This document shows, piece by piece, positions 1 through 64,000 of a DNA stretch of 64,000 nt. The position numbers were made by a program, and so were the translations under genes. The notes beneath the pieces are model-generated. The model was not told the origin of the DNA. It saw only the letters and a list, made by a program, of their open reading frames with translations, and did not search any database. The DNA is taken from IMG/VR virus record IMGVR_UViG_3300028920_000022, positions 394,730 to 458,729 of that record, one strand, 5' to 3'. The stretch's first letter is position 1, and each line of letters begins with the position of its first letter.

Positions 1-22
1 AATTTTATATATTTGTTTTATA

Positions 23-415
23 TTGTTTGCGTTATGGACAGATAATGAAAAATTTATATTTGGTACGTTAGTTATTAGTACGATATTAATAATGATAGCG
101 TGGATATTTCACGGGGGTGGCACGGGATATGATAATGTCGCCAGATTGTTAGCGGGAGTAGTGATTTGGGTAACTGGGCTATTGTCAATTCAAAGAAAGC
201 AGGTGGAAAACCGACTAAAGATGTTAAACGAAACATTAGAGCTTAGAGTAATGGCTAGAACCGCGGCATCAGAAGAAAAGTCTCGCCGATTAGAATTGCA
301 GATTAAAGCCCTACAAGGTATTCGACATGCTGGGACAAAGAATTCATTATCTCAATTAGATGAAATTATCCACAATTTGCAGGAAATTAGCAAACTTGAG
401 GCTTTTGATGAGTAA
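23..415 (+). CDS. Membrane protein, probably 5'-partial; 2 TM helices plus sensor-kinase-like coiled coil
   Basis: Frame is open to the window edge; hydrophobic segments followed by LNETLELRVMART coil; no kinase domain. Confidence 0.6.
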   Translation: MFALWTDNEKFIFGTLVISTILIMIAWIFHGGGTGYDNVARLLAGVVIWVTGLLSIQRKQVENRLKMLNETLELRVMARTAASEEKSRRLELQIKALQGIRHAGTKNSLSQLDEIIHNLQEISKLEAFDE

Positions 416-815
416 TAGTAGTACACCACCATATAGTAATGGAATTACTTTGAGATTTCTTGCTGATCAATTTGCGCGCGGTTTTCAAGAATTACGTGAT
501 GCTGTAAATAATATACAAACCCAGGTTCAAGCTGGTGCTATAGATATGGCAGGAGTAAAAGCTGAGATATCTAACATGCAAGACAAAGTTGATGAATTAC
601 AGGTTTTAGTGCGTGGTTCTAATGATAGCTCGCTTACTTCAAAACTTCATACAATTGAAAAAGAATTGAAACTTATTAATGAATGGGTAATCAATCAGAA
701 AGCAATAAAATCTGAAAGTAGTAAAAATAAATTAGCTATCAAGGTTGCGGTAATAACTGGTAGTTTTGCTTTGTTGGCACAAATAGTAATGCAAATTATT
801 CATTGGTTTAATTGA
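408..815 (+). CDS. Coiled-coil protein with C-terminal TM helix
   Basis: ATG at 408 overlaps the end of the previous ORF; heptad-rich middle; hydrophobic C-terminus. Confidence 0.6.
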   Translation: MSNSSTPPYSNGITLRFLADQFARGFQELRDAVNNIQTQVQAGAIDMAGVKAEISNMQDKVDELQVLVRGSNDSSLTSKLHTIEKELKLINEWVINQKAIKSESSKNKLAIKVAVITGSFALLAQIVMQIIHWFN

Positions 816-874
816 TTGGTGTTGTCGAGTGGCGTAAAAATGATTAACCATTAATAGTGGATGGGCGTTTTTCC

Positions 875-903
875 TTGACATGGGAGCTTCGTTCGGCTAG
901 CGT
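875..903 (+). promoter_or_regulatory. Sigma70-like promoter upstream of ncRNA copy 1
   Basis: TTGACA(875-880)-17 nt-TAGCGT(898-903). Confidence 0.5.
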
Positions 904-910
904 AGGTGGT

Positions 911-967
911 GTAACGCGAGGTTGATCTTTCATCTGCATTTTGTGGGTCTTCCGATTATTTCGTTAC
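911..967 (+). ncRNA. Structured ncRNA motif, copy 1 (unknown family)
   Basis: GTAACG/CGTTAC outer stem, GGTTGATC/GGTCTTCC inner stem, conserved GATCTTTCATC. Confidence 0.6.
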
Positions 968-977
968 ATTTTCTTTT

Positions 978-1055
978 TGTGCATGGTGAGACTTGAACTT
1001 ACAAATCCTCGGAAGATAGCGGTTTTTTAGACCGCCGTGTTTTCGCCATGTACAC
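978..1055 (-). pseudogene. Degenerate tRNA-Leu(TAA)
   Basis: GCGGT-CTAAAAA-ACCGC anticodon arm, long variable arm, GTTCAAGT T-loop; D-loop largely deleted, acceptor and T stems mismatched. Confidence 0.6.
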
Positions 1056-1067
1056 ATTTCCAAACAC

Positions 1068-1241
1068 ATGATTTCTCAACACATGATTTCTCAACTAAAA
1101 CACTGGGGTTATTTTTCACTAGGAACAACGTTATTTTTGATACCATTTATTTTAATGCTAAGACCACCGTGGTATCTTAATGCGATGATGATGGTTGGTT
1201 TGGTAATGGTAATCCAAAGTACTAAGGTTGGAGAGAAGTAA
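1068..1241 (+). CDS. Small membrane protein (57 aa; not in ORF track)
   Basis: MISQHMISQLKHWGYFSLGTTLFLIPFILML...; two hydrophobic stretches; 15-bp tandem duplication at the start. Confidence 0.5.
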   Translation: MISQHMISQLKHWGYFSLGTTLFLIPFILMLRPPWYLNAMMMVGLVMVIQSTKVGEK

Positions 1242-1270
1242 TTTCTACGCATATTTAGGATTCAGATTTG

Positions 1271-1331
1271 GGACGCGAGATTAGATCTTTCATCATTCAT
1301 AGATATTTCGGGTCTAGTCGTTTTTTCGTCC
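1271..1331 (+). ncRNA. Structured ncRNA motif, copy 2
   Basis: GGACG/CGTCC and GATTAGATC/GGTCTAGTC stems, compensatory relative to copies 1 and 3. Confidence 0.6.
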
Positions 1332-1425
1332 ATTTTGCGTTGTTCGTCTAAGTTAAGACATCCTTGTTAGAGCTTCTAAGCTATTACACAGGAAGATAGA
1401 GTATCGAATCTCTGCGACGCGCTAG

Positions 1426-1489
1426 GTAACGCGAAGTTAGATCTTTCATCATTTTCCAAGGTAAACGGGTCTAACTGTTTTTTCGTTAC
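1426..1489 (+). ncRNA. Structured ncRNA motif, copy 3
   Basis: GTAACG/CGTTAC and AGTTAGATC/GGTCTAACT stems, conserved TTTCATC loop. Confidence 0.6.
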
Positions 1490-1560
1490 ACTAATTTGAC
1501 CCCTTTAAGACCATAAAAGGTTTGTTTTCGAAATACATTTAGACACAACATATCTTTTTA

Positions 1561-1592
1561 AAAGGCATGCCCTTTAAGGGTGTGCTTTTTTT
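1561..1592 (+). terminator. Rho-independent terminator
   Basis: AAGGCATGCCCT-TTA-AGGGTGTGCTTT hairpin followed by a T-run. Confidence 0.7.
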
Positions 1593-1596
1593 GTAT

Positions 1597-1682
1597 TGCG
1601 GGAATGTAGCAAAGGCGGCTAGCCAGTCTCATAAGCTGGCGTCCATTGATCGCGAAGGGTTCGATTCCCTCTCCCGCAACCA
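1597..1682 (+). tRNA. tRNA-Met(CAT) with enlarged variable region and encoded CCA
   Basis: TGCGGGA/TCCCGCA acceptor, CCAGT-CTCATAA-GCTGG anticodon arm, GGTTCGATTCC T-arm, ACCA end. Confidence 0.85.
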
Positions 1683-1684
1683 GC

Positions 1685-1713
1685 TTGACATCGGGCATTA
1701 TTTTTAGTATCAT
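1685..1713 (+). promoter_or_regulatory. Near-consensus sigma70 promoter for the PARP operon
   Basis: TTGACA(1685-1690)-17 nt-TATCAT(1708-1713); ATG at 1740. Confidence 0.75.
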
Positions 1714-1739
1714 GGACCATCTTCTAAGGTGGTTATTTT

Positions 1740-3146
1740 ATGGGAAAATTGAAGGTGTGGAAAGTTGGCGCAGCTGGAGAACCCAGTTTTCCTGCCAATT
1801 TTGAGGTGGCTAAAAAAGCCGTTCTCCAAGTTACAGATATTAAAACAAATCGTAATAAGTATTATGCCATAGAACTACACTCTGCTGGCAATAAATATAG
1901 AGTGTTTACTCATTATGGTCGAACAGATGATCTGGACACGAATCCTAATGCTGGGGTGCGCGAGGTTCGTTACGGCAACTTGTCTGAATGTGAAGCAACC
2001 TATCATCAGATATATAGTCAAAAAACTAGCGCAAGAAAAGGATATAAGGAACTTAGCTTAGCATCTTCGCGTATTGGTTCGTCTCAATCGGTTGGTAAAT
2101 CTAGCGGACATGTTGATGACAAAACGCTTGAAAAACTAAACAACGGTAACAAGAAAGTGATAAAAAACAAAGTTTCTACACTTTCTCCCGTTGTACAAGA
2201 TTTTGTTTCTTATATTTATGCTGAAGCCACTAATGCCCTAACTAGCACAATTAATGCCAGCATTACCGCTAATGGTATCGAAACGCCTCTTGGTGTTTTG
2301 ACACTGGGTCAGATTGATAAGGGGCAAAAGATTTTGGATGAGCTTTATGATTTATTCAATTCAAAAAAGAGCCAATCAATACGTGACCATATGGTAGAAC
2401 TGAGTGGTGAGTTTTATACAGTAATTCCTCACAGAATAGGCAGAACTAGGGCTGCTGTAGAAGCTGCTGTTATTGATAGTTTAGTAGATTTTAATGCTAA
2501 GCAAGACACATTACAACTTATGCGAGACATGTTAAGTGTTTCGGGTAAAGACTCCCAGGTACTTATTAACCCTGAAATTGATAAGAAATATAATGCTTTG
2601 GGTTGCGAAATTAAAACTGTAGATAATAAAAAGTATCAAGAATTGAAGGATTATGTAGAGAAATCACAAATAAAAACCAGAAATATTAAAGTAAAGAATA
2701 TATATTCATTATGCAGACCAGAAGAACAAAAGGTTTTTGCTGATAATATTTCAAATAAACGATTACTTTTTCACGGTTCTAGGGCAAAAAACTGGGTAGG
2801 TATTCTTTCCCGTGGTTTGTTGCTTCCTAAGATTGTGGTTAGCTTGGGTGTAAACCGAACTGACGCAGGTTGGCTTGGAAATGGTATTTATTTCGGAGAT
2901 GCTGTTTGCACTACATTATACTACACGTCTCCTGGAAGGCAGAGAAACACCCGGATGATGGCGATAGCGAATGTAGCATTAGGAAAGATGAAGGATTTTA
3001 ATAGAATTACGTATGGATTAAAAGGACCACCCGCTGGATATCATAGTTGTCATGGTGTACGTGGAACCTCATTTGCAGATGATGAATATGTAATTTATGA
3101 CCAGAAACAGCAGAAACTTGAGTATTTAGTGGAGTATGTGTCATGA
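1740..3146 (+). CDS. Poly(ADP-ribose) polymerase-family protein (WGR + regulatory + catalytic domains)
   Basis: WGR-like NKYY.IELH...HYGR; helical regulatory domain (FYTVIPH); catalytic LLFHGS, GNGIYF, DEYVIYD (H-Y-E). Confidence 0.9.
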   Translation: MGKLKVWKVGAAGEPSFPANFEVAKKAVLQVTDIKTNRNKYYAIELHSAGNKYRVFTHYGRTDDLDTNPNAGVREVRYGNLSECEATYHQIYSQKTSARKGYKELSLASSRIGSSQSVGKSSGHVDDKTLEKLNNGNKKVIKNKVSTLSPVVQDFVSYIYAEATNALTSTINASITANGIETPLGVLTLGQIDKGQKILDELYDLFNSKKSQSIRDHMVELSGEFYTVIPHRIGRTRAAVEAAVIDSLVDFNAKQDTLQLMRDMLSVSGKDSQVLINPEIDKKYNALGCEIKTVDNKKYQELKDYVEKSQIKTRNIKVKNIYSLCRPEEQKVFADNISNKRLLFHGSRAKNWVGILSRGLLLPKIVVSLGVNRTDAGWLGNGIYFGDAVCTTLYYTSPGRQRNTRMMAIANVALGKMKDFNRITYGLKGPPAGYHSCHGVRGTSFADDEYVIYDQKQQKLEYLVEYVS

Positions 3147-3373
3147 GAACATCAGAACGTTTTAAAAATGCCCTTGTTGATTTTCCGGATATAGACGGTA
3201 TTCCCATCACATTTACACGTGACGAGCTGCGCATAATGCTGATGTTATGCCAGTCTGTAGAACAATTGTGTAACGAGGCGGAATCGTACATAGACATTGG
3301 GTTTGATACGGACAATGAATCGGTTCGTTTACGGGAAGCTGTGCGTATTGTTCGAGAAACATTGTATGAATAA
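3143..3373 (+). CDS. Hypothetical protein
   Basis: ATGA overlap with the PARP stop. Confidence 0.6.
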   Translation: MRTSERFKNALVDFPDIDGIPITFTRDELRIMLMLCQSVEQLCNEAESYIDIGFDTDNESVRLREAVRIVRETLYE

Positions 3374-3397
3374 TTGATTCAAAGGGGAAGAGCTGCT

Positions 3398-3670
3398 ATG
3401 ATTAAGTTCACACAATATTTGCGACCGAACGGAATTAAACAAGCGGTAGAAATCAAAAGACCCAAAGCTGTTGAAGAAATGGCGGATAAGATTATAGAAG
3501 CCGGAGGAGAGTTTGAGGTAGAGGTTTTAAGCACCGGTACAATTTCGTTGGAGGTGGTGCGGGAAAAAGATGGAGATATGGAAACGTTGTCTGCAGAAAT
3601 TTGTGACAATGGTCCTGCTGTTTTGATTGCCGTAGACAAACTGGTAAAAGCGGCTTTTGATGCTTGTTAA
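3398..3670 (+). CDS. Hypothetical phage protein
   Basis: GGGG SD-like site before ATG 3398; operon context. Confidence 0.6.
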   Translation: MIKFTQYLRPNGIKQAVEIKRPKAVEEMADKIIEAGGEFEVEVLSTGTISLEVVREKDGDMETLSAEICDNGPAVLIAVDKLVKAAFDAC

Positions 3671-3682
3671 GTTAGACGGGTT

Positions 3683-4309
3683 GTGGAGGAGTACATCATG
3701 AGTGCTGATTTTTCAAAATGCTGGTTCAATACTTGGGAAATAGAAGGATACATTAAATCACGCCCATGGCGTGATTGTTGGGGAAACCACCAACCAAACT
3801 TCAATTGTTTCTTTAGAAATAGTTGTGGCAAATTATTTCCAATGAACGATGCTGTTAAAGATGTCATGTCGTCCCACGCTCGTGAAATATTGAGCAGGCA
3901 TCCACAGGTTCAGTTGTCAGAGTTTTTGGCAAGATTAGAAGATTCAAACAATTACATCTCTTTGCGGGATGGAATACTAGAATGGAAACGTCAATGTTTT
4001 GAGGAATATAAAAAATCTTTGGAACAAGAAGAATGTTACATCAAACATGCCCTGAAATATGGATATGATAAAGTTTTAGAATTGCCCATAGAAGATCAGG
4101 AATCGATAGATTTTACAGAAGGATCTGTGTTGTTGGAAGATGGCAAATTCTCTACCACCTTTCGCGATCATAATGGTGATATTTTTATCATAAGTGGCGA
4201 CACTGAGTTACCTCTTTCGATTAAAGAAGAATTTTTGAGCACCTATAATGGGCTAGGATCTGCCCAATATTCAGAAAACAGCGAGAAGCCCGAAGATGAT
4301 CAAAGATGA
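3683..4309 (+). CDS. Hypothetical protein
   Basis: Long ORF; GGAGGAG SD before ATG 3698. Confidence 0.65.
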   Translation: MEEYIMSADFSKCWFNTWEIEGYIKSRPWRDCWGNHQPNFNCFFRNSCGKLFPMNDAVKDVMSSHAREILSRHPQVQLSEFLARLEDSNNYISLRDGILEWKRQCFEEYKKSLEQEECYIKHALKYGYDKVLELPIEDQESIDFTEGSVLLEDGKFSTTFRDHNGDIFIISGDTELPLSIKEEFLSTYNGLGSAQYSENSEKPEDDQR

Positions 4310-4331
4310 TCAAAGCAGCTTTTGATGCGAT

Positions 4332-4574
4332 ATGAGAAATCACAGTTTCATTCGGGTGGAAACACCACAAAGTTACTCCGCTCACAAAACAGCACAGTAT
4401 TATAGATGTCAAAGATGTAATTTATTAATGTATGACACTGGCATTTCTCGTTACGTTTCTTGTCTGCATGATACTGGCATTATGCCAACGCCGCTTATGT
4501 CGCCAGACACAATAGACTGTGAAATGCAAGAAATAATATGGAAAGAAGAAATTATTAAGGACATAATAGAATGA
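4332..4574 (+). CDS. Small Cys protein, IKDIIE C-terminal tag family
   Basis: YYRCQRC motif; ends IIKDIIE; paralog of the next ORF. Confidence 0.65.
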   Translation: MRNHSFIRVETPQSYSAHKTAQYYRCQRCNLLMYDTGISRYVSCLHDTGIMPTPLMSPDTIDCEMQEIIWKEEIIKDIIE

Positions 4575-4819
4575 AACTTGGCACCCACGATTTTGTTGAA
4601 ATATGCGAACCTATAAATAGTCCAATTTTTAACGCAGAATGTCAATATTATCGATGTATACGATGTAATCTTTTGATTTATAAAAGTAAGCTTTATCATC
4701 CGGGAGAGTGTGTTACATCATTGGTAGAGAGTAGTAGAACAGTCTCACCAGATAGTATCAACTGTGCCGAACAAGAGAAAAAGTTTCGGTTACAATCGAT
4801 TAAGGACATAATAGAATGA
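4571..4819 (+). CDS. Small Cys protein, IKDIIE family
   Basis: YYRCIRC motif; ends SIKDIIE; ATGA coupling. Confidence 0.65.
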   Translation: MKLGTHDFVEICEPINSPIFNAECQYYRCIRCNLLIYKSKLYHPGECVTSLVESSRTVSPDSINCAEQEKKFRLQSIKDIIE

Positions 4820-5013
4820 ATCGAATGCACACCTGTGCTGAATGTGGAAATCTGTTATTAATTAGCAAAGGCCCAGACAGAACAAGAACAAACCGAGGAA
4901 AAACCATAATTTTACCTAACGATTTTGAATACGAATATTGCCCCAACTGCAAGGCTGAATGGATGACAGCAACACAAATTAACGATCTAAGCGATTTGTT
5001 TGATGGTAAATAA
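4816..5013 (+). CDS. YgiT/MqsA-type zinc-finger protein (orphan)
   Basis: CAEC...IILPNDFEYEYCPNCKAEWMT pattern; no HTH. Confidence 0.55.
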   Translation: MNRMHTCAECGNLLLISKGPDRTRTNRGKTIILPNDFEYEYCPNCKAEWMTATQINDLSDLFDGK

Positions 5014-5470
5014 TAATACAACCCGCGAGTTCGGAACCATTGTTGGGACTTTGTTTGGTAAGGAACCAGAACGTGGGTTTCTGGTGTGTTCAATAGATAT
5101 TGAATTCGACAGCGGAGGAAGACAAACATTTTGTTTTGGCGTGCCAGATCTGAAATTTATTCCTATTCTGCGTAGAGAAATATGTGGTATGTTTGGGGTT
5201 ACGAAAGAGAAAGCGCTGCTAAATCAAAAATGTTATGCTTTGAGATGTTTCCCTGGTAGAACTGAAATAATAGAAGGTATCGCCACAGAATCTGGCGCAA
5301 AGTTTACACGTGTAGGTTGGGCTAAGAGAATGGGGCTGGAACAGGAAACAGTAATACAAGAAAAGTATACTGAGTACCAAAAATTAAAACAGTACCATCG
5401 TAAATGCCTAGATGAAATTGAAGACAAGATGACCAAAATAATGTTTGAATACGTAGATTGGGAAAAATAA
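5000..5470 (+). CDS. Hypothetical protein
   Basis: ORF in operon. Confidence 0.6.
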   Translation: MMVNNNTTREFGTIVGTLFGKEPERGFLVCSIDIEFDSGGRQTFCFGVPDLKFIPILRREICGMFGVTKEKALLNQKCYALRCFPGRTEIIEGIATESGAKFTRVGWAKRMGLEQETVIQEKYTEYQKLKQYHRKCLDEIEDKMTKIMFEYVDWEK

Positions 5471-6132
5471 TGGGCGGAGAACTGTTTTTAGGAATCAAAC
5501 GCGCAGACGGCAGAGAACAATGTTCTTTGCGTTGGACGAATATTATTCCTTATTTTTTTGCACATCCCGAAATGTATGAGGAAGGAGCTATGTTTGAGGA
5601 GTTGTGGGATAGACCTAGCCCCAATAATAGTTGGCCACAATCTGTTTTAGTTACAAAAATAGTGCCGTCTGAATATGGTGCAATTTTCTATGATGGTGTC
5701 AACAAAAAGATTTTATCACTACAAGATTATTGCTCGATTGGATTATATTCGGTATCATTGCTGACGGAAGATAGTTACGATTTGTTTGGTGTTCTACTAA
5801 AAGAAGGTAGAATTAATGGCTCAAAAGTTTTGGGAAACCATAGTTTCGAAGATGTTGACAAGAATACCACCATTTCTGAGGTTCAACGGTGGATTAAGGA
5901 ACGTCTTGATTATCCTGTTCAGTATTGCCAATTGGAAATTGACACCAGACCGTTTGATGTGGTACATAGGGGAGTATCTGCAGCACACAAATGGGGATAT
6001 GTTCTAAACTGGCTGAAAGAAAATAATTGGAAAAGTTCGGCTTTGTCTCTAGACGAAGTGTGGGATCAGAAAGATATGCTTGAACATTATGACGACAAAC
6101 AGTCATATACAAAACAATCTATGGAGTTGTAA
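5470..6132 (+). CDS. Hypothetical protein
   Basis: TAATG coupling with the previous ORF. Confidence 0.6.
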   Translation: MGGELFLGIKRADGREQCSLRWTNIIPYFFAHPEMYEEGAMFEELWDRPSPNNSWPQSVLVTKIVPSEYGAIFYDGVNKKILSLQDYCSIGLYSVSLLTEDSYDLFGVLLKEGRINGSKVLGNHSFEDVDKNTTISEVQRWIKERLDYPVQYCQLEIDTRPFDVVHRGVSAAHKWGYVLNWLKENNWKSSALSLDEVWDQKDMLEHYDDKQSYTKQSMEL

Positions 6133-6134
6133 AA

Positions 6135-7277
6135 ATGATTAAATCTATGTTTGATGATGATCTTTACAAGTTCACAATGCAACAGATTATTTTGCATTTC
6201 TATGGAGACAAGAAAGCCGAATATAGATTTAAAAATCGTGGGAACACCAAGTTTAATGACAAGTTTGCTGATAGACTTCAGGATGAGATAGAGAACCTTT
6301 CTCTGTTGGTTCCCGACAAATATGAACTAGAAGAGTTTGCGAAGATTCCGTTTATTAGAGGAGATTATGTAGAGTACTTATCAAGGTATCGTTATGATCC
6401 ACGGCAGGTACAGTTTTCTTTGCGAGATGGAGATTTAGATCTTCGTATAAAGGGTCCATGGCATTCCGCTATATTGTGGGAAGTCAAACTGATGGCGCTA
6501 ATTAGTGAGATTTATTTTGCCCAACATAAAGCTACCTGGACAATGGATGGTCAAAAAGAAAAGCTTGATCGAAAAGCTCTTCTTTTAGAGGCGGTAGATG
6601 CTAAGTATGCCGATTTTGGTACTCGTCGCAGGCGTAGTTTTGAGGTTCAAGATTTGGTGGTAAGAAACCTTGTCAACAAACATGGGTTCCTGGGTACATC
6701 AAATGTACATTTAGCCATTAAACATGGTGTTTCCGCCGTGGGCACTATGGCTCACGAATGGGTTCAGGGTGTATCGGTAGCTGAGGATTTATTGCATGCT
6801 AATGGTATTATGATGGACAGATGGAATTCTTTTTATCAGGGACAGTTGGGTGTTGCTTTAACTGATACATTTACCACTCCGCACTTTTTATACAACAGTT
6901 TTGATGCCAAGCGCGCTGCTGCATTTTCTGGAGTTAGACAAGATTCGGGCGATCCGTTTTGGTTTGCGAATCAGGTGATAAATCGATACCTACAACTAGG
7001 AATTAACCCCAAAACCAAAACCATTATTTTTAGCGATAGTTTAGATGCCAAAACTGCCGCCAAACTACAGATCCATTGTGATGGAAAGATTAACTGTGCT
7101 TTTGGCATTGGCACCAATCTAACTAATGATTTTGACAATTTGAAACCAATTAATATGGTGATCAAGTTGTGGTCAATTGACGGAATTCCGGTAGTAAAGT
7201 TGTCAGATAATGCTGGCAAAAACAATGGCGATCTATGGATGCTTGGGGTTGCGAAGAGGGTGTTTGGGGTATCATGA
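6135..7277 (+). CDS. pncB: Nicotinate phosphoribosyltransferase
   Basis: DDDLYKFTMQQ, ADFGTRRR, GTSNV, GTMAHEW, ALTDTF, GVRQDSGDP, IIFSDSL, FGIGTNLT, VKLSD..GK motifs. Confidence 0.95.
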   Translation: MIKSMFDDDLYKFTMQQIILHFYGDKKAEYRFKNRGNTKFNDKFADRLQDEIENLSLLVPDKYELEEFAKIPFIRGDYVEYLSRYRYDPRQVQFSLRDGDLDLRIKGPWHSAILWEVKLMALISEIYFAQHKATWTMDGQKEKLDRKALLLEAVDAKYADFGTRRRRSFEVQDLVVRNLVNKHGFLGTSNVHLAIKHGVSAVGTMAHEWVQGVSVAEDLLHANGIMMDRWNSFYQGQLGVALTDTFTTPHFLYNSFDAKRAAAFSGVRQDSGDPFWFANQVINRYLQLGINPKTKTIIFSDSLDAKTAAKLQIHCDGKINCAFGIGTNLTNDFDNLKPINMVIKLWSIDGIPVVKLSDNAGKNNGDLWMLGVAKRVFGVS

Positions 7278-7525
7278 GTACAGAAAAAAAGATACGTAAG
7301 GTGCTCCGAAAAATCAAAACTGCTGATAATGTTTTGCAATCTGAAACCGATTGGGAGTTCAAATATAACATAATTTTTGGAATGGGCATCGTTGATGATT
7401 TGAACAATATAGGAATTCAACTTAATTATTACGATCCTGACACAACCTACGAGGAAGATGTGAGAGCATTTGTAGAAGCGTTGAATTGCATTAGTGGCGA
7501 TCTTGAAAAAGCGTTAATGTTATGA
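7274..7525 (+). CDS. Hypothetical protein
   Basis: ATGA overlap with the pncB stop. Confidence 0.6.
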   Translation: MSTEKKIRKVLRKIKTADNVLQSETDWEFKYNIIFGMGIVDDLNNIGIQLNYYDPDTTYEEDVRAFVEALNCISGDLEKALML

Positions 7526-7779
7526 TTACCATATTTGAAGCAATCATGTTATTAATAATGTTCCTGATTATTATAGGGGTGTATTTCGAAAAAAATATTC
7601 CTCGTTTAACGCAAGGTTCTACAATATTGATTGCGTTTAGTGTTTATGGCATTCTATGTGTTTTGGATTGGGTCGTATATGGTAGGAGTTCTTTAGTTTC
7701 ATATGTTGCTGTTTGTATTGGAATAATAATTTCCATAAAGCGAATGAGGTTTGAAAAGAAATGGCAAAAAACGAAATAG
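7522..7779 (+). CDS. Small membrane protein
   Basis: Three hydrophobic segments. Confidence 0.6.
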   Translation: MITIFEAIMLLIMFLIIIGVYFEKNIPRLTQGSTILIAFSVYGILCVLDWVVYGRSSLVSYVAVCIGIIISIKRMRFEKKWQKTK

Positions 7780-8291
7780 ACAATATGACCTCCGCCCAGC
7801 TATATGAGTTGGCAGAAAAAAAGAAAAAGGAAGAAGAATCCAGTTTTCTAATTGAACTGATGCGTAGTGAATCAAAATTCAAGAAAAGCATAGAAGACAA
7901 GGTTCCAGCAAACACCTTATCATCGTTAGTCAAAACGTATAATACTGTTGTGGAAGGAGTTTCGTGGGATCAAGACGTTGTACTTAGAGTTACCGTTTCT
8001 ACTAGTTTCTGGGCGGCTGTTAATGTTTCGTTAGAAAATAATTTATATTTTGAGTGGGAATGGTACAACTTAGAAGAAGTTGTCAATAAACAGTTAAATG
8101 AATGCGGAAAAAATAACAAAAAATTTCGTGATCTTACTAAGCGCATAGATGGTTTGAAAACAAAAATAAAAGAATGTGCCAAAAAGTACAAAGTGAAAGA
8201 AAAAGATTTGAAAAAATATTTAGAAAACTGTCGCAAAAAACCGCCTCCAACTTTCGAGTTAAATCAGCTTCCTCCAGGTACAACACTTTAG
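7761..8291 (+). CDS. Hypothetical Lys-rich coiled-coil protein
   Basis: ORF in operon. Confidence 0.6.
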   Translation: MAKNEIDNMTSAQLYELAEKKKKEEESSFLIELMRSESKFKKSIEDKVPANTLSSLVKTYNTVVEGVSWDQDVVLRVTVSTSFWAAVNVSLENNLYFEWEWYNLEEVVNKQLNECGKNNKKFRDLTKRIDGLKTKIKECAKKYKVKEKDLKKYLENCRKKPPPTFELNQLPPGTTL

Positions 8292-8304
8292 GAAAAAAAA
8301 TACT

Positions 8305-9321
8305 ATGTCAAAGCGAAATCTGGTTAAGTCTCGTGTTCGTGGAGCTATTTTGGGAACCGCAATTGGAGACGCCCTAGGTGCTCCATTTGAAATGATGGAA
8401 AAAGAACAAATACATAACCTATTGCCGGTTCCGTGGACATGGGGACAACAGCAGAAGGGTATAGTGTTTTCCGAAAACTTTGCTCATCCAAATCTAGGAA
8501 TCGGTCAATGGACCGATGATACTCAATTAATGCGCACTATTTTGTGGTCGATTATTGACGATCATGCCATTGATCCATATGGTATTGCTAAATATACCAG
8601 TGAGGTTTTTGAGAAAGAACAGCTTCGAGGATGGAGCAAATCCGTAATTTCTGCAGCAAAACGACTTTCTCGTGGGGTTCCGTGGTACGATTCTGCCAAC
8701 GAATCCATCGGTATTGGCAACGGTATCGCCATGAAAGCTGCTCCTTTGGGTATTTACCTGGCTAAATACCTGAAAAACGATTACAACTATTCTACCCATG
8801 AGTTTGGCGCCAACCTTAGACATGCCATTGTGTCTATTGTTGGTGTAGGACAAATTACCCACCATGAGCTGGGAATCATGGGTGGCGTAATGCAAAGTGT
8901 CTTAGTTGGTCTTTCGTTCAATAATGTCAAGAACAAGAAGTTGATTCTTAAGGTTCTGGGCAATATTGAAAAGGAATTTTCTGGTGCCACACGGTTTACA
9001 GATAAGCTAAGAATTGCGCTAAAATACAATAGTATTGCGGATGTGGCTGATAATATTGGAACAGACAGCAAGGCAGACAAATCCTGGGTAACTGCAGCTG
9101 CTGTTTTTCTCAACACCAAGAGGCGCAGTGATGCTGCAAAACGCATGATGGAGCTAATCTGCCAGGGCGGCGATTGTGATACTACCGGAGCAATGTTCGG
9201 AGCCTTAGCTGGAGCCCGTTGGGGAATTTCTGCTTTTCCCACGAATCTCAGGAAAGAAGTCGAGGCAAGCAAGGAACTGTTAAAGTTAGCAGATGGTTTG
9301 TATGGAGTGGTTTCTACTTGA
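8305..9321 (+). CDS. ADP-ribosylglycohydrolase (DraG/ARH family)
   Basis: GAILGTAIGDALG, GQWTDDT, GNGIAM, GGDCDTTGAMFGALAGA motifs. Confidence 0.93.
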   Translation: MSKRNLVKSRVRGAILGTAIGDALGAPFEMMEKEQIHNLLPVPWTWGQQQKGIVFSENFAHPNLGIGQWTDDTQLMRTILWSIIDDHAIDPYGIAKYTSEVFEKEQLRGWSKSVISAAKRLSRGVPWYDSANESIGIGNGIAMKAAPLGIYLAKYLKNDYNYSTHEFGANLRHAIVSIVGVGQITHHELGIMGGVMQSVLVGLSFNNVKNKKLILKVLGNIEKEFSGATRFTDKLRIALKYNSIADVADNIGTDSKADKSWVTAAAVFLNTKRRSDAAKRMMELICQGGDCDTTGAMFGALAGARWGISAFPTNLRKEVEASKELLKLADGLYGVVST

Positions 9322-9497
9322 AAACCGGTGATTTTGTTGTTGTGGGGAAGGGGAATGAGGTCGAATTGCTGCGAATTTCGGGTGGAAAAATATACGTTTT
9401 AGGCAAACTGGTTAATACCCAAAAACAACAAACTGAGGCATTGGCATTTATGTTGGCGTCGCCTATGTTTCAACCCAACGAATATGAACCAAGTTGA
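9318..9497 (+). CDS. Hypothetical protein
   Basis: TTG start overlapping the ARH stop. Confidence 0.5.
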   Translation: MKTGDFVVVGKGNEVELLRISGGKIYVLGKLVNTQKQQTEALAFMLASPMFQPNEYEPS

Positions 9498-10191
9498 GAC
9501 CCTTAAAAGAATTCACCAAAGCAGGGGAGCCAATGGGTTTCTGGTAGATCTATATGGCGATTCTACGCCGGTTCCGTATGGGTGTGAAGCAAAACACCCA
9601 TTAAATGCCACTTTGGCAGTTCACATGTTGGCACAAACAAGAATACCCGTATATGTGGTTTCTTATGAAGGACAATTGCCCCACAAGAAAAAGAATTTTC
9701 TTGTACGATACGGGTCTTCGAGGATTAACGGATCTTTATCGCCAGAATCCTGGGAATCATTAATAACGTGCGCTAATTCGTATAATCTAGTTGTTGCAGG
9801 AGTATTGGACAAATGTGAGCTTGAACTTTTAAGGAACTGGGATCATTTTACCTTGATTGCCGATGCGTTTCTATTTCAGGACTATATGAAGTCAGAAATA
9901 GAGGCTATGTATCAGGAAAACATGGACCTTACCCAATCTTATGAAAAAGAGGTATGGGAAGGTCGTCCTAAACAGGATGACACAATAAAAGACTTAGATA
10001 TTACTTACAAAGAATTGGAGTGGGCATATACCAACAACCAGCGCACGCATATTTTAGACGGTGGTGATCCTGCAAAAAATGACAAGTGGTTTAAGTACAC
10101 TGGAAGGCAGAAAAAGGTGCTGTCTAAGGTGTACAATATAGAAAGATCTACACGTTATAAAAAGCCATATTTGTATGACCAAAAAGTATGA
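9484..10191 (+). CDS. Hypothetical protein
   Basis: Long ORF in operon. Confidence 0.6.
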   Translation: MNQVETLKRIHQSRGANGFLVDLYGDSTPVPYGCEAKHPLNATLAVHMLAQTRIPVYVVSYEGQLPHKKKNFLVRYGSSRINGSLSPESWESLITCANSYNLVVAGVLDKCELELLRNWDHFTLIADAFLFQDYMKSEIEAMYQENMDLTQSYEKEVWEGRPKQDDTIKDLDITYKELEWAYTNNQRTHILDGGDPAKNDKWFKYTGRQKKVLSKVYNIERSTRYKKPYLYDQKV

Positions 10192-12169
10192 AAAACGCCG
10201 TTATCAAGAGAGAACGGTTGAAGCGTTTAAACAGTGGTTTCCCAGTGATGAGAAGCTGGCTACTATTATATTACCCACAGGCGCAGGAAAAAGTTTTGTT
10301 ACAGCGTTGTGTTTGTCCAACGTCCCAGATAAAAAAATTCTTTGGGTAGCACACAGAGAAGAATTAATCAGTCAAGCACAGGACACGTTAGAAGAGGTTA
10401 TTGAAAATCGTATTATAGACCGGGAAATGGCGGAGTATAAAGCTTCGTATCAAGCGGATATTATTGTAGGTTCTGTACAAACGCTTGCCAGAAAGCGTAA
10501 ACATTTGGATAAATTTATTCCAGACATTATCGTTGTAGATGAATACCATCATCGTTCGGAAAAAAACGTTACATACCAGGGTTTATTAGAAAGATTCCCG
10601 GAAGCTAAAGTTGTAGGACTTACAGCCACCCCATGGAGATTTTCTGGGGACCCACTTCCTTTAGGTGAAGTCCTATTTGATATGGACATTGGTACCGCCG
10701 TTGCTCATGGCTATTTAGTACCACCAAAACCAGAAGTTCTTAAATCAAACACTAGCCTAGCAAACGTTAAAACTAGAATGGGCGATTTTGCTATTAAGGA
10801 TTTATCTAACGCTGTAAATAATGAGAAAAGAAACCTTTTAATTGCTAAAAAAGTTTTAGAATACATTAAAGATGATAAAAGGCAAGGTATATTGTTTGGC
10901 GTTGATGTTGCCCACGCCCATACGATGTATGAGCTTTTAAAGAATGATTGTAGGGCAATTGAAATATACGGAGACACTGATAAAGATGAACGTCGTTACA
11001 ACATGGAAAAGTTACGTAATGGTGATGTTGACATCCTGATCAATAATCTTTGCGGGACCGAGGGGTTTGATGTTCCTCATCTTTCCTTTGCTGCAATTGC
11101 AAGACCAACCAGATCTCTAGGTTTATATATTCAAATGGCTGGTCGTGTATTAAGAACCTCTCCAAACAAAACTGATGCTATAATACTAGACATCTTTGAT
11201 AAAATTAAGGTAAAACAGTCGCGAGCAACGTTTGTTGATATGGCAGCAGAGGGAGATTTATATGGGGAAAGAAAACGTGCCACTAGCTTGCTAGATGCAG
11301 AACTGGATGTTAAAAAGGTATCAAAAGGTTCTAGACCCGGCAAAGATGATGGCAAATATGCTAAAACGCTTGAACACTTTCCCGTGTTTATGCTTAAAAA
11401 TGAAAACGATCGTTGGACGGCAGATGATGATTTTTTGCCCGTGACTTCTTGGGCTATTGCTACAGATCAGAGAATTGTTACTTGGACCGAAGAAGAGTTT
11501 GACCAAGATCTCCTAACCAAAGAAAAATATTCAGCATTCCTACGAAAACCCACACCATCCCAATGTAGGGAAAGAACGATAATAGTAAAACATGATAGGT
11601 TCGGAAAAGGTACAATTATAGACGACGGTATTGGAATTGAAGTAAGAGTTGAATTTCCTGCCACCGGTTGGAGACCAGAAAGACGCCTTTACATTCCTAT
11701 TCATGACCTAAAACAACACGGTATAGTAAAGGAAATCAATCCTAATCCTAAAAAACGAAAAGTAGATAAGCTGTTCTATTTCTGTTTTCCTTCCGGAGCA
11801 GCACAGGGAAGAGTTATCGAAATGACCCGGGATAAATGGGAACTTATTGTTGACTCGGATCAAAAAATGACCCTGGATGAAGCAAAATTCTTTATTGTCA
11901 AAAAAGCCAAAGACGCCGGAGTATTACCGCTGGTACGTTCTGATGCTTATTGGAAAAAAGCTACCGCCAGCGATAAACAAAAGGATTTATTAAAGAATTG
12001 GATAAAAGGCGGCAAGGTTGGTTTTGACCTTGATACCTCTGATGTAAGTAAAGGTGAGGCATCTGCAGTAATTGATCAGTTAAAGTGGCAAACATTGATT
12101 AATAGAAAGTTTGGAACCAAATCTAAAGAGAAACTGTTAGGTTACGACAGATCTGCTGAAGATGTATAG
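10175..12169 (+). CDS. Superfamily 2 DEXH helicase (ResIII/Irc3-like) with C-terminal extension
   Basis: LPTGAGKS, VDEYHH, GLTATP, GFDVP, RPTRS.GLYIQMAGR. Confidence 0.92.
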   Translation: MTKKYEKRRYQERTVEAFKQWFPSDEKLATIILPTGAGKSFVTALCLSNVPDKKILWVAHREELISQAQDTLEEVIENRIIDREMAEYKASYQADIIVGSVQTLARKRKHLDKFIPDIIVVDEYHHRSEKNVTYQGLLERFPEAKVVGLTATPWRFSGDPLPLGEVLFDMDIGTAVAHGYLVPPKPEVLKSNTSLANVKTRMGDFAIKDLSNAVNNEKRNLLIAKKVLEYIKDDKRQGILFGVDVAHAHTMYELLKNDCRAIEIYGDTDKDERRYNMEKLRNGDVDILINNLCGTEGFDVPHLSFAAIARPTRSLGLYIQMAGRVLRTSPNKTDAIILDIFDKIKVKQSRATFVDMAAEGDLYGERKRATSLLDAELDVKKVSKGSRPGKDDGKYAKTLEHFPVFMLKNENDRWTADDDFLPVTSWAIATDQRIVTWTEEEFDQDLLTKEKYSAFLRKPTPSQCRERTIIVKHDRFGKGTIIDDGIGIEVRVEFPATGWRPERRLYIPIHDLKQHGIVKEINPNPKKRKVDKLFYFCFPSGAAQGRVIEMTRDKWELIVDSDQKMTLDEAKFFIVKKAKDAGVLPLVRSDAYWKKATASDKQKDLLKNWIKGGKVGFDLDTSDVSKGEASAVIDQLKWQTLINRKFGTKSKEKLLGYDRSAEDV

Positions 12170-12189
12170 TATTATCTTCCCATATTAAT

Positions 12190-12771
12190 ATGGGACTAAA
12201 AAATCTGTTTTTGTTAGCAGGTTTGCTTGTATGTTGTTCCTCAAAACCATCTTTACCGGTAAAAGATACTACATCGCCGGTAGTTGTAGAAAAAACTTCT
12301 TTTGCCAAAACTGATACTCTTGAGGAATCGGTTACTGGTGCAGTTTCTTCTATAAACTCAGCACAGTCGGTAATAGATTCATTATCTGCACAGTCAGCGG
12401 GGATAAACTGGAATGCGTTCGATTTAAACGAAGTAATGGATGTTATACATTCTGGCGGAATGGTGTTTGCATATTTCTATATGAAAGACTGTCAGGCATG
12501 TAATAAAACAGAGAAAGAGATTTTTTCCGATGAAGAAATAATTTCTCTGATAAACGATCATACTTATCCAGTAAAAGCCGATGTTATTGAACGAACGGAT
12601 TTGATACCGATTTATTCTGAAAAAGGAAGAGTTGTAACTCCAACTTTTATTATCATTCTTCCTAACGGAGTAGCAGTTAAAATAATGGGTTATGTCGAGC
12701 CAGAAAAGTTCAAATACCTTCTTCAGAAAATCATCAGCGTGAAAGAAGGATGGATCGTAGTAAAGCGCTAA
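12190..12771 (+). CDS. Exported thioredoxin-fold protein
   Basis: Signal/lipobox-like N-terminus; YMKDCQAC CxxC; TPTFIII. Confidence 0.75.
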   Translation: MGLKNLFLLAGLLVCCSSKPSLPVKDTTSPVVVEKTSFAKTDTLEESVTGAVSSINSAQSVIDSLSAQSAGINWNAFDLNEVMDVIHSGGMVFAYFYMKDCQACNKTEKEIFSDEEIISLINDHTYPVKADVIERTDLIPIYSEKGRVVTPTFIIILPNGVAVKIMGYVEPEKFKYLLQKIISVKEGWIVVKR

Positions 12772-13370
12772 CCAACGTTCAAGCATATCTGCCTAATGAC
12801 TCCGAAATCAATGACATAATAGAATTGTGTGATTTGGAGCCGGTTGGAGATTCTTGGCGTTTGTGGACCGATAATGGCGGCTATACGCTTATTATTAAAA
12901 ACGACAAAAATGTTATTGCTAAAAAAGATAACCCTACAGATAGACAGAATATTAAAATAAAAGATATTCACTTCAAGTCTACCGCAAAACAAATTTCAAA
13001 TAATAGCAAATGGGCAATGCTGTCTGTTGCTAAAAATACAGAAGATCCCAATGTAAATATGTGTTATATTTGGTTTTTGGGAAAAGATAACAAGTTGAGA
13101 TTATTATGTTTTTTAAGAAATGAATGGGTCGAGAATCAAATGCCACTCAGTTCAGGTATTGGTTCTTTGAGAACTGTGGTACAAAATATCGAAATTGACG
13201 ATTATAAAGTAATTTCAGGATCTCGATATATAAAAGGTACGTACTCAGGAAATGTGCTAAAATCCTGGGCAACTAGGTGGCCACCCTCAAACCGTGTGAC
13301 GTTAGATATGCTGTTGACAAATAGGACGCTTTTGCATAGAATCCTGACTGACTGTGGGGTACTCTCCTAA
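12750..13370 (+). CDS. Hypothetical protein
   Basis: ORF in operon. Confidence 0.6.
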   Translation: MDRSKALTNVQAYLPNDSEINDIIELCDLEPVGDSWRLWTDNGGYTLIIKNDKNVIAKKDNPTDRQNIKIKDIHFKSTAKQISNNSKWAMLSVAKNTEDPNVNMCYIWFLGKDNKLRLLCFLRNEWVENQMPLSSGIGSLRTVVQNIEIDDYKVISGSRYIKGTYSGNVLKSWATRWPPSNRVTLDMLLTNRTLLHRILTDCGVLS

Positions 13371-13597
13371 TGGCTGGCGACAAGATGGAATTCGTAGGGG
13401 TGGTAGAAAAAGCCCTGGGAAATGGCAACTTTCGGGTCAATGCCGAAGGTGTGTCCGTACCATTAAAATGTACGCTATCTGGTAAAATTCGTAAAAATAC
13501 AATTCGAATTATCGAAGGTGATAGCGTTAGAATAGAAGTTTCTCCATATGATATTTCTCGTGGAGTAATAGTTTACCGACTGAAATCGAAAGGTTGA
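13370..13597 (+). CDS. infA: Translation initiation factor IF-1
   Basis: GVVEKALGNGNFRV...SGKIRKNTIRIIEGDSVRIEVSPYDISRGVIVYR. Confidence 0.95.
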   Translation: MAGDKMEFVGVVEKALGNGNFRVNAEGVSVPLKCTLSGKIRKNTIRIIEGDSVRIEVSPYDISRGVIVYRLKSKG

Positions 13598-14079
13598 TCA
13601 TGGAATATAATAATCCATTCATGTTAGGCAAAATTAAAGAGGTAAAAGGTTGTGCATCTTTACCTCACACTTCAGATAGCCGCACTATTATAACAATAAA
13701 CAATATGTCCGGCGAATATGAAAGTGTCGCTGGAAACGTTCCTATAGCAAAAGTATATCCCAGAGCCAAGGATGAATATCGTAAATGGTGGAGAAACCAA
13801 CAGGGATTTAAGTTGGGAGAAATTTTAACCACCCAGGTTCAAAGTGATACAGAAATTGCAAACGTCTTAATTTGTGTCACAGATGAAGACGGTGACGATA
13901 GCTTAGAAGAAACAGCAGTAAAAGCTGCATTAAATAAATTAGGACAACATTGTTCTTATAATAAGCTAAACGCACATATCAACAAGTTGCCAAACGATGA
14001 TGCATGGAAAATTGTTGAAGACGGACTCAAAGAATACTTGGTAAAACGTGGAGTAAATGTAACCGTATATTCGGAGTGA
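13594..14079 (+). CDS. Degenerate macrodomain (Poa1p/TARG1-like), probably catalytically dead
   Basis: IKEVKG..., YRKWW...FKLG...QV..D..IAN, VNVTVY match the fold; G-x-G and IGxGLAGG loops absent. Confidence 0.6.
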   Translation: MIMEYNNPFMLGKIKEVKGCASLPHTSDSRTIITINNMSGEYESVAGNVPIAKVYPRAKDEYRKWWRNQQGFKLGEILTTQVQSDTEIANVLICVTDEDGDDSLEETAVKAALNKLGQHCSYNKLNAHINKLPNDDAWKIVEDGLKEYLVKRGVNVTVYSE

Positions 14080-14084
14080 TTTAG

Positions 14085-14453
14085 ATGCTATCTGAAATTC
14101 GTACCATGACCGGTGTTTATTCCGGTTCAATTAAGCCGCAATCTGGAATGGCGGTTTCTGTTGGTGTTGTTAGCCACAAGATGCACTTTATACCGAAAGA
14201 CAAAGCGCATCCTTTGGTGGGATACGTTGACAGAACGTGGTCAAATGGTAAGGAAATTTGGATAGTGGTGGTGTTAGCTTATCATACGTTTGTAACCACC
14301 GCTTATGATAAAAAAGCAAAATACCCACTAAACGCTAATTTGTTTATCAACGATGAGTGTTTGTTGACAACCGCTCGTCCAAGTGAAGATTCTGAGCCAT
14401 ATGGTGTGGTTATTAATTACGACAGTGGCGATCTAACATTTGTGCAAACATGA
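14085..14453 (+). CDS. Hypothetical beta-rich protein
   Basis: ORF in operon. Confidence 0.6.
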   Translation: MLSEIRTMTGVYSGSIKPQSGMAVSVGVVSHKMHFIPKDKAHPLVGYVDRTWSNGKEIWIVVVLAYHTFVTTAYDKKAKYPLNANLFINDECLLTTARPSEDSEPYGVVINYDSGDLTFVQT

Positions 14454-14481
14454 CTCAATTAAGAAGTTTTAGTGAGGATCC

Positions 14482-14991
14482 GTGATCTATTGCATTCTCA
14501 CTACTGGCGGATATGTTGAGTCTGCCCAGATAGCCACAATTATGTGGTGTACGGATCCTAGTTTGGTTATTCCGGCTCAGGCTGAAACAGCCGAAGATGC
14601 CTTAAAAAGCCTTGCAAACGATCTTCTAATGGAATATTTGGAAGAATGGATGAGAGATCATTTTGAGCCGGAAGAGTTTAGTGCCTGGGTTTATGACTTG
14701 GTTAAGATGGATTCTTGTAACGATGGTTTTCGTAGGTATGGAAAAGCAGCTGCTCCGGGACCGGACCATTGGTGGCCATATGTAAATTTGTCGACTTTTA
14801 GATCTTTTGATGTTGACCAAATATTGAATATACCTGAGAATTTTGAGATACTAGCAACGATGGCAATAGACCCATTACTTATCAAGGACAAAGAGGGAAG
14901 AAAACATCTTATTCAATATCAAAAAGAATATGACGTAACCTATAAACAGGACGAGGACGGATATTGGGTGGCGGAGTTGGAGTATAAATAA
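14482..14991 (+). CDS. Hypothetical protein
   Basis: GAGGA SD before GTG. Confidence 0.6.
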   Translation: MIYCILTTGGYVESAQIATIMWCTDPSLVIPAQAETAEDALKSLANDLLMEYLEEWMRDHFEPEEFSAWVYDLVKMDSCNDGFRRYGKAAAPGPDHWWPYVNLSTFRSFDVDQILNIPENFEILATMAIDPLLIKDKEGRKHLIQYQKEYDVTYKQDEDGYWVAELEYK

Positions 14992-15305
14992 TGTCAGGCA
15001 ACAAATTTGTACGCAAAATTTATGTGGATATTTGCAGAAATGATCCGGTAGATATCAGGTGTGGTGGTGCTCCGGTTTTGGGTTTTGACTATACTGTAGA
15101 CGCAGCATTACACAAAGAAGCGCTGAAAACCATTAAAGAAGAATTAGAACGCCAAGGTGTTAAGCCTATGGGAATACACTCTACTGGTAGGTATAAAGTT
15201 TTGGCTAGCAAAAAAACTTGGACTTTGTTGGGAATTAAACGCAATATAAGAAAAGAGTTCAAAGATTGGCTTTTAAGCGAATATAAAAGAGGCTCTTATG
15301 TTTGA
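14991..15305 (+). CDS. Hypothetical protein
   Basis: TAATG coupling. Confidence 0.6.
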   Translation: MSGNKFVRKIYVDICRNDPVDIRCGGAPVLGFDYTVDAALHKEALKTIKEELERQGVKPMGIHSTGRYKVLASKKTWTLLGIKRNIRKEFKDWLLSEYKRGSYV

Positions 15306-15543
15306 TTGGCTAAAACGTTTGCGCCATAAACACAAATGGGTAGCCACTCATCCAGGAATTCGGTGTGAGTTTTGTGATTTAGATTTATCTAAATCTTTGT
15401 TTCCCACTGGTCCGCATGGAATGGATACGCAAATTACCAATTATCATATTGAAAAAGGTTTATTTACACACAGGGTACGGTTTGGGATTTTTATTGTAAA
15501 TTACATGTTTCCCAAATGTCCCGGAAAAAAAGAAAAACTATGA
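15298..15543 (+). CDS. Hypothetical protein with CxxC
   Basis: GAGG SD; overlap coupling. Confidence 0.55.
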   Translation: MFDWLKRLRHKHKWVATHPGIRCEFCDLDLSKSLFPTGPHGMDTQITNYHIEKGLFTHRVRFGIFIVNYMFPKCPGKKEKL

Positions 15544-15836
15544 GCACCCAGGGTATTGACGCATATACTATAGGTTGTGCTGAAAGTTATAGCCAAGGTT
15601 TGTGTCAAGAAAAAACTTTACGCAAATTGGGTAGAACTGATAATTATGATGGTGGCGCAGTTTTTAGGAGCAAAGAAAGTGCCCAGAAATTCATTGACGA
15701 CAACAACTACAAATGGTATGCTGTTTTTGGACTAACGCTTCCAAATGGTTGGGAAACAGATGTAGACGAATCTAAAGAAAAAGAAGAGGGTTTTTGTCGT
15801 CTGCTGAATAATGCTAAAATTGTGAGTTTAAAATGA
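15540..15836 (+). CDS. Hypothetical phage protein
   Basis: ATGA overlap at 15540. Confidence 0.6.
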   Translation: MSTQGIDAYTIGCAESYSQGLCQEKTLRKLGRTDNYDGGAVFRSKESAQKFIDDNNYKWYAVFGLTLPNGWETDVDESKEKEEGFCRLLNNAKIVSLK

Positions 15837-16282
15837 TAGTCAAACTAGGAATGGGACCAACCTCTATATTGCTTGATCAGTATCCGGAACAGCTAGTGGT
15901 TTCCATCTGTATCCGAGCCGACTGGGAACGTGAAGAAAAGGTCGGAGATGCTACGGACTGTGGAGAAGAGGGCATCTGGTATCGAGATCCTGACTTCTCC
16001 GAGGCGGGCAGTACAATCATTAAGCTAAAGCCTTTCCTGACAGAAGACGATCAGCATTTCTACGACATACAACTTCCGTCCTTGGCTAAGCTGCATACTC
16101 TTAGCCAACACCGTTTTTTGGTCAAGTACTGGGATATGGACGTGTACCTTCCGGCGCTTAGGACTGCGAGGTTTTCAGTAGTAGAAGGTGTTGATGAAGA
16201 TAACCAATCTTTTTGGGAACTTAGAGAGATCGGTATAACACTGACGGGATTTTCTTTGCAAACGAAGAACGCTGCGGAGTAA
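15833..16282 (+). CDS. Hypothetical protein
   Basis: ATGA overlap. Confidence 0.6.
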   Translation: MIVKLGMGPTSILLDQYPEQLVVSICIRADWEREEKVGDATDCGEEGIWYRDPDFSEAGSTIIKLKPFLTEDDQHFYDIQLPSLAKLHTLSQHRFLVKYWDMDVYLPALRTARFSVVEGVDEDNQSFWELREIGITLTGFSLQTKNAAE

Positions 16283-16394
16283 AATTGACTCAAACACTTT
16301 TGATCTGTCTTTTCTGTGGGTTGCACAACTACTGTGTGGATAACCCAGGATGTACAATAGTTGGCGAAACTGACGAATTAAGCGAGGACGAATA

Positions 16395-17072
16395 ATGACT
16401 AAAATAGAACTAGCTCAAACTATAGAACATACCATATTGAAAGCTGGCGCTACAGAAAGAGAAGTGCGCAAGGTTCTCAATGAGGTAGAAGAGTTTGGTT
16501 TTTGGGGCGCCTGTGTAAACCCTATTTATGTAAAATTAGCTAGAAAAGTACTATCAGAACATTTTCATGTTATTACTGTGGTGAATTTCCCACTCGGAGC
16601 GTCTACTCTTTTTTCAGTTTGTGAGGATATGGCAAAAGCCTTTGATCATGGGGCTGACGAAATAGATATTGTAGCGCCACTTAATTTAGCTAAAGAACAT
16701 AAATGGGATGCGCTTGGTGGATTTTTTGATTTAATACGAGATAAATTTATATTATCTAATAACTTAAAAGTTATTTTAGAAACAGGATTATTCACTCACA
16801 ACGAACTATATGATTTAGTGGATGCTGTTTCTCCCATAGGTTTTTTAAAAACTTCTACAGGTTTTGGTCCAAGAGGAGCGTCGGTCACTGACATACAGTT
16901 TTTGTCAAATGTACTGAAAAGAAGAGAAAACTACACAAATACTAAAATTAAAGCATCTGGTGGTATAAAGAACACCGAACAAGCCATTTCAATGATAGAA
17001 GCCGGAGCTTCTAGAATTGGAACATCTAGCGGAGTAGAGATTATTCGAGGTTTAGATGACAAAAATACTTAA
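16395..17072 (+). CDS. deoC: Deoxyribose-phosphate aldolase
   Basis: TVVNFPLG, GADEIDIV, LKVILET, FLKTSTGF, IKASGGI, GASRIGTS. Confidence 0.95.
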   Translation: MTKIELAQTIEHTILKAGATEREVRKVLNEVEEFGFWGACVNPIYVKLARKVLSEHFHVITVVNFPLGASTLFSVCEDMAKAFDHGADEIDIVAPLNLAKEHKWDALGGFFDLIRDKFILSNNLKVILETGLFTHNELYDLVDAVSPIGFLKTSTGFGPRGASVTDIQFLSNVLKRRENYTNTKIKASGGIKNTEQAISMIEAGASRIGTSSGVEIIRGLDDKNT

Positions 17073-17286
17073 AAACATGGCGCAATGCAAACTGTGTGGT
17101 GATATAATAGAATCTACACATGTGTACGATTTTAAGTTTTGCAAATGTGGCGCTATTTTTGTAGATGGTGGTAAAGAATATTTGCGTCGAGGTGGTAAAG
17201 ATTTGAACTTAATTATAGAATTGAGCGTTAAAGAAGGTGAAAACAATATCATAACCGTAGGAGAACACAAATGTCTGATTCAGTAG
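17056..17286 (+). CDS. Small phage zinc-binding protein
   Basis: CKLCGDIIES.HVYDFKFCKCGAIFVDGG.EYLRR. Confidence 0.65.
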   Translation: MTKILKNMAQCKLCGDIIESTHVYDFKFCKCGAIFVDGGKEYLRRGGKDLNLIIELSVKEGENNIITVGEHKCLIQ

Positions 17287-17943
17287 TAATAGAAATTAGA
17301 GCTGCCGAAGGTGGCAAAGATGCACAACTTCTAGTAGAAGATCAGCTTAGGGCTTATACCAAAGCTGCGGAGCGGGAGTGTCTTTGACGCTACTCTGTTA
17401 GAACATAGACAGGCATTTGTTTCTGTATTATTTGAGGGAAAAGGGGCAAATAATTTATTCAAAAATGAGGCGGGAGGACATCGGTTTCAACGAGTCTCTC
17501 CCACCGAAAAACGAGGGCGTGTCCATACCTCTACCATTACCGTAGCAGTATTGGACGCCGATACCAAGCCTCAGTTCGAGCTTGACGAACGTGATGTAGA
17601 AATCATTACATCACGTGGCAGCGGACCGGGCGGTCAACACAGAAATATGACAGATAGCTGTGTTGTAGCTAAACACATACCAACTGGTATATCTGCTAAG
17701 ATCGATTATAGATCTCAGTCACAAAGTAAACAGCTGGCGCTCAAAATTCTTGCCTCTCGTGTGGAGAATATACAGCAAGAACAATGGGCAAATGACCGAG
17801 ATAAAAAGAGGAAACGACAGGTGGGTCGTGGACAACGTGGAGATAAGCGGAGAACGTATCGGGAACGGGACGATCAAATTGTTGATCATGTAACCGGCAA
17901 GAAATGGAAGTTTAGTCGTTGGATGCGAGGGATTTGGTCCTAA
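17271..17943 (+). CDS. Short class-I peptide chain release factor (223 aa, lacks domain 1) made by +1 programmed frameshift
   Basis: AGGAG SD + ATG 17271; frame 0 IEIRAAEGG..A (38 codons) to CTT TGA C; +1 frame gives EAGGHRFQRVSPTEKRGRVHTS, GPGGQHRN, RTY motifs. Confidence 0.9.
17374..17388 (+). promoter_or_regulatory. RF2-type +1 frameshift cassette
   Basis: GGGAG-TGT-CTT-TGA-C matches the prfB pattern (internal SD, 3 nt, CUU UGA C). Confidence 0.88.
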
Positions 17944-18638
17944 ACCCCAGGTTGTCTAAGAAAGTTTAGCTTTCCTTCGTGGGAAACAATTTTTGCCAAA
18001 TCTTTGTCCTGCAATATGTTGGATAAATCAACCATTTCCCATGTGCCACTATCATGAAGCCTTAAAGTACATTTGGGATTGACTAACCTTAATACCTGAC
18101 TGGCGTCCCGGTGTACATCGTTATGTGCAAAACCGGGAGATTGCCAACATTTTAACCCACGGGTAACGGCATTGTATCTGGCTGTGGGATGAACCCAGCC
18201 ATAGTTACAAGCTGTGTGGATGCCGTATTTTCCTTGCCCCAAACGGTTGCTGAGAACCCAGCTTTTTCCAATAGTAGAAATTAGTTTTCCGGCACTATCT
18301 TTATCTAATTTTTTATCAATAGCAGCGCTGTAATCTTCAGAAGACGCTAATGCGGTTATTTTTCCGTTTATTTGGGTTATTGGAGAAATACTAACCTCAG
18401 CATCAATAGAAATTAGATCCTCTATTTTTGGAGTGGTCATCATTAAACCAAGAGCATCAGCTAATTCTTGGGTTTCAATTGCTGTAACCATAAATCTGAT
18501 CCCATCGATTTTGGCGGCATCAGAAAATACCTCAAAACATAACTCATCTCCATCTTCACCTACAGCCGTGATTGACGAAAATGTGTATTTTATCTTGCCG
18601 TTATCCAGAGCGTTTTTGATATAGTCTCTCATTTTCAA
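17940..18638 (-). CDS. Hypothetical protein in the cell-wall enzyme cluster
   Basis: Long ORF convergent with the RF gene. Confidence 0.65.
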   Translation of the reverse strand: MKMRDYIKNALDNGKIKYTFSSITAVGEDGDELCFEVFSDAAKIDGIRFMVTAIETQELADALGLMMTTPKIEDLISIDAEVSISPITQINGKITALASSEDYSAAIDKKLDKDSAGKLISTIGKSWVLSNRLGQGKYGIHTACNYGWVHPTARYNAVTRGLKCWQSPGFAHNDVHRDASQVLRLVNPKCTLRLHDSGTWEMVDLSNILQDKDLAKIVSHEGKLNFLRQPGV

Positions 18639-19363
18639 TACCCCAATCTGTGCATGGAATCTACGATTTCTTCGATTTCTTTCATATCGATTCCAGCTGT
18701 ATCTATTTTACCACGCTTTAAGTGGTAATGGTTAACCAATCCTGTGTATTTTTCTGGTTCACTTAACACTGTAGTTATATAATTACCGTTTTTATCTCTA
18801 GGAAATTTTGAAGGTATTTTGGGGAACAGTTCTGTATATCCCCAAATCAAAGCCTTCAGCGAATTCATTTGAGCTTTTGTAGGCAAAAATACCTTCAGTT
18901 TGGTGCCATGTATTGGGGCTGTTACTGTATCATGGTCTGGTACATCATATTTTTTGCGATTAGTTTTCGAGTATAAATTTGGGTGTGACCATTTCTGTGG
19001 CATGTAGGAAATTTCTACACCAGCACCTAAAGCATTAAATTTTCCACCTTGACTCCACCCACCGTGTTGTATGGGCAAACACTGGTAAATTGTAGCATAT
19101 CCGCTTTCATCTTTATCGTCATCGATCATGAAGTTGCAGGACAACCCTCGGGCAATTAGTCCGCTTTCCATATGTTTGGCACGATACGTTACAGACCAAT
19201 GGACAGTAAACTGGGTCAATATATTAGATAGTTGATCAAAGCTTATGTCTCTTTTTGTATAACGATTATGTGGAAGGAAATTTATTCCTTCTTTTTCATC
19301 CCACAGGATTACACGGCAGCCAATATTGAAAGTTTTGTCGCAGGCAACTATACTAGTGTTCAT
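18635..19363 (-). CDS. N-acetylmuramoyl-L-alanine amidase (Amidase_2-like endolysin)
   Basis: FTVHWS, LSCNFMID, N..GAGVEI, T.AQM.SL..LI, LVNHYH...KID. Confidence 0.8.
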   Translation of the reverse strand: MNTSIVACDKTFNIGCRVILWDEKEGINFLPHNRYTKRDISFDQLSNILTQFTVHWSVTYRAKHMESGLIARGLSCNFMIDDDKDESGYATIYQCLPIQHGGWSQGGKFNALGAGVEISYMPQKWSHPNLYSKTNRKKYDVPDHDTVTAPIHGTKLKVFLPTKAQMNSLKALIWGYTELFPKIPSKFPRDKNGNYITTVLSEPEKYTGLVNHYHLKRGKIDTAGIDMKEIEEIVDSMHRLGY

Positions 19364-19695
19364 TGCGCTTTCCTCATCACTATGGACTTAAATTCTGGCG
19401 GACCACCAATCACAACAACATCTTCAGCATTATACTGGCATGGAACTTTTTCAAACCATAAGTTATCAAAAACTGTATCTGTACTTGGGCTTCCTATAAT
19501 ATATGAGTTGAATACACGTATCGTTATTGGGTTAATTTGTGAGTAAGGAAACGCAAAGTTAGCCTTAAAGACATGTTTAAGTCTGCATATATCAAAACGA
19601 ATAATATCGCTAAAGAACAGATTATTGTCTCTCCACAGATTTCTGGCGGTACCGACAATCACCCCTTCACATTCAATTAGAATGTTTGTTGACAT
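19360..19695 (-). CDS. Hypothetical protein, possible shortened tail-tube-like paralog
   Basis: STNILI..EG..VG, IRFD, SQINPITI, TVFDNLWF pattern recalled from myovirus tube proteins. Confidence 0.45.
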   Translation of the reverse strand: MSTNILIECEGVIVGTARNLWRDNNLFFSDIIRFDICRLKHVFKANFAFPYSQINPITIRVFNSYIIGSPSTDTVFDNLWFEKVPCQYNAEDVVVIGGPPEFKSIVMRKAQ

Positions 19696-19961
19696 TATTG
19701 TATTATGTTTTTTATAACGTATTCGTCACAAGAATACAAATCACCAACACAAGAATATAAATCACCAACATATATAATGTTATTTTCTGTTTTTAAACTG
19801 CACGCGAAAAACCCACACTTTTTACATTGATATTGTATAGCAACCTCAAACACATTATTATCTATAACCTCAAAATCATGTGTGCTTAATTTTTCATTAT
19901 TTATGGGATAATGATTCCACCGTCTTTTTATGATTTCGGAAATATTAATTTTGTGCATCAC
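19695..19961 (-). CDS. Small Cys protein, IKDIIE family
   Basis: YQCKKC; duplicated GDLYSC; ends VIKNIIQ. Confidence 0.6.
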   Translation of the reverse strand: MMHKINISEIIKRRWNHYPINNEKLSTHDFEVIDNNVFEVAIQYQCKKCGFFACSLKTENNIIYVGDLYSCVGDLYSCDEYVIKNIIQ

Positions 19962-20782
19962 CAGCAGCCTTCAAATAGCGTAGATAACCAAGCCAAAATT
20001 CCACCAAAGAGTAGAATAACTGCTGCTGTGGATCCTTTATGTGATTTTGGGTCATCGTAGTAGTCTGATTCTTCGTCATTTTCCACCGTGCGGTCTGCGT
20101 TTACAAAGTATTCGTATATTGAATTTAACTGTAGTTCGGCTGCTTGTACTCTAACTTCCTTCAACTCTTCTTCAGTAAAGGTTTCTTCTGATTCTATTTC
20201 TACTGGCTTTGTTGGCTTCCAGGATAATAGTTTTTTGGCTTTTTTGTTAAATTCATTAGTTAGTCTTACTACACCCTTTGTGTATAGAGACACCGAAGCA
20301 GTGTAATATCCGGCCAGGCTTAGCTCTTTTGAATATGCTTCTGGATTCCCCTTTATTACTTCTTGCCACGCTTTAGCGTAACGGCTTTTTTTAGATACAA
20401 AACGTATGTAATCTTCTGCTCCGTCAGTTGAGGTTTTGTACGCCCTAAAATGGGTTTGAATGTGGGGCGGATCAAACATTACCTGCTTTTTATTTATAAT
20501 TTCTCCACACCTGAACATTGTAAATAATTGTCCGTCATCAGTAATTTTATATTTAGGATTTGCATGACGCTTTTTTATATTACCAAAATTATAATTTCTA
20601 ATTATTGACCATCTTCCTGTTTCCAATGCACTCTGAGCCCACAACAAAGCAAGGGATTTATTACTAGGATAAGACTTATATATACGTTTCCAGGCATTTC
20701 TGAGAGCAACAGCTGCCTCTCCTTCGCTGAGTTCTGTAATCTGTAACGGAATGTATTGTTTATCTTTGTAATAATTAACCAT
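19958..20782 (-). CDS. GH73/FlgJ-like glucosaminidase with C-terminal TM helix
   Basis: AQSALETG, NYNFGNIK, FRAY, GYYTAS..Y; hydrophobic C-terminus. Confidence 0.75.
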   Translation of the reverse strand: MVNYYKDKQYIPLQITELSEGEAAVALRNAWKRIYKSYPSNKSLALLWAQSALETGRWSIIRNYNFGNIKKRHANPKYKITDDGQLFTMFRCGEIINKKQVMFDPPHIQTHFRAYKTSTDGAEDYIRFVSKKSRYAKAWQEVIKGNPEAYSKELSLAGYYTASVSLYTKGVVRLTNEFNKKAKKLLSWKPTKPVEIESEETFTEEELKEVRVQAAELQLNSIYEYFVNADRTVENDEESDYYDDPKSHKGSTAAVILLFGGILAWLSTLFEGCW

Positions 20783-20819
20783 TGTATTCTCCTTACTTTA
20801 GAAGAATACTGTACTATTG

Positions 20820-21275
20820 CTACACAATTATATCCTCAATAACCACATCATCGTCGGTGTACGAACAAGGAATTGTCCACCACTCTAGTGCTTCATTTAG
20901 AACTGCATTTCCGCTGGGATGATAACAAGAACCACCAGCAATACTTTTCAAATATGGAACTACTATTTGCTCACCTTGGATGGCGCTAGCATGCAAATGT
21001 TTACCGGGGTTAGTTGAAGCCAATATTCTACATTTTTTGCATATACAACTATATTCTCCAAAATTCCATATTGTTGTTGCACTAACCGACCTGCCTTTTA
21101 CAATAATCTGTGCCAAATCGTGTTTTTCGTCAAACTCACCGTAACGCAAACTTGTTACACATCCTTTTGAATCACGTGCATACCAACGAACCCCACACTT
21201 CACACAGAAATCATAAGTCATTCCGTTATAACTAAATTGATGCGGTTTCATTATTTTAGGAATTCGTAATCCCAA
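20820..21275 (-). CDS. Cys-rich protein, IKDIIE-like end
   Basis: CVKC, CKKC; ends VIEDIIV. Confidence 0.55.
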   Translation of the reverse strand: MGLRIPKIMKPHQFSYNGMTYDFCVKCGVRWYARDSKGCVTSLRYGEFDEKHDLAQIIVKGRSVSATTIWNFGEYSCICKKCRILASTNPGKHLHASAIQGEQIVVPYLKSIAGGSCYHPSGNAVLNEALEWWTIPCSYTDDDVVIEDIIV

Positions 21276-21910
21276 TTTTCCGTATCATCGTATAGTTTTT
21301 CGTATAATCCACGCAATTCCATTTTTATATTTCTTTCCGCTTTGTTATAATACTTTTCTTGAAAATACATCGTATAGAAAATTGGTCCTTTCAATATGCG
21401 CTCCAACAACGCCGCTCTTCCTAAAGCAAAATCCCGTGGCGATACATTGGTTCTGGAATACTCTTTGATAATTCCTTTGCGGTACTGTTCATATTCCTCT
21501 TCCCCCGCCCCTAAAATTGACATATCTACATCGGCAACAATCTTTGCTTCTGCCCTTTCTGGCTCTAAATCGTGCTTTGTTGCAATAATGAATTCGGCAG
21601 TGTCGTTTATTAATTTCTGATCAGATTTTCCTGCCATCAAACACACTCTAGCGATTGCTGCACTTTTCTCTTCGTTTTCCGTACCAAGAGGATCCAAAAT
21701 GATATCGTGGAACCAAATAGCCATCAGTGTGTTTTTTAAATCTAGTTTTTCCGCAATACCACTTAATTCCTGTCGGCATCGTAATATATGGTTTAGGTTG
21801 TGATAAGCTCTTCCTTCGTACATCAGTTCAATCGAACGCCATATACTTAAAACACAATTAACGTCAAGTCCCAGCGTATTCCAATCTTCTTTGAAAATAT
21901 CCTCTTCCAT
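21251..21910 (-). CDS. HD-superfamily metal-dependent hydrolase
   Basis: RAYHNLNHI, AIWFHDII, ENEEKSA, IIATKH, DVDMSILG. Confidence 0.88.
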   Translation of the reverse strand: MEEDIFKEDWNTLGLDVNCVLSIWRSIELMYEGRAYHNLNHILRCRQELSGIAEKLDLKNTLMAIWFHDIILDPLGTENEEKSAAIARVCLMAGKSDQKLINDTAEFIIATKHDLEPERAEAKIVADVDMSILGAGEEEYEQYRKGIIKEYSRTNVSPRDFALGRAALLERILKGPIFYTMYFQEKYYNKAERNIKMELRGLYEKLYDDTENWDYEFLK

Positions 21911-22464
21911 TACAGCTCCAAATAACAGGTAATCAGACCCCAGTGCAATATTATGTTGTCCTCACCAAATCGTTTATTCAAATCATTAATAAGTTGGCTA
22001 TATTTTTGTTTGGCTTCGTTTATTTCTTGCTGGATATCTTCTGGTGCCCAGTTTGTTGCCATCGAATTACGATCTATAGAAAACGTCCTATACATTAGCG
22101 GCAAATAGTAAGCTACTTGTTCATCTTCTTCTTCGGGGAAATTGTCGCCGAAATGTAATGGTTCTATATGGTGTTTTTCGCATATATCATCTACTTTAAT
22201 AGGTGGTAATAGTTTTGGGTCGGATTGTTCAATGTTAGCCTTAATTTTACCACCGCAACATGAACAAAACTTCTCTACCGGTTCACCATCTATGGAAAAC
22301 CATTTAGGATAAAATTGGCGATTGCATTTGTTGCATTTATAGATAGTTATTGGCTCCGTTAATAGTTGTAATTTGCCATAAACACACTCCAAATATGGAC
22401 CAATATAAAACCCTGTAGTTGGAGCGTAATGTAAGTTTGACTTAATTGGTTGGCTTTTAAACAT
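21910..22464 (-). CDS. Hypothetical Zn-ribbon protein
   Basis: CNKC, CSCC. Confidence 0.6.
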   Translation of the reverse strand: MFKSQPIKSNLHYAPTTGFYIGPYLECVYGKLQLLTEPITIYKCNKCNRQFYPKWFSIDGEPVEKFCSCCGGKIKANIEQSDPKLLPPIKVDDICEKHHIEPLHFGDNFPEEEDEQVAYYLPLMYRTFSIDRNSMATNWAPEDIQQEINEAKQKYSQLINDLNKRFGEDNIILHWGLITCYLEL

Positions 22465-22714
22465 CTGTTTCCTTTCTAGGATCGCGAAATGGTCTCAACC
22501 ACTTATCATCTTCAGGATCGTTTGCTCCATGCCGGCACGAATGACAAAACCCCTCTTTTGCTACTATTCCACCACACCCAGGACAGTTTAAATCCCTAGC
22601 CCTTCTCCTTGGATATGGAGACCACGCTTTTTCGGCTCTTAATTGGCGTAGCTCCTTGAGCCACTCAATCAACTGCTCGTCTTTATAATGATCTATTGCT
22701 TCGTCTAATGTCAT
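22457..22714 (-). CDS. Hypothetical protein
   Basis: MTLDEAI.H...WLKEL; CPGC. Confidence 0.6.
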   Translation of the reverse strand: MTLDEAIDHYKDEQLIEWLKELRQLRAEKAWSPYPRRRARDLNCPGCGGIVAKEGFCHSCRHGANDPEDDKWLRPFRDPRKETDV

Positions 22715-23118
22715 TTGTTTTCCAAATATTCCGGAGGAAACGTTCCCTTGACCGCCATCTTATATGCTTCACTCTTATTCCTTGGAGGTTTTTTACCTCG
22801 CTTCCAGGGAATCGATACAACAAATAAATGATTTGGCCAAATCCTGCCAATGGGCTCGGCACTAACTAAATTAGGCTCTCCGACCAGTATTTGATACCCA
22901 CATCCCCAACCCCGCTCAGCAAACCCACAATCCGCACAAATCCTATACGGAGGAGTATGATTGTATCCGTATGGGTCGTGTTTGTACTCTATTTCTGTAG
23001 TGTTCTTATGCTCACAGTTAAGCTGCATTTCAATGCGAGCTTCTTCAAGTGTCGCCGAAGCTACCTGAAGTGCTTGTTTTGCGCGATTGTACTTATTCCT
23101 CAGATTTAGCTTCTTCAT
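22711..23118 (-). CDS. Hypothetical protein
   Basis: ATGA coupling; CxH/CxxC. Confidence 0.6.
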   Translation of the reverse strand: MKKLNLRNKYNRAKQALQVASATLEEARIEMQLNCEHKNTTEIEYKHDPYGYNHTPPYRICADCGFAERGWGCGYQILVGEPNLVSAEPIGRIWPNHLFVVSIPWKRGKKPPRNKSEAYKMAVKGTFPPEYLENK

Positions 23119-23144
23119 ATCAAGATTCGAAATTGTTTATGGTT

Positions 23145-23642
23145 TTAATACCAACTTTTTTCAGGAGTTTCCCAATCGAAAAATACCGTGTCGCAAATTA
23201 ATGAAAAGATTCTATCCTGTGGAGGAAGGGTGTCGACTTCATATTTTACGTCTAATCGTGCACATTTATTTTCCAATCGTTTAATATCACGATTGAAAAC
23301 GTTTAGCTTCGTTTGCGTTTTCTTTGCAACCGCCTTTAGAACTTCAGAACCGATGTGAACATCCGCATCTTCCTGATCCATATCCAACCTAGCAGTCATT
23401 CCATCATCCCAAACCAGATAAGTCGTTATATCGACACTAGTTTTAACGTTTACTTGACAAGATATTTTTTGCGGTTCAGATAAACGTAAACATTCCCGAA
23501 TAAGCGGATATAACTCGGTTTTCGTTGGCGCCTTTAAATCTTCTTTTTCTAGTTTTTCTATTACTGCATCATAAACAGCTCTAGGTCTCTGGTTTTTGTT
23601 TAGGTATTTGATTCCTTTGCCAAACGAAAAATCCATGCTCAT
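23145..23642 (-). CDS. Hypothetical protein
   Basis: ATGA coupling with the ATPase. Confidence 0.6.
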   Translation of the reverse strand: MSMDFSFGKGIKYLNKNQRPRAVYDAVIEKLEKEDLKAPTKTELYPLIRECLRLSEPQKISCQVNVKTSVDITTYLVWDDGMTARLDMDQEDADVHIGSEVLKAVAKKTQTKLNVFNRDIKRLENKCARLDVKYEVDTLPPQDRIFSLICDTVFFDWETPEKSWY

Positions 23643-24460
23643 TCCTCTCCCTCAATCTCATCACCCATGTTCTGTAACCGTACTATCGCTTCCCGATAGT
23701 CCGTATCAAAAAACGCCACAGATATGAATAACTCCTTCAAATGAGCTAAACTTAATCCCTCGGAATCTTTTGACCACACATCAATGGGAAGTTGACTAAA
23801 ATCCTCAGATTGATTTATTAAATGCTGTAAATAAGCAAATCTCACCTTTTCACTAGGATACCCAATCTCTACACACCGATCAAATCTGCTCGGTCTGTCC
23901 TTTATTCGCCCAGCTAATGCCCCAATGTTGTTCGTTGTAGCTAAAAACACTACCTTGTCATATCCACCAATTCCATCCAACATGTTGAGAATGTCAGATT
24001 CGTCATAATACTCCAGCAAATGATCTATATCTTCCATCACTACTACTATGGGAGTCTCCGGTTGAACATTCCTAAATGACCCCATGTTGGCGGTAAAAAC
24101 ATTATAATTTTTGCAAAGAACCCCTATTCCTCCAGCCGCCACTACATCATTTAATATCATCTTGATCGCACAGCTTTTGCCAGTCCCGTGCGGTCCATAA
24201 AATAAAATCCCCCGCCTAAATGTAAAATTGTTTCGCCTGAATAATTCTTCTTTTTTCCAAAATGACGATATTTCTTTTACTATTTCATCGATTATTGAAT
24301 CTTCAAATTTAACTAAATCTGTGTTTTCTTCAATTTTAGATAGATAAGCCTCTCCCATCCCGTTGGCAGACGGTAAGTATATCCCAGATGGCAGATTCTC
24401 AAATTTAGTGTGCTCTTGCCTGGGAAAAAAATCTATGTTGTTCTTGGTCTGCCAGTGCAT
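23639..24460 (-). CDS. AAA+ ATPase
   Basis: GILFYGPHGTGKS, VVMEDID, LNMLDG, ATTN, DRPSRFDR. Confidence 0.92.
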   Translation of the reverse strand: MHWQTKNNIDFFPRQEHTKFENLPSGIYLPSANGMGEAYLSKIEENTDLVKFEDSIIDEIVKEISSFWKKEELFRRNNFTFRRGILFYGPHGTGKSCAIKMILNDVVAAGGIGVLCKNYNVFTANMGSFRNVQPETPIVVVMEDIDHLLEYYDESDILNMLDGIGGYDKVVFLATTNNIGALAGRIKDRPSRFDRCVEIGYPSEKVRFAYLQHLINQSEDFSQLPIDVWSKDSEGLSLAHLKELFISVAFFDTDYREAIVRLQNMGDEIEGEE

Positions 24461-24481
24461 CCTAGTCCCAGCCGAAACGCA

Positions 24482-24511
24482 ATCCTACCACCCACTTCGC
24501 CTTAAAGTCAA
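24482..24511 (-). promoter_or_regulatory. Sigma70-like promoter for the AAA ATPase
   Basis: TTGACT-18 nt-TAGGAT on the minus strand. Confidence 0.45.
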
Positions 24512-24626
24512 GCACAAATTAATACTCTTTTTCTTAGCTTCCATTTCCATAATACATTAGATGTGTCAACCGTTTTTATATGGGATGTGTCAATCGTTCC
24601 TATTACTTTCCCATTAACTATAATGT

Positions 24627-25331
24627 CTACTTTGTCGGAGATTTCCATGTTCTGCAACTCCAATTTTCCGGAACTATAAATTCAGGATCCTGCTCCGCTA
24701 TCTTCTTTACAAAATTGTCCACATGCCGACATCGACGAATTGCTTTCTTGCCTACCCAATATTTGCCGTTCCGCCGTGGTGAACATTTTCCCCTGCCATA
24801 AGAATCTATCCATACCGCAGGAGGTCCCCCACAATCCCTCTTGTATTTCTCCAATAAAGCATAAGCAAATGCTACATTCGTTGCTGGATCCCTTAGTTTC
24901 TTTAATGTTAAGCCCGCCCAAGGTCTCCCAATCTGTGGATCCATCTCTTCCCATGTTTTAACCCAGCTAGGAGCCATTCTACTAATCTGCATCGGTCCAA
25001 TGCTCTGCCCTACACTTTTGGGTTTTAAACTTATATTACAGGGTCCTGGACGGGTACATGATAAATATCCTCCCACTACCCTCGGATCCCCGTCCCTCCC
25101 ATGCCGACGATACCTCGATTCCTCAAATGACATCGCCGCCAATATCGTCGGATCTATGTACTCGTTTACTAATTTCCCACGAGATCCAGTCTCACTGAAA
25201 TATTCCCCCAACGCTTGAACATCTTCTCGGTGTTGGATATGAATCTTTTTCTGAGAATGTTCAATTGTGGGAGCTTCTTTGTACAATAAAGAAAACATGC
25301 ATAAAATTAATAGTTTAGTGTAGGTTATCAT
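24627..25331 (-). CDS. Exported lytic transglycosylase (SLT-like)
   Basis: LAAMSFEESRY, GPMQI, LRDPATNVAFAY; signal peptide. Confidence 0.75.
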   Translation of the reverse strand: MITYTKLLILCMFSLLYKEAPTIEHSQKKIHIQHREDVQALGEYFSETGSRGKLVNEYIDPTILAAMSFEESRYRRHGRDGDPRVVGGYLSCTRPGPCNISLKPKSVGQSIGPMQISRMAPSWVKTWEEMDPQIGRPWAGLTLKKLRDPATNVAFAYALLEKYKRDCGGPPAVWIDSYGRGKCSPRRNGKYWVGKKAIRRCRHVDNFVKKIAEQDPEFIVPENWSCRTWKSPTK

Positions 25332-26104
25332 TCGTTGTCCTCCAATAGTTGTTTTTGCTCTTCAAGACATAATCTGGTTATTACTGTCCTCGATACACCT
25401 AAGTTTTTTGCCATGTCCCGCCTGGATACTTTGGCTCGTCTCCATTCCCTAATCTTCGTTAATAACTCAGGTGTACTCTCTAAATATACATTCTGCTTTC
25501 GATTCTCTATCTTGGCATGCTTTATCCCAGTAACAGAAGATCGGTTCCTGCCACTTAGAATTGCTTGAACCGTTGCCATCGAAATATCAAATATTCCCGC
25601 TAATTCGTCCTGAGTCTTGTCCGTTTCCTTGGACATTCTTACCAACTCTAATACCTCTTTGTCGTCTAATTGTTTGCGAGGTGGCGTTATTATGGCGGTC
25701 ACTGGGTCCCATCCATTTCTAATTCTTAAGTATAAAGCATTAGGGCTTAACCCCTTTACTTCCGCCCACTCTGGAATTGTTTTTGTTACGCTTCCAATAG
25801 TTATTTTAACCGTATCTTCGCGATTTAGGTTTTGCTCCTGATTTGTTGCCCAACGGCAATTACCGGGTTCATAGTTTCCATTATTATCTATACGTTCAAT
25901 AGATTGTTCTGATGAGCGTTCTCCCATATCTTCTTTAAATGCTTCAAAAGAATTCCTCCACCTTTCACAAATTTGAACCCCTCTACCCCCGTATCGGTGG
26001 TAACTTTTATGTTTGGGGTTTGTGCATCTTTGAATCATTGCCATCCAGGTGATGTAAGTTGGGGTTCTAAAACCGGGTGCTGCGTGTCCGTGATGTTTTG
26101 ACAT
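25328..26104 (-). CDS. Free-standing HNH homing endonuclease with C-terminal HTH repeats
   Basis: TW.AM.QRC.NP...Y.RYGGRG..ICERW, SIERIDNNGNYEPGNCRWAT..EQ. Confidence 0.9.
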   Translation of the reverse strand: MSKHHGHAAPGFRTPTYITWMAMIQRCTNPKHKSYHRYGGRGVQICERWRNSFEAFKEDMGERSSEQSIERIDNNGNYEPGNCRWATNQEQNLNREDTVKITIGSVTKTIPEWAEVKGLSPNALYLRIRNGWDPVTAIITPPRKQLDDKEVLELVRMSKETDKTQDELAGIFDISMATVQAILSGRNRSSVTGIKHAKIENRKQNVYLESTPELLTKIREWRRAKVSRRDMAKNLGVSRTVITRLCLEEQKQLLEDNE

Positions 26105-26178
26105 TTTTTATTCCTTATGTTAGGGGGAACGGAACTGTTCCCTACTCTAACATATATCACGGCAACGTCAAGGCTGCA

Positions 26179-26859
26179 TCATAATTTTTTTTCGTTTTTT
26201 TCGGTAAAGCAACATCTTCCCGATGTGTCATAGTAATGCCAATATGGGGAATGAGAAGTAATCAAAGCAGCGCAACTTCTCGGTTCAGCCCAAAATCTAG
26301 AAGCCAAGCACCAACCTTCTTGCCCCTGGTTACACCGCACCCACTCTTCGGCATTTCCCATCATATCCCAAGCGCCACTTTGGGAAACGCAGGATTTACG
26401 ATTACCAGCAGGTTCGCTTTGATCCAGGTATTCCATTTCTTTTTCATCGCGAATAAAGACTTTATATTCATCAGCTCCGCGATATCTTTTATCATAATTG
26501 CACAAACCGGTATTATCGCCAGGAACGAATTTAGGCAATTCATCGCCGAAGGGATATTTTTTACCTTGAGGACCTTCGCAGGCAGCGATCCATTCTTCTG
26601 CGGTACAGGGTCTTTTTCCTACGGATTTACAAAGTTCATCAATATTCATTATTTTATCGTCATCGTAAGGTTCTGGCAGGGCACTCAGACCTAGGAGAGG
26701 TTTATGACCTTTAATATTTGGCCATTCGTATTTATCTATACAGGCGGTTGGGGTAGCTGGGACCATACCTTCTGGGCAAGGATTTTTAGGAGTAAAAGTG
26801 CCACCTAAACTACTAAATAGTAAAACGGCGGTCAGAGTTGTGTAAGCAATTCGTTTCAT
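26179..26859 (-). CDS. Exported FGE-sulfatase/SUMF1-family domain protein
   Basis: CPEGMV, IDKYEW, GKRPCTAEEWIAACEG, YPFG, WDMMGNAEEWV. Confidence 0.85.
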   Translation of the reverse strand: MKRIAYTTLTAVLLFSSLGGTFTPKNPCPEGMVPATPTACIDKYEWPNIKGHKPLLGLSALPEPYDDDKIMNIDELCKSVGKRPCTAEEWIAACEGPQGKKYPFGDELPKFVPGDNTGLCNYDKRYRGADEYKVFIRDEKEMEYLDQSEPAGNRKSCVSQSGAWDMMGNAEEWVRCNQGQEGWCLASRFWAEPRSCAALITSHSPYWHYYDTSGRCCFTEKNEKKL

Positions 26860-27013
26860 GGTCTCCTTTTGAGGTGTAAAACGGACCGTACTTCTCTTTC
26901 GAAAAGGTCTCTCCTGGACAGTCGCACCGGCAGAATTCCTCGCCTAAGCGGACCTAGTGCTTTCTATGTTATTTATGATTAATAATTAGCATATTTGAGG
27001 TAGGGAAATGTAA

Positions 27014-27259
27014 TTATTTGTAGTTTTTCCAATCTGCGGTAGATTTGAAGATTGGTGGATTTTGTTTTTCTTTTTTGACTCTTTGTTCGCTTTCTTGTTT
27101 AAGGCGGGCGATTTCTTTTGCTGCGATTTGATCCAGATATCCGCACATATCGCATGCATACCCTGGAGTATATATTCCCAGATATTGTCCTTTAGTTGGG
27201 TAGCCACATTTGGGACAATCTTCGTTACTAGCGGTGTGATATTTTTTGAACCAAGACAT
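27014..27259 (-). CDS. Small zinc-ribbon protein
   Basis: CPKC...CDMC. Confidence 0.6.
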   Translation of the reverse strand: MSWFKKYHTASNEDCPKCGYPTKGQYLGIYTPGYACDMCGYLDQIAAKEIARLKQESEQRVKKEKQNPPIFKSTADWKNYK

Positions 27260-27270
27260 TTTGACCTTTG

Positions 27271-27525
27271 TTATGTAATTATGTTCTGAATTATAAAATC
27301 ATTACAATTTATTTGTTCAGGATTCAATGCCGTAGCAATACTTATCTGAGAAATATAAAAATTTATTTCATTTTGAAATATTCCTTTAAATATTATTAAT
27401 CCGCAATTCTGGCATTGCCAATATTTTGGACGAATATCGTTAATCAAATTAATACCATCATTAAGTTTTGCAACCTCTTCTGCTGTTAACTCCTTCAGTT
27501 CGTGTGTACCTATTTTGAGACTCAT
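27271..27525 (-). CDS. Small Cys protein, IKDIIE family
   Basis: YWQCQNC; PEQINC; ends IIQNIIT. Confidence 0.6.
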   Translation of the reverse strand: MSLKIGTHELKELTAEEVAKLNDGINLINDIRPKYWQCQNCGLIIFKGIFQNEINFYISQISIATALNPEQINCNDFIIQNIIT

Positions 27526-27929
27526 TCTATTATATCTTTGATTATTTTTTCATTTTCGGTTAAAAATTCTTCTCTATACACGTTATCTGCTACCCACGAT
27601 ACTCTTAAAGAATTGCTATGAGAATATCCAGTTAAGATAGCGTTACAAACATGGGTAATATATTTTTTATGATTTTCTTTCCAACCGAACATAAAATGAA
27701 ATTTATTATCCACACTGGTTCCACGAAAACGTTCTTTTACAAAATGTTCGATATCAAAGTTTTCGTCAAATAAAATCAAACCTTCTAATTCACCATGAAC
27801 ATCTTCATATCTTCCGCAATATTCGACGGTCATGGTGAGGCTATAAGCCCAACCGATAATTTCTTCGTTGTACAGTACTTGAACACTATTCGATAATGTA
27901 GCGAATGTCGATATTAGTTCTACAGGCAT
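27522..27929 (-). CDS. Hypothetical protein (possible tail-tube-like), IKDIIE family
   Basis: Ends KIIKDIIE; ATGA coupling. Confidence 0.6.
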   Translation of the reverse strand: MPVELISTFATLSNSVQVLYNEEIIGWAYSLTMTVEYCGRYEDVHGELEGLILFDENFDIEHFVKERFRGTSVDNKFHFMFGWKENHKKYITHVCNAILTGYSHSNSLRVSWVADNVYREEFLTENEKIIKDIIE

Positions 27930-28272
27930 CGCACAGAGTACGATGCCAGCTTAATTCGTCTCGAAGTTTTCCTGGTTTACCACAATCTTCGCAAACGTGG
28001 TCGCTTTTATTTTCGGCTTCCATAACCAAATCTTGAACTATTTTAATTTCTTGTTCCGTTACATTTGGGTAACTTAAATATCTATAACCAAATCTCAAAC
28101 CTCCCAACTTTTCTTTAATGTAGGTAGCTTCAATTTTAATATCTGTTTTTTGAATTTCTATACATAATTCACGCAGGAGTTCGTACCAACCATCTCCGCA
28201 CCCTATGTAGACGTGGGATACAAAGATTTTGGGGAATTCTTGACGCAATTTGTCGGTTAATTCTGGGCTCAT
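27886..28272 (-). CDS. Conserved phage protein, IKDIIE-like end
   Basis: GDGWYELL, IKEKLGGLRF, CEDCGKPG, TLC..C; ends DIRYIIE. Confidence 0.7.
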   Translation of the reverse strand: MSPELTDKLRQEFPKIFVSHVYIGCGDGWYELLRELCIEIQKTDIKIEATYIKEKLGGLRFGYRYLSYPNVTEQEIKIVQDLVMEAENKSDHVCEDCGKPGKLRDELSWHRTLCDACRTNIDIRYIIE

Positions 28273-28703
28273 TCTATTATATCCTTAATGATACGTTCGT
28301 TTTCGTTTTTTTCTACGTCTTGTGGAAGGAACTTGTAAATTATAAACATGCATGGTTCGGTCAAAATATTCTTTGCATTACACTTTTCTAAAATGTCAAA
28401 AATAATAATTATAATAATAGGCAGTAAAACTATTGGATATGCCCACAAAAGTAAAAACAGAATTATCGGCGGGTATTCTTTGAAAAAACCATTAATACCA
28501 GCCTGGACATCTGTTTTGTATATTTTGTCGCCTGCGTGTAATTCTATTTTGTATATCATTTCTGTAAGTATAAATGCCAAACAAAAAGGGAATCCCATAA
28601 GATACATAGTCAGCAATCCCCACGGCATAGGGGACAATTTAGCAACTCCCATGCCGGCGAGGAAGAAAATGATGCTACCTATTAGAAAGTTTCTTATTTT
28701 CAT
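28269..28703 (-). CDS. Membrane protein, IKDIIE family
   Basis: Three TM segments; ends RIIKDIIE. Confidence 0.65.
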   Translation of the reverse strand: MKIRNFLIGSIIFFLAGMGVAKLSPMPWGLLTMYLMGFPFCLAFILTEMIYKIELHAGDKIYKTDVQAGINGFFKEYPPIILFLLLWAYPIVLLPIIIIIIFDILEKCNAKNILTEPCMFIIYKFLPQDVEKNENERIIKDIIE

Positions 28704-28887
28704 TTCTAGCTTTTTCGCTAATGCCCGTCCCCAAACAGCCTGGACATGTCTTCATTTTTCCTGTAAAAACGCATTCTATAAACTCTGAGCCAAATGTAGA
28801 GCGGTATATTACTTCGCATACCGTTTTGTTCCCCTCACAAATTCCGCAATAAATCATTCCACATAAGGCGCCGCTATTTTCAAACAT
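28675..28887 (-). CDS. Small DnaJ-like zinc-finger protein
   Basis: CGICEG...CPGCLGTG. Confidence 0.5.
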   Translation of the reverse strand: MFENSGALCGMIYCGICEGNKTVCEVIYRSTFGSEFIECVFTGKMKTCPGCLGTGISEKARNENKKLSNR

Positions 28888-29600
28888 GCCTCAACCTTTT
28901 CTAAATCAAATTGGAGATCGTTATCACTTCTGACATTGGTTTCCATATCGATCCATATAGGATGATCACCTACCAATGCCGATATTTTCTCCAATTGTTG
29001 CTGTAAGTTGTTTGGTCCAAGCCCACCAGCGTATCCGCACATTACGTTTGGAAAAGGTTTTGGCCAATCTTCTGGCAAAACACCACCCCCATGAGATAAA
29101 TCAAAGAGAGGTACAGCATCAACATTTCTTCGGAGCATCCCCCAGAATAGGGTTTCGTTTACTCCATCTGCTTGGAAGATGTATTGTTTCCCAGAGTTCT
29201 TTAGCTGAGTTGGCAGATCTTGGTAGAATTCTGGTGTTGGGGTTTGAGGAATTCCGTGGAAATTGATTTGGATCCTTTGGAACATATCAAAAATCCATGG
29301 TTCCATTTCCGACTCATCAGGCAGTTTTCCTCTCACAAAATTGCTTACAAGTTTACCACAGAAATGTCCGGAAAGTTCCAGTTTAGTGGAGAGAGGTGGC
29401 GGGATTCTAGAGGGTGGATATTTAATTATTGAGTTTAGATCGTGTAGCCAACCACCAGAGGGGAATCTTGGAAAACCTTGAGATTTTGAGGACAGCAACA
29501 GAGCCCATTCAACGAATGGGTATTTTTGTTTTAGAACGAAGAGTTCTACGGGTTGGATACTATCATCTGCACCAGTAATGGTTACTTTACGGAGTCTCAT
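28854..29600 (-). CDS. Phage PRAI-like (phosphoribosylanthranilate isomerase-like) TIM barrel
   Basis: VTITGADD, YPFVEW, LFDLSHGGG, CGYAGGLGP.N, WIDMETNVR. Confidence 0.7.
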   Translation of the reverse strand: MRLRKVTITGADDSIQPVELFVLKQKYPFVEWALLLSSKSQGFPRFPSGGWLHDLNSIIKYPPSRIPPPLSTKLELSGHFCGKLVSNFVRGKLPDESEMEPWIFDMFQRIQINFHGIPQTPTPEFYQDLPTQLKNSGKQYIFQADGVNETLFWGMLRRNVDAVPLFDLSHGGGVLPEDWPKPFPNVMCGYAGGLGPNNLQQQLEKISALVGDHPIWIDMETNVRSDNDLQFDLEKVEACLKIAAPYVE

Positions 29601-29988
29601 TTATACCTTTTAGTTTCTTTTCTGCCGTTACAACAATGGGCTTAGATTCTAGTGACTCAACACATTTGCCGCATTCTGCGCATTCAATAATTTCTTTTTC
29701 ATTCAAACTATCAAGCGTTTTAGTTGTGCCAGAAATGGTAACATCCTTTTTTGATTTGTCACATACATCTCGCACAAATCGGAGTGCCATAGCGGCTACT
29801 TGAATAGCTTCCTCTCGCATGCGTTTATTGCGGTTTTCACATTCTTGCATGCGAACAGCTTCCCACAGCTCATCAACTTCTTCTAGAAGAACAGCATATC
29901 CTTCATGCCCATTATGAAAAGAGCCGAATTTCTTTTCAGCTCTTTGTAATTCTGCGGCAATTTCTTTTAGTTGAGGTATTTTTCTCAT
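29587..29988 (-). CDS. MazG-like nucleotide pyrophosphohydrolase
   Basis: HEGYAVLLEEVDELWEAV...EEAIQVAAMA. Confidence 0.75.
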   Translation of the reverse strand: MRKIPQLKEIAAELQRAEKKFGSFHNGHEGYAVLLEEVDELWEAVRMQECENRNKRMREEAIQVAAMALRFVRDVCDKSKKDVTISGTTKTLDSLNEKEIIECAECGKCVESLESKPIVVTAEKKLKGINETP

Positions 29989-30341
29989 TTGATATTTCCT
30001 CTGCGGCGCGATCGTTCTACAACGAGTCTGTCTCTATATTTGCGCCATTCGTCTTCTTTTACTCTTTGCAAAGCAGGACGCCAAGGCTCGATTTCTTCTC
30101 CTCCAATATAATCTCTTACCTCAACTGGTATTTGGAATTTTTCAAATAACCAGTCTAGGCAAAATTCGCATAAAGAAAACCTATATTCAACGGTATCATC
30201 TAAGGCGCCATATCCGTTTCCGGCGGTAGAATCATAACCGCCACACACATATGCGTCTATGAGACCCATATCATTGTTGAGAGAGGATTCTTCCGGCGGA
30301 GAACAAGGAAAACCGCACAAATTACAGATATGCTTACCCAT
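29985..30341 (-). CDS. Hypothetical protein
   Basis: CNLC, CEFC. Confidence 0.6.
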   Translation of the reverse strand: MGKHICNLCGFPCSPPEESSLNNDMGLIDAYVCGGYDSTAGNGYGALDDTVEYRFSLCEFCLDWLFEKFQIPVEVRDYIGGEEIEPWRPALQRVKEDEWRKYRDRLVVERSRRRGNIK

Positions 30342-30345
30342 CAGG

Positions 30346-30420
30346 TCCCCCAGATAGGATTCGAACCTATATTATTCACAGATTAGAAATCTGGTGCCAT
30401 GTCCATTAGGCGACTGGGGG
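30346..30420 (-). tRNA. tRNA-Arg(TCT)
   Basis: CCCCCAG/CTGGGGG acceptor, CAGA-TTTCTAA-TCTG anticodon arm, ATAGG-TTCGAAT-CCTAT T-arm. Confidence 0.92.
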
Positions 30421-30927
30421 CTACGTTATATACTGTCGGAAACTCTTATAGTCCCCAAACTCTTGCCTAATTTCTTTCAAAACTTTTTCTTGGTTGCCGC
30501 CAACATATTTCTTTAACAAATAGGCAACCAAATCATCCTGAGCAATTTCTTTTAGTTGACACAGTGGACACCGTTCGCTGGGAAGATCATATCCACTACT
30601 TTCTGGCTCATACAGATCATTAATAGCATCTTCGTGATCTTTATATAGCTCTTCGATTACATCGTCTCCTGCTGATTCGAGCATTTTTAATTTGACGTCA
30701 TCGTGGCGAAATATTTGATTTAGATCTGCACGTTTTCCCTCAAGTGACAGATCTCTTTCTATTTCCTCGCCGGGGAGCAAATATTCTGCCAAAAACTCAT
30801 GTCCGCAAACACATTCGGCAGTAGGTTCCTCATATTCTCCATCCCAGCCCGCAAGTGTAATTCCGCTTACTTGGCATGTGAAGCTGCTAGAACTGCTGTT
30901 AGAAACGAATCCTGTTCTTATTTTCAC
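30421..30927 (-). CDS. FVSNSSSSSF-leader family protein (copy 4 of tandem array)
   Basis: KIRTGFVSNSSSSSF; C..CGHEF and CPLC. Confidence 0.75.
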   Translation of the reverse strand: MKIRTGFVSNSSSSSFTCQVSGITLAGWDGEYEEPTAECVCGHEFLAEYLLPGEEIERDLSLEGKRADLNQIFRHDDVKLKMLESAGDDVIEELYKDHEDAINDLYEPESSGYDLPSERCPLCQLKEIAQDDLVAYLLKKYVGGNQEKVLKEIRQEFGDYKSFRQYIT

Positions 30928-30928
30928 G

Positions 30929-31297
30929 CTAATATCCTCCTTCGTGTTCCATTATGAAATCTTCGGTACGTATGTTCAAATCGGTATTACACAGTAACGA
31001 TTCTACTTCTTCTCCACCATTACCACAATCATCAAAACTTCCGATATAAACGAATTTGCCCTTTTTCTTTAATTCTTCTTGGTATTCTGGCTCGTAATAA
31101 TTCCAGTCTTCAGAATCTTGACACAATTTTGCTTTAGTAAAAATGGTATCAATTATTTCTGAAATCACCTCACGTAGTGGGTGTCGTTTAGTGACACCGA
31201 AAGATTTGATTAGCATCTGTTTTGTAAGTTTTCGTTTTGTAACAATAACGAAAGATGAGGAAGATGAATTAGAAACGAATCCTGTACGTATTTTCAC
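30929..31297 (-). CDS. FVSNSSSSSF-leader family protein (copy 3)
   Basis: KIRTGFVSNSSSSSFVI. Confidence 0.75.
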   Translation of the reverse strand: MKIRTGFVSNSSSSSFVIVTKRKLTKQMLIKSFGVTKRHPLREVISEIIDTIFTKAKLCQDSEDWNYYEPEYQEELKKKGKFVYIGSFDDCGNGGEEVESLLCNTDLNIRTEDFIMEHEGGY

Positions 31298-31818
31298 AGC
31301 TCTACCTTTTCCACATATTTTGCAAACTCTTTATACGAAGAAAAACGGGAGAATATTTCCTTATCAACAGCTTCTAAAGTGCCCTTGTCTCCCAGTAATT
31401 CTTTTACTAGAAAGCGTATTCTGTCATTTATAGCGATTTTTTCAAAATGACAAATGGGACAACAAGTAGACGGCAGCTCATAAAATCTATATTCTCCCCA
31501 GGAATCACTTAATGCGTCGTTTAGCGAACCGATAGAATTATCGAAAATTCTATTTATAGCAGCATCATCAAGTTCGTCGCCATAATCGCAAAAATACCGA
31601 CTCAACTCTTCAGAGGTTAGAAATTCTTTCTTTTCATCGGTGGTTAGATTTTTATCCAGCTTTCTCACAAAGTTGGGAGCAAAGGCGTGACCACAAAGAC
31701 ATTCCATTGGATAAAAGTCTTCATATTCGCCGTCACGTCCGGAAGTAACATCCCCACTTATCTGACATACGAAACTACTGGAACTACTATTTGAAACAAA
31801 ACTGGTACGTATTTTCAT
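31294..31818 (-). CDS. FVSNSSSSSF-leader family protein (copy 2)
   Basis: MKIRTSFVSNSSSSSF; CLCGH, CPIC. Confidence 0.75.
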   Translation of the reverse strand: MKIRTSFVSNSSSSSFVCQISGDVTSGRDGEYEDFYPMECLCGHAFAPNFVRKLDKNLTTDEKKEFLTSEELSRYFCDYGDELDDAAINRIFDNSIGSLNDALSDSWGEYRFYELPSTCCPICHFEKIAINDRIRFLVKELLGDKGTLEAVDKEIFSRFSSYKEFAKYVEKVEL

Positions 31819-32384
31819 TTTTTATTGTCCATTGCTTTTTTGAAGGCACTATACGTGCCGAATTTATTTCGTAGTTCTTTTATGACAGTTTTTCTGGCAC
31901 GTCTTCCCAACAGGTATTTCAGCAACTCATCATCTGGCACATCATCAAAAGCACAAACTGGGCACATGAACCCAGGAAGTTCGCCAATGTATGAATCGTA
32001 CTTATCTTTTTGAGCATTTATGTGGCTCAAGAAAGATTTTGTATTTAGGTGCGTAAATGCCTCATCTATTTTAGCATCGGCTCGTTTTTTGTTATATCCC
32101 CACATTTTGTTTACGAGGTTATGTCCGTCTTCTGACAGTATTTCGGTATCGAAATCGCCGTCAACTTCAAAAGCCAAGGAAATCATCTGCCACTTATCTT
32201 CCGAGGACATATTACGTGGTATTTCACACTTAATATATTCGTAAAGAAAGTTGTGTCCATTACAGCAACTTGCCATCGGTGGACCATCCCAACATCCATG
32301 GGAATTCACGCTAGTGGTACCGCTAATATCGCAAGTGTAACTTGAGGAGCTAGAATTTGAAACAAAACCCAATCTAATCTTCAT
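31815..32384 (-). CDS. FVSNSSSSS-leader family protein (copy 1)
   Basis: MKIRLGFVSNSSSSSY; CCNGH, CPVC. Confidence 0.75.
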   Translation of the reverse strand: MKIRLGFVSNSSSSSYTCDISGTTSVNSHGCWDGPPMASCCNGHNFLYEYIKCEIPRNMSSEDKWQMISLAFEVDGDFDTEILSEDGHNLVNKMWGYNKKRADAKIDEAFTHLNTKSFLSHINAQKDKYDSYIGELPGFMCPVCAFDDVPDDELLKYLLGRRARKTVIKELRNKFGTYSAFKKAMDNKK

Positions 32385-32550
32385 TCTTTTGATCTCCGCA
32401 CTTTTTGATCATTTTCCAAAACGATTTTTTGCTGAGAATTAAAACAGCATCGGCAAGATAGGGAGCTTCTAGATCCTCAATGTGAACTGAGTCAGAATAT
32501 TGAGTAATTTTAATGTGTTTGTCTTCAAATAGTGTTTTAAATTTTGGCAT
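32374..32550 (-). CDS. Small hypothetical protein (58 aa; not in ORF track)
   Basis: MPKFKTLFEDKHIKITQY...; fills the operon gap. Confidence 0.5.
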   Translation of the reverse strand: MPKFKTLFEDKHIKITQYSDSVHIEDLEAPYLADAVLILSKKSFWKMIKKCGDQKNED

Positions 32551-32574
32551 ACTTATTGCCCTTCAAAAGATTTT

Positions 32575-32847
32575 CTACCGTTTCACGTCAATTACATGAA
32601 AGGCGTATGCATTATTTAATACAAGTTCAGCTACGCTTTCAATTTTACGACATTTGGCAATATCGTCCCAAACTCCATTTTCAGACATGTTGCGGCAGCA
32701 TGCGTATACACCATCAGGCAACTTTGGAACGGCAACTTCCGCAATTGACTCATATCCGCCAGAAGCATCCATTTCCACAAGACGTTTTCTGTTTTTAAAC
32801 AACCATTTGGTTATTTGCTTTACCCAAGGCTGTACCACAAATCTCAT
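32575..32847 (-). CDS. Hypothetical protein
   Basis: ATG adjacent to the reconstructed upstream stop in the IS empty site. Confidence 0.6.
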   Translation of the reverse strand: MRFVVQPWVKQITKWLFKNRKRLVEMDASGGYESIAEVAVPKLPDGVYACCRNMSENGVWDDIAKCRKIESVAELVLNNAYAFHVIDVKR

Positions 32848-32857
32848 TTAACCTAAT

Positions 32858-34081
32858 CAAAAAAGAAGTCCTCTACTTTTAAGTGGAGGATGAATTTTTT
32901 CTTCCGTATCTACGCATAATTATTCATATTTTTGAAGATATGTTGGTTTACAAATACAGACTCTATCCCAGTAAAAAGCAGCAAGAAAAACTGTGGATAC
33001 ATGCGAATAAATTGAATTGGATCTATAACCAGTTTCTAGATCAGAAAATTAACACATATAAGAATACAAAAAAGAATCTCTCCAGATACGATCTACAAGC
33101 GCAATTACCGAAACTTAAACAACGAGATCCAGTAATTAAAGAAATACATTCGCAAGTTTTGCAACAGGTGCCCAAGCGTTTAAACCAAGCATTTAAAGAT
33201 TTTTACAAAAGAGGAAACAAAGGATTTCCAAACTTCAGATCTAGTTTGAACTTCTTCGGTATTTGTTATCCTCAGAGCGGATACTCTATATCAGGAAATG
33301 TCTTTAGAACGAAAATATACGGTAAAATGTCGTTTCTCAAATATCGCCCTATTCGTGGGAATATTCGACAAGTGTATATTACTAGTGAGAAAAATGGCTG
33401 GTTCATTTGTATAACAACTGACTATGAAAAAGATATTCCGAAAGCAACGGATAAGATCGGTATTGATGTAGGATTAAAGGATTTGGTTGTAACATCCGAA
33501 GGAAAACATATTAAAAACTGTAGTCATGCGAAATATTTTGACAAACAGATAGCGAAGATATCGTCAAGAATAGATAAGAAAAAGAATAAGAAATCCAGAT
33601 CTCGAAAGTTTCTGTGTAAAGTTCGGCGCAGATTGTATGATGTGAAAAAACGTAAGATTAACGATTTTCAACATAAAGTCTCGAAGAGACTTAGTTCCGA
33701 ATGCGATACAATATTTGCTGAGAATTTGAGTGTAAAGAAGATGAGTGAAGGAGAATTGCGGAACTTAAACAAGAGCATTCGAAATGCCAAATTAGCTAAT
33801 TTCATTTCGTATCTATCATACAAGACCAACACATTGGTGTTGGTCAATCCGAAGAACACAAGCAAGACATGTAATCATTGTGGGAATATTCGAGAGAATT
33901 TGAAGTTATCCGAGAGGACGATTACATGTGACAAATGTGGTGAAGTATATGATAGGGACGAAAATGCCGCTAAGAACGTTTATTGCCTGGGACAGGCTAT
34001 TCAGGATCTACAGTTAGAACCTGAGTATGCTGAATTATTTACGATTCAGGAAGCTCTTGCCTTAAGGCAAGAGTAGTTCAC
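32858..34081 (+). mobile_element. IS200/IS605-family (IS1341-like, tnpB-only) element, 1224 bp
   Basis: LE CAAAAAAG + hairpin TCCTCTAC-TTTTAA-GTGGAGGA; RE hairpin CTCTTGCCT-TA-AGGCAAGAG then TAGTTCAC; removing it restores the flanking reading frame. Confidence 0.85.
32940..34076 (+). CDS. tnpB: TnpB RNA-guided endonuclease
   Basis: YKYRLYP HTH; RuvC IGIDVG / AENL / DRDENAAKN (D-E-D intact); CxxC..CxxC ribbon. Confidence 0.95.
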   Translation: MLVYKYRLYPSKKQQEKLWIHANKLNWIYNQFLDQKINTYKNTKKNLSRYDLQAQLPKLKQRDPVIKEIHSQVLQQVPKRLNQAFKDFYKRGNKGFPNFRSSLNFFGICYPQSGYSISGNVFRTKIYGKMSFLKYRPIRGNIRQVYITSEKNGWFICITTDYEKDIPKATDKIGIDVGLKDLVVTSEGKHIKNCSHAKYFDKQIAKISSRIDKKKNKKSRSRKFLCKVRRRLYDVKKRKINDFQHKVSKRLSSECDTIFAENLSVKKMSEGELRNLNKSIRNAKLANFISYLSYKTNTLVLVNPKNTSKTCNHCGNIRENLKLSERTITCDKCGEVYDRDENAAKNVYCLGQAIQDLQLEPEYAELFTIQEALALRQE

Positions 34082-34431
34082 TCCTCCGCCAGGGTTTGGA
34101 TTACTTTAGGTTCAGTTACTACGCCATTTTTTATGCGTAAACCGCTAGCAGATCCGTCTTCCCAGGTTAAGATTACTTCTAAATGCCCCTGAATTTTTGG
34201 CGCAATGTTCTTAACAAAATTATCCCAAAAGTGTCCAGAACATGTACCACCCCACATAAAGTCTTTTAGAACAAACTTGCCTTCTTGTGCTATTTTGAAC
34301 GGCTTTGCTTCGTACAAGAAGTGTGTTTCTGGCAAAAGGTCTTCTTCGTTATCTAAAATCCACTCCACGTCCGTGGCTGAAATCCAGGCATCACACTTTA
34401 GTGTGTGGCAATGATTTATGTTACAACTCAT
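34078..34431 (-). CDS. Hypothetical protein; stop codon now supplied by the IS right end
   Basis: TGA lies within the TCAC end of the element. Confidence 0.65.
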   Translation of the reverse strand: MSCNINHCHTLKCDAWISATDVEWILDNEEDLLPETHFLYEAKPFKIAQEGKFVLKDFMWGGTCSGHFWDNFVKNIAPKIQGHLEVILTWEDGSASGLRIKNGVVTEPKVIQTLAEE

Positions 34432-34433
34432 TT

Positions 34434-35483
34434 TTATACCTCAAACAACGGACATGTTCTACAAGAAAACGAATTGCTTTCCCTGGTTTTTAATAAACTA
34501 TTACGGAATGCAACCATTCTTTCGTGGTTCCACACATCTTCAATAAATGAATTGCAGGAGACTACGTCCATTCCCCGCGCCCACTCTACACAACCCTCGG
34601 CAAAAGAGCAAGGAAAAGCTTCACCCTTCCAGTTGATAAATATGGAAAACAATGAACTCTCGCAAGGCTCCACATACTCAGCTATCTTGTCAAAATCTTT
34701 ATGGTTTTTAATTGTGTTCAAGAATTTGAAAGCGGAACAACTATCGAAACCAAGCCCAACATTATTTGAAGTAGCTTGGTAAACCAAGTAAGCAAACTTG
34801 TTTTGTGACAGTTTGTGATAATGTTTCCCTCGCCCCTTTTGCTTTAAAGATAGCATAACAATAGCTTTTACAGGATCCAAACGAGAATCTTTTACCTTGT
34901 CTCTAATGGTTTCCCGAGTAAGATTAAATGTTTCCTCACTGATCATACAATGAATGTTAATTTGTTGCAACCCATGTTTGTGCAATTTTTGAATAGAATC
35001 GTAGCAAATATTTTTATTTTCGTAACGGCTGACAGCAACAGCCCCACAAACTTCTGCTAGTTTTGCTGCAGTTTCGTCTGAAATATCGGCAACGGTGATG
35101 TTTGGTATAACCCCATTGTTTCGACAATACCACATCATATCGAAAAGTTCGGGGTTTGATGTGGCATTACTATCCGCACCAAAAGCAATTTGCGTTAGTA
35201 TTCGGTTTTCTGTAATTTTGTCGAAAACTTTTTTAAAGGTATCCAGGGACATGTTGTTGCCAACCGGAGTATTAGATTTGTAGCAATGTTTACAAACCTT
35301 TCCACCTACACCTTTACATATGGTGGTTACTTCGATGTCAGCAATCTCGGGAGACGGCGACATCTCCGGGTCTTCTTTTTTAGAGCTGCCCCAACGAATA
35401 AAATATCCAGAACCTTTATGGAACCGGTAATTATAATTAGGAGAGCGAACTGTTTTATGGTGTTTGCTTTCAGTAATTTTCAT
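34434..35483 (-). CDS. Radical SAM enzyme with SPASM/twitch-like C-terminus
   Basis: CKGVGGKVCKHCY (CX7CX2C), PCESSLFS.FINWKGEAFPCSF, CRTC. Confidence 0.85.
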   Translation of the reverse strand: MKITESKHHKTVRSPNYNYRFHKGSGYFIRWGSSKKEDPEMSPSPEIADIEVTTICKGVGGKVCKHCYKSNTPVGNNMSLDTFKKVFDKITENRILTQIAFGADSNATSNPELFDMMWYCRNNGVIPNITVADISDETAAKLAEVCGAVAVSRYENKNICYDSIQKLHKHGLQQINIHCMISEETFNLTRETIRDKVKDSRLDPVKAIVMLSLKQKGRGKHYHKLSQNKFAYLVYQATSNNVGLGFDSCSAFKFLNTIKNHKDFDKIAEYVEPCESSLFSIFINWKGEAFPCSFAEGCVEWARGMDVVSCNSFIEDVWNHERMVAFRNSLLKTRESNSFSCRTCPLFEV

Positions 35484-38400
35484 CCATTGCGTACCCTTCG
35501 GAGATATTGCGCCAAGTTTTCATTAGGTTTCGGCGCGTAATCTCCAAGGTACTCTAGCTTTTCTTCCATGTCAACACCAATAATTTTTCCAAAATTTTCC
35601 AGCTCTTTCTTTGCGTTTCCCCACAAAGCATTCTTATTTTTGAGGAACCAAACCAGCGCTATTTCTTCAATATTTTTACCATTAAATCTGGCATCCGGAT
35701 TCAGAATATAGGTAGAAAAGAATATTTCCATAGCCTCAGCAAATTCGTTTTCTCGTTCTTGGTAAGCTATATTGCGTGCCATTCCTTTTGGAATATTGGC
35801 AACCATTTCTTTATATTCTTCTGGCAATTGGTATACATTTTTTGCAATCAGTCGTAAAGCGGTTCCTATAGGCATCCATTTTGTTTTATCTTGTTCGAAA
35901 AGTCCGCTCATTTCTGCTGGGTTAATTTGTCCTATTTCTTTTCCTTGCAGCTGAATTCCCTTAATATTTTTGATATTAATTGGTCTGTGAACAACGCCCT
36001 GATTTTCTCCCAAATCGTTCATTTCGCCTTTTTCGTTATGTCTGGTGTCGTCTGGGTCAATCTCTATCCAATTGAGCGGAATTGCCATTTCCAGTACCAC
36101 TGGATCTCCGCCATCTTCTTTCGCGGTGTGATTAGCATAGAGCCAGGCGCCTGTAAAGCCTTCCAGCTGACGGGTGACGTAGATACCTGGGCTTACTGAT
36201 TCCCAATTAACGTAATTTTCGGCAATAGAGGGGTCCAGGGAGCCATGTTGAACAATAAGTGCCAATTTCTTAGACGAGGTACCGTGGTAAACAATTACCT
36301 TGTGTTTTCCAGCAGCCTCTCTAAATTCGGGATCGTGTAAACTTCGGACTCTACCCAGCTCTAGTGGCAAAGCCCTCTTAGAAAAAGCCAGGGACTGTTT
36401 CAATAAATTATGTCGTATAAATGCCTTTATTGTTGTATCAGTTTCTTTTTTCAACATTTCTTTAAGGTTATTATTATCAAGCTTTGTGGCAATTTTAATT
36501 CTTTCTTTTTTGTCTTTTTTAGATATTAATTTAACCAAAGGGTCTTTGGTGTCATTGGTATCTTCCTCGTCTTCATCTTCTCCGCAGCCACATTCTTCAC
36601 AATGTTCAGTTTCGCATGGGCAATCTTCACAATGACATCCACAGTTTAGACAATCATCGAAGCCACATCCACAATTTGGACATTCTTCAGTTTCGCAAGT
36701 GCAGTCTTCACAATGGCAGCCACAATTTTCACAGTTATCATAGCCACATCCACAATCTGGACACTGTTCTGTTTCGCAAGTACAATCTGGACAATGACAT
36801 CCACAGTTAGGACATGGGTCTAATCCACAACCACACTCTTCACATTGCTCTTCATCGCAATTACAATCCTCACAATGACATCCACAATTTTCACAGTTAT
36901 CAAACCCACATCCACAATTTGGACATTCTTCAGTCTCGCAAGTGCAGTCTTCACAGTCACACTCGCAATGTGGACAAATGGCTTCAGGTTTTATTCTCAT
37001 ACGAACGGCTCTAAACTTAGCATAAAGCTTGGCATATTCATTGCCTACCATCTTGTCTTTTATGATATTTAATACTGAATATTGAGCTTTATGGTTTAGA
37101 ATTTCATTACCCAGCATTTTACGTAGATATTGGTAATCAATTCTTTTTGCAACAGCTCCGCGAACATCTACTGAAGGATCATCCATGAGTAATGTTAAAT
37201 ATTTTTTATCTACTCTTTGGGCCACAGCATAACGCACCAGTTGGGTATCCCATATGGGGCTATCAATGAGAAGGTGTAAACTTTTCTCTGGCAAGCGTTG
37301 AGCCAGCTTTCCTAAAGCATCCAAGTTTTTAATATTTTTTGTCAAGATTTGTGGGAGATATTTTTCCAGCAGCTCGGGTTTTGTTTTCATAAACAACTGC
37401 CCCATTGCCATATATTCAATTGGTCCCAAGTCTTGCCTATTCAATAATTCTTCAAATACATTAGAAGTATCTTTCATTTTATGTAATGCAGCAGACACTG
37501 TGTCTAAATTATCACTTTTGACCATTGCTTCCAAATCTGATTCGTCAGCAACCTGTTGAACAAAAAGCTGTTGCACTCTAAAATTATTGTCATGCATCAT
37601 AAAAGACTTAAGTACTTTATGATATTTTTTAGCTATATTTTTGTCGTAAACCAGTTTACTATATGCTGATAAACGTACATTTTCATCTTCCGATCTCACA
37701 AAATGGAAAGCTTCAAGTATTGGTAGGCGATTAATGGCTGCTTGTTGTGCGTTTGGTGTTGTGTTTTTTAATAAATCTATATGATCTTGCAGATCCTGGT
37801 AGTTCATTGACGTAGCTGCATAATATTGATTTGACGGATCGTCAGAAGACAGATGTTCAACTCGCCTCATACGCTCTCGTAACACCTCTAATACTCGTGG
37901 GTTTTTTTCCGTCTTCATCATTAAAGATATTTGGTTGTAAGGTATTCGTTGTGCTACGGAATCTCGTACAGTTTCGGACTGGTCTTTCACCATTAATATC
38001 AAACGATCTCTGGGTATTTTTTGTGCTACTATGTTGCGAACACCAACGCTGGGATCTTTCATCATTTCAGGTAGATATTTTTCATCTATAGTGTTAGCTA
38101 TTTGAACTCGTATAGGCTCAAATTCATCATGAATAAATTTAGGCAAATATTTTTTATCCACTTGTTTGATGGCAGCGTATCTTGCGTTATCATTAGTGCT
38201 TTCAAGTAGTCTTACCCAAGGAATTTTACTATATATAACCTGTGTTACAGCAAGATCTATATCTCCATTTTTGCGATCAAGAATTTTGTTTAAATACTCT
38301 TCAGAATATTCCTCATAACGATGGTTATCTATATAAGCAACAACCACATCATCATCCGGGTCGTTTTTTAATGTTGTTAGTTTTTCTTTCAACTCTTGTG

Positions 38401-40663
38401 TTTGAGCAGGAACGTTTTGTGCTATCCACATGCGGATTTTAGTGATTGGACTTGTGGATAGCTTTACTAATATATCTACGGTTTCTTCATTGTATCCATA
38501 TACATTCGTAAGAGTTTTTAGGGCGTATATCCTGGTATCAACATTCATGTTTTCATCAGTGGATATTTGGTGTAGCTCTTCTTCTGAAGCATGAGAGAGA
38601 GCCTCTCCTTTAATATACAGATAACCTTCTGACAAACTATCATCGTGTAGTATTAATTTTAGAATTTCTGAATCTATATCGCTACGCAACGCAATTGCTG
38701 CTTTTATTTTATCGGTACCATTTAGATACATTTCTTTAAGGTACTTTGCGTCTATTCTTTTTGCTACAATTCTTCGAACATCTTCATCTGGATGATCTTT
38801 GAAAGGAACCACCTTATCTTCTGGAACATATACCAAAGCCGTTAAAACCACAGAAACGCTTGGGTCATTAAGCAGTTTTACACATATTTCTGGAGGAGCC
38901 ACACTTGCCAACTCTGCCCTTACACTTGGGTTTGGATCATTCAACATTCCTGCTAGAACTGCCACATCCCCGTTAGCAGCCAAAACTTTTACAGCTTCCT
39001 TGCGCACACGAGTGCTTTTCATAAATTTAGCTAATTGGTGAGGATATTTTCTTACAACATCACTTAAAAACACTTCAGATGAATAATTTTCTTCGTTAAT
39101 ATTTGTTTTATTATAAAGAGCCTCCATGTACGCTAGTATAGTGTTTTCATTGGCGTTTGCGTTCAAAAACTCTCTGAAGGGTATCAGGTTATAGGTGCGT
39201 GCAGCCGTCCACACTTCTTCCGGTACTGATTGTGATATTATTTTTTTACTTTGTTCTAATAGCGTATTTCTATATGATTCATTTATATGTGGATTTTGGG
39301 CGGCAGCGATAACTACTGGATAATCTCTAATGTGTCGTTTTAAAACCCTATAAAACAAATCCCCATCATATCGCTTGATAAGTTCGGCAAGAACAGATAT
39401 ACTGGAATCATTATACATGGTTTCGATAATGTCCATATCAGCTCGCTGTGCCACCTCTAGGCGTACTTTTTCCGATGGATCATCTACCAACAACCCCAGA
39501 TCTCTGGATAAAAGACGTTTTGCTATAAATAACCGTTCAGCTGGAGTGGCTTCTTCTGTAATTAAATGAATTAAATGTTCTTTTTTAGTTTTTTTATATT
39601 TACCTAAGTCTATAGGTCCAGTGGATTCTGTTAATAATTCTTTTAATTCATTTTCAACTTTATATACGGGTTTTTTTGTTTTAGGATTAATTCCTTCCCA
39701 TTTTGGTTTTTCTCTATAAGGGTTTTTGATAATATCGATCACATCTATGGCATTTGTTCCAAAGTAGGCGCCCTGATAAGGTTCGTTGGTATGTATTGTT
39801 CCGGTTCCTGGATCATGTACCCCAGAATAGCCCAAACTGGTAAGAATACGTCTAAACAAAAACTTATTCTCAATATTCAATCCCAGCTTTCCAACCGAAT
39901 TATGAACAAACCTTACAATATAAAATAATTGTGACGCAACCGTGGCTACATTTCTAGAACCTTCGCTTTTATTATACAACTTGTCAACAATTTTATTTAT
40001 TTGGTTGGGGACCTTAGAGGTATCATCTCCCAGATATTTTTGTTTTAATTGATGTAATTCGTTTTGAAGTTTGTATTCTGATTGATTAGCTTTTACTAAC
40101 TCCAAAGACGCTTGGGACATACCTTCTTTATCGTCTTTTTCTTCAAAACTTCTGTAACGTTCAGCAAAACCAGCCTTCTCTTCTTGTATTTTTTGTAATC
40201 TAATTTCTGCTTCTTCTATTTCTTTCTTTCGTTTTTGTTGAGTGCCTAAAACATAAGGCACAAGTATGTTTTTTATTTTTTCTACATCTCTTTCTAGATC
40301 GCCCTCGTTATACTTGCCAACGTCTAAAACAGTTTCGGGATTTCTGGCTTTAAATATAATAACACCAGGGCTATCAGCTTTAAAACGAATAATTTTTCTA
40401 GTACCATTAATAAAGTCTTCAACGGTTTTTTCTATAATAGGAAAACCATAAATTCCTACAGGAGTATCATAATGAGATTGTAGATATAATCCCCAAATGA
40501 GTTTTTTATCTTGATTTCGGTTTGCCCAAGGATTTACGGTTTCAGAAAAATGCAAATAATGATAGGGTTTAACATAATTCTTGATAATTCCCACCGCAGG
40601 AGGAATGTGGATATCCTCTTTTATATGCCTACGTTTCGCTTGTTTATAACTCATTTGTCCCAT
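35480..40663 (-). CDS. 1727-aa mosaic protein: ART-like N domain, HEAT/LRV repeats, Cys-rich repeats, ART-like C domain
   Basis: YLHF..PVGIYG..GYSG..D.G.G.IH..EP.Q; many D....VR..VA.R repeats; CxCxxC array; VYHGTS...GIYVT...VVLE. Confidence 0.8.
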   Translation of the reverse strand: MGQMSYKQAKRRHIKEDIHIPPAVGIIKNYVKPYHYLHFSETVNPWANRNQDKKLIWGLYLQSHYDTPVGIYGFPIIEKTVEDFINGTRKIIRFKADSPGVIIFKARNPETVLDVGKYNEGDLERDVEKIKNILVPYVLGTQQKRKKEIEEAEIRLQKIQEEKAGFAERYRSFEEKDDKEGMSQASLELVKANQSEYKLQNELHQLKQKYLGDDTSKVPNQINKIVDKLYNKSEGSRNVATVASQLFYIVRFVHNSVGKLGLNIENKFLFRRILTSLGYSGVHDPGTGTIHTNEPYQGAYFGTNAIDVIDIIKNPYREKPKWEGINPKTKKPVYKVENELKELLTESTGPIDLGKYKKTKKEHLIHLITEEATPAERLFIAKRLLSRDLGLLVDDPSEKVRLEVAQRADMDIIETMYNDSSISVLAELIKRYDGDLFYRVLKRHIRDYPVVIAAAQNPHINESYRNTLLEQSKKIISQSVPEEVWTAARTYNLIPFREFLNANANENTILAYMEALYNKTNINEENYSSEVFLSDVVRKYPHQLAKFMKSTRVRKEAVKVLAANGDVAVLAGMLNDPNPSVRAELASVAPPEICVKLLNDPSVSVVLTALVYVPEDKVVPFKDHPDEDVRRIVAKRIDAKYLKEMYLNGTDKIKAAIALRSDIDSEILKLILHDDSLSEGYLYIKGEALSHASEEELHQISTDENMNVDTRIYALKTLTNVYGYNEETVDILVKLSTSPITKIRMWIAQNVPAQTQELKEKLTTLKNDPDDDVVVAYIDNHRYEEYSEEYLNKILDRKNGDIDLAVTQVIYSKIPWVRLLESTNDNARYAAIKQVDKKYLPKFIHDEFEPIRVQIANTIDEKYLPEMMKDPSVGVRNIVAQKIPRDRLILMVKDQSETVRDSVAQRIPYNQISLMMKTEKNPRVLEVLRERMRRVEHLSSDDPSNQYYAATSMNYQDLQDHIDLLKNTTPNAQQAAINRLPILEAFHFVRSEDENVRLSAYSKLVYDKNIAKKYHKVLKSFMMHDNNFRVQQLFVQQVADESDLEAMVKSDNLDTVSAALHKMKDTSNVFEELLNRQDLGPIEYMAMGQLFMKTKPELLEKYLPQILTKNIKNLDALGKLAQRLPEKSLHLLIDSPIWDTQLVRYAVAQRVDKKYLTLLMDDPSVDVRGAVAKRIDYQYLRKMLGNEILNHKAQYSVLNIIKDKMVGNEYAKLYAKFRAVRMRIKPEAICPHCECDCEDCTCETEECPNCGCGFDNCENCGCHCEDCNCDEEQCEECGCGLDPCPNCGCHCPDCTCETEQCPDCGCGYDNCENCGCHCEDCTCETEECPNCGCGFDDCLNCGCHCEDCPCETEHCEECGCGEDEDEEDTNDTKDPLVKLISKKDKKERIKIATKLDNNNLKEMLKKETDTTIKAFIRHNLLKQSLAFSKRALPLELGRVRSLHDPEFREAAGKHKVIVYHGTSSKKLALIVQHGSLDPSIAENYVNWESVSPGIYVTRQLEGFTGAWLYANHTAKEDGGDPVVLEMAIPLNWIEIDPDDTRHNEKGEMNDLGENQGVVHRPINIKNIKGIQLQGKEIGQINPAEMSGLFEQDKTKWMPIGTALRLIAKNVYQLPEEYKEMVANIPKGMARNIAYQERENEFAEAMEIFFSTYILNPDARFNGKNIEEIALVWFLKNKNALWGNAKKELENFGKIIGVDMEEKLEYLGDYAPKPNENLAQYLRRVRNG
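36585..36980 (-). repeat. About five ~81-bp Cys-rich units inside the giant ORF
   Basis: CHCEDCTCETEECPNCGCGFDNCENCG-type unit repeated with variation. Confidence 0.8.
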
Positions 40664-41496
40664 AAATCTGGATTGAATTCTGTAACCGTGATTTCTCCAC
40701 CATATCTTCCACGCAACATTTTACCCACATATTTAGCATTCTGAGACGCTTCTTCGATTGTTGGATAGCCCGTTACACCTGCTAAAACCGGAACACTACC
40801 AATCAGTATCTTCTTAGCCGTAGCTCCGGCACGATGCACCTTTTTCTCATATATAACCCCATTATCGGTTATATGGATCCTTCGCCGTGGTAATACTCTA
40901 GCTGCTACCCAGGCAGGGTAAATATACATCGAGACGCCGTCAGGATGGTTTTTTTTATATAGTGCATACATCTTCTGCGCCTTTTCAAAAAGATCCAGAG
41001 AAAACTCCATATAGTTTTTGCCTGAAAATAATCTTTCTATTTGTTGGTCTACCGCTTGTTTTGCAGCTTTAACCTGAGATAGCTTCATACCCTCCATAGG
41101 CTTTAGAGCAAACATCTGTACCCGGTTGTTGTTGTGTCCTTGTTTAATCCCAGAAATAGCCAAAACTGTATCCGTATCTCGGTCAATCGTAATTACTACT
41201 TGGCTAATCTTACCCAACAGTTTGTGAAATAATTCGTCCGGAATAAACTTAAGAGCACCTAAAAATGGGATGATTTGCATCCCCAATTCTTGTCCATAAC
41301 GCTTTTGTATAATTTTGAAGATTTGGTCTTTATACTTCATTAACAGCGGGTCATGTGCATCAACGGTAATGGTTTCCACATTAGATGCTAGTTTTTTAAT
41401 GAACGAATTCGCAAGTTTGGCTACATTTTGGTGCACATTGTCTCCAGAGCGTATTAGAGCGTACAGTTTTATGCAAAACCATGCATACTTCGCCAT
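40651..41496 (-). CDS. Hypothetical protein
   Basis: Long ORF coupled to the giant gene; KLA motifs near the N-terminus. Confidence 0.65.
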   Translation of the reverse strand: MAKYAWFCIKLYALIRSGDNVHQNVAKLANSFIKKLASNVETITVDAHDPLLMKYKDQIFKIIQKRYGQELGMQIIPFLGALKFIPDELFHKLLGKISQVVITIDRDTDTVLAISGIKQGHNNNRVQMFALKPMEGMKLSQVKAAKQAVDQQIERLFSGKNYMEFSLDLFEKAQKMYALYKKNHPDGVSMYIYPAWVAARVLPRRRIHITDNGVIYEKKVHRAGATAKKILIGSVPVLAGVTGYPTIEEASQNAKYVGKMLRGRYGGEITVTEFNPDLWDK

Positions 41497-41502
41497 TTTC
41501 GC

Positions 41503-41835
41503 ATGAAAAGCTATATTATGTTGATTTCGTTGGTACTGTTAGCATGTGGAGGAATAAGTGTATTTTCTTCAGATACGAACGATGCCCCAGATCCGGAAGT
41601 GCTAAAACATTACCTGGAACTATGCCAGGCTGGTTGCCAGCAATTAGAAAAATTAACCGAAGAGGTGGATGGAAAATCACCATGCCTTCAGGCACGTGAC
41701 CACGAAGGTATGGATTGTGTAGAATACTGTGTTCACAAAATGCAGGTCGATTCAAACACCGATCCTGAGTGCTGGAAAGAACTAAAAGCCTGTGATGACT
41801 TTGAGGAACAGTGTCACTTTGGCGAACTGTACTAG
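41503..41835 (+). CDS. Cys-rich lipoprotein
   Basis: Lipobox LLAC; CxxxC pairs. Confidence 0.65.
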   Translation: MKSYIMLISLVLLACGGISVFSSDTNDAPDPEVLKHYLELCQAGCQQLEKLTEEVDGKSPCLQARDHEGMDCVEYCVHKMQVDSNTDPECWKELKACDDFEEQCHFGELY

Positions 41836-42167
41836 CCCCGCCAAGATTTTGAAAACGGCAGTTTTTCTTCCGCTCTTTTGTTGTGTTTCACATCTTCTGT
41901 GGTGGAGTGATAATAACGATAACAATTGTTGCACTTTGTTACACCTTTGTATAGTCGATAATCACAACTAACAAGATCTTCAACTGTATCAAATAGTTTT
42001 CTTGGGATTACTGTGCGTATAAATCCTAGACGTGTTCTTGTTAAACCGGCGCGGTATGCATAATAATGCAGCTTTTCACTAAGTATTTTGTGTCGTCGAA
42101 ACTTAAACACATATTCAGTTTTTACAGTTTCACTAACATCTTTGGAGCCACAATATTTGCAGAACAT
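41832..42167 (-). CDS. Zinc-ribbon hypothetical protein
   Basis: MFCKYC...CNNC; ATG overlaps the upstream stop. Confidence 0.55.
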   Translation of the reverse strand: MFCKYCGSKDVSETVKTEYVFKFRRHKILSEKLHYYAYRAGLTRTRLGFIRTVIPRKLFDTVEDLVSCDYRLYKGVTKCNNCYRYYHSTTEDVKHNKRAEEKLPFSKSWRG

Positions 42168-42478
42168 CAGTCTTCTTCGTTTGCGATCCAGGCTAGCACA
42201 TGACCGTGGCATAATTTAGGACTACAAAAACAACCGAGAACTTTGCCTTTTAGTTCGCGTTTGATATTCGCAACCATTTCCGGCTGACTACGAACCCACT
42301 CCTCATATTTTGCTACCGCCTCTTCTCTAGTATTCGTTTTGAATTTAGCTAAAGTGCCTTCTTTGTGTGAGTACATGTTTCCCCATTTCGAAGGTCTTCC
42401 TATATAGACATCATACGGTTTTTTGCTTTTATTAACGACCAAATGCCATATCTTAATGAATTCTATATCGGAAATCAT
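42167..42478 (-). CDS. DUF4326-family phage protein
   Basis: DVYIGRPSKWGN, LKGKVLGCFCSP..CHGHVL. Confidence 0.85.
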   Translation of the reverse strand: MISDIEFIKIWHLVVNKSKKPYDVYIGRPSKWGNMYSHKEGTLAKFKTNTREEAVAKYEEWVRSQPEMVANIKRELKGKVLGCFCSPKLCHGHVLAWIANEED

Positions 42479-43137
42479 TCACAACTCCGATTATATACAT
42501 CCACAATACTCGCGATGAATTCTTCATACTTCACGGCATCATTTTCGTATTCAAATTCCACCAACTTCTCTCCACAAGAAGAATAAGCTTGCATTTCGTC
42601 TTCTACTACAAGCGAAGGGTATCCTTTTTTATGTAGGGCGTCTTTTACCCTGGTAAATACGTTATATGGTAATTTTCCAATAAGATTTTTGGTATTCATT
42701 TGATAGGTGGAATTAGTATAAAACAATCCGTGTGCTATTTCGTGCCTGAGGTACCGATCATAATCTTGTCCTTCAAAAGTGCCAATTAGATAAGCATCTT
42801 CGGCACCATCGTCTTTAATCATACCCAACAATCCGCGCATTAGATAGTCGTAATGATTTGGGTCAGAAATACCTTTATCCCACACTTCTTGTATTATTTT
42901 TGCAGGAAAATTAAACCCACCCCAATCTTCAGGATAAGAAAAATATCCCTTATTTCTATCTTTAGAATACCAGGACATGTATTCGGTTAGTGTAAACGAA
43001 TTATTGCGAAACCTTGGGTTGGGTGATTCGTAATATTCTTGATATCTGAGAAACAACATTGTGGTGTCGTAGTGGCTACCACAAGTAACTAGATATATTC
43101 GATCTTTAATATTCTGCAATTGAAATAGGCTCATCAA
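42475..43137 (-). CDS. Conserved phage protein with HExxH motif
   Basis: RYQEYYESP, YPEDWGGFN, HEIAHG. Confidence 0.65.
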   Translation of the reverse strand: MMSLFQLQNIKDRIYLVTCGSHYDTTMLFLRYQEYYESPNPRFRNNSFTLTEYMSWYSKDRNKGYFSYPEDWGGFNFPAKIIQEVWDKGISDPNHYDYLMRGLLGMIKDDGAEDAYLIGTFEGQDYDRYLRHEIAHGLFYTNSTYQMNTKNLIGKLPYNVFTRVKDALHKKGYPSLVVEDEMQAYSSCGEKLVEFEYENDAVKYEEFIASIVDVYNRSCE

Positions 43138-43474
43138 GATATCGTCTTTCTTTTATCGAAGCATGAGTATCTACAAATTTATAACCACAATTATAACAAT
43201 TATATCCGGGCTCCAACAACACACTTAATTTCTTTTCATGTGTCCGAACACACATTTTTCTGCGAATCTTTTTTCTATTTTTAGTTTTCATATAAATAGA
43301 AAAAATAGATTGGCATGGTATAACCATATCTGGTGGTTTGATTTCTGTAGGATCTGCAATTATTGTCATACATTCGTTTGATACAGGGCTGCCACACATT
43401 TTACACCTTCTGGCGTGTGGAAAATTAATGTTATCAAATATACGATCAAAACTAATGTGTTTATGTTTTACCAT
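43106..43474 (-). CDS. Hypothetical Cys protein
   Basis: ATG 43474 just after tRNA-Gly; CKMC, CYNC. Confidence 0.55.
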   Translation of the reverse strand: MVKHKHISFDRIFDNINFPHARRCKMCGSPVSNECMTIIADPTEIKPPDMVIPCQSIFSIYMKTKNRKKIRRKMCVRTHEKKLSVLLEPGYNCYNCGYKFVDTHASIKERRYLDEPISIAEY

Positions 43475-43476
43475 TG

Positions 43477-43549
43477 AGCACCTGGAGGGAATCGAACCCT
43501 CAGCTGGACCTTGGAAGGGTCCCATGTTAGTCCATTACACCACAGATGC
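43477..43549 (-). tRNA. tRNA-Gly(TCC)
   Basis: GCATCTG/CAGGTGC acceptor, GGACC-CTTCCAA-GGTCC, GAGGG-TTCGATT-CCCTC. Confidence 0.95.
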
Positions 43550-43612
43550 AACTACCAGAAGCGGCGCCATGGCGCTTGATCATTGCACCCAAGTAGCTTG
43601 TGTTGTATATAT

Positions 43613-43696
43613 TTATGCACATATCAGAGTTCTTTTGAGGATAATAGAAACCTGTAATGTTTGTTGATAATAATCATAGTAAGGGAATGGGGGCAT
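43613..43696 (-). CDS. Mini-protein, ICA C-terminal family (27 aa; not in track)
   Basis: MPPFPYYDYYQQTLQVSIILKRTLICA*. Confidence 0.45.
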   Translation of the reverse strand: MPPFPYYDYYQQTLQVSIILKRTLICA

Positions 43697-43755
43697 AAAT
43701 ACGTACACAACCAATAATAATTGGTGGGTTTAGGTTTCTCGACAAAACCGTACTA

Positions 43756-43944
43756 TTATACCTGTAGATCTTCCGTTTTTTCTTCTTGAGCAGAGGCTAT
43801 TTTGATTATGCTTTTAGATTTTGCTAAATTGATTATTTTTTCATGGCTACGCTTTAGAACGTCAGTTACGTTATCACAATGAGAATAATCATTAATCAAA
43901 TTATTAACTTTTTCTGCTGCTTCAAAATATTCTTCGGAACTCAT
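43756..43944 (-). CDS. Small hypothetical protein
   Basis: IKIAS motif. Confidence 0.55.
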   Translation of the reverse strand: MSSEEYFEAAEKVNNLINDYSHCDNVTDVLKRSHEKIINLAKSKSIIKIASAQEEKTEDLQV

Positions 43945-43954
43945 AATATGCCCT

Positions 43955-44146
43955 TTATTTCTTTTCTTCCAATTCCCTAGCTTTTACATGTAGTTGTGCC
44001 GCAAGCTCTTTTAGAACTTCTTCAAGGTCTTTTAATCCGCCTTTGGCTTCATATTCTTTAGCTAAATCCCAAACGCGGTCTGCTGCCTCGCGGAAACATT
44101 CGTGTTCGTTTTTATGTCGCATATCATAATGATTTTTTATGCACAA
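43955..44146 (-). CDS. Small hypothetical protein
   Basis: Helical acidic ORF. Confidence 0.55.
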   Translation of the reverse strand: MCIKNHYDMRHKNEHECFREAADRVWDLAKEYEAKGGLKDLEEVLKELAAQLHVKARELEEKK

Positions 44147-44183
44147 ATTATGGTCGTTCTATATAATTTTAGAATTAATTGGG

Positions 44184-44342
44184 TCATGCGCAAATCAAAA
44201 CACGTCGGGGTGGAGTGGCGTTTTTTATAAGACGAAAAATATTAGCGTCTTCCTCTTGCTCTATTTCCCATTTGCAACGCTGAACTAATGTGTCCAATAA
44301 GTTCTTAGGCGCAGATGTGTATGGTACGAGAGAATCTGACAT
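44184..44342 (-). CDS. Mini-protein (52 aa), capsid-helix-like, ICA family (not in track)
   Basis: MSDSLVP...QRCKWEIEQEEDANIFRLIKNATPPRRVLICA*. Confidence 0.6.
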   Translation of the reverse strand: MSDSLVPYTSAPKNLLDTLVQRCKWEIEQEEDANIFRLIKNATPPRRVLICA

Positions 44343-44366
44343 ATTTAATTAGAATCGGTAACGAGG

Positions 44367-44513
44367 TTAAGCACATATATTTGTTGTTCTTTTGTTTCGG
44401 TCGATAATATTGAATCTTCTTCTTTTGACATCTGATATACGAATTGTGGGATTTTGAATTATTTCAAACGATGGAATTTGAACCCGCTTGCCATAAATTT
44501 TGTTTTTACTCAT
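44367..44513 (-). CDS. Mini-protein (48 aa), capsid-fragment-like, ICA family (not in track)
   Basis: MSKNKIYGKRVQIPSFEIIQNPTIRISDVKRRRFNIIDRNKRTTNICA*. Confidence 0.65.
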   Translation of the reverse strand: MSKNKIYGKRVQIPSFEIIQNPTIRISDVKRRRFNIIDRNKRTTNICA

Positions 44514-44533
44514 CCATAATTAGCGGACTGTAA

Positions 44534-44947
44534 CTATTTTTTGCTCGACTTCTTTTTCTTGAGTTTGCTGCTGTTTCTCCAAGTCTTTTTGCCCTCGAAT
44601 TTATCGCGAACTGAGGCGCAGAAAGCTTCTGGGCTATCCATATGCTTTTTCATTTTTTCTACGCACTCGGTAAAAGGATGTTCTTCACCCTTCATCATAG
44701 TACGCGAGTACTGTTTGACGGACTTTTCTTTCCATCCTGGAGGTTTCTTGCTCCAGGGTTTTCTTTTGGCTATTTTAAGGAAATAATCGGCTAAGGCTAA
44801 TATTGCCTTACTCTTTTTTGATGGAAAATGCTTTGTACAATAAAATCCACCAAATTCGTCACATAATGGATCCCCGGATTCACAGGGGTCATACCAATAA
44901 TTAGTTTCTGCTCCACAAATTGTACATTTACCCACAGTTGCCGCCAT
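44534..44947 (-). CDS. Basic hypothetical protein
   Basis: CTIC; YFLKIA motif; HPFTECVEKM...FCA. Confidence 0.6.
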   Translation of the reverse strand: MAATVGKCTICGAETNYWYDPCESGDPLCDEFGGFYCTKHFPSKKSKAILALADYFLKIAKRKPWSKKPPGWKEKSVKQYSRTMMKGEEHPFTECVEKMKKHMDSPEAFCASVRDKFEGKKTWRNSSKLKKKKSSKK

Positions 44948-44977
44948 AAAGAATTAAGAATACACTGAAATGCGGCG

Positions 44978-45247
44978 TTATGCACAAATGGTAGTTTTTC
45001 TCTTCGATCCACAAAAGAAACCGGTAGGAAAATATACCGGTTCCACAACTATAGGCATGTAGTCTCGAAAAATATTCGTTTTTTGTTCTACAAATTCTCC
45101 AAACGGAGTTTTTGTAAGAGTTTCGTTAGAAATTAATATTGGAGCTTTTTCGTAATAATACAACTTCCCATAGTGTTTTTCTTTAGGTTTTAGAAGCAAA
45201 CTAGTTGGCGAAACTACTAGGAGTTGTTGCGGAGGAGTTATAATCAC
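44978..45247 (-). CDS. Hypothetical protein, ICA family
   Basis: Ends KRKTTICA*. Confidence 0.6.
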   Translation of the reverse strand: MIITPPQQLLVVSPTSLLLKPKEKHYGKLYYYEKAPILISNETLTKTPFGEFVEQKTNIFRDYMPIVVEPVYFPTGFFCGSKRKTTICA

Positions 45248-45828
45248 TTTTTGAATAATTCCATGGCATGTTCATTACAGGCTTCCCAAAACTCCTTAGA
45301 CACACAACAACTTTTTTCAATACCATTGATACAAAGTTTGATTTCAAGTTCTCCGGTAGAATCTAACTCTTTTCCTATACCAAAACCTATTTCGCTAGCA
45401 TCGTCACAAAACTGATCCGCCAATCTGTTTGCCCAAGATTCTATACTTTCGTCGTTTTGTTCAGCACATTTTCGTATAACTTCTCCGGCAAGCTTTTCCA
45501 TTTCTGTGGAAACCGGAGCTGTTATATCAAAGTTTTTAATATACTCTTCTAACTCGGTTAGTTTTTGCTCGATTTGAAGTTGTTCCCAATATTCAGCTGG
45601 CGCCGGTTTTCTGTCATAAAAGTCTAAACCCTTTTTTTCGTCATCGTCCATACACATTTGTATAGCTTCACCAAGGGCTTTTACTGATTGCTGAATCCCT
45701 TTTCCTTGGGAAACTATGTCAGTAGTTAGGCAGTGTCCTACCCAAGTGTCAGGAATATCTTCGCTGGGTGTGAAAACACAAACCAAAGACGGTTTGCTGC
45801 GTACGATCGGGCGCTTTTTCATTGTCAA
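45244..45828 (-). CDS. HicB-like N-terminal domain protein
   Basis: WVGHCLTTDIVSQG..I..S...L.EAI..C pattern. Confidence 0.55.
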   Translation of the reverse strand: MTMKKRPIVRSKPSLVCVFTPSEDIPDTWVGHCLTTDIVSQGKGIQQSVKALGEAIQMCMDDDEKKGLDFYDRKPAPAEYWEQLQIEQKLTELEEYIKNFDITAPVSTEMEKLAGEVIRKCAEQNDESIESWANRLADQFCDDASEIGFGIGKELDSTGELEIKLCINGIEKSCCVSKEFWEACNEHAMELFKK

Positions 45829-46421
45829 ATTTTTGTTTGTTCTTTGTAGTTTATGCTACATTTTTCTTGTGTTAAAATCTGATTAAATTCGCTGTTAAGA
45901 GCATTTTCCACAAGATCCAAGTCTTTTCTAGGAAAATACACAGAGATATTTAGCTCATATTGTATTGGCCAAGTTATGTTGCCAGAACCATCTAAGATAA
46001 TGTCTGGATAACCGCTAAAATGCCAAGCGCCAAATGGATTGTTTAAGCTGGCGTATTTTTGTACTATGGTTAGGAACTTGTCTATCGAGGTTTTGTCAAA
46101 TTCAACCCATACCATGTTTACTGGCACCATATTATGGTGTTGGCAACTATTCAAAGTTTTGATTCCCAATTTCCAACACAGCAAAATTATATTTGCAATT
46201 TCTTTATCTATTTCGGCTGACATTTTGTCGTATTGAACGAGAACTGTTTTGTGTGGTTTAAGTTTTTGAGCCCTAATTTTCGTTTGTTCTACCCGCTCCA
46301 TCCACACTTTTCCACGTAAATCTGGAGGATCGCGTTTGATAATGATTTTGGTACCATCGCTCAAATAAATACATGTTGGCGATTGACGAGTAATGTATGC
46401 CTTAGGATTTTGTTTGCTCAT
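45825..46421 (-). CDS. Hypothetical protein
   Basis: IDKEIA.II...WKLGI.T..SCQ phage motif. Confidence 0.6.
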   Translation of the reverse strand: MSKQNPKAYITRQSPTCIYLSDGTKIIIKRDPPDLRGKVWMERVEQTKIRAQKLKPHKTVLVQYDKMSAEIDKEIANIILLCWKLGIKTLNSCQHHNMVPVNMVWVEFDKTSIDKFLTIVQKYASLNNPFGAWHFSGYPDIILDGSGNITWPIQYELNISVYFPRKDLDLVENALNSEFNQILTQEKCSINYKEQTKI

Positions 46422-46433
46422 TTTTTTTGTTTG

Positions 46434-46510
46434 TCGGGACGGCTGGAGTTGAACCAGCGTGCAACCAACTACTCTTTCAACCGCTTATCAGGCGGAGGAG
46501 ATACGTCCCG
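46434..46510 (-). tRNA. Atypical tRNA-Ile(GAT) lacking a D-arm
   Basis: CGGGACG/CGTCCCG acceptor, CCGC-CTGATAA-GCGG, GCTGG-TTCAACT-CCAGC; 8 nt replace the D-arm; 22-nt variable region. Confidence 0.75.
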
Positions 46511-46512
46511 CT

Positions 46513-46734
46513 TTATTTCACTTTTTTCAAACTCAATTCAAACTCAGCAGTTGTAGGCTGCCAAGCATCACGGGTAGTCTTGTCCCATACCAATATCCGA
46601 ATAACACCAGGAATAGTAGGATCAAGCCTGTGACTTTCTAAACCTATTGAATACCCTTGCCAATTGATACCATCTCCTAAATAATCTATTGCGGCTCGCA
46701 CAAAAGATTCTACTGAATCGTCTATTTTAGACAT
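46513..46734 (-). CDS. Small hypothetical protein
   Basis: ORF between coaC and the tRNA. Confidence 0.5.
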   Translation of the reverse strand: MSKIDDSVESFVRAAIDYLGDGINWQGYSIGLESHRLDPTIPGVIRILVWDKTTRDAWQPTTAEFELSLKKVK

Positions 46735-47378
46735 GCCTTAACCATTTCTGCTATATCTTTTACACCAGCCATAGCACCCATACCAACTGTTCCGCAAGCT
46801 AGTTTCTTAGATACAGGATATACTATGGTAAAATTATGTCTACGTACTTCGTTGTAGTTATATGCTTTATCGTAGTGTCGGTAGAAATGCCTTTCCCAAA
46901 GCACATTTAACTGTTCGGTTGTAATCGGATGCTCCCACATGTCTGTGTTCATAGCGGGAGCTACAATAATAGGTTTCGTAATAGGATAAGCTCTATAAAT
47001 ACAAGTTAATAGGTTGTCACATATTCCGTTTGCCATTTTTGCCAGCGTATTTGCTGTTAATGGCGCAATAACAAATACATTCGCCCAATCTTTTAACTCA
47101 ATGTGTAAAACTGGATCCCCTATATCCATCCATAACCATTCTTGTTCGTCAGTTAGAATATCAATACCGCCTCCCCAAAAAGTAAGCTTCTTACCTTGTG
47201 ATATCGGCAGGTTATCGATCAGCTGGCAACGAGTATCTTGGTCTCTGATTTGTTCAACAATATTAAGAGCAGACTTGGTAGCAACAACTTTAACGTCACC
47301 AAGCTTACTGAGTTCCGAATGCAGCTCTATTGTTTTTATTGCAGCAACTGATCCGGTTATTCCAAGTAGAATGTTCAT
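46722..47378 (-). CDS. coaC: Phosphopantothenoylcysteine decarboxylase (HFCD flavoprotein)
   Basis: ILLGITGSVAA, PVLHIEL..WA..FVIAPLTANTLAKMANGICDNLLT, APAMNTDMWEHP, K.LACG..GMGAMA. Confidence 0.88.
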   Translation of the reverse strand: MNILLGITGSVAAIKTIELHSELSKLGDVKVVATKSALNIVEQIRDQDTRCQLIDNLPISQGKKLTFWGGGIDILTDEQEWLWMDIGDPVLHIELKDWANVFVIAPLTANTLAKMANGICDNLLTCIYRAYPITKPIIVAPAMNTDMWEHPITTEQLNVLWERHFYRHYDKAYNYNEVRRHNFTIVYPVSKKLACGTVGMGAMAGVKDIAEMVKACLK

Positions 47379-47647
47379 TCTCGCTCCGAGAATGAAAGGG
47401 CTTTTTCTGGTATTCCCGCTTGTATGAATTTTTCCCGAAGATCCATGTTGTCCATAGAGGTATAGAATTCGAATTCATCTTTATTTTCAGAAAGTTCCCA
47501 GCCACGATCATAATCCTCCTTCAATATTGCTGAAAAGATTTTATCATAACCACGAACAATGGTTTTTTGAATGTCAGTAAGCCACTTCTTTTTTACAACA
47601 AAAGAAGAGCTAGAAGAGTTTGATACGAATCCGGTTCTAATTTTCAC
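47375..47647 (-). CDS. FVSNSSSSSF-leader family protein (copy 5)
   Basis: GTG start; KIRTGFVSNSSSSSFVV. Confidence 0.7.
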   Translation of the reverse strand: MKIRTGFVSNSSSSSFVVKKKWLTDIQKTIVRGYDKIFSAILKEDYDRGWELSENKDEFEFYTSMDNMDLREKFIQAGIPEKALSFSERE

Positions 47648-47877
47648 GTTATCACCTCTTTGATAGCACATTCACTACAAGACATTATTTCATTAACTTT
47701 TTTGATTTCTATGTTATTATACACTCCATAATTTGTTTTGTAGGTTATCGTTTGAGATGCATGGGTCGGCTCATTTTTGTCCAACAAATTAAACGCCTCT
47801 GTGCCACAGCATTCGCATATCCATTTGTAGACATGGGCATATAAACGTTCTTTTCTAATCCACACGTGGTCTTGCAT
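47644..47877 (-). CDS. Small Cys protein, IKDIIE-like end
   Basis: WICECC; ends SCSECAIKEVIT. Confidence 0.6.
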   Translation of the reverse strand: MQDHVWIRKERLYAHVYKWICECCGTEAFNLLDKNEPTHASQTITYKTNYGVYNNIEIKKVNEIMSCSECAIKEVIT

Positions 47878-48551
47878 TAGTATGTCTCCAACAGATCAAT
47901 TAGTCGTTTATACAGGTTTTTTCTGTCCACCTCGTAACAATAATTGCCGGTTATTACATAGGCTCTTTCCCGTGACCATTCTAAACAGTTGGCAATCATA
48001 ATGTTAGCATTCGAGGCTTCTCGGCTCTTTTTAGCTATCTCTATTAATTCCTCATCTTTCATTCCAACTTGTAACTTAAATTTTACCAATATTCCCTTGA
48101 AACCCCAAGGGTCACGAATCTTATCTATTATTTTTTCTGTTGGTTTTAGTTTTAAAAACAAATCTGAATGGTTGGATTTAATTTTGGCGCTATTATCCAC
48201 AGATTTCATTGAAAAAGTACGATCTCCATATCTATAAGTCTCTTCTCCAACCAACACTTCGGATACTTGATAATCGCTTATTGCCGCAGAATGAATTATT
48301 ACATCATATTTCTTTTTAGTAATTTCTTTTTCCATAGCAGAATATAATTCGTCGTATGTTTTGAATGCTATAAATTTTACGTCAGGATCTGTTTCAGATT
48401 GCATTGGGGAGTTGTTTAACAGAGTTACTTTATGTTTTTTGATCGCTTCGTTTGCTATATTAACAGCTGTTCTGCCGCGAAATATGTTGGTTATCCCACG
48501 AACCTTATCTATAGGCACAAGGGTGCTTCCGCCGGTAATTAAAATTTTCAT
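47877..48551 (-). CDS. coaB: Phosphopantothenate-cysteine ligase
   Basis: ILITGG.T..PIDKVR.ITN...G, IHSAAISDY, L.LKPTEKII, LVKFKL, .N..IAN. Confidence 0.85.
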   Translation of the reverse strand: MKILITGGSTLVPIDKVRGITNIFRGRTAVNIANEAIKKHKVTLLNNSPMQSETDPDVKFIAFKTYDELYSAMEKEITKKKYDVIIHSAAISDYQVSEVLVGEETYRYGDRTFSMKSVDNSAKIKSNHSDLFLKLKPTEKIIDKIRDPWGFKGILVKFKLQVGMKDEELIEIAKKSREASNANIMIANCLEWSRERAYVITGNYCYEVDRKNLYKRLIDLLETY

Positions 48552-48653
48552 GTGGCTCTCAGTTCTAATTTGTTCCAAGTTTCAGTTTGACAAGGAGCCT
48601 TGGTGGTGTGTAAAATAGAAAATCTATATCCCCAATCTATTTTAATAATACAA

Positions 48654-48782
48654 CTAGAAACTGTCCCAAAATCTTGTAAGTGTACGCATAGCGAAGTCTT
48701 CTGAATATCTATTATATTTTTCGTCTCTATTAGCTCCGACAATTAATCCGTCGTAACTCCAGGAGGTAATTAACGTACACAT
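48654..48782 (-). pseudogene. Truncated NRDE/TANGO2-family N-terminus (42 aa; not in track)
   Basis: MCTLITSWSYDGLIVGANRDEKYNR matches the MC...ANRDE signature; TAG after 42 codons. Confidence 0.55.
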
Positions 48783-48810
48783 ATTTGGCAAACTATTCTG
48801 GTTGGAAACT

Positions 48811-50898
48811 CTATACTAGTTGTGCCAATTTGTAGTAGGAATACGCGCCTTTGTCAAGAGATTTCGCTACCCTGCGTAATTGATACGTTTTTTTCGTCAA
48901 ATCTTCAGGCTTTACTTCTGCTGACTCTGTAGGAAACTGCATTATTTCTGGAATCCTGTCGTATACGTCTTTATTTCTGTCGGGTATGGAATGCCATTTC
49001 TTCTGTTGCATCTCAAAACTGGTTAGATATACTTTTCTTTCTATTTCTTTTCCAAACTTGTTCATGGCATCTAACAATAATGGAACCCAGAACTTCTTTA
49101 TTGCTGATACCCACCACTTTAAGGCATTTAATTCTTTTTTGTTGTTTTGTATCTCTAAATTATGGAATGAGCTTTTAAATGTTTGCGCATCAATGTCTGT
49201 TTGTAAGTTGTCAATAATTATGTTGCCATCACTCATGGAAAAGCGAGCATACGCCAAAGATCCCGGATGATGCCCCTTTAGTTTTATATACTCTCCGTAG
49301 ACTTCTCGGGCTCCCGGTTGTGTTAGTTCAGCGTAATCTAAAAATTCTTTGCTTGGGTATATAGCAAAAACCTTGCCAGCATGATGCCACGCAGAATTCT
49401 CAATTCTAATGTCAACCGGCAAAGGTTTGAAACCCTTGAGTTTTGGGTATTTTTCTTGGAAATTGTTTAATTGCTTTTTGTGATCTTCGAAATAATTATA
49501 TAGGTCATGTAGGGAATCCAGACTTCTACTTTTAACCAGTACAGCGTTTTGTGCTTCCTTTTTCTGTATTCTCTTGATAACGAATTCAATCTGTTTATCA
49601 AATGGCATAGTGGGATTGGCGTTTACCTTTTTTATTCCAGCTTTTATTGCCGGAATAATAGACCCATCTATCATCTTTTCGTCTATGGGAAACATTTTGG
49701 GAAGACTATCTATTATCTCTGCTGCCTCTTCCAAATCTCTGTCTTCTATGTCAGATTCAACCCCTTCTTCCCGATCTTCTTCGTAACAGTTAGCACAAAC
49801 TAAATCTCCACGCTCTTCGTCATAATACATATCTTCTGCGTAGTGATATTCGTTACACCCCTCACAATAACGGTAAACCTCATTAAAACATTCTTGGTGG
49901 TAATAGTCGCCCTCATATTCTATTGTTTCATCATCGTCTTTTAAGACACCTTTATTACACGCTTCACATAAAGCAGCATGCTCCTCGCAATAGGTTTCTG
50001 TGACTTTTAGGTTCCAATGATAATTGTGCTGTGCATCGGGCTCTTTGCGTATGACACGCTCCACCTCAATTATGTCATCGTCATCAGTAGTATAAAAGTC
50101 ACAATCTTCGTGTTGACAATAATATCTATGATCCTCGGCACATGTTTCGCATAATGGGAGTAAAACTTTACTCTTAACCACCTCTATTGCTGCAAGCCCT
50201 TCCAGCGGTTTTAGAGTGTTTATTATTTTTTGACACTCTATGAAAAACGGTTTGTATAATTGTATTATTTTTTCTTCTAGTTGTGGTTTGGCATTATTAG
50301 GGTTTATAGCAGGATTAAGTTCCCTAGCCATTCTGTCGTTATATGTGTGGGGCAAACGGGGAATTTCTATTTTAATGTTATTGACAAACAAAGCAGCATA
50401 CAACTGACTTAGCACACCTTCTATTAGCTGAGCAAGATTGGACATTTTATTACGCATACATTGCAAAACAGTAAAATCAAAAATATAATCATCAGCCCTG
50501 GCTTTGCCCAAACAATCCTCTATGGCTGCTGGAAAATCAGCAATTGTTTTGTTTAGCGTGTTTTGCATCAAACCCAACATAGCATTATCCAACACCGGTC
50601 CCGTTCTTTTTTCTTCATTAATGTAATCTTCGTCAAACTCTTCTATATTTCTGGCGTCCCAGATGGGGTTTCCGGCTTTGTCTAAAATTGGGTTTCGACA
50701 ATCGTGACATAACCAATATGGTGTCCCATTCATCCTGCCATGATAGGGAGCAACCTCATCAGTTAATGTGGCACCTTCTCGGCGCTCACGGTTCCAAGAG
50801 CCGCTACTAATGTCTTTGAATGGAAACGTTAGTTGGTGTTCCCATTTAGCGCGCAAAATTAGCTTGTAGCCATTTGAAGCCGAATATACAAAACGCAT
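48811..50898 (-). CDS. 695-aa multidomain protein with tandem CxxC zinc fingers
   Basis: Six or more CxxC pairs; C-terminal GHH..LAYARF...IIDNLQTD domain; ends YKLAQLV. Confidence 0.7.
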   Translation of the reverse strand: MRFVYSASNGYKLILRAKWEHQLTFPFKDISSGSWNRERREGATLTDEVAPYHGRMNGTPYWLCHDCRNPILDKAGNPIWDARNIEEFDEDYINEEKRTGPVLDNAMLGLMQNTLNKTIADFPAAIEDCLGKARADDYIFDFTVLQCMRNKMSNLAQLIEGVLSQLYAALFVNNIKIEIPRLPHTYNDRMARELNPAINPNNAKPQLEEKIIQLYKPFFIECQKIINTLKPLEGLAAIEVVKSKVLLPLCETCAEDHRYYCQHEDCDFYTTDDDDIIEVERVIRKEPDAQHNYHWNLKVTETYCEEHAALCEACNKGVLKDDDETIEYEGDYYHQECFNEVYRYCEGCNEYHYAEDMYYDEERGDLVCANCYEEDREEGVESDIEDRDLEEAAEIIDSLPKMFPIDEKMIDGSIIPAIKAGIKKVNANPTMPFDKQIEFVIKRIQKKEAQNAVLVKSRSLDSLHDLYNYFEDHKKQLNNFQEKYPKLKGFKPLPVDIRIENSAWHHAGKVFAIYPSKEFLDYAELTQPGAREVYGEYIKLKGHHPGSLAYARFSMSDGNIIIDNLQTDIDAQTFKSSFHNLEIQNNKKELNALKWWVSAIKKFWVPLLLDAMNKFGKEIERKVYLTSFEMQQKKWHSIPDRNKDVYDRIPEIMQFPTESAEVKPEDLTKKTYQLRRVAKSLDKGAYSYYKLAQLV

Positions 50899-50912
50899 AT
50901 ACGAATGCGGAA

Positions 50913-51215
50913 TTATTCAGTTTCCTGCGTTATAACCCTTTTTAGGTCTTCTACGCTTACTATACAGGGCTCTTCGTCTGTATTTTGCTCATCATTATCA
51001 TCCACATATTTCTGCGCAAACATGGATATTTTGGTTTCTTGTTCTTGTGGCAACCTACCGCCCCAATTGTTAGCTACGTTAACCCTGTAACAATCTTGAT
51101 TATAGATTACGCACACCCACAGATGGGAAAATTCTCGAACCAATTCGTGTCTTAGGCTGTTGGCTAACTCACGATTAGTAGTTGTGGCTACAAAAAAATC
51201 TTTGCTATTTTCCAT
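50913..51215 (-). CDS. Hypothetical protein
   Basis: ORF in operon. Confidence 0.6.
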   Translation of the reverse strand: MENSKDFFVATTTNRELANSLRHELVREFSHLWVCVIYNQDCYRVNVANNWGGRLPQEQETKISMFAQKYVDDNDEQNTDEEPCIVSVEDLKRVITQETE

Positions 51216-51304
51216 TAAATCACCACTAGTATTACCAATATAGTAAAAAACGCTCCTACCAAAAAATCAAACCTATTCCCATATAACCAACCTGTTTTTT
51301 TCAT
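51215..51304 (-). CDS. Small membrane peptide (29 aa; not in track)
   Basis: MKKTGWLYGNRFDFLVGAFFTILVILVVI*; ATGA and TAATG coupling at both ends. Confidence 0.5.
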   Translation of the reverse strand: MKKTGWLYGNRFDFLVGAFFTILVILVVI

Positions 51305-51672
51305 GATTTTAATACTCCAACTAAATTCAGTAATGCCATTCCTGGCCAAAACAAAAATGTAACCAAAAAATTCAAAATAAGAGTTAATACAAATACAATA
51401 ACGAAAGCCGCTGATTTATTAATAGTTTCCGTTTCTACGCCAACAAAATAGGTTTCAAATGTTTCTCGCAGAATTAAACGATCTTCTTTAAATAATAATA
51501 ACCTGGCGGGAAACCATGTTAACCCTAAAAATAAACCTATCAAAAGATAGATTTTCGTTGAAATGAAAAGCGCTACTAAAATAGACGTTAACAGCAACAA
51601 TACGTAATTACTTACTTTAACCATATCTACAAAGGATACTAATTTATGCTGTAGTTCTCGACGGTTAACCAA
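51301..51672 (-). CDS. Membrane protein
   Basis: Multiple TM segments. Confidence 0.6.
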   Translation of the reverse strand: MVNRRELQHKLVSFVDMVKVSNYVLLLLTSILVALFISTKIYLLIGLFLGLTWFPARLLLFKEDRLILRETFETYFVGVETETINKSAAFVIVFVLTLILNFLVTFLFWPGMALLNLVGVLKS

Positions 51673-51862
51673 CGTTTAAAATTTCTGTTACTTCATTGTT
51701 GGTTACTTTTACATTGATTCTGGTAGGAGAATTTTCGTTTTGTGTCACAAATTTCAAACCATCTTTCTCTACAATACGAAAAGAAAAACCAAGTTCTCGA
51801 ACCAGTTTTGATGCCTCTGTAGGTGTAAGACCGATAATATCTTCTAGAATTTCGTGTTCCAT
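51665..51862 (-). CDS. Small phage protein
   Basis: IIGLT..EA...V...G..FRIV..DG....T......RINV.V pattern. Confidence 0.6.
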   Translation of the reverse strand: MEHEILEDIIGLTPTEASKLVRELGFSFRIVEKDGLKFVTQNENSPTRINVKVTNNEVTEILNVG

Positions 51863-51944
51863 TTTATCTTTCCTATGTGTTGAAATGTGGTTGTGACGCG
51901 CTAGTAATGTTCTACTAAAACGTGGTATAAATGCTCATATTAAT

Positions 51945-53336
51945 ATGCGCATATTTTTCTATCTAACGTTAATTTTTGTAATTTTGTTTTCTGTCAATTG
52001 TGGCAGCAGTTCAGAAAGTTCTCCAAATAAGGAAAACCATGCAACAGGTGGTAGCCAAATAAACGCTGCTGGTAGTGGTGGAGAAGGGGCAATAATGTCT
52101 GGAGCCAGCGGTATATACTCAAATATTAGTAATGGCGGGCAAAGCGGAAGTCAAATTATAGCTTCTGGTGGGGCTGCAGGAATTATTGAAATTACTGGCG
52201 GAAGTTCTACTAGTGATGGTCCCGGTTTAGGAGGGGGAACAACTAGTGATCCTGGTCCTAGCGTTGGTGGGGGCAGCACTCAGGATCCTGGTGGGGTAGG
52301 TGGCGGAACTACCGAAGATCCTGGTTCAGGCGGAGGAAACACTGATGATCCTGGCTCAGGTGGAGGATCTACGGTTGATCCTGGAGTTGGCGGAGGAAAT
52401 ACTGATGACCCAGGAACAGGTGGGGCTACCGCAGATCCCGGCTCAGGTGGAACAACAAGCCCAGGTTTGGGCGGAGCTACAGAAGACCCAGGTACTGGCG
52501 GAACCAATGACCCAGGTACCGGCGGAGCTACAGCAGATGGTGGTACTGGCGGGTACTCTCCTCCTGATGAAGATTGTCCATGGGTGTGTGTTCCTGCGGC
52601 AATTGAAGGTACAAATCTTATTGTTCTCAACGATGCGGCTCCAAGTGGTGCTGACGTAGAAGGTAGAATGTATGTCGGTAATAATGCTGTTTTACCTAGT
52701 GGCTATGCGGTAAATGCAGTAGAAACTATTGTGGGAGCTAATGAATATGCTTTAGTGGTTGGCAATGACCTTACTGTCAATGGCGGTACAGTTCATGGTG
52801 CTATCGCTTTTGGTGGCGAAATGAGCGGATCTATAACCGCAACAGGTGGAATTGTAAATGCTAGCCCAGTAGATTTTGAACAGCTTAGCAATGATATGTT
52901 GTACTGGAGCGATACTCTTGCCGAAACACCAGATAACGGAACGGTAAGCGGATCTTTGGTTTTGACTGGTACCGATTTAGAGGTCAATGTATTTACTGTA
53001 GATGCGTCAGCGTTGGCGGCAGCTAGTGGCTTATCAATTACAGTTCCAGATGATTCTACAGTACTCATTAACGTAACAGGTGCAGAGGTGTCTATCACCA
53101 ACATGGGCTTTAATTATATTGGCACAGATAGCCAACATGTTATGTTTAATATGCCTCAGGCTGAGACTGTCTTTATGAGCGGAATTAGTTTGCAGGGGAC
53201 TTTATTAGCGCCTCGTGCAGATTTGACCTTCGAAAACGGTAACGCTGAGGGACAAGTGATAGTGTATAATCTTGTTACCGGAGGCGGCGAATATCACCCA
53301 TACTACTTCACTGGTTGTCCCTGGGAATGTATATAG
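51945..53336 (+). CDS. Choice-of-anchor A family lipoprotein with Gly-rich repeat stalk
   Basis: Lipobox SVNC; DPGxGGG repeats; NLIVLND...DVEGRMYVG, NVF, TVLINVTG, VMFN, GTLLAPRA, GGEYH. Confidence 0.8.
   Translation: MRIFFYLTLIFVILFSVNCGSSSESSPNKENHATGGSQINAAGSGGEGAIMSGASGIYSNISNGGQSGSQIIASGGAAGIIEITGGSSTSDGPGLGGGTTSDPGPSVGGGSTQDPGGVGGGTTEDPGSGGGNTDDPGSGGGSTVDPGVGGGNTDDPGTGGATADPGSGGTTSPGLGGATEDPGTGGTNDPGTGGATADGGTGGYSPPDEDCPWVCVPAAIEGTNLIVLNDAAPSGADVEGRMYVGNNAVLPSGYAVNAVETIVGANEYALVVGNDLTVNGGTVHGAIAFGGEMSGSITATGGIVNASPVDFEQLSNDMLYWSDTLAETPDNGTVSGSLVLTGTDLEVNVFTVDASALAAASGLSITVPDDSTVLINVTGAEVSITNMGFNYIGTDSQHVMFNMPQAETVFMSGISLQGTLLAPRADLTFENGNAEGQVIVYNLVTGGGEYHPYYFTGCPWECI
52213..52545 (+). 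repeat. About ten Gly-rich D(P)GxGGxT repeat units
   Basis: GATCCTGGT/GACCCAGG-type units spaced ~27-36 bp. Confidence 0.75.
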
Positions 53337-54159
53337 CCGATACCAACTCTTTAACAGCCTTTTGCCATTTAAGTAAATTATACTGTTTTAGTTTTCTAAA
53401 GAACTTGCTAGCAATGAAATCTTCGCTAGGAGCACCTAAACCGACAAACACTTTTATTGCCTTATTTTTATCATAATCAGGATCGAATAGTGATTTGAAT
53501 AGTAGGAACCTATTTAGTTTTTTAGTTTCCTGTAACAGTAACGGATAAAATTCTATGTCTCTTAATGAGTGTGATTGCTGCTCAAAATTAAGGCGCTGTC
53601 CAGTATTGGGGCTTCGTTTATATCCGTATGGGTCCCGAGTTGAGCGCATTTCTCTAGCGGGTAAACCGAAGTTTTTATTTGATAAAAACGTTTGAGTCAT
53701 ATGTACCAACTCATGCTCAACGACCAAACGAATAGTTTGTAACACATTAGGTATAAAGGCAGAATTATTTAAATCTTTTTCGGTTGGTGCTGGAGTTTTT
53801 ATCACCATAGTGTTAGCGATCCCAGACCAAGCACCTCCCCCGGCAGAAGGGGCAATTATAACATTTATGTCTGGAATGTATTCTTTGTTCTCAAACAACG
53901 GGGCATAGCGCCAACCTTCTAGTTTTAGTGGAAAACTGGCATCAGGCATTTCTTCAATTAAATCAATTGGTGTATCTGCTACAACATGGCTTGTTTTTAA
54001 TTGGGATATGTCTTTCCCAGATTGTTGCATCAACCATAAAACATGAGATAGGTACATTTTCTGTACCCATTCGGTAATCTCTTTTTGTGTGGTAGGAGGC
54101 GCTTCTATCATACCTGCGGTAGAGTATAGACGGGCAGTTTTATAAAGAACCTCATACAT
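53308..54159 (-). CDS. Zincin-like metallopeptidase-motif protein
   Basis: VVEHELVHMTQ (HExxH), downstream DIEFY. Confidence 0.6.
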   Translation of the reverse strand: MYEVLYKTARLYSTAGMIEAPPTTQKEITEWVQKMYLSHVLWLMQQSGKDISQLKTSHVVADTPIDLIEEMPDASFPLKLEGWRYAPLFENKEYIPDINVIIAPSAGGGAWSGIANTMVIKTPAPTEKDLNNSAFIPNVLQTIRLVVEHELVHMTQTFLSNKNFGLPAREMRSTRDPYGYKRSPNTGQRLNFEQQSHSLRDIEFYPLLLQETKKLNRFLLFKSLFDPDYDKNKAIKVFVGLGAPSEDFIASKFFRKLKQYNLLKWQKAVKELVSAIYIPRDNQ

Positions 54160-54163
54160 CTCT

Positions 54164-54658
54164 CTAAATTGCGGAATTATTGCTATTTAAGTCTGGTTGA
54201 GGAGAAATGCGGTAGATCATCTTGTTTTGTTGATGAGCATATCTCATGCAATTTGCCGTTCCTCCGGGGCTACCATTCCAAACCCCAATAACCGCATCTG
54301 CGTTATCTACCATCCATTCGTTTCTTTTCTGCATTTTCCATGGTTCATACCCGCCCTCCGAAACAATTACTATTTCTGCAGCCAAGGATAATAATTGATA
54401 ATATTTGGACTGAGATTCCTGTGGCCAAATATACTCTTGCCCTTTAAAAGGAATGGCGGCAACCCATGGTATATTCAATTCATTACATATCTCTGCACTC
54501 CAGGTATCGATACCAAGAGCCATGCCCGAAATAGCTTTTTGAGGCTTTACTTCTTTTAAAACCCTTTTAATTTCCTTACAAATATGATCGTAAGTAGGAT
54601 TCGGAATAGTAAAACCACCCACCGATTGAGGACGATGTCCAGTAAAACAGACTATCAT
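54164..54658 (-). CDS. SLOG-family (YspA/DUF1273-like) protein
   Basis: FTGHRP, ISGMALGID, AAIPFKGQ, MQKRNEWMVD, GGTANC. Confidence 0.85.
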   Translation of the reverse strand: MIVCFTGHRPQSVGGFTIPNPTYDHICKEIKRVLKEVKPQKAISGMALGIDTWSAEICNELNIPWVAAIPFKGQEYIWPQESQSKYYQLLSLAAEIVIVSEGGYEPWKMQKRNEWMVDNADAVIGVWNGSPGGTANCMRYAHQQNKMIYRISPQPDLNSNNSAI

Positions 54659-54666
54659 TGTTATCC

Positions 54667-56148
54667 TTAACTAAGAAGATATCGAATTATTCGCTCGATA
54701 ATTCCTTCTTCCTCGACAGGTTTTTCTTCGACAGGTTTTTTGAATTCGTTTGTAGGAGCTTGGGCTACCGGTATCGGTTTTCCTCGCTTGGCTGCATTAT
54801 ACCTGCCCTGTATTGTAGCGGCAATATCGCCCACAGTATAGTAGCCTTTTTTGTTTCTGTCAAATGTCTTATTCCAACCGTACGCTATTGAACCCTCGCG
54901 AGCAGCAACATAATTTGATGGGCGACCCATCAAATTCGGCATAAATACCGCCAAATAAGCATCTTTTACATTATGTATCTTGCCCTTATGAGGCATATAC
55001 CAGCGTTTTACCATATCTAACTGTTTTAATGCACTTTGTGACTTCATCCATTCCGAAGCCATCTTTTTTCCTTGCAAATCTAGTTTGGTTCCCCGTGGTG
55101 GTACTCCATAGTATTTTTGTATATTAGACGGCATCCATTGAATTAAACCGGTAGCATAAGAATATTTATTTACTGCCTTTGGATTAAACCCAGATTCAAG
55201 ACTAATTACTGTAGCTAACATATTAGGATCTATATCTACGTCATTTGCTACTTGAATTAACTTTTGTTTAAACTCAGGAGTGGTTCTCTCTAACCCTCTT
55301 ACAGGAATTAATCCATCAGATCTGTAATTATTGGTTTGGCGTTCTTCTCCGGTAGGATAATGTAAATCTACACCTTTATGCCATTTAGGATTTCTACTGG
55401 TTGGAGGGTGCCAGCTAATTTTTGCTATATATTTTTCACCGCCCAATGTAAAAGCAATCAAAGTTCCTAATGGGCGATCACCAAACCTTTTTAGTATTGC
55501 TACTGCCGCTTTAGAGAGAGCTGGAGTTACCTCGCTGTCCTTCATAGCCCTCATGTTAACATTTGGCGCAGAAGGGCTCTGTTTACCAGTGGTAGCCCAG
55601 CTCCAAATTTCATCTGCCCATTGAGAATATCCCTTGCCGGTTGGGTGAATTTTGTCTACTTTGCTGTGAGGTAAATTAACTTCTCTGCTATCAAAAAAGT
55701 GTTTGGTATTACTCTGTATTGTCCCTAAAATATTTCTTTTGATAGGTACCCCGGCAGATTTATCTGGCAGTGTTGGTGCCCCTATCCATAGAGGAGTGGC
55801 TCCGGATGATTTGATGGTATTTGTTAATTCTTGGGTTAATGAGGCTATTTGTTTGGTGGACATGCCTCCGTAAGCATCATTAGTACCTAGACAAATAAAT
55901 ACGTGGGTTGGTTGAAAGGTTTTTAACTGATGGTTTAACCATTGTCTGCCTTCGCCTTTGGTCCAATACCATACAGTTTTGCTACCTACGCCTTTCCCTT
56001 TATATGGAATGCCTGCGTTTTCTATGCGCTGTTTTAATGGGGCATTTAAGCCCACAGCCAAGGAGTCACCGATCAGTAGGACTTTTTGCTGGGCGGCGAT
56101 TTTGTGGAAGTTGGAACAGGCTTTTTCCAGGGAAGAATAGCGTAACAT
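54667..56148 (-). CDS. SGNH/GDSL hydrolase fused to a lysozyme-like transglycosylase
   Basis: IGDSLA, LGTND, D.IHPTGKGY; VISLESGFNP.AVN, TGLIQWM, Y.AVFMP. Confidence 0.8.
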   Translation of the reverse strand: MLRYSSLEKACSNFHKIAAQQKVLLIGDSLAVGLNAPLKQRIENAGIPYKGKGVGSKTVWYWTKGEGRQWLNHQLKTFQPTHVFICLGTNDAYGGMSTKQIASLTQELTNTIKSSGATPLWIGAPTLPDKSAGVPIKRNILGTIQSNTKHFFDSREVNLPHSKVDKIHPTGKGYSQWADEIWSWATTGKQSPSAPNVNMRAMKDSEVTPALSKAAVAILKRFGDRPLGTLIAFTLGGEKYIAKISWHPPTSRNPKWHKGVDLHYPTGEERQTNNYRSDGLIPVRGLERTTPEFKQKLIQVANDVDIDPNMLATVISLESGFNPKAVNKYSYATGLIQWMPSNIQKYYGVPPRGTKLDLQGKKMASEWMKSQSALKQLDMVKRWYMPHKGKIHNVKDAYLAVFMPNLMGRPSNYVAAREGSIAYGWNKTFDRNKKGYYTVGDIAATIQGRYNAAKRGKPIPVAQAPTNEFKKPVEEKPVEEEGIIERIIRYLLS

Positions 56149-56160
56149 CTCAGAATAATG

Positions 56161-56574
56161 CTATTTTATTACGTCCTCGATGATGAAGTTATTTTTCCAC
56201 CCATTGAACCACTTTTCGGCTTTTCTCATGCATAAAATCATGTCAAGTTCGACATTGGAAATGGCTTGGAGTCGGTTGAACCAGTCTAAAAACAATTCAC
56301 GAAAATCTTCGTTTATCTCTTCTGATTTTGTAACAGTGTAAGTTAATTTTCCAGGAATAATTTCATCACTTTTGCAAAACAAAGCAACCTCTAATTTATG
56401 TGCGTAGTGTTCAGGATTAGGATCATCGTAGTATCTTGTCCCTGATACCACTTCTGGAATTAATCTGTACAGGTGCATGTTTAAAACATAACCCGGGCAA
56501 TATATGGAAAACTCTGACCGATCAGCTTTTTGACCGCCTCTGTTTATGTTGATGGTAGTTATATATGGTTTCAC
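56161..56574 (-). CDS. Hypothetical protein, IKDIIE-like end
   Basis: Ends FIIEDVIK. Confidence 0.55.
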   Translation of the reverse strand: MKPYITTININRGGQKADRSEFSIYCPGYVLNMHLYRLIPEVVSGTRYYDDPNPEHYAHKLEVALFCKSDEIIPGKLTYTVTKSEEINEDFRELFLDWFNRLQAISNVELDMILCMRKAEKWFNGWKNNFIIEDVIK

Positions 56575-56833
56575 TTTTCCTCGGAAAATGTTTGTACCAA
56601 GCGATTACAGCTACAATGGAAAAATTCATCACATAATTAACCATCAGCACAAAGTCAGAAGAATAATTAGCTAGAGTATAGCAAATATAGCAGAACTCTC
56701 CAATCAGCCAAAGCCAAATTGTGAGGGTCGCCATCCCATTAGCATGTCCTTCTTTTATGGCTTTCAGCATCTGCGGAAGCCCAGAGAAGGAAAAGCATAC
56801 CATACCGATAAGCCCAACTACCACTAAATTCAT
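56522..56833 (-). CDS. PQ-loop/SemiSWEET-like membrane protein
   Basis: GLIG..CF....LPQM.K..K.G.A.G; three TM helices. Confidence 0.75.
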   Translation of the reverse strand: MNLVVVGLIGMVCFSFSGLPQMLKAIKEGHANGMATLTIWLWLIGEFCYICYTLANYSSDFVLMVNYVMNFSIVAVIAWYKHFPRKSETIYNYHQHKQRRSKS

Positions 56834-56860
56834 AACGATAAATGGACAAAAATTAGTAGG

Positions 56861-56933
56861 CGGGTCCTGCGAGATTTGAACTCGCGTCTAAAAGCTTTAA
56901 AGGCTTTCGCTCTCGCCGCTGAGCTAAGGACCC
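56861..56933 (-). tRNA. Ochre suppressor tRNA (anticodon TTA), Lys-like body
   Basis: GGGTCCT/AGGACCC acceptor, GCTC/GAGC D-stem, AAAGC-CTTTAAA-GCTTT anticodon arm, GCGAG-TTCAAAT-CTCGC T-arm, G73. Confidence 0.92.
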
Positions 56934-57253
56934 AGAGCCAAATTAAGTTTGCTACATAGCTTCTTAGATTTCCTACCGGGCTCTAAAGCAATTGCTGTAA
57001 TCTCATCATCGAAATCTGGTTCTCTAAATATAGAAAACTTGATTTCCTTTTCTTTCGCCAATCCCATCAATTCCTTTAAACTATTCTCGTTTTCTGTTTC
57101 TAATATAACTAAGTAGTTTGAGGAATTGAACCACAACAAATCTTCCTGCGGATGATCGTTTACGAAAGCTCTCAGTGCATGACAGGATTGTGCTGCCCTA
57201 GCTCCTGGGGAAAGGTCTGTTCTAGTGACAATATACAGTTTGTTTTAAGCCAT
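56924..57253 (-). CDS. Peptidyl-tRNA hydrolase II-like protein with in-frame TAA at codon 3
   Basis: GAGGA SD; ATG GCT TAA AAC AAA CTG TAT ATT...; KLYIVTRTDL.PG..AAQSCHA, YLVIL, FREPD, TAIAL motifs. Confidence 0.82.
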
Positions 57254-57254
57254 G

Positions 57255-57788
57255 TCAATCCTCGTCATCGTAGTCTGATTCTTCCGCAATTTCTTTCCGT
57301 TCTTGAGCACACGCCCTGAAATAACTGGATATCCTTTCTACTATAGTTTCTGGAATGTCTTGTTTACGAAACTTTTCTTTCCACCCTTCGTATGGTGTGT
57401 CGCCAGAAATCCAATGTCTTTCTCCAACAGTAAAACAGGGAGGGTCGCTATATATCCGACCTAAATCTGTTTCAATATATGGCCAAATCTCAAGTGGTGA
57501 GTCATTACAGCAGCCGCAGTTGTGTCTAATTTCGCAATCATTGACTCGGTTATTGAGTGAAGCAGAACAAAACCTTTCAGTTTTCCACCTATTTATATGA
57601 CGGCGCAAATCCGGGTATTTTTCGCTTCTTTTTATAAGCAAGTCTAGTTCTTGTTGTTTTTTCTGGACCTCTTTTTCTAATTCGTCTATTATACCCGGAA
57701 TACTGTCTTTCCAATTTTGGTATTCCCGTTGTTCTTCGGGGGTCATTTTAAAGTAGTCTTTGTCGGTATATTTGCTGTAGTCTTTCAT
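57255..57788 (-). CDS. Hypothetical protein
   Basis: RHNCGCC.DSPLE..PY motif; ATGA-coupled to the upstream gene. Confidence 0.7.
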   Translation of the reverse strand: MKDYSKYTDKDYFKMTPEEQREYQNWKDSIPGIIDELEKEVQKKQQELDLLIKRSEKYPDLRRHINRWKTERFCSASLNNRVNDCEIRHNCGCCNDSPLEIWPYIETDLGRIYSDPPCFTVGERHWISGDTPYEGWKEKFRKQDIPETIVERISSYFRACAQERKEIAEESDYDDED

Positions 57789-58108
57789 GCTGCCTCCTGA
57801 GATATTCTGTTAATTCGTACAAAGAGCCAATCACGAACTTCCTTCCACTCAGGTCCTGAAACAGAAAACTCAATATCAGAGGCTCTGCAAATATATTTTG
57901 CAATATCTAGAGCCAATCCGGTATAAAACGTAGTCCTTCCAGTTGAGCAATGTTTGTCTTCGTTCGTGGTTCGTTCCATAACCTCATAAGGCAAACCACG
58001 CAAAAAACCATATGCCAACAATCTACAGCGTTGTTTCCAACCGCCAGCTTTAGCACCTTCAATCACCCAAAGTCTAAGTTGAGCAATAGCATTTTTTCTT
58101 GTATTCAT
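57785..58108 (-). CDS. Hypothetical phage protein (first gene of the pth operon)
   Basis: AGGAG SD; RCRLLAYGFLRG.PYE..E motif. Confidence 0.7.
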   Translation of the reverse strand: MNTRKNAIAQLRLWVIEGAKAGGWKQRCRLLAYGFLRGLPYEVMERTTNEDKHCSTGRTTFYTGLALDIAKYICRASDIEFSVSGPEWKEVRDWLFVRINRISQEAA

Positions 58109-58124
58109 GTCAATCTCCTAAAAA

Positions 58125-58202
58125 TCAAAAAGTTACAAACAGTTTTTCTGGAAACTTTTGTTTAGGAGGTCCACGAATTTGATTAATTTACGAGTCGTGC
58201 AT
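58125..58202 (-). promoter_or_regulatory. Leader uORF MHDS*INQIRGPPKQKFPEKLFVTF* (ochre + RGPP arrest-like motif) with attenuator-like hairpin
   Basis: Translation of 58202-58125; TAA at 58190-58188; CAAAAGTT...AACTTTTTG pairing followed by a T-rich run and the SD. Confidence 0.65.
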
Positions 58203-58242
58203 GTTGTATTTATTCTTGTTTATTAGTTGACAGCTCGACAAA

Positions 58243-58731
58243 TCATCTATGGACCCTATTAATTGCCACATCTGGCTTATCTGGCTTATCTGGCTTATCT
58301 GGCTTATCAGGTTTATCAGGTTTGTCTGGCAAAACAGGTGCAGGTTTATCTACGGAAGCCGTTCCAATAGCTTTAATTTTCTTATCTTTATTATTTTGAA
58401 ATGTTGTCAAACGAGTATCTATTTTTTCTTGAAACAAATTTATAATATCAAGAACATCTTGTTGTCTAGGTCTTTCTGGTAGTGGAATTTGCCGCATTTC
58501 TAGGTAACTATTGTTTAGCTCCTGTTTAATATTATTACAACAGCCAGACTGTATTTGGTTGTATAAAAGCATTAAATCTACTAATGCAGCTTTTGCGTCT
58601 TTATCTAAATTATCTTGTTTTACACCGTATATTCTTCTTCCAATGATTTTGCGCAAACTTTTGTATCCGGCAAGTAGCCTATTTCCGCTTCTTATCGTAT
58701 TTAGAATAATTATTTTATTTTTGGTGTTCAT
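58243..58731 (-). CDS. Hypothetical protein with PDK repeats
   Basis: ATGA-coupled. Confidence 0.6.
   Translation of the reverse strand: MNTKNKIIILNTIRSGNRLLAGYKSLRKIIGRRIYGVKQDNLDKDAKAALVDLMLLYNQIQSGCCNNIKQELNNSYLEMRQIPLPERPRQQDVLDIINLFQEKIDTRLTTFQNNKDKKIKAIGTASVDKPAPVLPDKPDKPDKPDKPDKPDKPDVAINRVHR
58271..58330. repeat. 9-bp tandem repeat (TCTGGCTTA)n encoding PDK
   Basis: About 6.7 units. Confidence 0.9.
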
Positions 58732-58916
58732 TCTATTATGTTTTTGATATCGAAATCCCTATCAGAAATGGTACAAGGTCTTAGCCTTTTGTGCGGAATA
58801 TAGAAATTTCCTTTATAGACAGTAGTTCGTAGTTGTCTTTTTGTTTTTCCACATTTTAAGCAACGTTTTTGATTCCAGCCATTGTCGGTTTTCCATTTGT
58901 GCTTATAGTTCGCCAT
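58728..58916 (-). CDS. Small Cys protein, IKDIIE family
   Basis: CLKC; ends DIKNIIE. Confidence 0.6.
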   Translation of the reverse strand: MANYKHKWKTDNGWNQKRCLKCGKTKRQLRTTVYKGNFYIPHKRLRPCTISDRDFDIKNIIE

Positions 58917-59526
58917 TTTTAGTTGCCTGCATGTAGTGGTTTGCAACCCAAGGAAGATATTTCCTCCACTCTTGGCTCTGTTCATAACGCTTTTTATCAA
59001 AAATAGGATTACGCAACTTATCCAACACGATAAGTTTTGTTGGGTCTAAAACACAAACTTCGTCACGATCACCTGAAGTAATAAACCCCTTTAATGCAGA
59101 ATACCCTTGGGATCGCAAAATTATATTTGTAGCCAAATGTTTGTTTTGAATTTCGCTTTTATCAATTTTATCGATTAATGGTCGTTTTTCGAAAAAACCC
59201 CAGCCTCTAACATCTAAAGCTTTTCCAATAAAATCAAAAATAAACATGTTTTGGTATAAACTTACCGATTGCATATTGCTTTCAAATGAACCTATGTCAT
59301 TATTTCTTAATCTTTCTATGACCCTGTCACTAATTTCATAACCGTAGATACCAACGGGATTAAGTCCAGGATATCTTGGACGTGTATTTATGCCCAATTT
59401 ATCGGCAGAAGTGAAGTGTAAATATTTTCCAACATACTTTTCCAGTGTATAAAATACATCTTCCAGCTCCACACCCTCACGTTCATATCGGGTTTTTCCC
59501 ATTTTCTCCATACCTTTATGTGTCAA
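58903..59526 (-). CDS. Stand-alone paralog of the giant protein's N-terminal ART-like domain
   Basis: YLHFT..KLGIN...PVGIYGY...GYSAL...DEVCVLD. Confidence 0.6.
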   Translation of the reverse strand: MTHKGMEKMGKTRYEREGVELEDVFYTLEKYVGKYLHFTSADKLGINTRPRYPGLNPVGIYGYEISDRVIERLRNNDIGSFESNMQSVSLYQNMFIFDFIGKALDVRGWGFFEKRPLIDKIDKSEIQNKHLATNIILRSQGYSALKGFITSGDRDEVCVLDPTKLIVLDKLRNPIFDKKRYEQSQEWRKYLPWVANHYMQATKNGEL

Positions 59527-59756
59527 TATTGGATGGAAGGTTGTGTATCTATATCGTCCAGATTTTCTCTTATAAAATATAGATATCGCTCAAATTTCTT
59601 GGGGTTTTCTAGAAGTATTGTATATTCGGCGGGAGAAATTCCTAAGTATTCGTGTAGTGTCAAATTAGATTTGGACAAATTCCAATCTGTGATTTCGTCG
59701 TGGATATCCTCAAACTCAACCTCCCCTCTTAGGTAGCGTGTAAGAAAGTTTTCCAA
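59523..59756 (-). CDS. Small phage protein
   Basis: DIHDEI..W......LHEYLGIS..EY. Confidence 0.65.
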   Translation of the reverse strand: MENFLTRYLRGEVEFEDIHDEITDWNLSKSNLTLHEYLGISPAEYTILLENPKKFERYLYFIRENLDDIDTQPSIQY

Positions 59757-59766
59757 ACAGTCCTTT

Positions 59767-60279
59767 TTAGAGTATCGTTTTAATTTCCGGCAAATTGCGG
59801 CAGGTTTGTTTATAATCTAAACCATAACCAATCACAAATTTATCTTCAATCGTAAAACCAAGATAATCTATTTTTACTTCTTTCACTGTTTTTGCCGGTT
59901 TATGCAGTAATGAACATAACTTTACGGACTTTGGTTTTCTAGCTGATAGCATATCCAAAAGATATCTGGATGTCAAGCCTGTATCTACTACATCTTCCAC
60001 AATTAACACATGTTCATTTTCTATGGAGAAATTTAGATCGTGTGTAATTTGTACGAGACCACTAGATTTATTATCATCACCATAGCTTTGAACACCCATA
60101 AATCCTATTTTCATCGGTGTTTTTATTTGTCGTGATAAATCAGCCGTAAATATAAAACTACCCTTCAAAATACAAATCAATACTATTGATTTCCCGTCGT
60201 AATCCTTGGTAATCTGTTTGCCTAACTGTTTGATTTTATTACGTATTTTACGTTCTGAAATTAAAGTTTTCATGCGCAA
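59767..60279 (-). CDS. hpt: Hypoxanthine phosphoribosyltransferase
   Basis: ICILKGS.IF.ADL, VLIVEDVVDTGLT, LLHKP, FVIGYGLDY...RNLP. Confidence 0.95.
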   Translation of the reverse strand: MRMKTLISERKIRNKIKQLGKQITKDYDGKSIVLICILKGSFIFTADLSRQIKTPMKIGFMGVQSYGDDNKSSGLVQITHDLNFSIENEHVLIVEDVVDTGLTSRYLLDMLSARKPKSVKLCSLLHKPAKTVKEVKIDYLGFTIEDKFVIGYGLDYKQTCRNLPEIKTIL

Positions 60280-60360
60280 ATTGTAATCCTTCGTGGTCTG
60301 TTCGTTTGTAGCTCATTCAGATAGGCGTATTTGAAAAACATTTCGAAGATATTTTTTGAG

Positions 60361-60489
60361 TCAAGCACAGATTATGGTCCTTCGTGGGTGGTAATATCTA
60401 ATTGTTTGCCAATCATATTGACTCATCCAAATTTTGGAAGATATTAGGGACCAACTATTGATTTCTTTAAATACTTCTTTCTTGTCCAT
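60361..60489 (-). CDS. Mini-protein, ICA family
   Basis: Ends HPRRTIICA*; start uncertain (track start overlaps the MTase). Confidence 0.5.
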   Translation of the reverse strand: MDKKEVFKEINSWSLISSKIWMSQYDWQTIRYYHPRRTIICA

Positions 60490-60532
60490 AACGAATCTTT
60501 TGTGTGAACTTAATGTGACGGTTTTATTTTTG

Positions 60533-61630
60533 TTAGCATAAAACCTTTTTAAAATAGTAAAAGAAACGAGGAAAATCAGATCCGGGTTGTTGTAATGACT
60601 TTTTAATTTTAATGATTTCCAGTTTACCTGCGGTTTTTTCTTCAATCCAGCGTTTGTTAGGATAAGCTAATTTTCTATTACCACTTCCTTTTTGGGGATG
60701 ATCGTTGTTATTATACGTTTCTATCTCAATAATAACAATACCATCAATTTTAACAAGATTACTAACTAATGTAAAAAACTTTTCTTGACTATCTCCAAAA
60801 TAGTGAAACGTGGATGCGCAAAAAACAACATCAAAATTTTCGGAGCTATCAAAATTTAAAGCGTTGCAACATATAAATTTAACATTTTGTTTTCTAAATA
60901 CTCGATTATTTAATCTATTAGCAATACACAAAACATCTGGATTCACATCTATACCTACAATACTGCCCGAAGTCTGCTTGGCAATTTCAAAACAAAAAAA
61001 GCCATTATTACAGCCCACGTCTAAAAATGACTGTCCATCAGTTATTTCTATTTCTGCCAACTGTAATTTCGTTGGTGACATTGAATCACCGCGGTGATTA
61101 AAATCTGTAAATGATTGGTAGTTAATGCCCTTTTTTAATTTAGAAAAATCTATTCGTTTTAAGTCATCATGAGATTTAATACAAGCTTCTGGTATTGTTT
61201 TTTCGTCGTCAGTATGAAAATTAATTAGATTACGTTTATAAACAAGGGTATGTTGTTTTTGGAACTGTAATCTGCATATTTCATTGCACCCTAGTTCTTT
61301 AAGAATTTCAATCAATTCTTTTTCTATAGAAGATATAACGTATCCCTCTATCAAAACATCTACTATGCCTTCGGCTTTCTCGATTCCCTTTTGCAAGATT
61401 TTTTTCGTCACATGCAGATATCTAGTTTTATTCCATCTAAGGCTAGAACAGTGTAGCTGAATGTTTCTAACGAAACCCACCACTTTTTCATATTGAGGAT
61501 CTCTAAAAAAAGTATCCAAACAATATCGTTGTACGTTAGGGTTGTGTTCTTTGTAATAATGAGTCCAAGTTGTTTTCCCAGAATTGGGCATTCCTGCACA
61601 TAAAAACACCCGTAAATATTGAGCTGTCAC
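60533..61630 (-). CDS. P-loop kinase-like domain fused to class I SAM methyltransferase
   Basis: AGMPNSGKTT; FLDVGCNNGFF, GIDVN, FDVVFC.STFHY. Confidence 0.8.
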   Translation of the reverse strand: MTAQYLRVFLCAGMPNSGKTTWTHYYKEHNPNVQRYCLDTFFRDPQYEKVVGFVRNIQLHCSSLRWNKTRYLHVTKKILQKGIEKAEGIVDVLIEGYVISSIEKELIEILKELGCNEICRLQFQKQHTLVYKRNLINFHTDDEKTIPEACIKSHDDLKRIDFSKLKKGINYQSFTDFNHRGDSMSPTKLQLAEIEITDGQSFLDVGCNNGFFCFEIAKQTSGSIVGIDVNPDVLCIANRLNNRVFRKQNVKFICCNALNFDSSENFDVVFCASTFHYFGDSQEKFFTLVSNLVKIDGIVIIEIETYNNNDHPQKGSGNRKLAYPNKRWIEEKTAGKLEIIKIKKSLQQPGSDFPRFFYYFKKVLC

Positions 61631-61761
61631 TGGTATGCCCTATCGCCATATTTCCTAAACAATCTAATCGATAACATTAGTGCTAATGCCTCTGTTTGTT
61701 TACTGGGCTCTAATACTCTTAAAATAATTTAGAATGCAGCAGACGAGAGTAAATTCGTTTT

Positions 61762-61920
61762 TTAGGCACAGATTGTTGTGGTCCTTCTCTTGCCCCAATG
61801 TACATTAGAAAAAGCGGAACCCAGCATTAACATGGCTTTTTGCATCTTAATCAAGTTCTGTATATGGACATTGAGAATCTTTTCTGTGAATTTGTGGTGA
61901 CAAGTTGTTTTTGTTAGCAT
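61762..61920 (-). CDS. Mini-protein, ICA family
   Basis: Ends GKRRTTTICA*; start uncertain. Confidence 0.5.
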   Translation of the reverse strand: MLTKTTCHHKFTEKILNVHIQNLIKMQKAMLMLGSAFSNVHWGKRRTTTICA

Positions 61921-61936
61921 AATGTACAATTTGTGT

Positions 61937-62188
61937 ATGAGAATTTTTGTTACATTTCCTGAGGAAGATTTTGGTAGTGCTACGCTAGAAATACATGCAT
62001 CAACATCTTCTAATGTATTAGAACGATTACCTATAGCTTTGCGGAATATTGGTGTCAAATCTTTCTACGATTATATTTTTCAAAACGGAGATAAACTAAT
62101 TATTCAAGCTAAAATCGTAGACTATGACAAAAATAAACTTTCCTCTACAAAAGCTATAAACATACTAAAATCATTAAGCACAGATTAG
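61937..62188 (+). CDS. Hypothetical protein (opposite strand)
   Basis: Protein-like composition; no clear SD. Confidence 0.4.
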   Translation: MRIFVTFPEEDFGSATLEIHASTSSNVLERLPIALRNIGVKSFYDYIFQNGDKLIIQAKIVDYDKNKLSSTKAINILKSLSTD

Positions 62189-62296
62189 AACTCTATTTGG
62201 AGCGATTTCTATTAGCCCATAATCAACAAGACAATCTAAGAGATTACTAAGAACATCTGTGCAATTCTTTTGGACTATTACATTTCTTACGCACAT
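62174..62296 (-). CDS. Mini-protein (40 aa), ICA family (not in track)
   Basis: MCVRNVIVQKNCTDVLSNLLDCLVDYGLIEIAPNRVLICA*. Confidence 0.55.
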   Translation of the reverse strand: MCVRNVIVQKNCTDVLSNLLDCLVDYGLIEIAPNRVLICA

Positions 62297-62373
62297 ATTA
62301 AAACCCTTTTGGCGGGAACAATGCTAATTTCTATTATTTGAAAATCGTTGGGTATATAATTCCATCCATTCAT
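62287..62373 (-). CDS. Mini-protein (28 aa), ICA family (not in track)
   Basis: MNGWNYIPNDFQIIEISIVPAKRVLICA*; ATGA-coupled to the upstream gene with AAGGA SD. Confidence 0.6.
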   Translation of the reverse strand: MNGWNYIPNDFQIIEISIVPAKRVLICA

Positions 62374-62840
62374 TCTATTATATCCTTAATTAACAATTCA
62401 TTATATTTCTGAACGTTTATAAGAAAAACTTTCCAACTATTTCTTGCCCAAATAAATTTACCGCTTAATCTACCACCTTTTTCTAAACCTTCCCTAAAGG
62501 AACTAAAAACAAATTCATCAAATCTAAAATCAAATACAAAACCATCATCGGTTAGTATCTTAAATACAATCCGATCTCTACGATCCTCTAGATCAATAAC
62601 TGTTAGTCCCGAAAATTCGTTGTTTTTAATAATCTTTTTGCCGACTTTATGTTCGGTTTTAGTACCCCAACCGGTTCGCCATGTTTTTGCCCAATTTATT
62701 GCCGTATCATATGACTTCTTGCCTTTTTGAGCAATATCTAAAGGAAAAGCCGGAGTTCCTTCATAAGAATATCCGTAAAGATCTCCCGTTTGTTTCACGC
62801 CTTTAGGAAAAATATAGATAACTTCTTTTGGAATAATCAC
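62370..62840 (-). CDS. Hypothetical protein, IKDIIE family
   Basis: Ends LLIKDIIE. Confidence 0.65.
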   Translation of the reverse strand: MIIPKEVIYIFPKGVKQTGDLYGYSYEGTPAFPLDIAQKGKKSYDTAINWAKTWRTGWGTKTEHKVGKKIIKNNEFSGLTVIDLEDRRDRIVFKILTDDGFVFDFRFDEFVFSSFREGLEKGGRLSGKFIWARNSWKVFLINVQKYNELLIKDIIE

Positions 62841-63334
62841 GAATCCTCAGGTCTTTTGACAATGAAAACCTGAGTTTTGTACTTCGCCTCGACATGATCT
62901 GAAAATTTTTCGATAATTCTCTTATATACAGACCAATCTCCACCAGCTAAACCGCATCCTATTTTGTAAGGAAAAGCAATAGATTTAAGATTTTCTATGC
63001 CAGCAACCTTCAATAAACATTTATAGAAAAACTGTTTCCTGTCTTTAACAGAATCTTGCCAATGCAAAAACCGATTATTACTTGGTCTTCCGGGAAATAT
63101 TTGCGCAGTGGCATTAATTACATACCTATTATCTGCGTCACCTCTGATATAAATTTCTTCTGGTAAGTGCACATATTTGCCGTCTTTTCTTTCAGCATAA
63201 ATGTTGGCATAAGGGTATTTTTGAAACAAATACTGCGCCAACCCAGAGTATGTTTTAGAAACACAATTACACTGGTGTATTATATATTGGGCGTCAGATT
63301 CTAACAGGTCTCCGGATATTGTTTCAACCGGCAT
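62837..63334 (-). CDS. Macrodomain ADP-ribose hydrolase (Poa1p/TARG1-like)
   Basis: GDLL, IIHQCNC, GLA..LF.KYP, SIAFPYKIGCGLAGGDW. Confidence 0.9.
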   Translation of the reverse strand: MPVETISGDLLESDAQYIIHQCNCVSKTYSGLAQYLFQKYPYANIYAERKDGKYVHLPEEIYIRGDADNRYVINATAQIFPGRPSNNRFLHWQDSVKDRKQFFYKCLLKVAGIENLKSIAFPYKIGCGLAGGDWSVYKRIIEKFSDHVEAKYKTQVFIVKRPEDS

Positions 63335-63947
63335 TTTGTTGTTCCAGGAAAAGAGACATACCATCTAACATTTTTTTATTCGAATCAGAAGACTGTTCCC
63401 ATAACCAGCCATGGTCTATTTTCTCAATAAAGTATTTATCTATTTTGGAGTTGTTGGATAAGATACTTTTTACATAATCGGGATCTAATGTATACAAAAA
63501 CTCATTTGCCGCTAATACCGAAGGATATTCTCGCCAAACTTCTGTTGGTACTCTTTCTAATATTACTTTTGCGGTTTCTGGCGAATCTGTTTCAGAAGTA
63601 ATGTTTTCTAGAATACTTCTTACAGATTCTGATCCATATTTTCCGTAGTGTTCTTGATATACGGGGTTCTCAATAATTTTCTTTAGATATTCTGTTCTTG
63701 GAGTTCCGTCTAAATCTCTTTGCCGTAACCAAAACACAACAGCATCCTTGTAAGCGCCCAGACCATATTTACCACCATGCATTATTTCGTTCATGTAATC
63801 GTCATTTGTTTGTAGATAGGCGTTGGCGAATTCGTGTTTTAATGGATATATTTGTCTCTTTAATTCTTCTAATAGAGGAACGATATCACTGAACGCAGTA
63901 TGATTTAATCTTTCAATATCATGTGTGGCATTCTGCAAATCCGACAC
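63324..63947 (-). CDS. Hypothetical protein
   Basis: Long ORF. Confidence 0.6.
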   Translation of the reverse strand: MSDLQNATHDIERLNHTAFSDIVPLLEELKRQIYPLKHEFANAYLQTNDDYMNEIMHGGKYGLGAYKDAVVFWLRQRDLDGTPRTEYLKKIIENPVYQEHYGKYGSESVRSILENITSETDSPETAKVILERVPTEVWREYPSVLAANEFLYTLDPDYVKSILSNNSKIDKYFIEKIDHGWLWEQSSDSNKKMLDGMSLFLEQQNAG

Positions 63948-64000
63948 CCAACTATTTAAATCATGTTTTCCCCACCAGACGGAATTTCCCGCATGTGCTG

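What the first reader, a model, noticed from the sequence alone, without database searches (positions are those of the whole stretch)
911..1489. Three dispersed copies of a ~60-nt structured RNA with compensatory base changes upstream of the PARP
The outer stem switches GTAAC/GTTAC to GGAC/GTCC. The inner stem switches GATTAG/CTAGTC to AGTTAG/CTAACT. A single-stranded GATCTTTCATC core is invariant. G-U pairs favour the + strand; copy 1 follows a TTGACA-17-TAGCGT promoter and a terminator closes the cluster. The end-paired stem with pyrimidine-rich loop is Y-RNA/vault-RNA-like in outline only. The UUUCAUC loop is complementary to GAUGAAA (Met-Lys start context). Could be a protein sponge, antitoxin mimic or PARP cofactor.
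Basis: partly seen in the sequence, partly recalled or inferred. Interest (0 to 1): 0.75.

Follow-up and report, generated by a model that had tools for sequence, protein, structure and literature searches.

The report
Phage Y RNAs beside a Ro60 gene

Summary
Three + strand hairpins lie at 911-967, 1271-1331 and 1426-1489, with compensatory changes in both stems and an invariant core. They follow a conserved sigma-70-like promoter, and a terminator closes the cluster.

They belong to a family I found in at least 11 phage contigs. 47 aligned copies pair at 94.7%, and 13 of 15 pairs show double changes. The signature is NNNACG-CG...NNNGAUC-NUUCAUC...GGUCNNN...UUUCGUNNN, and it has no Rfam match.

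Relatives carry 0-122 nt in the apical loop. This is often a permuted tRNA-like domain that hits Rfam YrlA below threshold. Many copies sit flush between tRNA genes in phage tRNA arrays.

The decisive finding is a 538-aa gene ending 665 nt before the window. It is a divergent Ro60/Rsr: the PDB profile hits only Ro60 (E=1e-14), and all 13 top fold matches are Ro60. In seven lineages, including three fetched as an independent test, an array of these RNAs lies 0.3-1.6 kb downstream of that gene on the same strand.

The best reading is that they are hairpin-type Y RNAs (YrlB/Yrn2-like) of a phage Ro60. Co-occurrence does not support the PARP-cofactor idea, and no target enrichment supports the start-codon-antisense idea. 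Binding and transcription remain untested.

The parts
875..903 (+). Sigma-70-like promoter of the array: TTGACA 875-880, 17-nt spacer, TAGCGT 898-903. The -10 box ends 7 nt before the first hairpin.
   Evidence: Read from the sequence. CTTGACA-N17-TAnnGT is invariant in the window, L143, L144 and L145 while the upstream sequence has diverged.
911..967 (+). Hairpin RNA copy 1. P1 is 911-916/962-967. P2 is 920-927/946-953 and has a 2x2 U/U mismatch. TTTCATC is at 928-934.
   Evidence: R1 72.2 bits, R2 60.4 bits; alignment.
978..1055 (-). Weak tRNA-like sequence on the opposite strand, between copies 1 and 2.
   Evidence: Rfam tRNA 20.9 bits, below the gathering score. ARAGORN does not call it.
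1068..1241 (+). 57-aa ORF between copies 1 and 2. L143 and L145 carry an extra hairpin copy at this position instead.
   Evidence: The stretch is conserved at about 95% in other sediment and marsh runs. Whether it codes for protein was not tested.
1249..1269 (+). Conserved box GCATATTTAGGATTCAGATTT directly before copy 2.
   Evidence: The same box precedes the homologous copy in L143, L144 and L145. Its function is unknown; it could be an internal promoter or a processing site.
1271..1331 (+). Hairpin RNA copy 2. P1 is GGACG 1271-1275 / CGTCC 1327-1331.
   Evidence: R1 85 bits, R2 74.1 bits. The minimum-free-energy fold equals the model structure.
1337..1424 (+). tRNA-like cloverleaf with a 7-bp acceptor stem, a D arm, a T arm with UAUCGAAU, and a closed hairpin in place of an anticodon loop. 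Its 3' end abuts copy 3.
   Evidence: The minimum-free-energy fold is a cloverleaf. Homologues sit at the same place in L143, L144 and L145, with 3' NCCA followed directly by P1. ARAGORN does not call it.
1426..1489 (+). Hairpin RNA copy 3. P1 is 1426-1431/1484-1489. It is the only window copy with CGAA in the 5' bulge.
   Evidence: R1 87.6 bits, R2 79.4 bits.
1560..1597 (+). Intrinsic-terminator-like hairpin plus T run that closes the array.
   Evidence: Terminator-like hairpins occur at the same place in L144, L145 and L166.
1597..1682 (+). tRNA-Met(CAU)-like gene with a 16-nt variable arm.
   Evidence: ARAGORN. Rfam gives only tRNA-Sec at 26.8 bits. The counterpart is conserved in L144 at 1698-1788.
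1740..3146 (+). PARP (WGR + regulatory + catalytic domains). It is a neighbour, not shown to be a partner.
   Evidence: Pfam PF00644 1e-30, PF02877, PF05406. Co-occurrence test.
23..815 (+). Two small overlapping ORFs (130 and 151 aa) between the Ro60 gene and the array. The Ro60 gene itself lies outside the window at genome 392448-394064 (+), ending 665 nt before window base 1.
   Evidence: The same ORFs precede the array in L143 and L144. For the Ro60 gene.

Best explanation
The three elements are small non-coding RNAs of the Y-RNA kind. They are the hairpin type, with 5' and 3' ends paired into a bulged stem and a small pyrimidine-rich loop, like YrlB or Yrn2. They belong to a phage-encoded Ro60/Rsr protein whose gene lies 1.6-2.2 kb upstream on the same strand, just outside the window.

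Shown here:
- They form a covarying, strand-specific RNA structure.
- They are a family with invariant unpaired nucleotides: ACG-CG in the 5' bulge, UUU-CGU in the 3' bulge, the closing pairs GAUC/GGUC with U.G, and UUCAUC at the start of the loop.
- They have a conserved promoter and a terminator.
- In seven lineages they sit directly downstream of a Ro60 ortholog.

Inferred:
- The array is transcribed as one precursor.
- The interspersed tRNA-like cloverleaves are cut by host RNase P and 3'-end enzymes, which frees the hairpins. In relatives, real tRNA genes flush on both sides would play this role.
- The conserved bulged stem binds the outer face of the Ro60 ring.
- The loop, or in relatives the tRNA-like domain, recruits a second factor.
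- By analogy with Deinococcus, Salmonella and Thermus phage phiLo, the RNP gates Ro60's cavity. It may tether Ro60 to host PNPase, so that structured, damaged or host RNAs are degraded or phage tRNAs are surveyed during infection.
For: Structure. 47 copies pair at 94.7%; 13 of 15 pairs have changes on both sides, in 119 cells. The covariation score is 0.458, against 0.083 or less for slid partners, and 0 of 500 shuffles reach it. The first 15 copies gave the same picture.

Ro60 identity of the neighbouring gene:
- phmmer against PDB: D. radiodurans Rsr 1.1e-9, RO60 2.4e-6.
- A profile of four orthologs hits only Ro60 family chains: 2NVO 1.3e-14 over residues 33-489, 9NEN 8.6e-12, 1YVP 7e-6.
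- Pfam vWA_Ro60 is above its cut-off in the G004 ortholog.
- The AF2 model's 13 best PDB matches are all Ro60/Rsr, including phage phiLo Ro60, at TM 0.53-0.68. The next hits have TM about 0.1.
- An invariant DxSxS motif is present.
- 92 close homologues exist, several named 60 kDa SS-A/Ro by JGI.

Linkage. The arrays lie 0.3-1.6 kb downstream on the same strand in G000, L144, G002, G003 and G004. They also do so in three new loci fetched through Ro60 homologues only: L379, L380 and L383. Within the related huge-phage clade, G010 has 51 tRNAs but neither Ro60 nor any element.

Link to known Y RNAs. Long relatives carry a T arm, a closed acceptor stem and a D arm in YrlA order, and hit RF02553 at 31-42 bits.

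Literature:
- Y RNAs lie within 4 kb of Ro60 on the same strand. [quoted passage not shown] They can be co-transcribed and cut by RNase P (PMC4201824).
- Phage phiLo Ro60 binds two adjacent Y-like RNAs and host PNPase (PMC12135203).
Against: - No binding or expression data exist. No RNA run was listed, and the complex predictor does not handle RNA.
- The published Ro-binding motif (GNCGAAN0-1G, or CGAA) is not conserved here. Only CG is invariant at that position, and CGAA occurs in copy 3 and few other copies.
- The Pfam TROVE model does not reach its cut-off on the protein.
- Phage G001 (169 kb, complete) has 11 copies in its tRNA array but no Ro60-like gene. The RNA can therefore persist without a phage Ro60, through a host Rsr or through another function.
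- Three Ro60-homologue loci (L381, L384, L385), plus G008 and G009, show no intact copy.
Confidence: 0.72

Rival explanations
1. Ro60-independent punctuation of tRNA arrays. The module would be a spacer that insulates neighbouring tRNAs from misfolding, or the recognition site of a processing nuclease. The window copies would then be a leftover mini-array around tRNA-like genes.
For: In G001, 8 of 11 copies are flush with an upstream tRNA, 10 of 11 with a downstream tRNA, and 7 with both. The linkers are only 3-6 nt. G001 has no Ro60 gene. In the window clade the hairpins alternate with tRNA-like cloverleaves.
Against: Stand-alone units with their own promoter and terminator and no tRNA exist (L166 3887-4075). 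The unpaired nucleotides are invariant across phages whose PARP and Ro60 proteins are only 24-60% identical. G010 has 51 tRNAs and no copy. The arrays co-localise with Ro60 in seven lineages.
Confidence: 0.14
2. Trans-acting antisense small RNAs whose UUCAUC loop pairs with GAUGAA at start codons.
For: The loop motif is invariant and single-stranded in the model. Multi-copy sRNA families with one seed are known (general knowledge).
Against: The 6-nt seed is too short to specify targets. Complementary 11-mers in the genome are near the control count: 7 with one mismatch, against 1-3 for the reversed pattern, and none exact. In long relatives the motif is partly paired within a variable arm next to a tRNA-like domain.
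Confidence: 0.05
3. Cofactor or activator of the adjacent WGR-PARP. For example, a 5'-phosphorylated hairpin end might be sensed by the WGR domain.
For: The array ends 250 nt before the PARP gene in the window, L144 and L145. G002, G003 and G004 also encode a PARP 5-13 kb from an array.
Against: G001 has 11 copies and no PARP. Six other PARP-encoding records, with PARPs 24-81% identical and one record 91% complete, have no copy; a type-II tRNA sits upstream of the PARP gene instead.
Confidence: 0.04
4. A new self-cleaving ribozyme that trims tRNA 3' ends, in the manner of theta (HDV-like) ribozymes.
For: The elements start 3-4 nt after tRNA 3' ends and have conserved unpaired nucleotides. Theta ribozymes sit next to phage tRNAs (PMC10879173).
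Against: No ribozyme family in Rfam matches at E up to 10. The fold is a simple nested hairpin without the double pseudoknot. The first position is not conserved. Stand-alone copies start at a promoter, where nothing needs cleaving.
Confidence: 0.03
5. DNA-level or trivial repeats: terminators or attenuators, MITE-like mobile elements, or protein-binding sites on DNA.
For: A U run follows the inner hairpin, and the ends are inverted repeats.
Against: Compensatory changes keep the pairing rather than the sequence of the 'inverted repeats'. The invariant U.G pair is strand-specific. The elements are always co-oriented with tRNAs. The loops of 11-122 nt are far from terminator geometry, and the U run is enclosed by P1.
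Confidence: 0.02

Closest known systems
Bacterial and phage Y RNAs of the hairpin type (S. Typhimurium and M. smegmatis YrlB, D. radiodurans Yrn2; Chen et al. 2014, PMC4201824)
   Same: They are encoded within 4 kb of a Ro60 ortholog on the same strand. They occur in several copies per locus. The 5' and 3' ends pair into a long bulged stem, and the loop is small and pyrimidine-rich. They are co-transcribed with a tRNA-like partner and processed from one precursor.
   Different: The conserved nucleotides differ: ACG-CG / UUU-CGU / GAUC.GGUC / UUCAUC instead of GNCGAAN0-1G. The arrays lie downstream rather than upstream of the gene. Binding to Ro60 is untested.
YrlA (Rfam RF02553), the tRNA-mimicking Y RNA
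   Same: Long relatives of the window copies have the same architecture. A terminal stem with two internal loops carries a T arm, a closed acceptor-like stem and a D arm in the same permuted order. They hit the model at 31-42 bits.
   Different: All hits are below the gathering score of 69 bits, and the score comes from the tRNA-like part. The window copies lack that domain and give no hit at all. In the window clade the tRNA-like part is a separate cloverleaf in normal order.
Thermus phage phiLo Ro60 with Yrl1 and Yrl2 (PMC12135203; PDB 9KOP, 9L5Y)
   Same: A phage-encoded Ro60 has two or more adjacent Y-like RNAs. The model of the window phage's protein matches 9KOP and 9L5Y at TM 0.55-0.68. 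phiLo provides a precedent for hijacking host PNPase.
   Different: phiLo is a small thermophilic phage, and its Yrls lie upstream and carry CGAA. Here the phage is 459 kb. The RNA family is multiplied to about 10 copies per genome in relatives and is embedded in tRNA arrays.
MHV68 TMERs and MALAT1-mascRNA: tRNA-like punctuation that releases a neighbouring small RNA (from general knowledge, not tested here)
   Same: tRNA-like cloverleaves, or real tRNAs, abut structured hairpins, so tRNA-processing enzymes would define the hairpin ends.
   Different: Those systems are eukaryotic or herpesviral, with different downstream machinery. This is an analogy of mechanism only.

Membership tests
Y RNA (Ro60-associated non-coding RNA) | Encoded close to a Ro60 ortholog (within 4 kb) on the same DNA strand (PMC4201824) | tested here: met
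   The Ro60 gene ends at genome 394064 and the copies lie at 395640-396218, same strand. The same arrangement holds in L144, G002, G003, G004, L379, L380 and L383.
Y RNA (Ro60-associated non-coding RNA) | 5' and 3' ends pair into a long stem interrupted by an internal bulge, with a variable apical module | tested here: met
   P1 has 6 bp, the bulge is 3-4 nt by 5-7 nt, and P2 has 7-9 bp. 13 of 15 pairs covary. The apical insert is 6-122 nt.
Y RNA (Ro60-associated non-coding RNA) | Conserved Ro-binding motif on the 5' strand (GGUCCGA in animals; GNCGAAN0-1G or CGAA in bacteria and phiLo) | tested here: inconclusive
   An invariant ACG-CG sits at the same place, at the top of the terminal stem running into the 5' bulge. 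The full motif is absent: CGAA occurs in copy 3 and only a few of the 47 copies.
Y RNA (Ro60-associated non-coding RNA) | Physical association with Ro60, and dependence on Ro60 for stable accumulation | not testable with these tools
   Complex prediction gives no verdict for RNA. No RNA run was listed.
Rfam YrlA (RF02553) | Score at or above the gathering score of 69 bits | tested here: not met
   There is no hit in the window or the whole genome at E up to 1-10. Long relatives score 31.3-42.3 bits.
Rfam YrlA (RF02553) | Apical tRNA-like domain: T arm, closed acceptor-like stem, D arm | tested here: not met
   The window copies have 11-18-nt loops only. The domain is present in about 10 relatives. 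In the window it appears as a separate cloverleaf at 1337-1424.
Ro60 / Rsr protein (for the neighbouring gene) | HEAT-repeat ring plus C-terminal vWA domain with a MIDAS motif; full-length similarity to solved Ro60 structures | tested here: met
   Profile against PDB: 2NVO 1.3e-14 over 33-489, and only Ro60 chains are hit. The 13 top Foldseek hits are all Ro60, TM 0.53-0.68. PF25045 is matched. DxSxS is invariant.
Ro60 / Rsr protein (for the neighbouring gene) | Pfam TROVE (PF05731) at its curated cut-off | tested here: not met
   The best hit is E=0.045 at 13.4 bits against a cut-off of 23. Genome-wide searches with the family found nothing. The ring part is too divergent for this model.
Theta / HDV-like self-cleaving ribozymes next to phage tRNAs | Nested double pseudoknot with a catalytic C in J4/2; match to HDV-type models | tested here: not met
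   No Rfam ribozyme match. The covarying structure is a plain nested hairpin.
Intrinsic terminator | G+C-rich stem, loop of 3-8 nt, free U run at the 3' end | tested here: not met
   The scan does not call the copies. The loops are 11-122 nt, and the U run is enclosed by P1.
Type III antitoxin RNA (ToxI-like) | Tandem near-identical short repeats directly before an endoribonuclease toxin gene | tested here: not met
   The copies are 156-360 nt apart and about 75% alike, with other genes between them. The downstream gene is a PARP.

The most novel reading that the evidence does not exclude
The bulged-stem module is a portable tag that huge phages insert between tRNA genes. The host's own tRNA-processing enzymes would then release a dozen Y-type RNAs in step with phage tRNA production. 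These RNAs would load phage or host Ro60, and through it PNPase, to protect or proofread phage tRNAs, or to divert host RNA surveillance and nuclease-dependent defences. On this reading the family would also work without a phage Ro60 (as in G001), and the tRNA-like and hairpin modules would be shuffled as separate parts.
Probability: 0.25. Interest if true: 0.75.

Novelty: new variant of a known kind. Interest (0 to 1): 0.55.

Why it matters
Ro60-Y RNA particles are conserved from bacteria to humans, but their role in phages is barely explored. One structural study exists (phiLo, 2025), plus bioinformatic hits in mycobacteriophages.

This locus defines a Y-type RNA family that current Rfam models miss, together with a Ro60 clade that the Pfam TROVE model misses. 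That clade has at least 92 metagenomic homologues, on contigs up to 454 kb.

The family shows three features not described in the papers I could search:
- about ten copies per genome;
- insertion flush between tRNA genes in phage tRNA arrays;
- a modular split into hairpin and tRNA-like parts.

The invariant nucleotides give a ready set of mutations for testing how a divergent Ro60 recognises its RNA. The gene neighbourhood holds an RNase T-like exonuclease, a P-loop kinase, a CCA-adding enzyme, a metallo-beta-lactamase, NAPRTase and PARP. This points to an RNA-repair and NAD island worth testing against tRNA-targeting defences.

Tried and rejected
- Rfam at gathering and E-value thresholds gave no family for the copies.
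- The phage database gave no blastn match for 800-1750.
- The first loose pattern in IMG/VR gave only chance hits of 14-24 bits. Two stricter patterns gave nothing real.
- The PARP protein alone found no relatives in IMG/VR.
None of its first 120 matches passed a structural filter or R2, so this scan was not exhaustive.
- Searches with TROVE PF05731, RtcB PF01139 and YrlA RF02553 on the phage genome were all negative. The TROVE negative was misleading, because the Ro60 gene surfaced only through proteome comparison.
- I considered hammerhead, HDV and hatchet readings, anticodon-loop mimicry (CUUUCAU against tRNA-Glu CUUUCAC), a K-turn, and an RNase III site. I dropped them because the required positions are not conserved across the 47 copies.
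- The PARP co-occurrence idea was tested and rejected.
- Complex prediction on Ro60 plus copy 3 was not folded and is not evidence.
- The search for related loci with the Ro60 alignment in IMG/VR returned only records already held.
- No RNA sequencing run was listed.
- Literature searches found no description of this motif or of Y RNAs inside phage tRNA arrays. The library is incomplete, so this is not proof of novelty.
Full report
WHERE THE WINDOW LIES. The window is the last 64 kb of a 458,729-bp IMG/VR virus record (CheckV 100% complete) from a marine sediment metagenome. Strain-level relatives occur in other sediment, marsh and wetland runs. In those relatives, the listed changes within copies 2 and 3 fall in the variable part of the loop: 1300, 1308 and 1457-1460.

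THE OBSERVATION. The three copies are at 911-967, 1271-1331 and 1426-1489 on the + strand. The core GATCTTTCATC is identical in all three. The + strand folds into the proposed nested hairpin at -14 to -17 kcal/mol (z -2 to -3), while the - strand does not. A covariance model of the three copies (R1) scores them at 72-88 bits and finds nothing else in the genome. A fourth exact core at 38053 lies in a long ORF without the stems. The promoter (TTGACA 875-880, 17 nt, TAGCGT 898-903) ends 7 nt before copy 1. A terminator-like hairpin sits at 1560-1590. Rfam gives no match.

A FAMILY, NOT A LOCAL REPEAT. A metagenome scan for the conserved single-stranded parts found three diverged loci, L143, L144 and L145, each with four copies. 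In L144 and L145 the array is followed by a PARP 80-82% identical to the window's, and in L144 by the same odd tRNA-Met as well. The promoter CTTGACA-N17-TAnnGT is invariant in all four loci while the flanks have diverged.

A broader pattern then found four large IMG/VR phage contigs, G001 to G004 (169-336 kb), with many copies. The 47 aligned copies give this consensus: NNN-ACG | CG-N2-4 | NNN-GAUC | N-UUCAUC | 6-122 nt | GGUC-NNN | N3-6-UUU | CGU-NNN.

Pairing is kept in 94.7% of cells. 13 of 15 pairs show changes on both sides, in 119 cells. The covariation score is 0.458, against 0.083 or less when partners are slid, and no shuffle of 500 reaches it. The U.G pair in GAUC/GGUC is kept in 41 of 47 copies, and the copies always share the orientation of nearby tRNAs. 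Both facts argue for an RNA read from this strand.

CONTEXT IN RELATIVES.
- In G001 to G004 most copies sit flush between tRNA genes. An example is tRNA-Glu | element | tRNA-Arg in L146, with 3-6-nt linkers.
- By ARAGORN plus a regex proxy, G001 has 40 tRNAs and 11 copies, 7 of them flush on both sides. G002 has 36 tRNAs and 9 copies, G003 has 31 and 11, and G004 has 38 and 10. The related phage G010 has 51 tRNAs and no copy.
- About ten long copies carry, in the apical loop, a small hairpin, a T arm (GGUUCGAAUCC type), a closed 7-8-bp acceptor-like stem and a D arm. This is the permuted order of YrlA. Four of them hit Rfam YrlA at 31-42 bits, E 4e-6 to 5e-3, below the gathering score of 69.
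- L166 holds a stand-alone pair with a -10-like box and a terminator and no tRNA.
- In the window clade the hairpins alternate with separate cloverleaves that have a closed hairpin where the anticodon loop should be. In L143-L145 their NCCA 3' end (GCUA plus one G in the window) runs straight into P1 of the next hairpin (window 1337-1424).

THE PARTNER GENE. Direct searches with Pfam TROVE were negative. A proteome comparison of G000 against G001-G004 and G010 singled out a 538-aa protein at genome 392448-394064 (+), which ends 665 nt before window base 1. It has orthologs 56-60% identical in G002, G003 and G004, far higher than the 24-31% of their PARPs, and it is absent from G001 and G010.

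It is a divergent Ro60/Rsr on these grounds:
- Pfam vWA_Ro60: 2.5e-14 for the G004 ortholog and 0.0018 for the window phage's own.
- phmmer against PDB: D. radiodurans Rsr 1.1e-9 and RO60 2.4e-6.
- A profile of the four orthologs hits only Ro60 chains: 2NVO 1.3e-14 over residues 33-489, 9NEN 8.6e-12, 1YVP 7e-6.
- An invariant DxSxS MIDAS-type motif is present.
- The AlphaFold model (pLDDT 69, pTM 0.62) has a helical-repeat N-terminal part and an alpha/beta C-terminal part.
- The model's 13 best PDB matches are all Ro60/Rsr, including Thermus phage phiLo Ro60, at TM 0.53-0.68. The next matches have TM about 0.1.
- 92 close homologues exist in metagenomes, on contigs up to 454 kb, and several are named 60 kDa SS-A/Ro by JGI.

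LINKAGE TEST. In G000, L144 (ortholog 81% identical), G002, G003 and G004, a stand-alone array lies 0.7-1.6 kb downstream of this gene on the same strand. As an independent test I fetched seven loci through Ro60 homologues alone, at 42-65% identity, and scanned them with R2.
- L379, L380 and L383, the new lineages, each have two copies 0.3-1.4 kb downstream on the same strand.
- L382 also has copies, but it comes from the same sample as G002.
- L381, L384 and L385 have none.
- G009 has the gene but only a decayed remnant downstream.
- G008 has a more distant Ro60 and no copy.
- No canonical YrlA lies near any of these genes.

This meets the criterion used to define bacterial and phage Y RNAs: within 4 kb of Ro60 on the same strand. 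[quoted passage not shown] A phage Ro60 that binds two adjacent Y-like RNAs and host PNPase has been shown experimentally for phiLo (PMC12135203).

WHAT IS NOT SUPPORTED.
- PARP cofactor. G001 has 11 copies and no PARP. Six further PARP-encoding records, with PARPs 24-81% identical and one record 91% complete, have no copy. A type-II tRNA sits upstream of the PARP gene there instead.
- Start-codon antisense. No enrichment of complementary sites was seen.
- Ribozyme, terminator, MITE and antitoxin readings fail on structure or context (see the membership table).

REMAINING DOUBTS. Transcription and binding are untested. The published CGAA-type motif is not conserved here; only ACG-CG is invariant at that position. 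G001 carries the RNA without a phage Ro60. The family may therefore use a host Rsr, or it may have a Ro-independent role in tRNA arrays.

MECHANISM PROPOSED. Shown: a promoter-to-terminator unit of three covarying hairpins plus a tRNA-like cloverleaf, downstream of a Ro60 gene. Inferred:
- The unit is transcribed as one precursor.
- The ends are set by the transcription start for copy 1 and by RNase P and 3' processing at the tRNA-like element.
- The bulged stem binds Ro60.
- The loop, or in relatives the tRNA-like domain, engages a second factor.
- The RNP gates Ro60 or tethers it to host PNPase for RNA surveillance or takeover during infection.

NEIGHBOURHOOD. Upstream of the Ro60 gene lie IMPDH, an RNase T-like exonuclease and an APS-kinase/AAA_33 P-loop kinase. 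Downstream lie the tRNA-Met-like gene, PARP and NAPRTase. Homologous loci add a CCA-adding enzyme and a metallo-beta-lactamase. Together these look like an RNA-repair and NAD island.

VERDICT. It is best filed as a new variant of a known kind: phage Ro60 with Y RNAs. Confidence is 0.72 and interest is moderate.

Noticed in passing
genome 392448-394064 (+), 665-2281 nt before window base 1 (L369:4448-6064): A divergent Ro60/Rsr gene that the Pfam TROVE model misses. It has at least 92 metagenomic homologues on contigs up to 454 kb, so many phage Ro60 genes may be unannotated.
   Followed up: yes
window 56859-56933 (-): A tRNA with anticodon TTA, a UAA suppressor, scoring 71.5 bits on the Rfam tRNA model. 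This may mean stop-codon recoding or suppression in this phage. The ORFs in the window look intact under code 11.
   Followed up: no
window 1597-1682 (+); L144 1698-1788 (-): A tRNA-Met(CAU)-like gene with a 16-nt variable arm sits directly before the PARP promoter and is conserved in L144. Distant PARP loci (L291, L294) have a type-II tRNA at the same place, so a tRNA upstream of PARP is a recurrent arrangement.
   Followed up: partly
window 978-1055 (-): A weak tRNA-like sequence on the opposite strand inside the array (Rfam tRNA 20.9 bits). It has a long variable region and an odd anticodon loop.
   Followed up: no
window 1068-1241 (+): A 57-aa ORF occupies the place where L143 and L145 have a fourth hairpin copy. 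The stretch is about 95% conserved in other runs, but whether it codes for protein is unknown.
   Followed up: no
window 1249-1269 (+): The box GCATATTTAGGATTCAGATTT precedes copy 2 and is conserved at the same place in L143, L144 and L145. It could be an internal promoter or a processing signal.
   Followed up: no
G001 (IMGVR_UViG_3300035208_002255, 169 kb), e.g. L146 898-8547 (-): A complete phage with inverted terminal repeats and 40 tRNAs has 11 copies of the module, 7 of them flush between two tRNAs. It has no Ro60-like gene and no PARP.
   Followed up: partly
L373 3890-4030 (G009, downstream of its Ro60 gene): Only the 3' half of a module is recognisable (GTCTGTTAAATTTCGTTAC). It looks like a decayed copy. 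The record is 49% complete.
   Followed up: partly
L369 900-4410; L379-L384; window 6135-7277: The gene neighbourhood around the Ro60 gene recurs: RNase T-like exonuclease, AAA_33/APS-kinase-like P-loop kinase, metallo-beta-lactamase, CCA-adding enzyme, IMPDH, Thy1, NAPRTase and PARP. It suggests an RNA-repair and NAD island.
   Followed up: partly
window 38053-38063 (+): An exact GATCTTTCATC lies inside the 1727-aa ORF (35480-40663, - strand). It has no flanking stems and is a chance occurrence.
   Followed up: yes

Follow-up and report, generated by a model that had tools for sequence, protein, structure and literature searches.

The region analysed here (the window) is the final 64 kb of a circular phage genome of about 458.6 kb from marine sediment. 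A sequence-only reading had named six genes in it as parts of an ADP-ribosylation circuit, namely a PARP, pncB, an ADP-ribosylglycohydrolase (ARH), two macrodomains and a SLOG protein, and all six are real. They are listed with the neighbouring features in Table 1.

Table 1. Genes and other features of the window, with the evidence used for each assignment.
Feature	Position	Strand	Size	Basis
tRNA-Met(CAT)	1597..1682	+	86 nt	ARAGORN
Sigma-70-like promoter, TTGACA-17-TATCAT	1685..1713	+		Consensus match; 27 nt before the PARP1 ATG
PARP1 (WGR - PARP_reg/HD - ART)	1740..3146	+	468 aa	Pfam, PDB phmmer, alignment A1
Eight short packed ORFs between PARP1 and pncB	3143..6132	+	65-224 aa	ORF list, spacing
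PncB, nicotinate phosphoribosyltransferase	6135..7277	+	380 aa	Pfam NAPRTase_N and NAPRTase; NCBIfam
Three short ORFs between pncB and ARH	7235..8291	+		ORF list
ARH/DraG-family ADP-ribosylglycohydrolase	8305..9321	+	338 aa	Pfam, PDB matches, motifs
Degenerate macrodomain	13621..14079	+	152 aa	PDB phmmer, AlphaFold2, Foldseek, alignment A3
YpsA-clade SLOG	54164..54658	-	164 aa	Pfam YpsA, PADLOC
Intact SCO6735/BT1257-type macrodomain	62837..63364	-	175 aa	AlphaFold2, Foldseek, NCBIfam, PADLOC

The product of PARP1 has the three domains predicted for it, with Pfam scores of 35.6 bits for WGR (cut-off 22), 63.5 for PARP_reg (26.8) and 107.2 for PARP (26.7), and the predicted H-Y-E catalytic triad (H345, Y384 and E449) is invariant in an alignment of 18 sequences (A1). 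Its WGR domain is of the 'YGR' variant (H58-Y59-G60-R61), and the alignment shows little or no variation at the signature positions N39-K40-Y42, Y59-G60-R61 and K100-G101-Y102. In bacterial PARPs the corresponding positions make up the 'YGR' motif and the DNA-binding blocks that co-evolve (PMC5966428). Moreover, HaPARP of Herpetosiphon aurantiacus and the PARP of Clostridioides difficile CD160 resemble phage PARP1 in the three domains, the 'YGR' motif and the H-Y-E triad (PMC5966428, PMC8120803). The best PDB match found by phmmer is the catalytic region of PARP4 (158 bits, E 3e-45, residues 145-466), and PARP2 and PARP1 structures matched over WGR and CAT with about 97 and about 90 bits, respectively. 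Human PARP4 (vault PARP), the best match to the phage HD-ART, is deposited as a mono-ADP-ribosyltransferase. Compared with human PARP4, PARP2 and PARP1, it lacks any BRCT, zinc-finger, vWA/VIT or vault-binding region in the phage. The architecture had been called uncommon in bacteria and phages, and it is indeed rare in reference genomes, but it is not uncommon in metagenomes (more than 900 clusters of PARP1 homologues) and is known in phages, WGR-PARPs being already annotated in XacN1, Xoo-sp13 and FBKp34. The description 'eukaryote-like' was misleading: PARP1 is one of a large family of proteins from bacteria and phages that bear the bacterial 'YGR' signature. A second gene of this type (PARP2, genome positions 382629-384098) lies 12 kb upstream of PARP1; its product is alike in architecture, has the H-Y-E triad and is 25% identical to that of PARP1.

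The promoter proposed for PARP1 is a consensus match only (11 of 12 positions), although it is the sole such site in the window, where 0.05 would be expected by chance; promoter-like sites in total are not above chance. Between this promoter and a strong terminator-like hairpin of 14 pairs (1560-1590) sits the predicted tRNA-Met(CAT) gene, which was not recovered by Rfam at the gathering threshold. From 1740 to 9321 there are 14 ORFs, all on the plus strand and separated by gaps of at most 22 nt, and a gap of 162 nt comes after the ARH gene, the last of them. This packed array is consistent with the suggestion that PARP1, pncB and ARH may be co-operonic, but the PARP-pncB-ARH arrangement is not kept in the closest phage relatives of PARP1. 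Those of the eight short ORFs upstream of pncB that were tested had no match in Pfam, PHROGs or ESM Atlas, and the three downstream of it had none in PHROGs or ESM Atlas.

The identity of pncB was confirmed at equivalog level by NCBIfam NF003704 (431 bits, cut-off 379) and TIGR01514 (394 bits, cut-off 269.6). The ARH protein matches Pfam ADP_ribosyl_GH (E 3.9e-44) and, in the PDB, MJ1187, ARH3 and DraG. Its binuclear-metal motifs GDALGAPFE, WTDDT and GGDCDTT are intact, and residues E29, D71/D72/T73 and D290/D292/T293 align with the metal-site motifs of ARH3. Both genes are sole copies in the phage genome. An ARH gene and a NAPRTase-family gene adjoin (1-3 kb) in four of the five phage records that have both.

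The macrodomain that had been described as intact scored below the Pfam cut-off (19.6 bits against 22). Nevertheless the AlphaFold check gave a model with a pLDDT of 92.7, for which Foldseek ranked BT1257, DarG, Poa1p and TARG1 highest, and the KIGCGLAGG loop is intact. The protein also matches DarG models of NCBIfam (E 6.5e-7) and PADLOC (E 5e-9) and has 184 homologues. Its Q88, aligned with the catalytic lysine of DarG and TARG1, is invariant. The SCO6735/BT1257 subgroup (ALC1/TARG1 branch) provides the best fold and sequence matches of both phage macrodomains, and the intact one shares with it the RIGCGLAGG-type loop and a Gln where TARG1 has Lys84. In its predicted fold, phosphate loop and Gln88 it matches SCO6735, which is DNA-damage inducible and cleaves mono-ADP-ribose from glutamate residues of PARP1 E988Q and PARP10. 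Unlike DarG, it has Gln at the catalytic lysine and no C-terminal DarT-binding domain, and in relatives it follows a phage PARP gene. The SLOG assignment was also confirmed (Pfam YpsA, 63.2 bits with a cut-off of 27.7), and this protein matches the PADLOC ShosA model (E 3.8e-8).

Beyond the window the phage genome encodes, in addition to PARP2, a NADAR, PncA, a NadD-like enzyme and a NudF-like Nudix. PncA and PncB pass equivalog cut-offs, and the NadD-like protein has the motifs GGSFNPPHVGH and ISSTRIR. No PARG of either type, no NadE and no reverse transcriptase were found in the whole genome. The parts are scattered along both strands of the window, where they span 62 kb, and beyond it: the genes for the intact macrodomain and the SLOG protein lie 52-61 kb from PARP1 on the opposite strand, and those for NADAR, PncA and the NadD-like enzyme are hundreds of kb away from it.

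In three related megaphage lineages (L016/L017, L018 and L045) orthologues of these genes are found within about 11 kb, on the same strand and in the same order, PARP2-Macro-NADAR-SLOG-PARP1; in L018 the first four are kept and PARP1 is a relic. The macrodomain gene comes after PARP2 in L016, L018 and L045, and the SLOG gene immediately precedes PARP1 in L015 and L045 and is close to it in L016 and L018. Only about 10% of the remaining ORFs of these loci have homologues in the present genome. The closest PARP1 orthologues on large contigs belong to phages of 460 kb and 480 kb, in which none of these partners was found within 10 kb of PARP1. Homologues of the intact macrodomain and of the SLOG protein are also present, beside UvdE/PNKP or an RNA ligase, in phage loci that have no neighbouring PARP.

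Bacterial orthologues are 55-66% identical to the phage PARP over the full length. Among 50 bacterial loci (species representatives with enough flank) a macrodomain gene comes after the PARP gene in 43 (86%), a type XIII retron does so in 30 (60%), and an ARH gene is near it in 19. The order PARP-Macro-HEAT-SWIM-RT was present in these 30 and in all five loci inspected gene by gene, and PADLOC recognized RT_XIII (E 1e-166), SWIM_XIII (E 4e-190) and HEAT-ARM_XIII/WGR_XIII. One protein, P0083, is a natural PARP-Macro fusion. Retrons of this type (Mx162/Mx65 class) consist of RT, SWIM/DEDE and a WGR-like HEAT/ARM protein, and here they stand directly downstream of the PARP gene. PARP, macrodomains and ADP-ribosylation are not mentioned in the retron papers searched.

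These data can tentatively be explained by the phage carrying its own reversible ADP-ribosylation system, which is the reading we prefer even if we rate it at somewhat less than an even chance. A functional link between the putative writers and erasers is supported by comparative genomics. The writer-eraser-NAD circuit proposed previously is partly supported, by the pairing of macrodomain and PARP (three megaphage lineages, 43 of 50 bacterial loci and the fusion) and by the ARH-NAPRTase adjacency; against it, PARP-pncB-ARH is not kept in the closest relatives, and the macrodomain and SLOG homologues are also found without PARP. Long polymers, foreseen as PARylation, are not implied: PARG is absent and the catalytic domain is nearest to the mono-ADP-ribosylating PARP4, and therefore mono-ADP-ribose or short chains are the more likely product, as judged from sequence.

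The analysis shows the domains, catalytic residues, folds, gene order and neighbourhoods that are conserved; in such a system the DNA dependence, the targets, the mono- or poly- character of the mark, the pairing of erasers with marks and the purpose are what we infer. The writers would be the two divergent WGR-HD-ART proteins PARP1 and PARP2. PARP1-3 and the Herpetosiphon PARP suggest by analogy that WGR binds a nucleic-acid end or nick and that the ART domain is thereby freed from the autoinhibition which the helical domain imposes. HaPARP depends on DNA to become active, and in vitro activity has been demonstrated for both HaPARP and CdPARP (PMC8120803). The H-Y-E site would then move ADP-ribose from NAD+ to the PARP itself and to nearby proteins, or possibly to DNA ends. 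The SCO6735-type macrodomain, of a family that takes PARP-made mono-ADP-ribose off glutamate, and the ARH3/DraG-like ARH are the candidate erasers, NADAR may act on base-linked ADP-ribose, and the loop-less macrodomain and the YpsA SLOG could be accessory, non-catalytic or ligand-binding parts. Nicotinamide freed by the writers could be converted through phage PncA, PncB and the NadD-like adenylyltransferase to NaAD and by host NadE to NAD+, a route that hinges on PncA and host NadE because PncB uses nicotinate, and free ADP-ribose would be disposed of by the NudF-like Nudix. As to purpose, we favour a role in controlling how the phage replicates and repairs its own DNA in infection.

A dedicated hydrolase is encoded alongside both the bacterial WGR-PARPs and the phage PARP, but in bacteria it is a PARG, whereas in the phage the candidates for that place are the macrodomain and the ARH. 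Unlike the bacterial systems, the phage also has two PARPs, a 459-kb genome and NAD+ salvage genes. Phage WGR-PARPs and phage NAD+/ADP-ribose networks have already been described. In the available portions of PMC9503650 and PMC11662467, the networks of jumbo phages comprise PARP-family ARTs, macro, ARG/ARH, NADAR, YpsA SLOG, Nudix and NAD+ synthesis; PARP and pncB-nadD-nadE clusters are referred to by name, ARG domains occur in only about 5% of jumbo phages, and neither the PARP2-Macro-NADAR-SLOG-PARP1 order nor the ARH-NAPRTase adjacency nor the type XIII retron link is reported there.

Another explanation, which we regard as rather unlikely though deserving attention, is a counter-defence toolkit in which the macrodomain, NADAR and ARH strip ADP-ribose set by host DarT1/DarT2 on phage DNA or proteins, the SLOG protein is an orphan antitoxin or a signal sponge or degrader, and PncA, PncB and NadD restore NAD+ against NADase defences. 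The PARPs would independently modify host targets, and clustering would reflect a shared 'NAD/ADP-ribose conflict island' instead of writer-eraser pairing. The similarity of the macrodomain to DarG models and structures and of the SLOG protein to ShosA agrees with this, as does the occurrence of both without a neighbouring PARP. In addition, orphan phage NADARs (AdfN) neutralise DarTG1 by experiment (PMC11825919), so a stand-alone phage de-ADP-ribosylase is proven for NADAR. The available text of PMC9503650 states that macro, SLOG, NADAR and NAD genes are common in jumbo phages as means of counter-defence, with PARP or not, predicts that viral YpsA SLOGs counter cADPR-type signals and proposes that phage NAD+ synthesis genes answer host NAD+ depletion; jumbo-phage clusters including pncB-nadD-nadE are documented in that of PMC11662467. 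However, the macrodomain has the SCO6735-like invariant Q88 and lacks the DarT-binding half of DarG (175 aa against a model of 338 positions), the five-gene order with two PARPs is repeated in three otherwise divergent phage lineages, and the bacterial PARP orthologue has its own macrodomain in most loci and in one natural fusion.

The bacterial loci suggest also that this PARP family could belong, in bacteria, to a type XIII retron defence island (ARH/PARP/Macro/HEAT-ARM/SWIM/RT), in which the WGR-PARP senses msDNA, its disturbance or invading DNA ends and ADP-ribosylates targets, and that megaphages took it to keep out competing phages (superinfection exclusion) or to serve as decoy or antagonist against the host retron-PARP system. 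The gene order, the PADLOC assignments, the end-to-end identity of phage and bacterial PARPs and the description of a type XIII accessory protein as WGR-like (PMC7736814) all fit this idea. We consider it improbable, given that every retron gene, reverse transcriptase included, is missing from the phage, its 1727-aa HEAT protein is unrelated to that of the retron, the PARP tree, with most forks unsupported, gives no direction of transfer, and an anti-phage role of type XIII retrons or of this PARP was not found in the literature searched. That six accessory genes share NAD+/ADP-ribose chemistry by chance in a very large genome seems to us highly doubtful. The scattering of the parts and the poor conservation of PARP-pncB-ARH, which is not kept in the closest PARP1-bearing phages, speak for it, and the available part of PMC9503650 gives a macro domain in 56% and SLOG in 31% of jumbo phages, so that co-residence is expected by chance. 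Nevertheless the five-gene order stands out where little else in the loci is conserved, and the bacterial PARP-Macro adjacency, the fusion and the ARH-NAPRTase adjacency all oppose chance.

The macrodomain predicted to be degenerate has an open frame from 13594, with 13621 as its likely start. It matches BT1257 (2FG1; phmmer E 8e-8), and its AlphaFold2 model (pLDDT 92.2) superposes on 2AFC, 2FG1 and 5E3B (BT1257, SCO6735) with Foldseek TM scores of 0.87-0.89, but it has lost both HQCNC and the phosphate-binding loop IGCGLAGG (alignment A3). A loop-less member is not described in the SCO6735 paper; yet this one is kept in four other contigs, where its orthologues (66-72% identity) are likewise without the HQCNC motif and the phosphate loop.

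The first gene of the array encodes a protein of 468 residues (phage PARP1) in which the WGR, PARP_reg and PARP domains all exceed the Pfam cut-offs, as the sequence-only reading had proposed when it described a PARP with WGR, regulatory and H-Y-E catalytic domains. The ART domain scores 107.2 bits with Pfam PARP and its triad (H345, Y384 and E449) aligns with the PARP4 motifs and is invariant in 18 homologues (alignment A1). N-terminal to it lies the helical regulatory domain (residues 146-264, PARP_reg 63.5 bits, cut-off 26.8). The WGR domain (35.6 bits, cut-off 22) is a YGR variant, and its blocks N39-K40-Y42, (Y59)-G60-(R61) and K100-(G101)-Y102, invariant or nearly so in 18 homologues, match what PMC5966428 describes for bacterial PARPs, namely a 'YGR' signature and DNA-binding positions that co-evolve. 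Among solved structures, human PARP4 is closest with its HD-ART region (158 bits), followed by PARP2 and PARP1 WGR-CAT (~97 and ~90 bits).

Upstream of this gene a strong terminator-like hairpin is followed by a tRNA-Met call, which may represent an atypical or degenerate tRNA, and then by the only sigma-70-like promoter of this kind in the window. The promoter had also been predicted, and its 11/12 agreement is a consensus match only. The hairpin over the Shine-Dalgarno region of phage PARP1 is no more stable than expected from shuffled sequence (z -1.0). The non-coding stretch 5' of the tRNA-Met call (900-1490) contains three copies of an element and a tandem 15-mer, and no Rfam family was matched in it.

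Fourteen + strand ORFs, none more than 22 nt from the next, occupy 1740-9321, and a gap of 162 nt comes after them. PncB is full length and above the curated NCBIfam cut-offs (NF003704, 431 bits against 379; TIGR01514, 394 bits against 269.6). The final gene of the array encodes ARH, which has the ADP_ribosyl_GH fold (Pfam E 3.9e-44) and predicted binuclear-metal motifs (E29, D71-D72-T73 and D290-x-D292-T293) aligning with ARH3. Pfam, PHROGs and the ESM Atlas returned nothing for the short ORFs that separate PARP1, pncB and ARH. The three genes had been called co-operonic; the packed same-strand array holding PncB and ARH is present, whereas co-transcription is what the gene packing suggests.

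The intact macrodomain, the degenerate one and the SLOG protein were likewise recovered where they had been anticipated. The intact protein (Macro) scores under the Pfam Macro threshold; its AlphaFold2 model is confident (pLDDT 92.7) and the nearest structures found by Foldseek are BT1257 (best), DarG, Poa1p and TARG1. The phosphate loop KIGCGLAGG (residues 134-142) is intact and Q88 is invariant in 32 sequences. With its macro fold, its RIGCGLAGG-type loop and a Gln replacing Lys84 of TARG1, Macro belongs to the SCO6735/BT1257 subgroup, and mono-ADP-ribose linked to Glu by PARPs is removed by the SCO6735 macrodomain subgroup (PMC5087735). The features of a DarG antitoxin are not found, as Q88 aligns with the lysine of the DarG 'PTK' motif and the protein of 175 residues reaches just from position 2 to 138 of the DarG model (338 positions), without the C-terminal DarT-binding domain. 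The second, loop-less macrodomain had no Pfam match, and its fold resembles BT1257 and SCO6735 at TM 0.87-0.89. In the alignment this protein and its four orthologues have lost the HQCNC motif as well as the phosphate loop, both of which a more distant relative retains; of the subgroup features it keeps the fold, and it is a degenerate, probably non-catalytic macrodomain. The SLOG protein is of the YpsA clade and occurs as a single copy in the genome.

A second WGR-HD-ART PARP (phage PARP2), NADAR, PncA, a NadD-like adenylyltransferase and a NudF-like Nudix protein are encoded elsewhere in the genome. NadE was not found, the sole PP-loop match being TilS-like, and the complete Preiss-Handler/nicotinamide salvage (PncA, PncB, NadD, NadE) is therefore not encoded by the phage. 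Neither the canonical PARG (PF05028) nor the bacterial DUF2263 type (PF10021) was matched in the whole 458.7-kb genome, so that the bacterial PARP-PARG system is not found beside the phage PARPs, and PF10021 is present in two other PARP-bearing phage records. The 12 kb between PARP2 and PARP1 also encode, all on the + strand, a DUF4379 zinc-finger protein, a GMP-reductase/IMPDH-family enzyme, an RNase T-type exonuclease and an APS kinase; another RNase T-type exonuclease is encoded upstream of PARP2. In phage XacN1, too, a GMP reductase lies ~5 kb from the PARP. The gene after PncA resembles at its N-terminus, judged by eye only, a fusion of a tRNA-binding domain with an RNA-ligase-like region.

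Positions of the described features in the window, in the whole phage genome (G000) and in related loci
Feature	Location	Strand	Evidence or remark
Element of ~60 nt, three copies	window ~905-968, 1273-1329, 1429-1490	+	core ACGCGAnnTTAGATCTTTCATC ... GGGTCTnnnnGTTTTTTCGTTAC; ahead of PARP promoter
Tandem 15-mer	window 1056-1085	+	
tRNA-Met call, 86 nt	window 1597-1682	+	ARAGORN; Rfam tRNA model below gathering score
Sigma-70-like promoter	window 1685-1713		
Phage PARP1	window 1740-3146	+	
Degenerate macrodomain	window 13594-14079, likely start 13621	+	sequence match to BT1257/SCO6735, E 8e-8
TnpB / IS605 OrfB-type gene	window 32883-34076	+	HTH_OrfB_IS605, OrfB_IS605, Cas12f1-like TNB domains
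HEAT/LRV-repeat protein, 1727 aa	window 34434-40663	-	
Ice-binding-like adhesive protein, 463 aa	window 51945-53336	+	pAdhesive_15, E 3e-48
SLOG protein	window 54164-54658	-	Pfam YpsA 63.2 bits (cut-off 27.7), residues 3-144
tRNA with anticodon UUA	window 56859-56933	-	Rfam 71.5 bits
Intact macrodomain (Macro)	window 62837-63364	-	
NadD-like adenylyltransferase	G000 29332-29826		family-level only: TIGR00482 97 bits vs cut-off 112
TilS-like PP-loop protein adjoining NudF-like Nudix	G000 108556-110104		
NudF-like Nudix	G000 109451-110104		whole-genome family search
PncA	G000 115797-116396		equivalog-level; NF008623 278.7 bits vs cut-off 174
PncA and the following gene	G000 115797-117700		
NADAR	G000 157817-158458		whole-genome family search
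PARP2-PARP1 locus (L046)	G000 376.5-396.4 kb		
Phage PARP2	G000 382629-384098		own H-Y-E triad; 25% identical to phage PARP1
ARH-NAPRTase-family pairs	G003, G004, W04 (LR756500.1 43.5-45.6 kb), window 6135-9321		
PARP1 relic	L018:10001-10353		IMG/VR 3300049217_000071
PARP-Macro fusion P0083	L038:10001-12262		

PARP signalling is usually seen as a eukaryotic response to DNA damage, and the physiology of its few bacterial examples is unclear; the activation steps of PARP1-3 are the established knowledge behind the mechanism proposed for the phage. The PARP of Herpetosiphon is also DNA-dependent (PMC8120803). By analogy with these enzymes, the phage WGR domain would bind a DNA discontinuity, the autoinhibition by the helical domain would then be lifted, and the H-Y-E site would ADP-ribosylate the PARP itself and its neighbours. 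The absence of PARG, the nearness of the catalytic domain to PARP4 and the SCO6735-subgroup Macro weakly favour mono-ADP-ribose or short-chain marks. Such marks could be reversed by Macro and ARH, and the nicotinamide could be recycled to NaAD by PncA, PncB and the NadD-like enzyme, with the host NadE completing the pathway.

Homologues of phage PARP1 form more than 900 clusters with identities up to 82%. Megablast of 1740-9321 against GenBank phages gave no match, nor did a single-sequence locus search in IMG/VR, where loci were recovered only by a search with an alignment profile. In three otherwise divergent megaphage lineages (L016/L017, L018 and L045, the latter a 506-kb contig) orthologues of PARP2, Macro, NADAR, SLOG and PARP1 are arranged in this order on a single strand, all inside ~11 kb, and in a further phage locus (L015) SLOG abuts PARP1. 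Only about one in ten of the other ORFs of these loci has any homologue in this genome, and the cluster has therefore been selectively retained. L018 keeps no more than a relic of PARP1, ~117 aa long, in which an internal deletion joins query residues 9-77 to 415-465, beside intact PARP2, Macro, NADAR and SLOG. Among 11 further PARP-bearing phage records a NAPRTase-family gene is found in eight and ARH in four, and in four of the five records with both, this genome included, the two are 1-3 kb apart. This adjacency suggests a PARP-independent link of de-ADP-ribosylation to the rebuilding of NAD+. In a maximum-likelihood tree of 17 PARP1 orthologues and PARP2, 9 of the 15 forks are unsupported, and neither phage monophyly nor a direction of transfer has support.

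Type XIII retrons are the classic myxobacterial msDNA elements, of unclear function. A scan of species-representative genomes gave at least 118 bacterial PARP loci, and the 80 retained (55-66% identical to the phage PARP) belong mostly to Myxococcota and Planctomycetota, with a few Proteobacteria and Acidobacteriota. They share a conserved island, (ARH) - PARP - Macro - HEAT/ARM - SWIM - RT (L014, L038, L040, L043, L044, L048-L127), whose HEAT/ARM, SWIM and RT genes are assigned by PADLOC to type XIII retron components. Among the 50 loci with enough flank, a macrodomain gene is immediately downstream of the PARP in 43, the full series from Macro to RT is present in 30, and ARH is nearby in 19. 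A natural fusion of 753 aa joins WGR-PARP_reg-PARP to a macrodomain; in that locus the retron HEAT/SWIM/RT genes come after the fusion, and 6 kb upstream of it there is another, divergent PARP. Judged from these neighbourhoods, the link between the PARP family and type XIII retrons is strong and apparently unreported.

What had been observed in the window is thus confirmed, and its interpretation as a writer-eraser-NAD circuit is partly supported. The five-gene cluster, the 43 of 50 bacterial PARP-Macro pairs, the fusion and the ARH-NAPRTase pairs argue for a functional association. Three other observations speak against a tight circuit: the parts are scattered in this genome, phages of 460 kb and 480 kb with close PARP1 orthologues show none of these partners within 10 kb, and PARP-less phage loci contain Macro and SLOG homologues beside repair genes. 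Mere co-residence of the genes is one rival reading and a counter-defence toolkit, which those PARP-less loci would suit, is a second. If the erasers act on host marks instead, the locus adds to the means known for phages against DarT and NADases.

An immune module linked to retrons and captured by the phage is the third rival. It can be imagined that in Myxococcota and Planctomycetota the PARP family belongs to type XIII retron immunity as an arm not recognised so far, in which a WGR-PARP senses msDNA or invading DNA ends and has a macrodomain and an ARH of its own as a buffer. Megaphages would then have captured the PARP and rewired it with NAD+ salvage genes of their own and a different set of erasers (the SCO6735-type Macro, the loop-less Macro as a decoy, NADAR and SLOG), to antagonise the host system or exclude rival phages. 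The bacterial island speaks for this scenario, but in the phage no RT, SWIM/DEDE or HEAT/ARM gene lies beside the PARPs and no reverse transcriptase (RVT_1) was found genome-wide, and we regard it as rather unlikely. The writer-eraser-NAD circuit remains the preferred reading, although the sequence by itself would suit the counter-defence toolkit and the captured immune module as well.

Phage PARP-family ARTs, macro, ARG/ARH, NADAR, SLOG and NAD+ synthesis genes are already catalogued in PMC9503650, 'NAD-jumbo phages' with PARP and pncB-nadD-nadE clusters are described in PMC11662467, and cultured phages carry annotated WGR-PARPs; neither the components nor the general idea is therefore new. 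The five-gene order, the loop-less macrodomain paralogue and the ARH-NAPRTase adjacency were not found in the literature searched. Nor were bacterial orthologues beside type XIII retrons found there, and PARP and ADP-ribosylation are absent from the retron literature searched. With two writers, three or four erasers and a salvage route, the phage offers a compact, sequence-defined set for in vitro work that could reveal what prokaryotic and viral WGR-PARPs sense and modify, and the natural loop-less macrodomain may serve as a decoy or reader. The retron link turns bacterial PARP function and type XIII retron function into a testable joint question, and the main value of the locus is this concrete handle on both.

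The record of 458,729 bp, of which the window occupies bases 394730-458729, is rated complete by CheckV and has a G+C content of 39.5%. Its first 136 bases recur exactly at its end and close the assembly to a circle of ~458.6 kb; the repeat is compatible with a circularly closed assembly or with terminal redundancy, and the IMG/VR label is linear. A weak large-terminase match, tail-lysozyme-like genes and four tRNA calls fit a megaphage. The sequence was contained in marine-sediment DNA metagenomes only, and in no RNA run. Because of a well-scoring, suppressor-like tRNA with anticodon UUA, which would decode the stop codon UAA, an alternative genetic code was considered; it was rejected, as TAA, TGA and TAG all terminate long frames and, with table 11 (standard bacterial code), 88% of the genome falls within frames of 100 aa or more. 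The TnpB gene is inserted in a long - strand gene block. The HEAT/LRV-repeat protein adjoins a SPASM-domain (radical-SAM-type) protein, and it was rejected as a retron HEAT/ARM protein, the two not being homologous. The ice-binding-like protein is the sole long + strand ORF locally amid - strand genes, in the bin with the highest G+C of the window (0.425).

What the first reader, a model, noticed from the sequence alone, without database searches (positions are those of the whole stretch)
4332..62840. Twelve ORFs end in an IKDIIE-like tag that often doubles as an SD/stop/start coupling cassette
C-termini: 4574 IIKDIIE, 4819 SIKDIIE, 19695 VIKNIIQ, 20820 VIEDIIV, 27271 IIQNIIT, 27522 IIKDIIE, 27886 DIRYIIE, 28269 IIKDIIE, 47644 AIKEVIT, 56161 IIEDVIK, 58728 DIKNIIE, 62370 LIKDIIE. 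The bodies are unrelated (Zn ribbons, membrane, tube-like). Six end in ATAATAGAATGA, and four of these have AAGGA nine nt before the next ATG. Variants without the SD keep the peptide. Either a shared docking/degradation tag or a recombination-friendly cassette junction for shuffling accessory genes.
Basis: partly seen in the sequence, partly recalled or inferred. Interest (0 to 1): 0.7.

Follow-up and report, generated by a model that had tools for sequence, protein, structure and literature searches.

The report
Shared C-terminal peptide tag in jumbo phage
More than a hundred small, otherwise unrelated proteins of this 459-kb uncultured sediment phage (12 in the window) end in the same short helix, …I-K-D-I-I-E, kept by selection on the protein and not the DNA, which suggests a common docking or sorting handle not reported in any paper or deposited phage genome I could search.

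Summary
All 12 window ORFs end in the tail. A scoring matrix built from 507 tails picks exactly these 12 (scores 4.5-35; next ORF -11). The window is the end of a 458,729-bp phage record in which at least 110 ORFs (about 14% of genes, roughly 130 with variant tails) end in (L)(S/T)x(D/E)E-φ-φ-I-(K/R)-(D/E)-I-I-x-COOH. A second jumbo phage (435 kb, median 44% protein identity) has about 110, and 84 independent metagenome contigs carry it. Cellular genomes and deposited phages do not. Selection acts on the peptide: over 250 homologous pairs the last 7 codons have pS 0.71 but pN 0.083. The core motif sits exactly one residue from the C-terminus in 175 of 194 occurrences. The tail is a C-terminal helix on at least three different body types plus membrane proteins. 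ATGA stop/start overlap is enriched (57% vs 19%), but 43% of members are uncoupled and keep the peptide, so coupling is an overlay. Best reading: a modular C-terminal docking or targeting handle for one shared, unidentified partner (confidence about 0.5). No receptor was found.

The parts
4332..4574 (+). Tagged ORF, 80 aa, H...CxxC...C zinc mini-domain (core family); tail EEIIKDIIE; ATGA overlap with the next gene; AAGGA 9 nt before its ATG
4571..4819 (+). Tagged ORF, 82 aa, core zinc family; tail QSIKDIIE; ATGA overlap with 4816-5013. AlphaFold2 model: four strands plus C-terminal helix 65-81, which is the tail
19695..19961 (-). Tagged ORF, 88 aa, zinc-family relative (BLAST cluster shared with the second phage); tail YVIKNIIQ; TAATG overlap with 19360-19695
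20820..21275 (-). Tagged ORF, 151 aa, Cys-rich singleton body; tail VVIEDIIV; stop TAG, 37-nt gap, not coupled
27271..27525 (-). Tagged ORF, 84 aa, core zinc family; tail FIIQNIIT; stop TAA, 11-nt gap, not overlapped
27522..27929 (-). Tagged ORF, 135 aa, orphan body without the Cys pattern and with no Pfam hit; tail KIIKDIIE (best matrix score, 35.2); ATGA overlap
27886..28272 (-). Tagged ORF, 128 aa, C-terminal CxxC...CxxC ribbon; weakest tail IDIRYIIE (score 4.5); stop TAG
28269..28703 (-). Tagged ORF, 144 aa, polytopic membrane protein (three hydrophobic segments); tail RIIKDIIE; ATGA overlap; AAGGA
47644..47877 (-). Tagged ORF, 77 aa, CxxC plus SCSEC; tail CAIKEVIT; the stop lies in GTGA (an in-frame GTG of the next ORF)
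56161..56574 (-). Tagged ORF, 137 aa, orphan body; tail FIIEDVIK; stop TAG, 12-nt gap; homologue on related contig L249
58728..59000 (-). Tagged ORF, 90 aa, CxxC zinc body; tail FDIKNIIE; ATGA overlap with 58243-58731
62370..62840 (-). Tagged ORF, 156 aa, orphan body; tail LLIKDIIE; AAGGA plus ATGA, which starts only a 28-aa mini-ORF ending in RVLICA. Orthologues at 78-79% identity keep the tail

Best explanation
The IKDIIE-like ending is a protein-level, strictly C-terminal, roughly 12-residue amphipathic alpha-helix. It has an N-capping box (S/T-x-x-E), charged residues spaced i/i+4 (E-9, K/R-5, E-1) and an isoleucine stripe. It is attached as a module to a very large, lineage-specific set of small accessory proteins in a clade of uncultured sediment jumbo phages. 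SHOWN: the tail is selected as a peptide. Its register to the free C-terminus is fixed, with exactly one variable residue after I-I. It sits on at least three different body types (an H/CxxC/C zinc mini-domain, a cysteine-free alpha/beta domain, DUF4116 alpha-solenoid repeats) and on membrane proteins. It is confined to the small-gene arms of the genome. The stop/start coupling signal is laid over it by codon choice. INFERRED: the helix is a common handle by which many different bodies dock to, or are sorted by, one shared partner from the phage or the host. The variable bodies would supply specificity and the tail the constant link. Candidate partners are a proteolytic or unfoldase machine (both phages encode a true ClpP) or a virion- or compartment-loading site. 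None was identified.
For: At least 110 tagged ORFs in G000, plus about 22 paralogues with variant tails. About 110 in the second 435-kb phage G001. 322 tagged ORFs on 98 independent metagenome loci. Residue frequencies over 507 unique tails: I94 / K77+R18 / D69+E17+N14 / I93 / I96 / E80. Register: exactly one residue after the core in 77/88 (G000) and 98/106 (G001) occurrences, never 2-5. Codons: all three Ile codons are used at every conserved Ile, and Arg uses both CGN and AGR. pN/pS is 0.12 in the last 7 codons against 0.64 in codons -25 to -14, with pS about 0.7 in both. The solvent-side positions K/R(-5) and D/E(-4) are as conserved as the hydrophobic ones. Modularity: with tails removed, the 507 proteins fall into 281 BLAST clusters. 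Two AlphaFold2 models with different secondary-structure layouts both end in the tail helix (pLDDT 82 and 91). The larger tagged proteins in G001 are DUF4116 repeat proteins (E 1e-20 to 1e-28). Four of 110 have hydrophobic transmembrane-like segments. Bacterial multi-repeat proteins match only profile positions about 4-64 of the zinc body, not the tail. Absent from cells: 12 single hits in 596 Gb of genomes, none at an ORF end. No tagged ORF lies between 175 and 375 kb, where the terminase and the largest conserved genes lie. ClpP is present in both phages.
Against: No partner was found. The one complex prediction gave no answer. No PDZ, TPR, proteasome/HslV, Lon, ClpX-type or beta-clamp family was detected in the phage. 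In the zinc family the motif's Cys is probably the fourth metal ligand (nearly invariant). AlphaFold2 models the helix confidently alongside both domains, and essentially no tail-less paralogues exist. All of this would also fit a purely structural role. No expression, proteomic or interaction data exist for these uncultured phages, and no RNA run holds the sequence.
Confidence: 0.5

Rival explanations
1. Purely structural module. The tail is a C-terminal capping or core helix that small domains need in order to fold, and in the zinc family it carries the fourth metal ligand. It is shared because most tagged genes descend from, or recombined with, one ancestral 3' end. It has no external partner.
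For: Cys at -11 is nearly invariant together with H and CxxC in the core family. The helix is modelled with pLDDT 83-91 and 82. There are no tail-less paralogues. Phage G's zinc-ribbon expansion also has a conserved C-terminal helix.
Against: The same helix occurs on three different body types and on membrane proteins. Exposed-face residues are conserved as strongly as buried ones, and the register to the terminus is fixed. The tail is far more conserved than any other part of the bodies (pN/pS 0.12 vs 0.64). The related bacterial repeats lack it.
Confidence: 0.25
2. Degradation-linked variant of the handle. The tail is a C-terminal degron for timed removal of accessory proteins, or an adaptor tether that delivers bound targets, acting through phage ClpP together with a host unfoldase.
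For: A true ClpP (204 bits, full length) is conserved in both phages. The motif is strictly terminal with a variable last residue. It occurs on soluble and membrane proteins alike. By established knowledge, terminal peptides serve as tags and tethers in Clp systems (ssrA tag; the SspB C-terminal ClpX-binding peptide).
Against: No Clp-type unfoldase is encoded in the phage. The tail ends mostly in a charged residue, unlike the non-polar ssrA-type ends (my knowledge). The YjoB/VCP-like AAA protein sits in an operon with a topoisomerase. The complex prediction gave no answer.
Confidence: 0.15
3. Nucleotide-level element. The conserved sequence is really a Shine-Dalgarno/stop/start coupling cassette, a -10-like promoter box, or a recombination junction for shuffling genes, and the peptide is a by-product.
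For: ATGA overlap is enriched (63/110 vs 129/691). TGA stops are 75% against 44%. AAG, xGG and ATA codons are over-used in the tail. The 12-mer occurs 21 times in the genome. One 2.1-kb indel relative to contig L249 has its boundary exactly at the stop of tagged ORF 62370.
Against: pS in the tail is 0.71, i.e. saturated. 47/110 members are uncoupled and keep the peptide, and SD-like RGGA is not associated with coupling (p 0.44). Among uncoupled members TGA is not clearly enriched (19/47 vs 173/562). Sigma-70-like sites are not enriched (52 vs 45.2 +/- 6.8). Most pairs of window tails share 12 identical nt or fewer.
Confidence: 0.04
4. Recognition (follower) sequence for a modifying enzyme, for example one of the phage's radical SAM/SPASM proteins, which would act on the nearby Cys or acidic residues as in RiPP systems.
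For: Radical SAM and SPASM genes are present. Cys at -11 occurs in 44% of tails, with D/E at -10 and -9. Many small tandem genes share one conserved end.
Against: The bodies are folded domains of up to 297 aa, including solenoids and membrane proteins. Half of the tails lack Cys. The radical SAM gene has no true orthologue in G001, which has just as many tags. Tagged genes are not adjacent to these enzymes.
Confidence: 0.05

Closest known systems
Lineage-specific expansion of about 35 zinc ribbons in Bacillus phage G (Iyer et al. 2021, PMC7824862)
   Same: A jumbo phage with tens of small tandem zinc-ribbon paralogues whose most conserved part is a C-terminal helix (…YWKENDRYLAKILSK in gp32, 34, 35 and 46). 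Function unknown; the authors proposed transcription factors or DNA-binding proteins.
   Different: No detectable sequence similarity (tblastn found nothing useful). The phage G helix has a different sequence and is not held in a fixed register to the terminus. I did not see it on unrelated bodies in the 40 kb I read. Here the tail spans several body types, more than 100 genes per genome and many phages.
Capsid or shell targeting peptides: the T4 internal-protein capsid targeting sequence and encapsulin cargo-loading peptides (from my own knowledge, not tested here)
   Same: A short terminal peptide shared by otherwise unrelated cargo proteins, which docks them to one assembly. The encapsulin peptide is C-terminal and the shell has the phage HK97 fold. 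The T4 peptide ends in I-x-E, like the tail.
   Different: The T4 signal is N-terminal, is cleaved off, and occurs on a handful of proteins. Encapsulin peptides have a different (Gly/Ser/Leu-rich) consensus. Neither is known on about 15% of a proteome or on membrane proteins.
Constant C-terminal handles on variable binder proteins: poxvirus ankyrin-repeat proteins with a C-terminal F-box-like (PRANC) domain; the C-terminal ClpX-binding peptide of SspB; C-terminal MIM helices bound by the MIT domain of Vps4 (my knowledge)
   Same: The architecture is a variable binding body (repeats or small domains) plus one invariant C-terminal element that plugs into a shared machine. DUF4116 solenoids and zinc mini-domains carrying the tail fit this layout.
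   Different: There is no sequence relationship. The partner here is unknown, and none of the partner families was detected in the phage.
Pfam PF23674 RYYR-CCHC / DUF7128-type zinc repeats of bacterial surface proteins
   Same: The zinc body (H…YYxCxxCG…C) matches these repeats. Long multi-repeat proteins are the top profile hits, and Pfam names these families on them.
   Different: Window proteins score below the Pfam cut-off (18.8 vs 27 bits). The bacterial repeats match only the body and lack the IKDIIE helix.

Membership tests
Translational-coupling / SD cassette (nucleotide element) | Conservation resides in the nucleotides, including synonymous sites | tested here: not met
   pS 0.71 in the last 7 codons against pN 0.083. 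All Ile codons and both Arg codon families are used.
Translational-coupling / SD cassette (nucleotide element) | Motif present only, or mainly, where a downstream gene is coupled | tested here: not met
   47/110 members are uncoupled and keep the tail. RGGA occurs in 36/63 coupled vs 23/47 uncoupled members (p 0.44). ATGA overlap itself is enriched, OR 5.8.
Pfam RYYR-CCHC (PF23674) zinc domain | Score above the gathering threshold | tested here: not met
   18.8 and 12.7 bits against a cut-off of 27 for window 4332-4574 and 4571-4819.
Zinc-binding mini-domain (H + CxxC + C) | Four invariant metal ligands across paralogues | tested here: met
   H6, C29 and C32 are invariant and C65 is at least 90% conserved in 36 sequences. 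Metal binding itself was not tested.
T4-type capsid targeting sequence | N-terminal position, removed by a gp21-type prohead protease | tested here: not met
   The tail is at the C-terminus. PF03420 was not found, but the control search also found it in no genome, so the absence of the protease is inconclusive.
ssrA/ClpX-type C-terminal degron | C-terminal position plus a cognate Clp protease and unfoldase | tested here: inconclusive
   The position is terminal and ClpP is present. No AAA_2 (ClpX/A/C) gene is in the phage.
C-terminal peptide ligands of PDZ or TPR domains | A PDZ or TPR receptor encoded alongside | tested here: not met
   No PDZ_2 or TPR_12 match at E<=1 in the phage. A host receptor cannot be tested.
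Sliding-clamp binding (PIP-like [DE]xxIxxII) motif | A clamp present, and the peptide docks in its pocket | tested here: inconclusive
   No DnaN N-domain match. gp45/PCNA-type clamps were not searched and docking was not tested.
Phage G zinc-ribbon expansion | Detectable homology | tested here: not met
   tblastn of two core members against 50,697 phage records: no match, or only chance hits at E>=2.
RiPP precursor with follower peptide | Short precursor next to its maturase | tested here: not met
   Bodies are folded domains of 58-297 aa, not adjacent to the radical SAM genes. The radical SAM gene is not shared with G001.

The most novel reading that the evidence does not exclude
These jumbo phages run a proteome-scale protein-sorting code. 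One receptor reads a free 'I-x-x-I-I-x-COOH' helix on more than 100 different small effectors per genome (about 15% of all genes). It uses the tag to load them into one destination, such as the virion for co-injection, a compartment, or a ClpP-based machine that destroys whatever the variable bodies have bound. I know of no such C-terminal sorting signal for a large effector repertoire in a bacterial virus.
Probability: 0.3. Interest if true: 0.9.

Novelty: new variant of a known kind. Interest (0 to 1): 0.8.

Why it matters
About one gene in seven of two very large phage genomes, and hundreds of genes on other metagenome contigs, carry the same 7-13-residue ending. That is the largest single shared feature of their 'dark matter' accessory genes. 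If the tail is a handle, one pull-down with a 13-residue peptide could identify the hub that organises over 100 orphan proteins at once. It would also give a way to recognise effectors of this clade by sequence alone. In addition, it would provide a compact, self-capping helical tag and a set of diversified mini-binders (zinc domains, solenoids) of possible use in protein engineering. It is also a clear example of a coding motif and a translational coupling signal layered on the same nucleotides.

Tried and rejected
1. Complex prediction of the last 30 residues of window ORF 27522-27929 with the phage FtsK-like ATPase and the YjoB/VCP-like AAA protein gave 'no answer' (score 0.00). This is not evidence either way.
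2. Fold searches of both models found nothing significant: Foldseek PDB, the ESM Atlas shape search and VIA-align wide for the zinc-domain model (m2b8…), Foldseek PDB and AFDB clusters for the alpha/beta model (m0b7…). The best Z was 3.5, to C1 domains. The Atlas feature search gave only 'hypothetical protein, Viruses'.
3. Pfam and PHROGs on 30 tagged proteins found no significant family except DUF4116.
4. Searches of the phage for proteasome/HslV, Lon, ClpX-type AAA_2, PDZ, TPR and the DnaN N-domain found nothing. The T4 gp21 protease search was uninformative because its control also found nothing.
5. The 1727-aa HEAT-repeat protein as receptor: rejected as a shared receptor because G001 has no orthologue.
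6. A promoter (-10 box) reading of (T/C)ATAAT in the tail: sigma-70-like sites are not enriched.
7. TGA preference as protection from the phage's ochre suppressor tRNA: among uncoupled members TGA is 19/47 against 173/562 in other genes, so the excess comes from ATGA overlaps.
8. Literature search for IKDIIE, IREIIE, IKEIIE, IKNIIE and RYYR-CCHC found nothing relevant.
9. megablast and tblastn against deposited phages found no relatives of the region or of the family. The terminase is only about 25% identical to Bacillus and Geobacillus phage terminases.
10. A search for natural two-domain fusions, to see whether internal tails decay, found too few cases (P0085; L174 ORF 2205-2663) to conclude anything.
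11. An alignment-based locus search in viral contigs failed because the alignment has no conserved stretch long enough.
Full report
WHAT IS THERE. The only correction is that the tail at 19695 belongs to ORF 19695-19961 on the minus strand. ATAATAGAATGA occurs six times in the window, always at a tagged stop, against 0.88 expected. Four of these six have AAGGA nine bases before the overlapping ATG. A position matrix built later from 507 tails scores exactly these twelve ORFs at 4.5-35 and every other window ORF at -11 or lower. The list is therefore both correct and complete.

THE PHENOMENON IS GENOME-WIDE. At least 110 ORFs of 39-203 aa in the phage end in the motif. About 22 further paralogues have slightly different tails such as IIRGIIE or IIMGIIK. 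That is 14-16% of roughly 800 genes. The conserved block is 13 residues long: (L/I)(S/T)(C/x)(D/N/E)(E/D)-φ-(I/M)-I-(K/R)-(D/E/N)-I-I-(E/K/T)-COOH. The loose motif is expected about 1.4 times at C-termini by chance. The strict core occurs 88 times in the proteome, 77 of them exactly one residue from the end and none 2-5 residues from it. Tagged genes lie only in the small-gene arms of the genome (median 102 aa). None lies between 175 and 375 kb, where the terminase and the largest conserved genes are (median 221 aa).

PEPTIDE OR NUCLEOTIDES. Every conserved Ile position uses all three Ile codons, and Arg at -5 uses both CGN and AGR. I compared 250 homologous pairs with a median body identity of 41%. 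In the last seven codons the synonymous difference is 0.71, which is saturated, while the non-synonymous difference is 0.083, a ratio of 0.12. Codons -25 to -14 give a ratio of 0.64 at a similar pS. Orthologues of window ORF 62370-62840 at 78-79% identity change the tail only to LLIKEIIE and ILIREVIE. Selection therefore acts on the peptide.

THE COUPLING LAYER. An ATGA stop/start overlap with a downstream ORF of at least 40 aa occurs in 63/110 tagged genes against 129/691 others (odds ratio 5.8, p 3e-16). This explains the excess of TGA stops, since uncoupled members show no clear TGA excess. Tail codons are biased towards AAG or xGG at -5 and ATA at -3, more so in coupled genes. However, 47/110 members are uncoupled and keep the tail. 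SD-like RGGA is equally frequent in coupled and uncoupled members (p 0.44). The tail does double as a coupling junction, but as an overlay made by codon choice and not as the reason for its conservation. Sigma-70-like promoters are not enriched around it. Most pairs of window tails share runs of 12 identical nucleotides or fewer, which is poor substrate for homologous exchange. In one comparison with a related contig (L249) a 2.1-kb indel begins exactly at the stop of tagged ORF 62370. Gene-boundary mosaicism therefore exists, but this is a single case.

BODIES. With the last 14 residues removed, 52 of the 110 proteins form one BLAST-linked family of 65-100 aa. It has an invariant His, an invariant CxxC and a nearly invariant Cys that lies inside the tail block. 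This looks like a four-ligand zinc site. AlphaFold2 gives four strands followed by the tail as a helix (pLDDT 82), with no significant structural neighbour. A profile of this family finds 808 proteins among 1.8 billion representatives. These are small full-length proteins that include the tail, and long bacterial multi-repeat surface proteins that match only the body, positions about 4-64. The tail is therefore not part of the ancestral repeat. Other tagged proteins have quite different bodies. One is a cysteine-free alpha/beta domain that again ends in the tail helix (pLDDT 91; residues 81-90 at 82) and has no structural neighbour. Others are DUF4116 alpha-solenoid repeat proteins of 198-297 aa. 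There are also CxxC…CxxC ribbons in which the tail starts two residues after the last Cys. Four G000 proteins have hydrophobic membrane segments, including window ORF 28269-28703. In all, 507 unique tagged proteins fall into 281 BLAST clusters once the tail is removed.

DISTRIBUTION. A second complete jumbo phage (435,004 bp, 35% G+C) shares 239 proteins with this one, at a median 44% identity for the larger ones. It has about 110 tagged ORFs with an even more uniform tail, LTxDELMIKDIIE. Ninety-eight of these are independent loci (448 kb) holding 322 tagged ORFs, up to 23 per contig. The same pattern found only 12 single hits in 596 Gb of bacterial and archaeal genomes, none at the end of an ORF. 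Deposited phage genomes contain neither the region nor the family. The source is a marine sediment metagenome, and partial matches occur in wetland and freshwater sediment runs. The terminase is only about 25% identical to any deposited phage terminase.

HOW IT PROBABLY WORKS. The tail reads as a self-sufficient short helix. S/T at -12 and E at -9 form a capping box. E(-9), K/R(-5) and E(-1) are spaced i/i+4. L(-13), I/M(-7), I(-6), I(-3) and I(-2) form one hydrophobic face. This is my reading of the sequence, supported by the helix assignment in both models. Four facts point to recognition by something outside the protein rather than a mere folding element. The polar positions are conserved as strongly as the hydrophobic ones. 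The register to the free carboxylate is fixed while the last residue varies. The same helix is found on unrelated body types and on membrane proteins. The tail is by far the most constrained part of every family. The layout, variable binder bodies plus one constant C-terminal element, resembles known handle systems (from my own knowledge): poxvirus ankyrin/PRANC proteins, the SspB tether to ClpX, MIM helices and Vps4, encapsulin cargo peptides, and the T4 capsid targeting sequence. I therefore commit to a shared docking or targeting handle (confidence 0.5). A purely structural helix is the main rival (0.25), and a Clp-linked degron or adaptor is the most concrete sub-hypothesis (0.15). Both phages encode a true ClpP. 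No Clp unfoldase, Lon, proteasome, PDZ, TPR or DnaN-type clamp was detected in the phage. The single complex prediction gave no answer.

COMPARISON AND NOVELTY. The nearest described case is the roughly 35-copy zinc-ribbon expansion of Bacillus phage G (PMC7824862). I read several of those genes: they also share a conserved C-terminal helix, but with a different sequence and not in a fixed terminal register. They are not detectably homologous to the family here. A text search for the motif found no description. I rate this as a new variant of a known kind, namely a terminal targeting or docking peptide on a lineage-specific effector expansion. It is unusual for its scale (about 15% of genes), its spread over unrelated body types, and its conservation across phages that share only about 44% protein identity.

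Noticed in passing
window minus strand: 24508-24663, 43613-43714, 44184-44342, 44305-44376, 44367-44513, 44978-45247, 60270-60368, 60361-60645, 61762-62058, 62174-62296, 62287-62373; also G000 166811-166900, 206247-206393, 206386-206526: A second C-terminal motif family. Fourteen short ORFs (23-98 aa) end in (R/K)R(V/T)(L/I/T)ICA-stop, where about 0.8 is expected for any given tripeptide end. Arg, Ala, Cys, Ile and Leu codons vary synonymously. One 29-aa member lies 4 nt upstream of a 495-aa radical SAM gene. Others flank a SAM methyltransferase (window 60533-61630) inside a 2.1-kb segment that is absent from related contig L249. These may be RiPP-like precursor peptides, or a degenerate DNA element (ATTTGTGCNTAA). 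G001 has only one such end.
   Followed up: partly
window 56859-56933 (-): ARAGORN calls a tRNA with anticodon TTA (an ochre suppressor). The second phage has a tRNA with anticodon CTA (amber). G000 also carries tRNA-Ile(TAT), which reads ATA, the Ile codon favoured in the tails. Coding density under the standard code is 96%, so I saw no sign of genome-wide recoding.
   Followed up: partly
window 1740-3146 (+), 6135-7277 (+), 8305-9321 (+), 62837-63364 (-): A cluster of NAD/ADP-ribose genes: a eukaryote-like PARP (WGR + regulatory + catalytic domains, E 1e-30), a nicotinate phosphoribosyltransferase, an ADP-ribosylglycohydrolase and a weak macro-domain protein.
   Followed up: no
window 32883-34076 (+): A TnpB/OrfB_IS605-type gene (Cas12f-like TNB domain) is the only plus-strand gene inside a long minus-strand block.
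   Followed up: no
window 35480-40663 (-) and 34434-35483 (-): A 1727-aa HEAT/LRV-repeat protein overlaps (stop/start) a 349-aa protein with a SPASM iron-sulfur domain. The giant protein has no orthologue in the second phage.
   Followed up: partly
G000 160353-161009, 179113-180474, 176930-179116, 164143-165207: The phage encodes a full-length ClpP (204 bits). It also encodes a YjoB/VCP-like classical AAA ATPase that overlaps (stop/start) a type IA topoisomerase, and an FtsK/SpoIIIE-like ATPase. ClpP, the AAA protein and the FtsK-like protein are conserved in the second phage at 47-59% identity.
   Followed up: partly
window 51945-53336 (+), 54667-56148 (-), 17940-20782 (-): Cell-envelope genes: an ice-binding-like adhesin domain protein, a GDSL lipase + SLT transglycosylase fusion, and amidase-like and glucosaminidase proteins. 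These point to a peptidoglycan-bearing bacterial host.
   Followed up: no
L249 (metagenome contig) against window 55594-63313: A related phage contig is syntenic at 65-74% nucleotide identity and keeps homologues of three tagged window ORFs (56161, 58728, 62370). It lacks the 2.1-kb methyltransferase/ICA segment, and the indel boundary lies at the stop of ORF 62370.
   Followed up: partly
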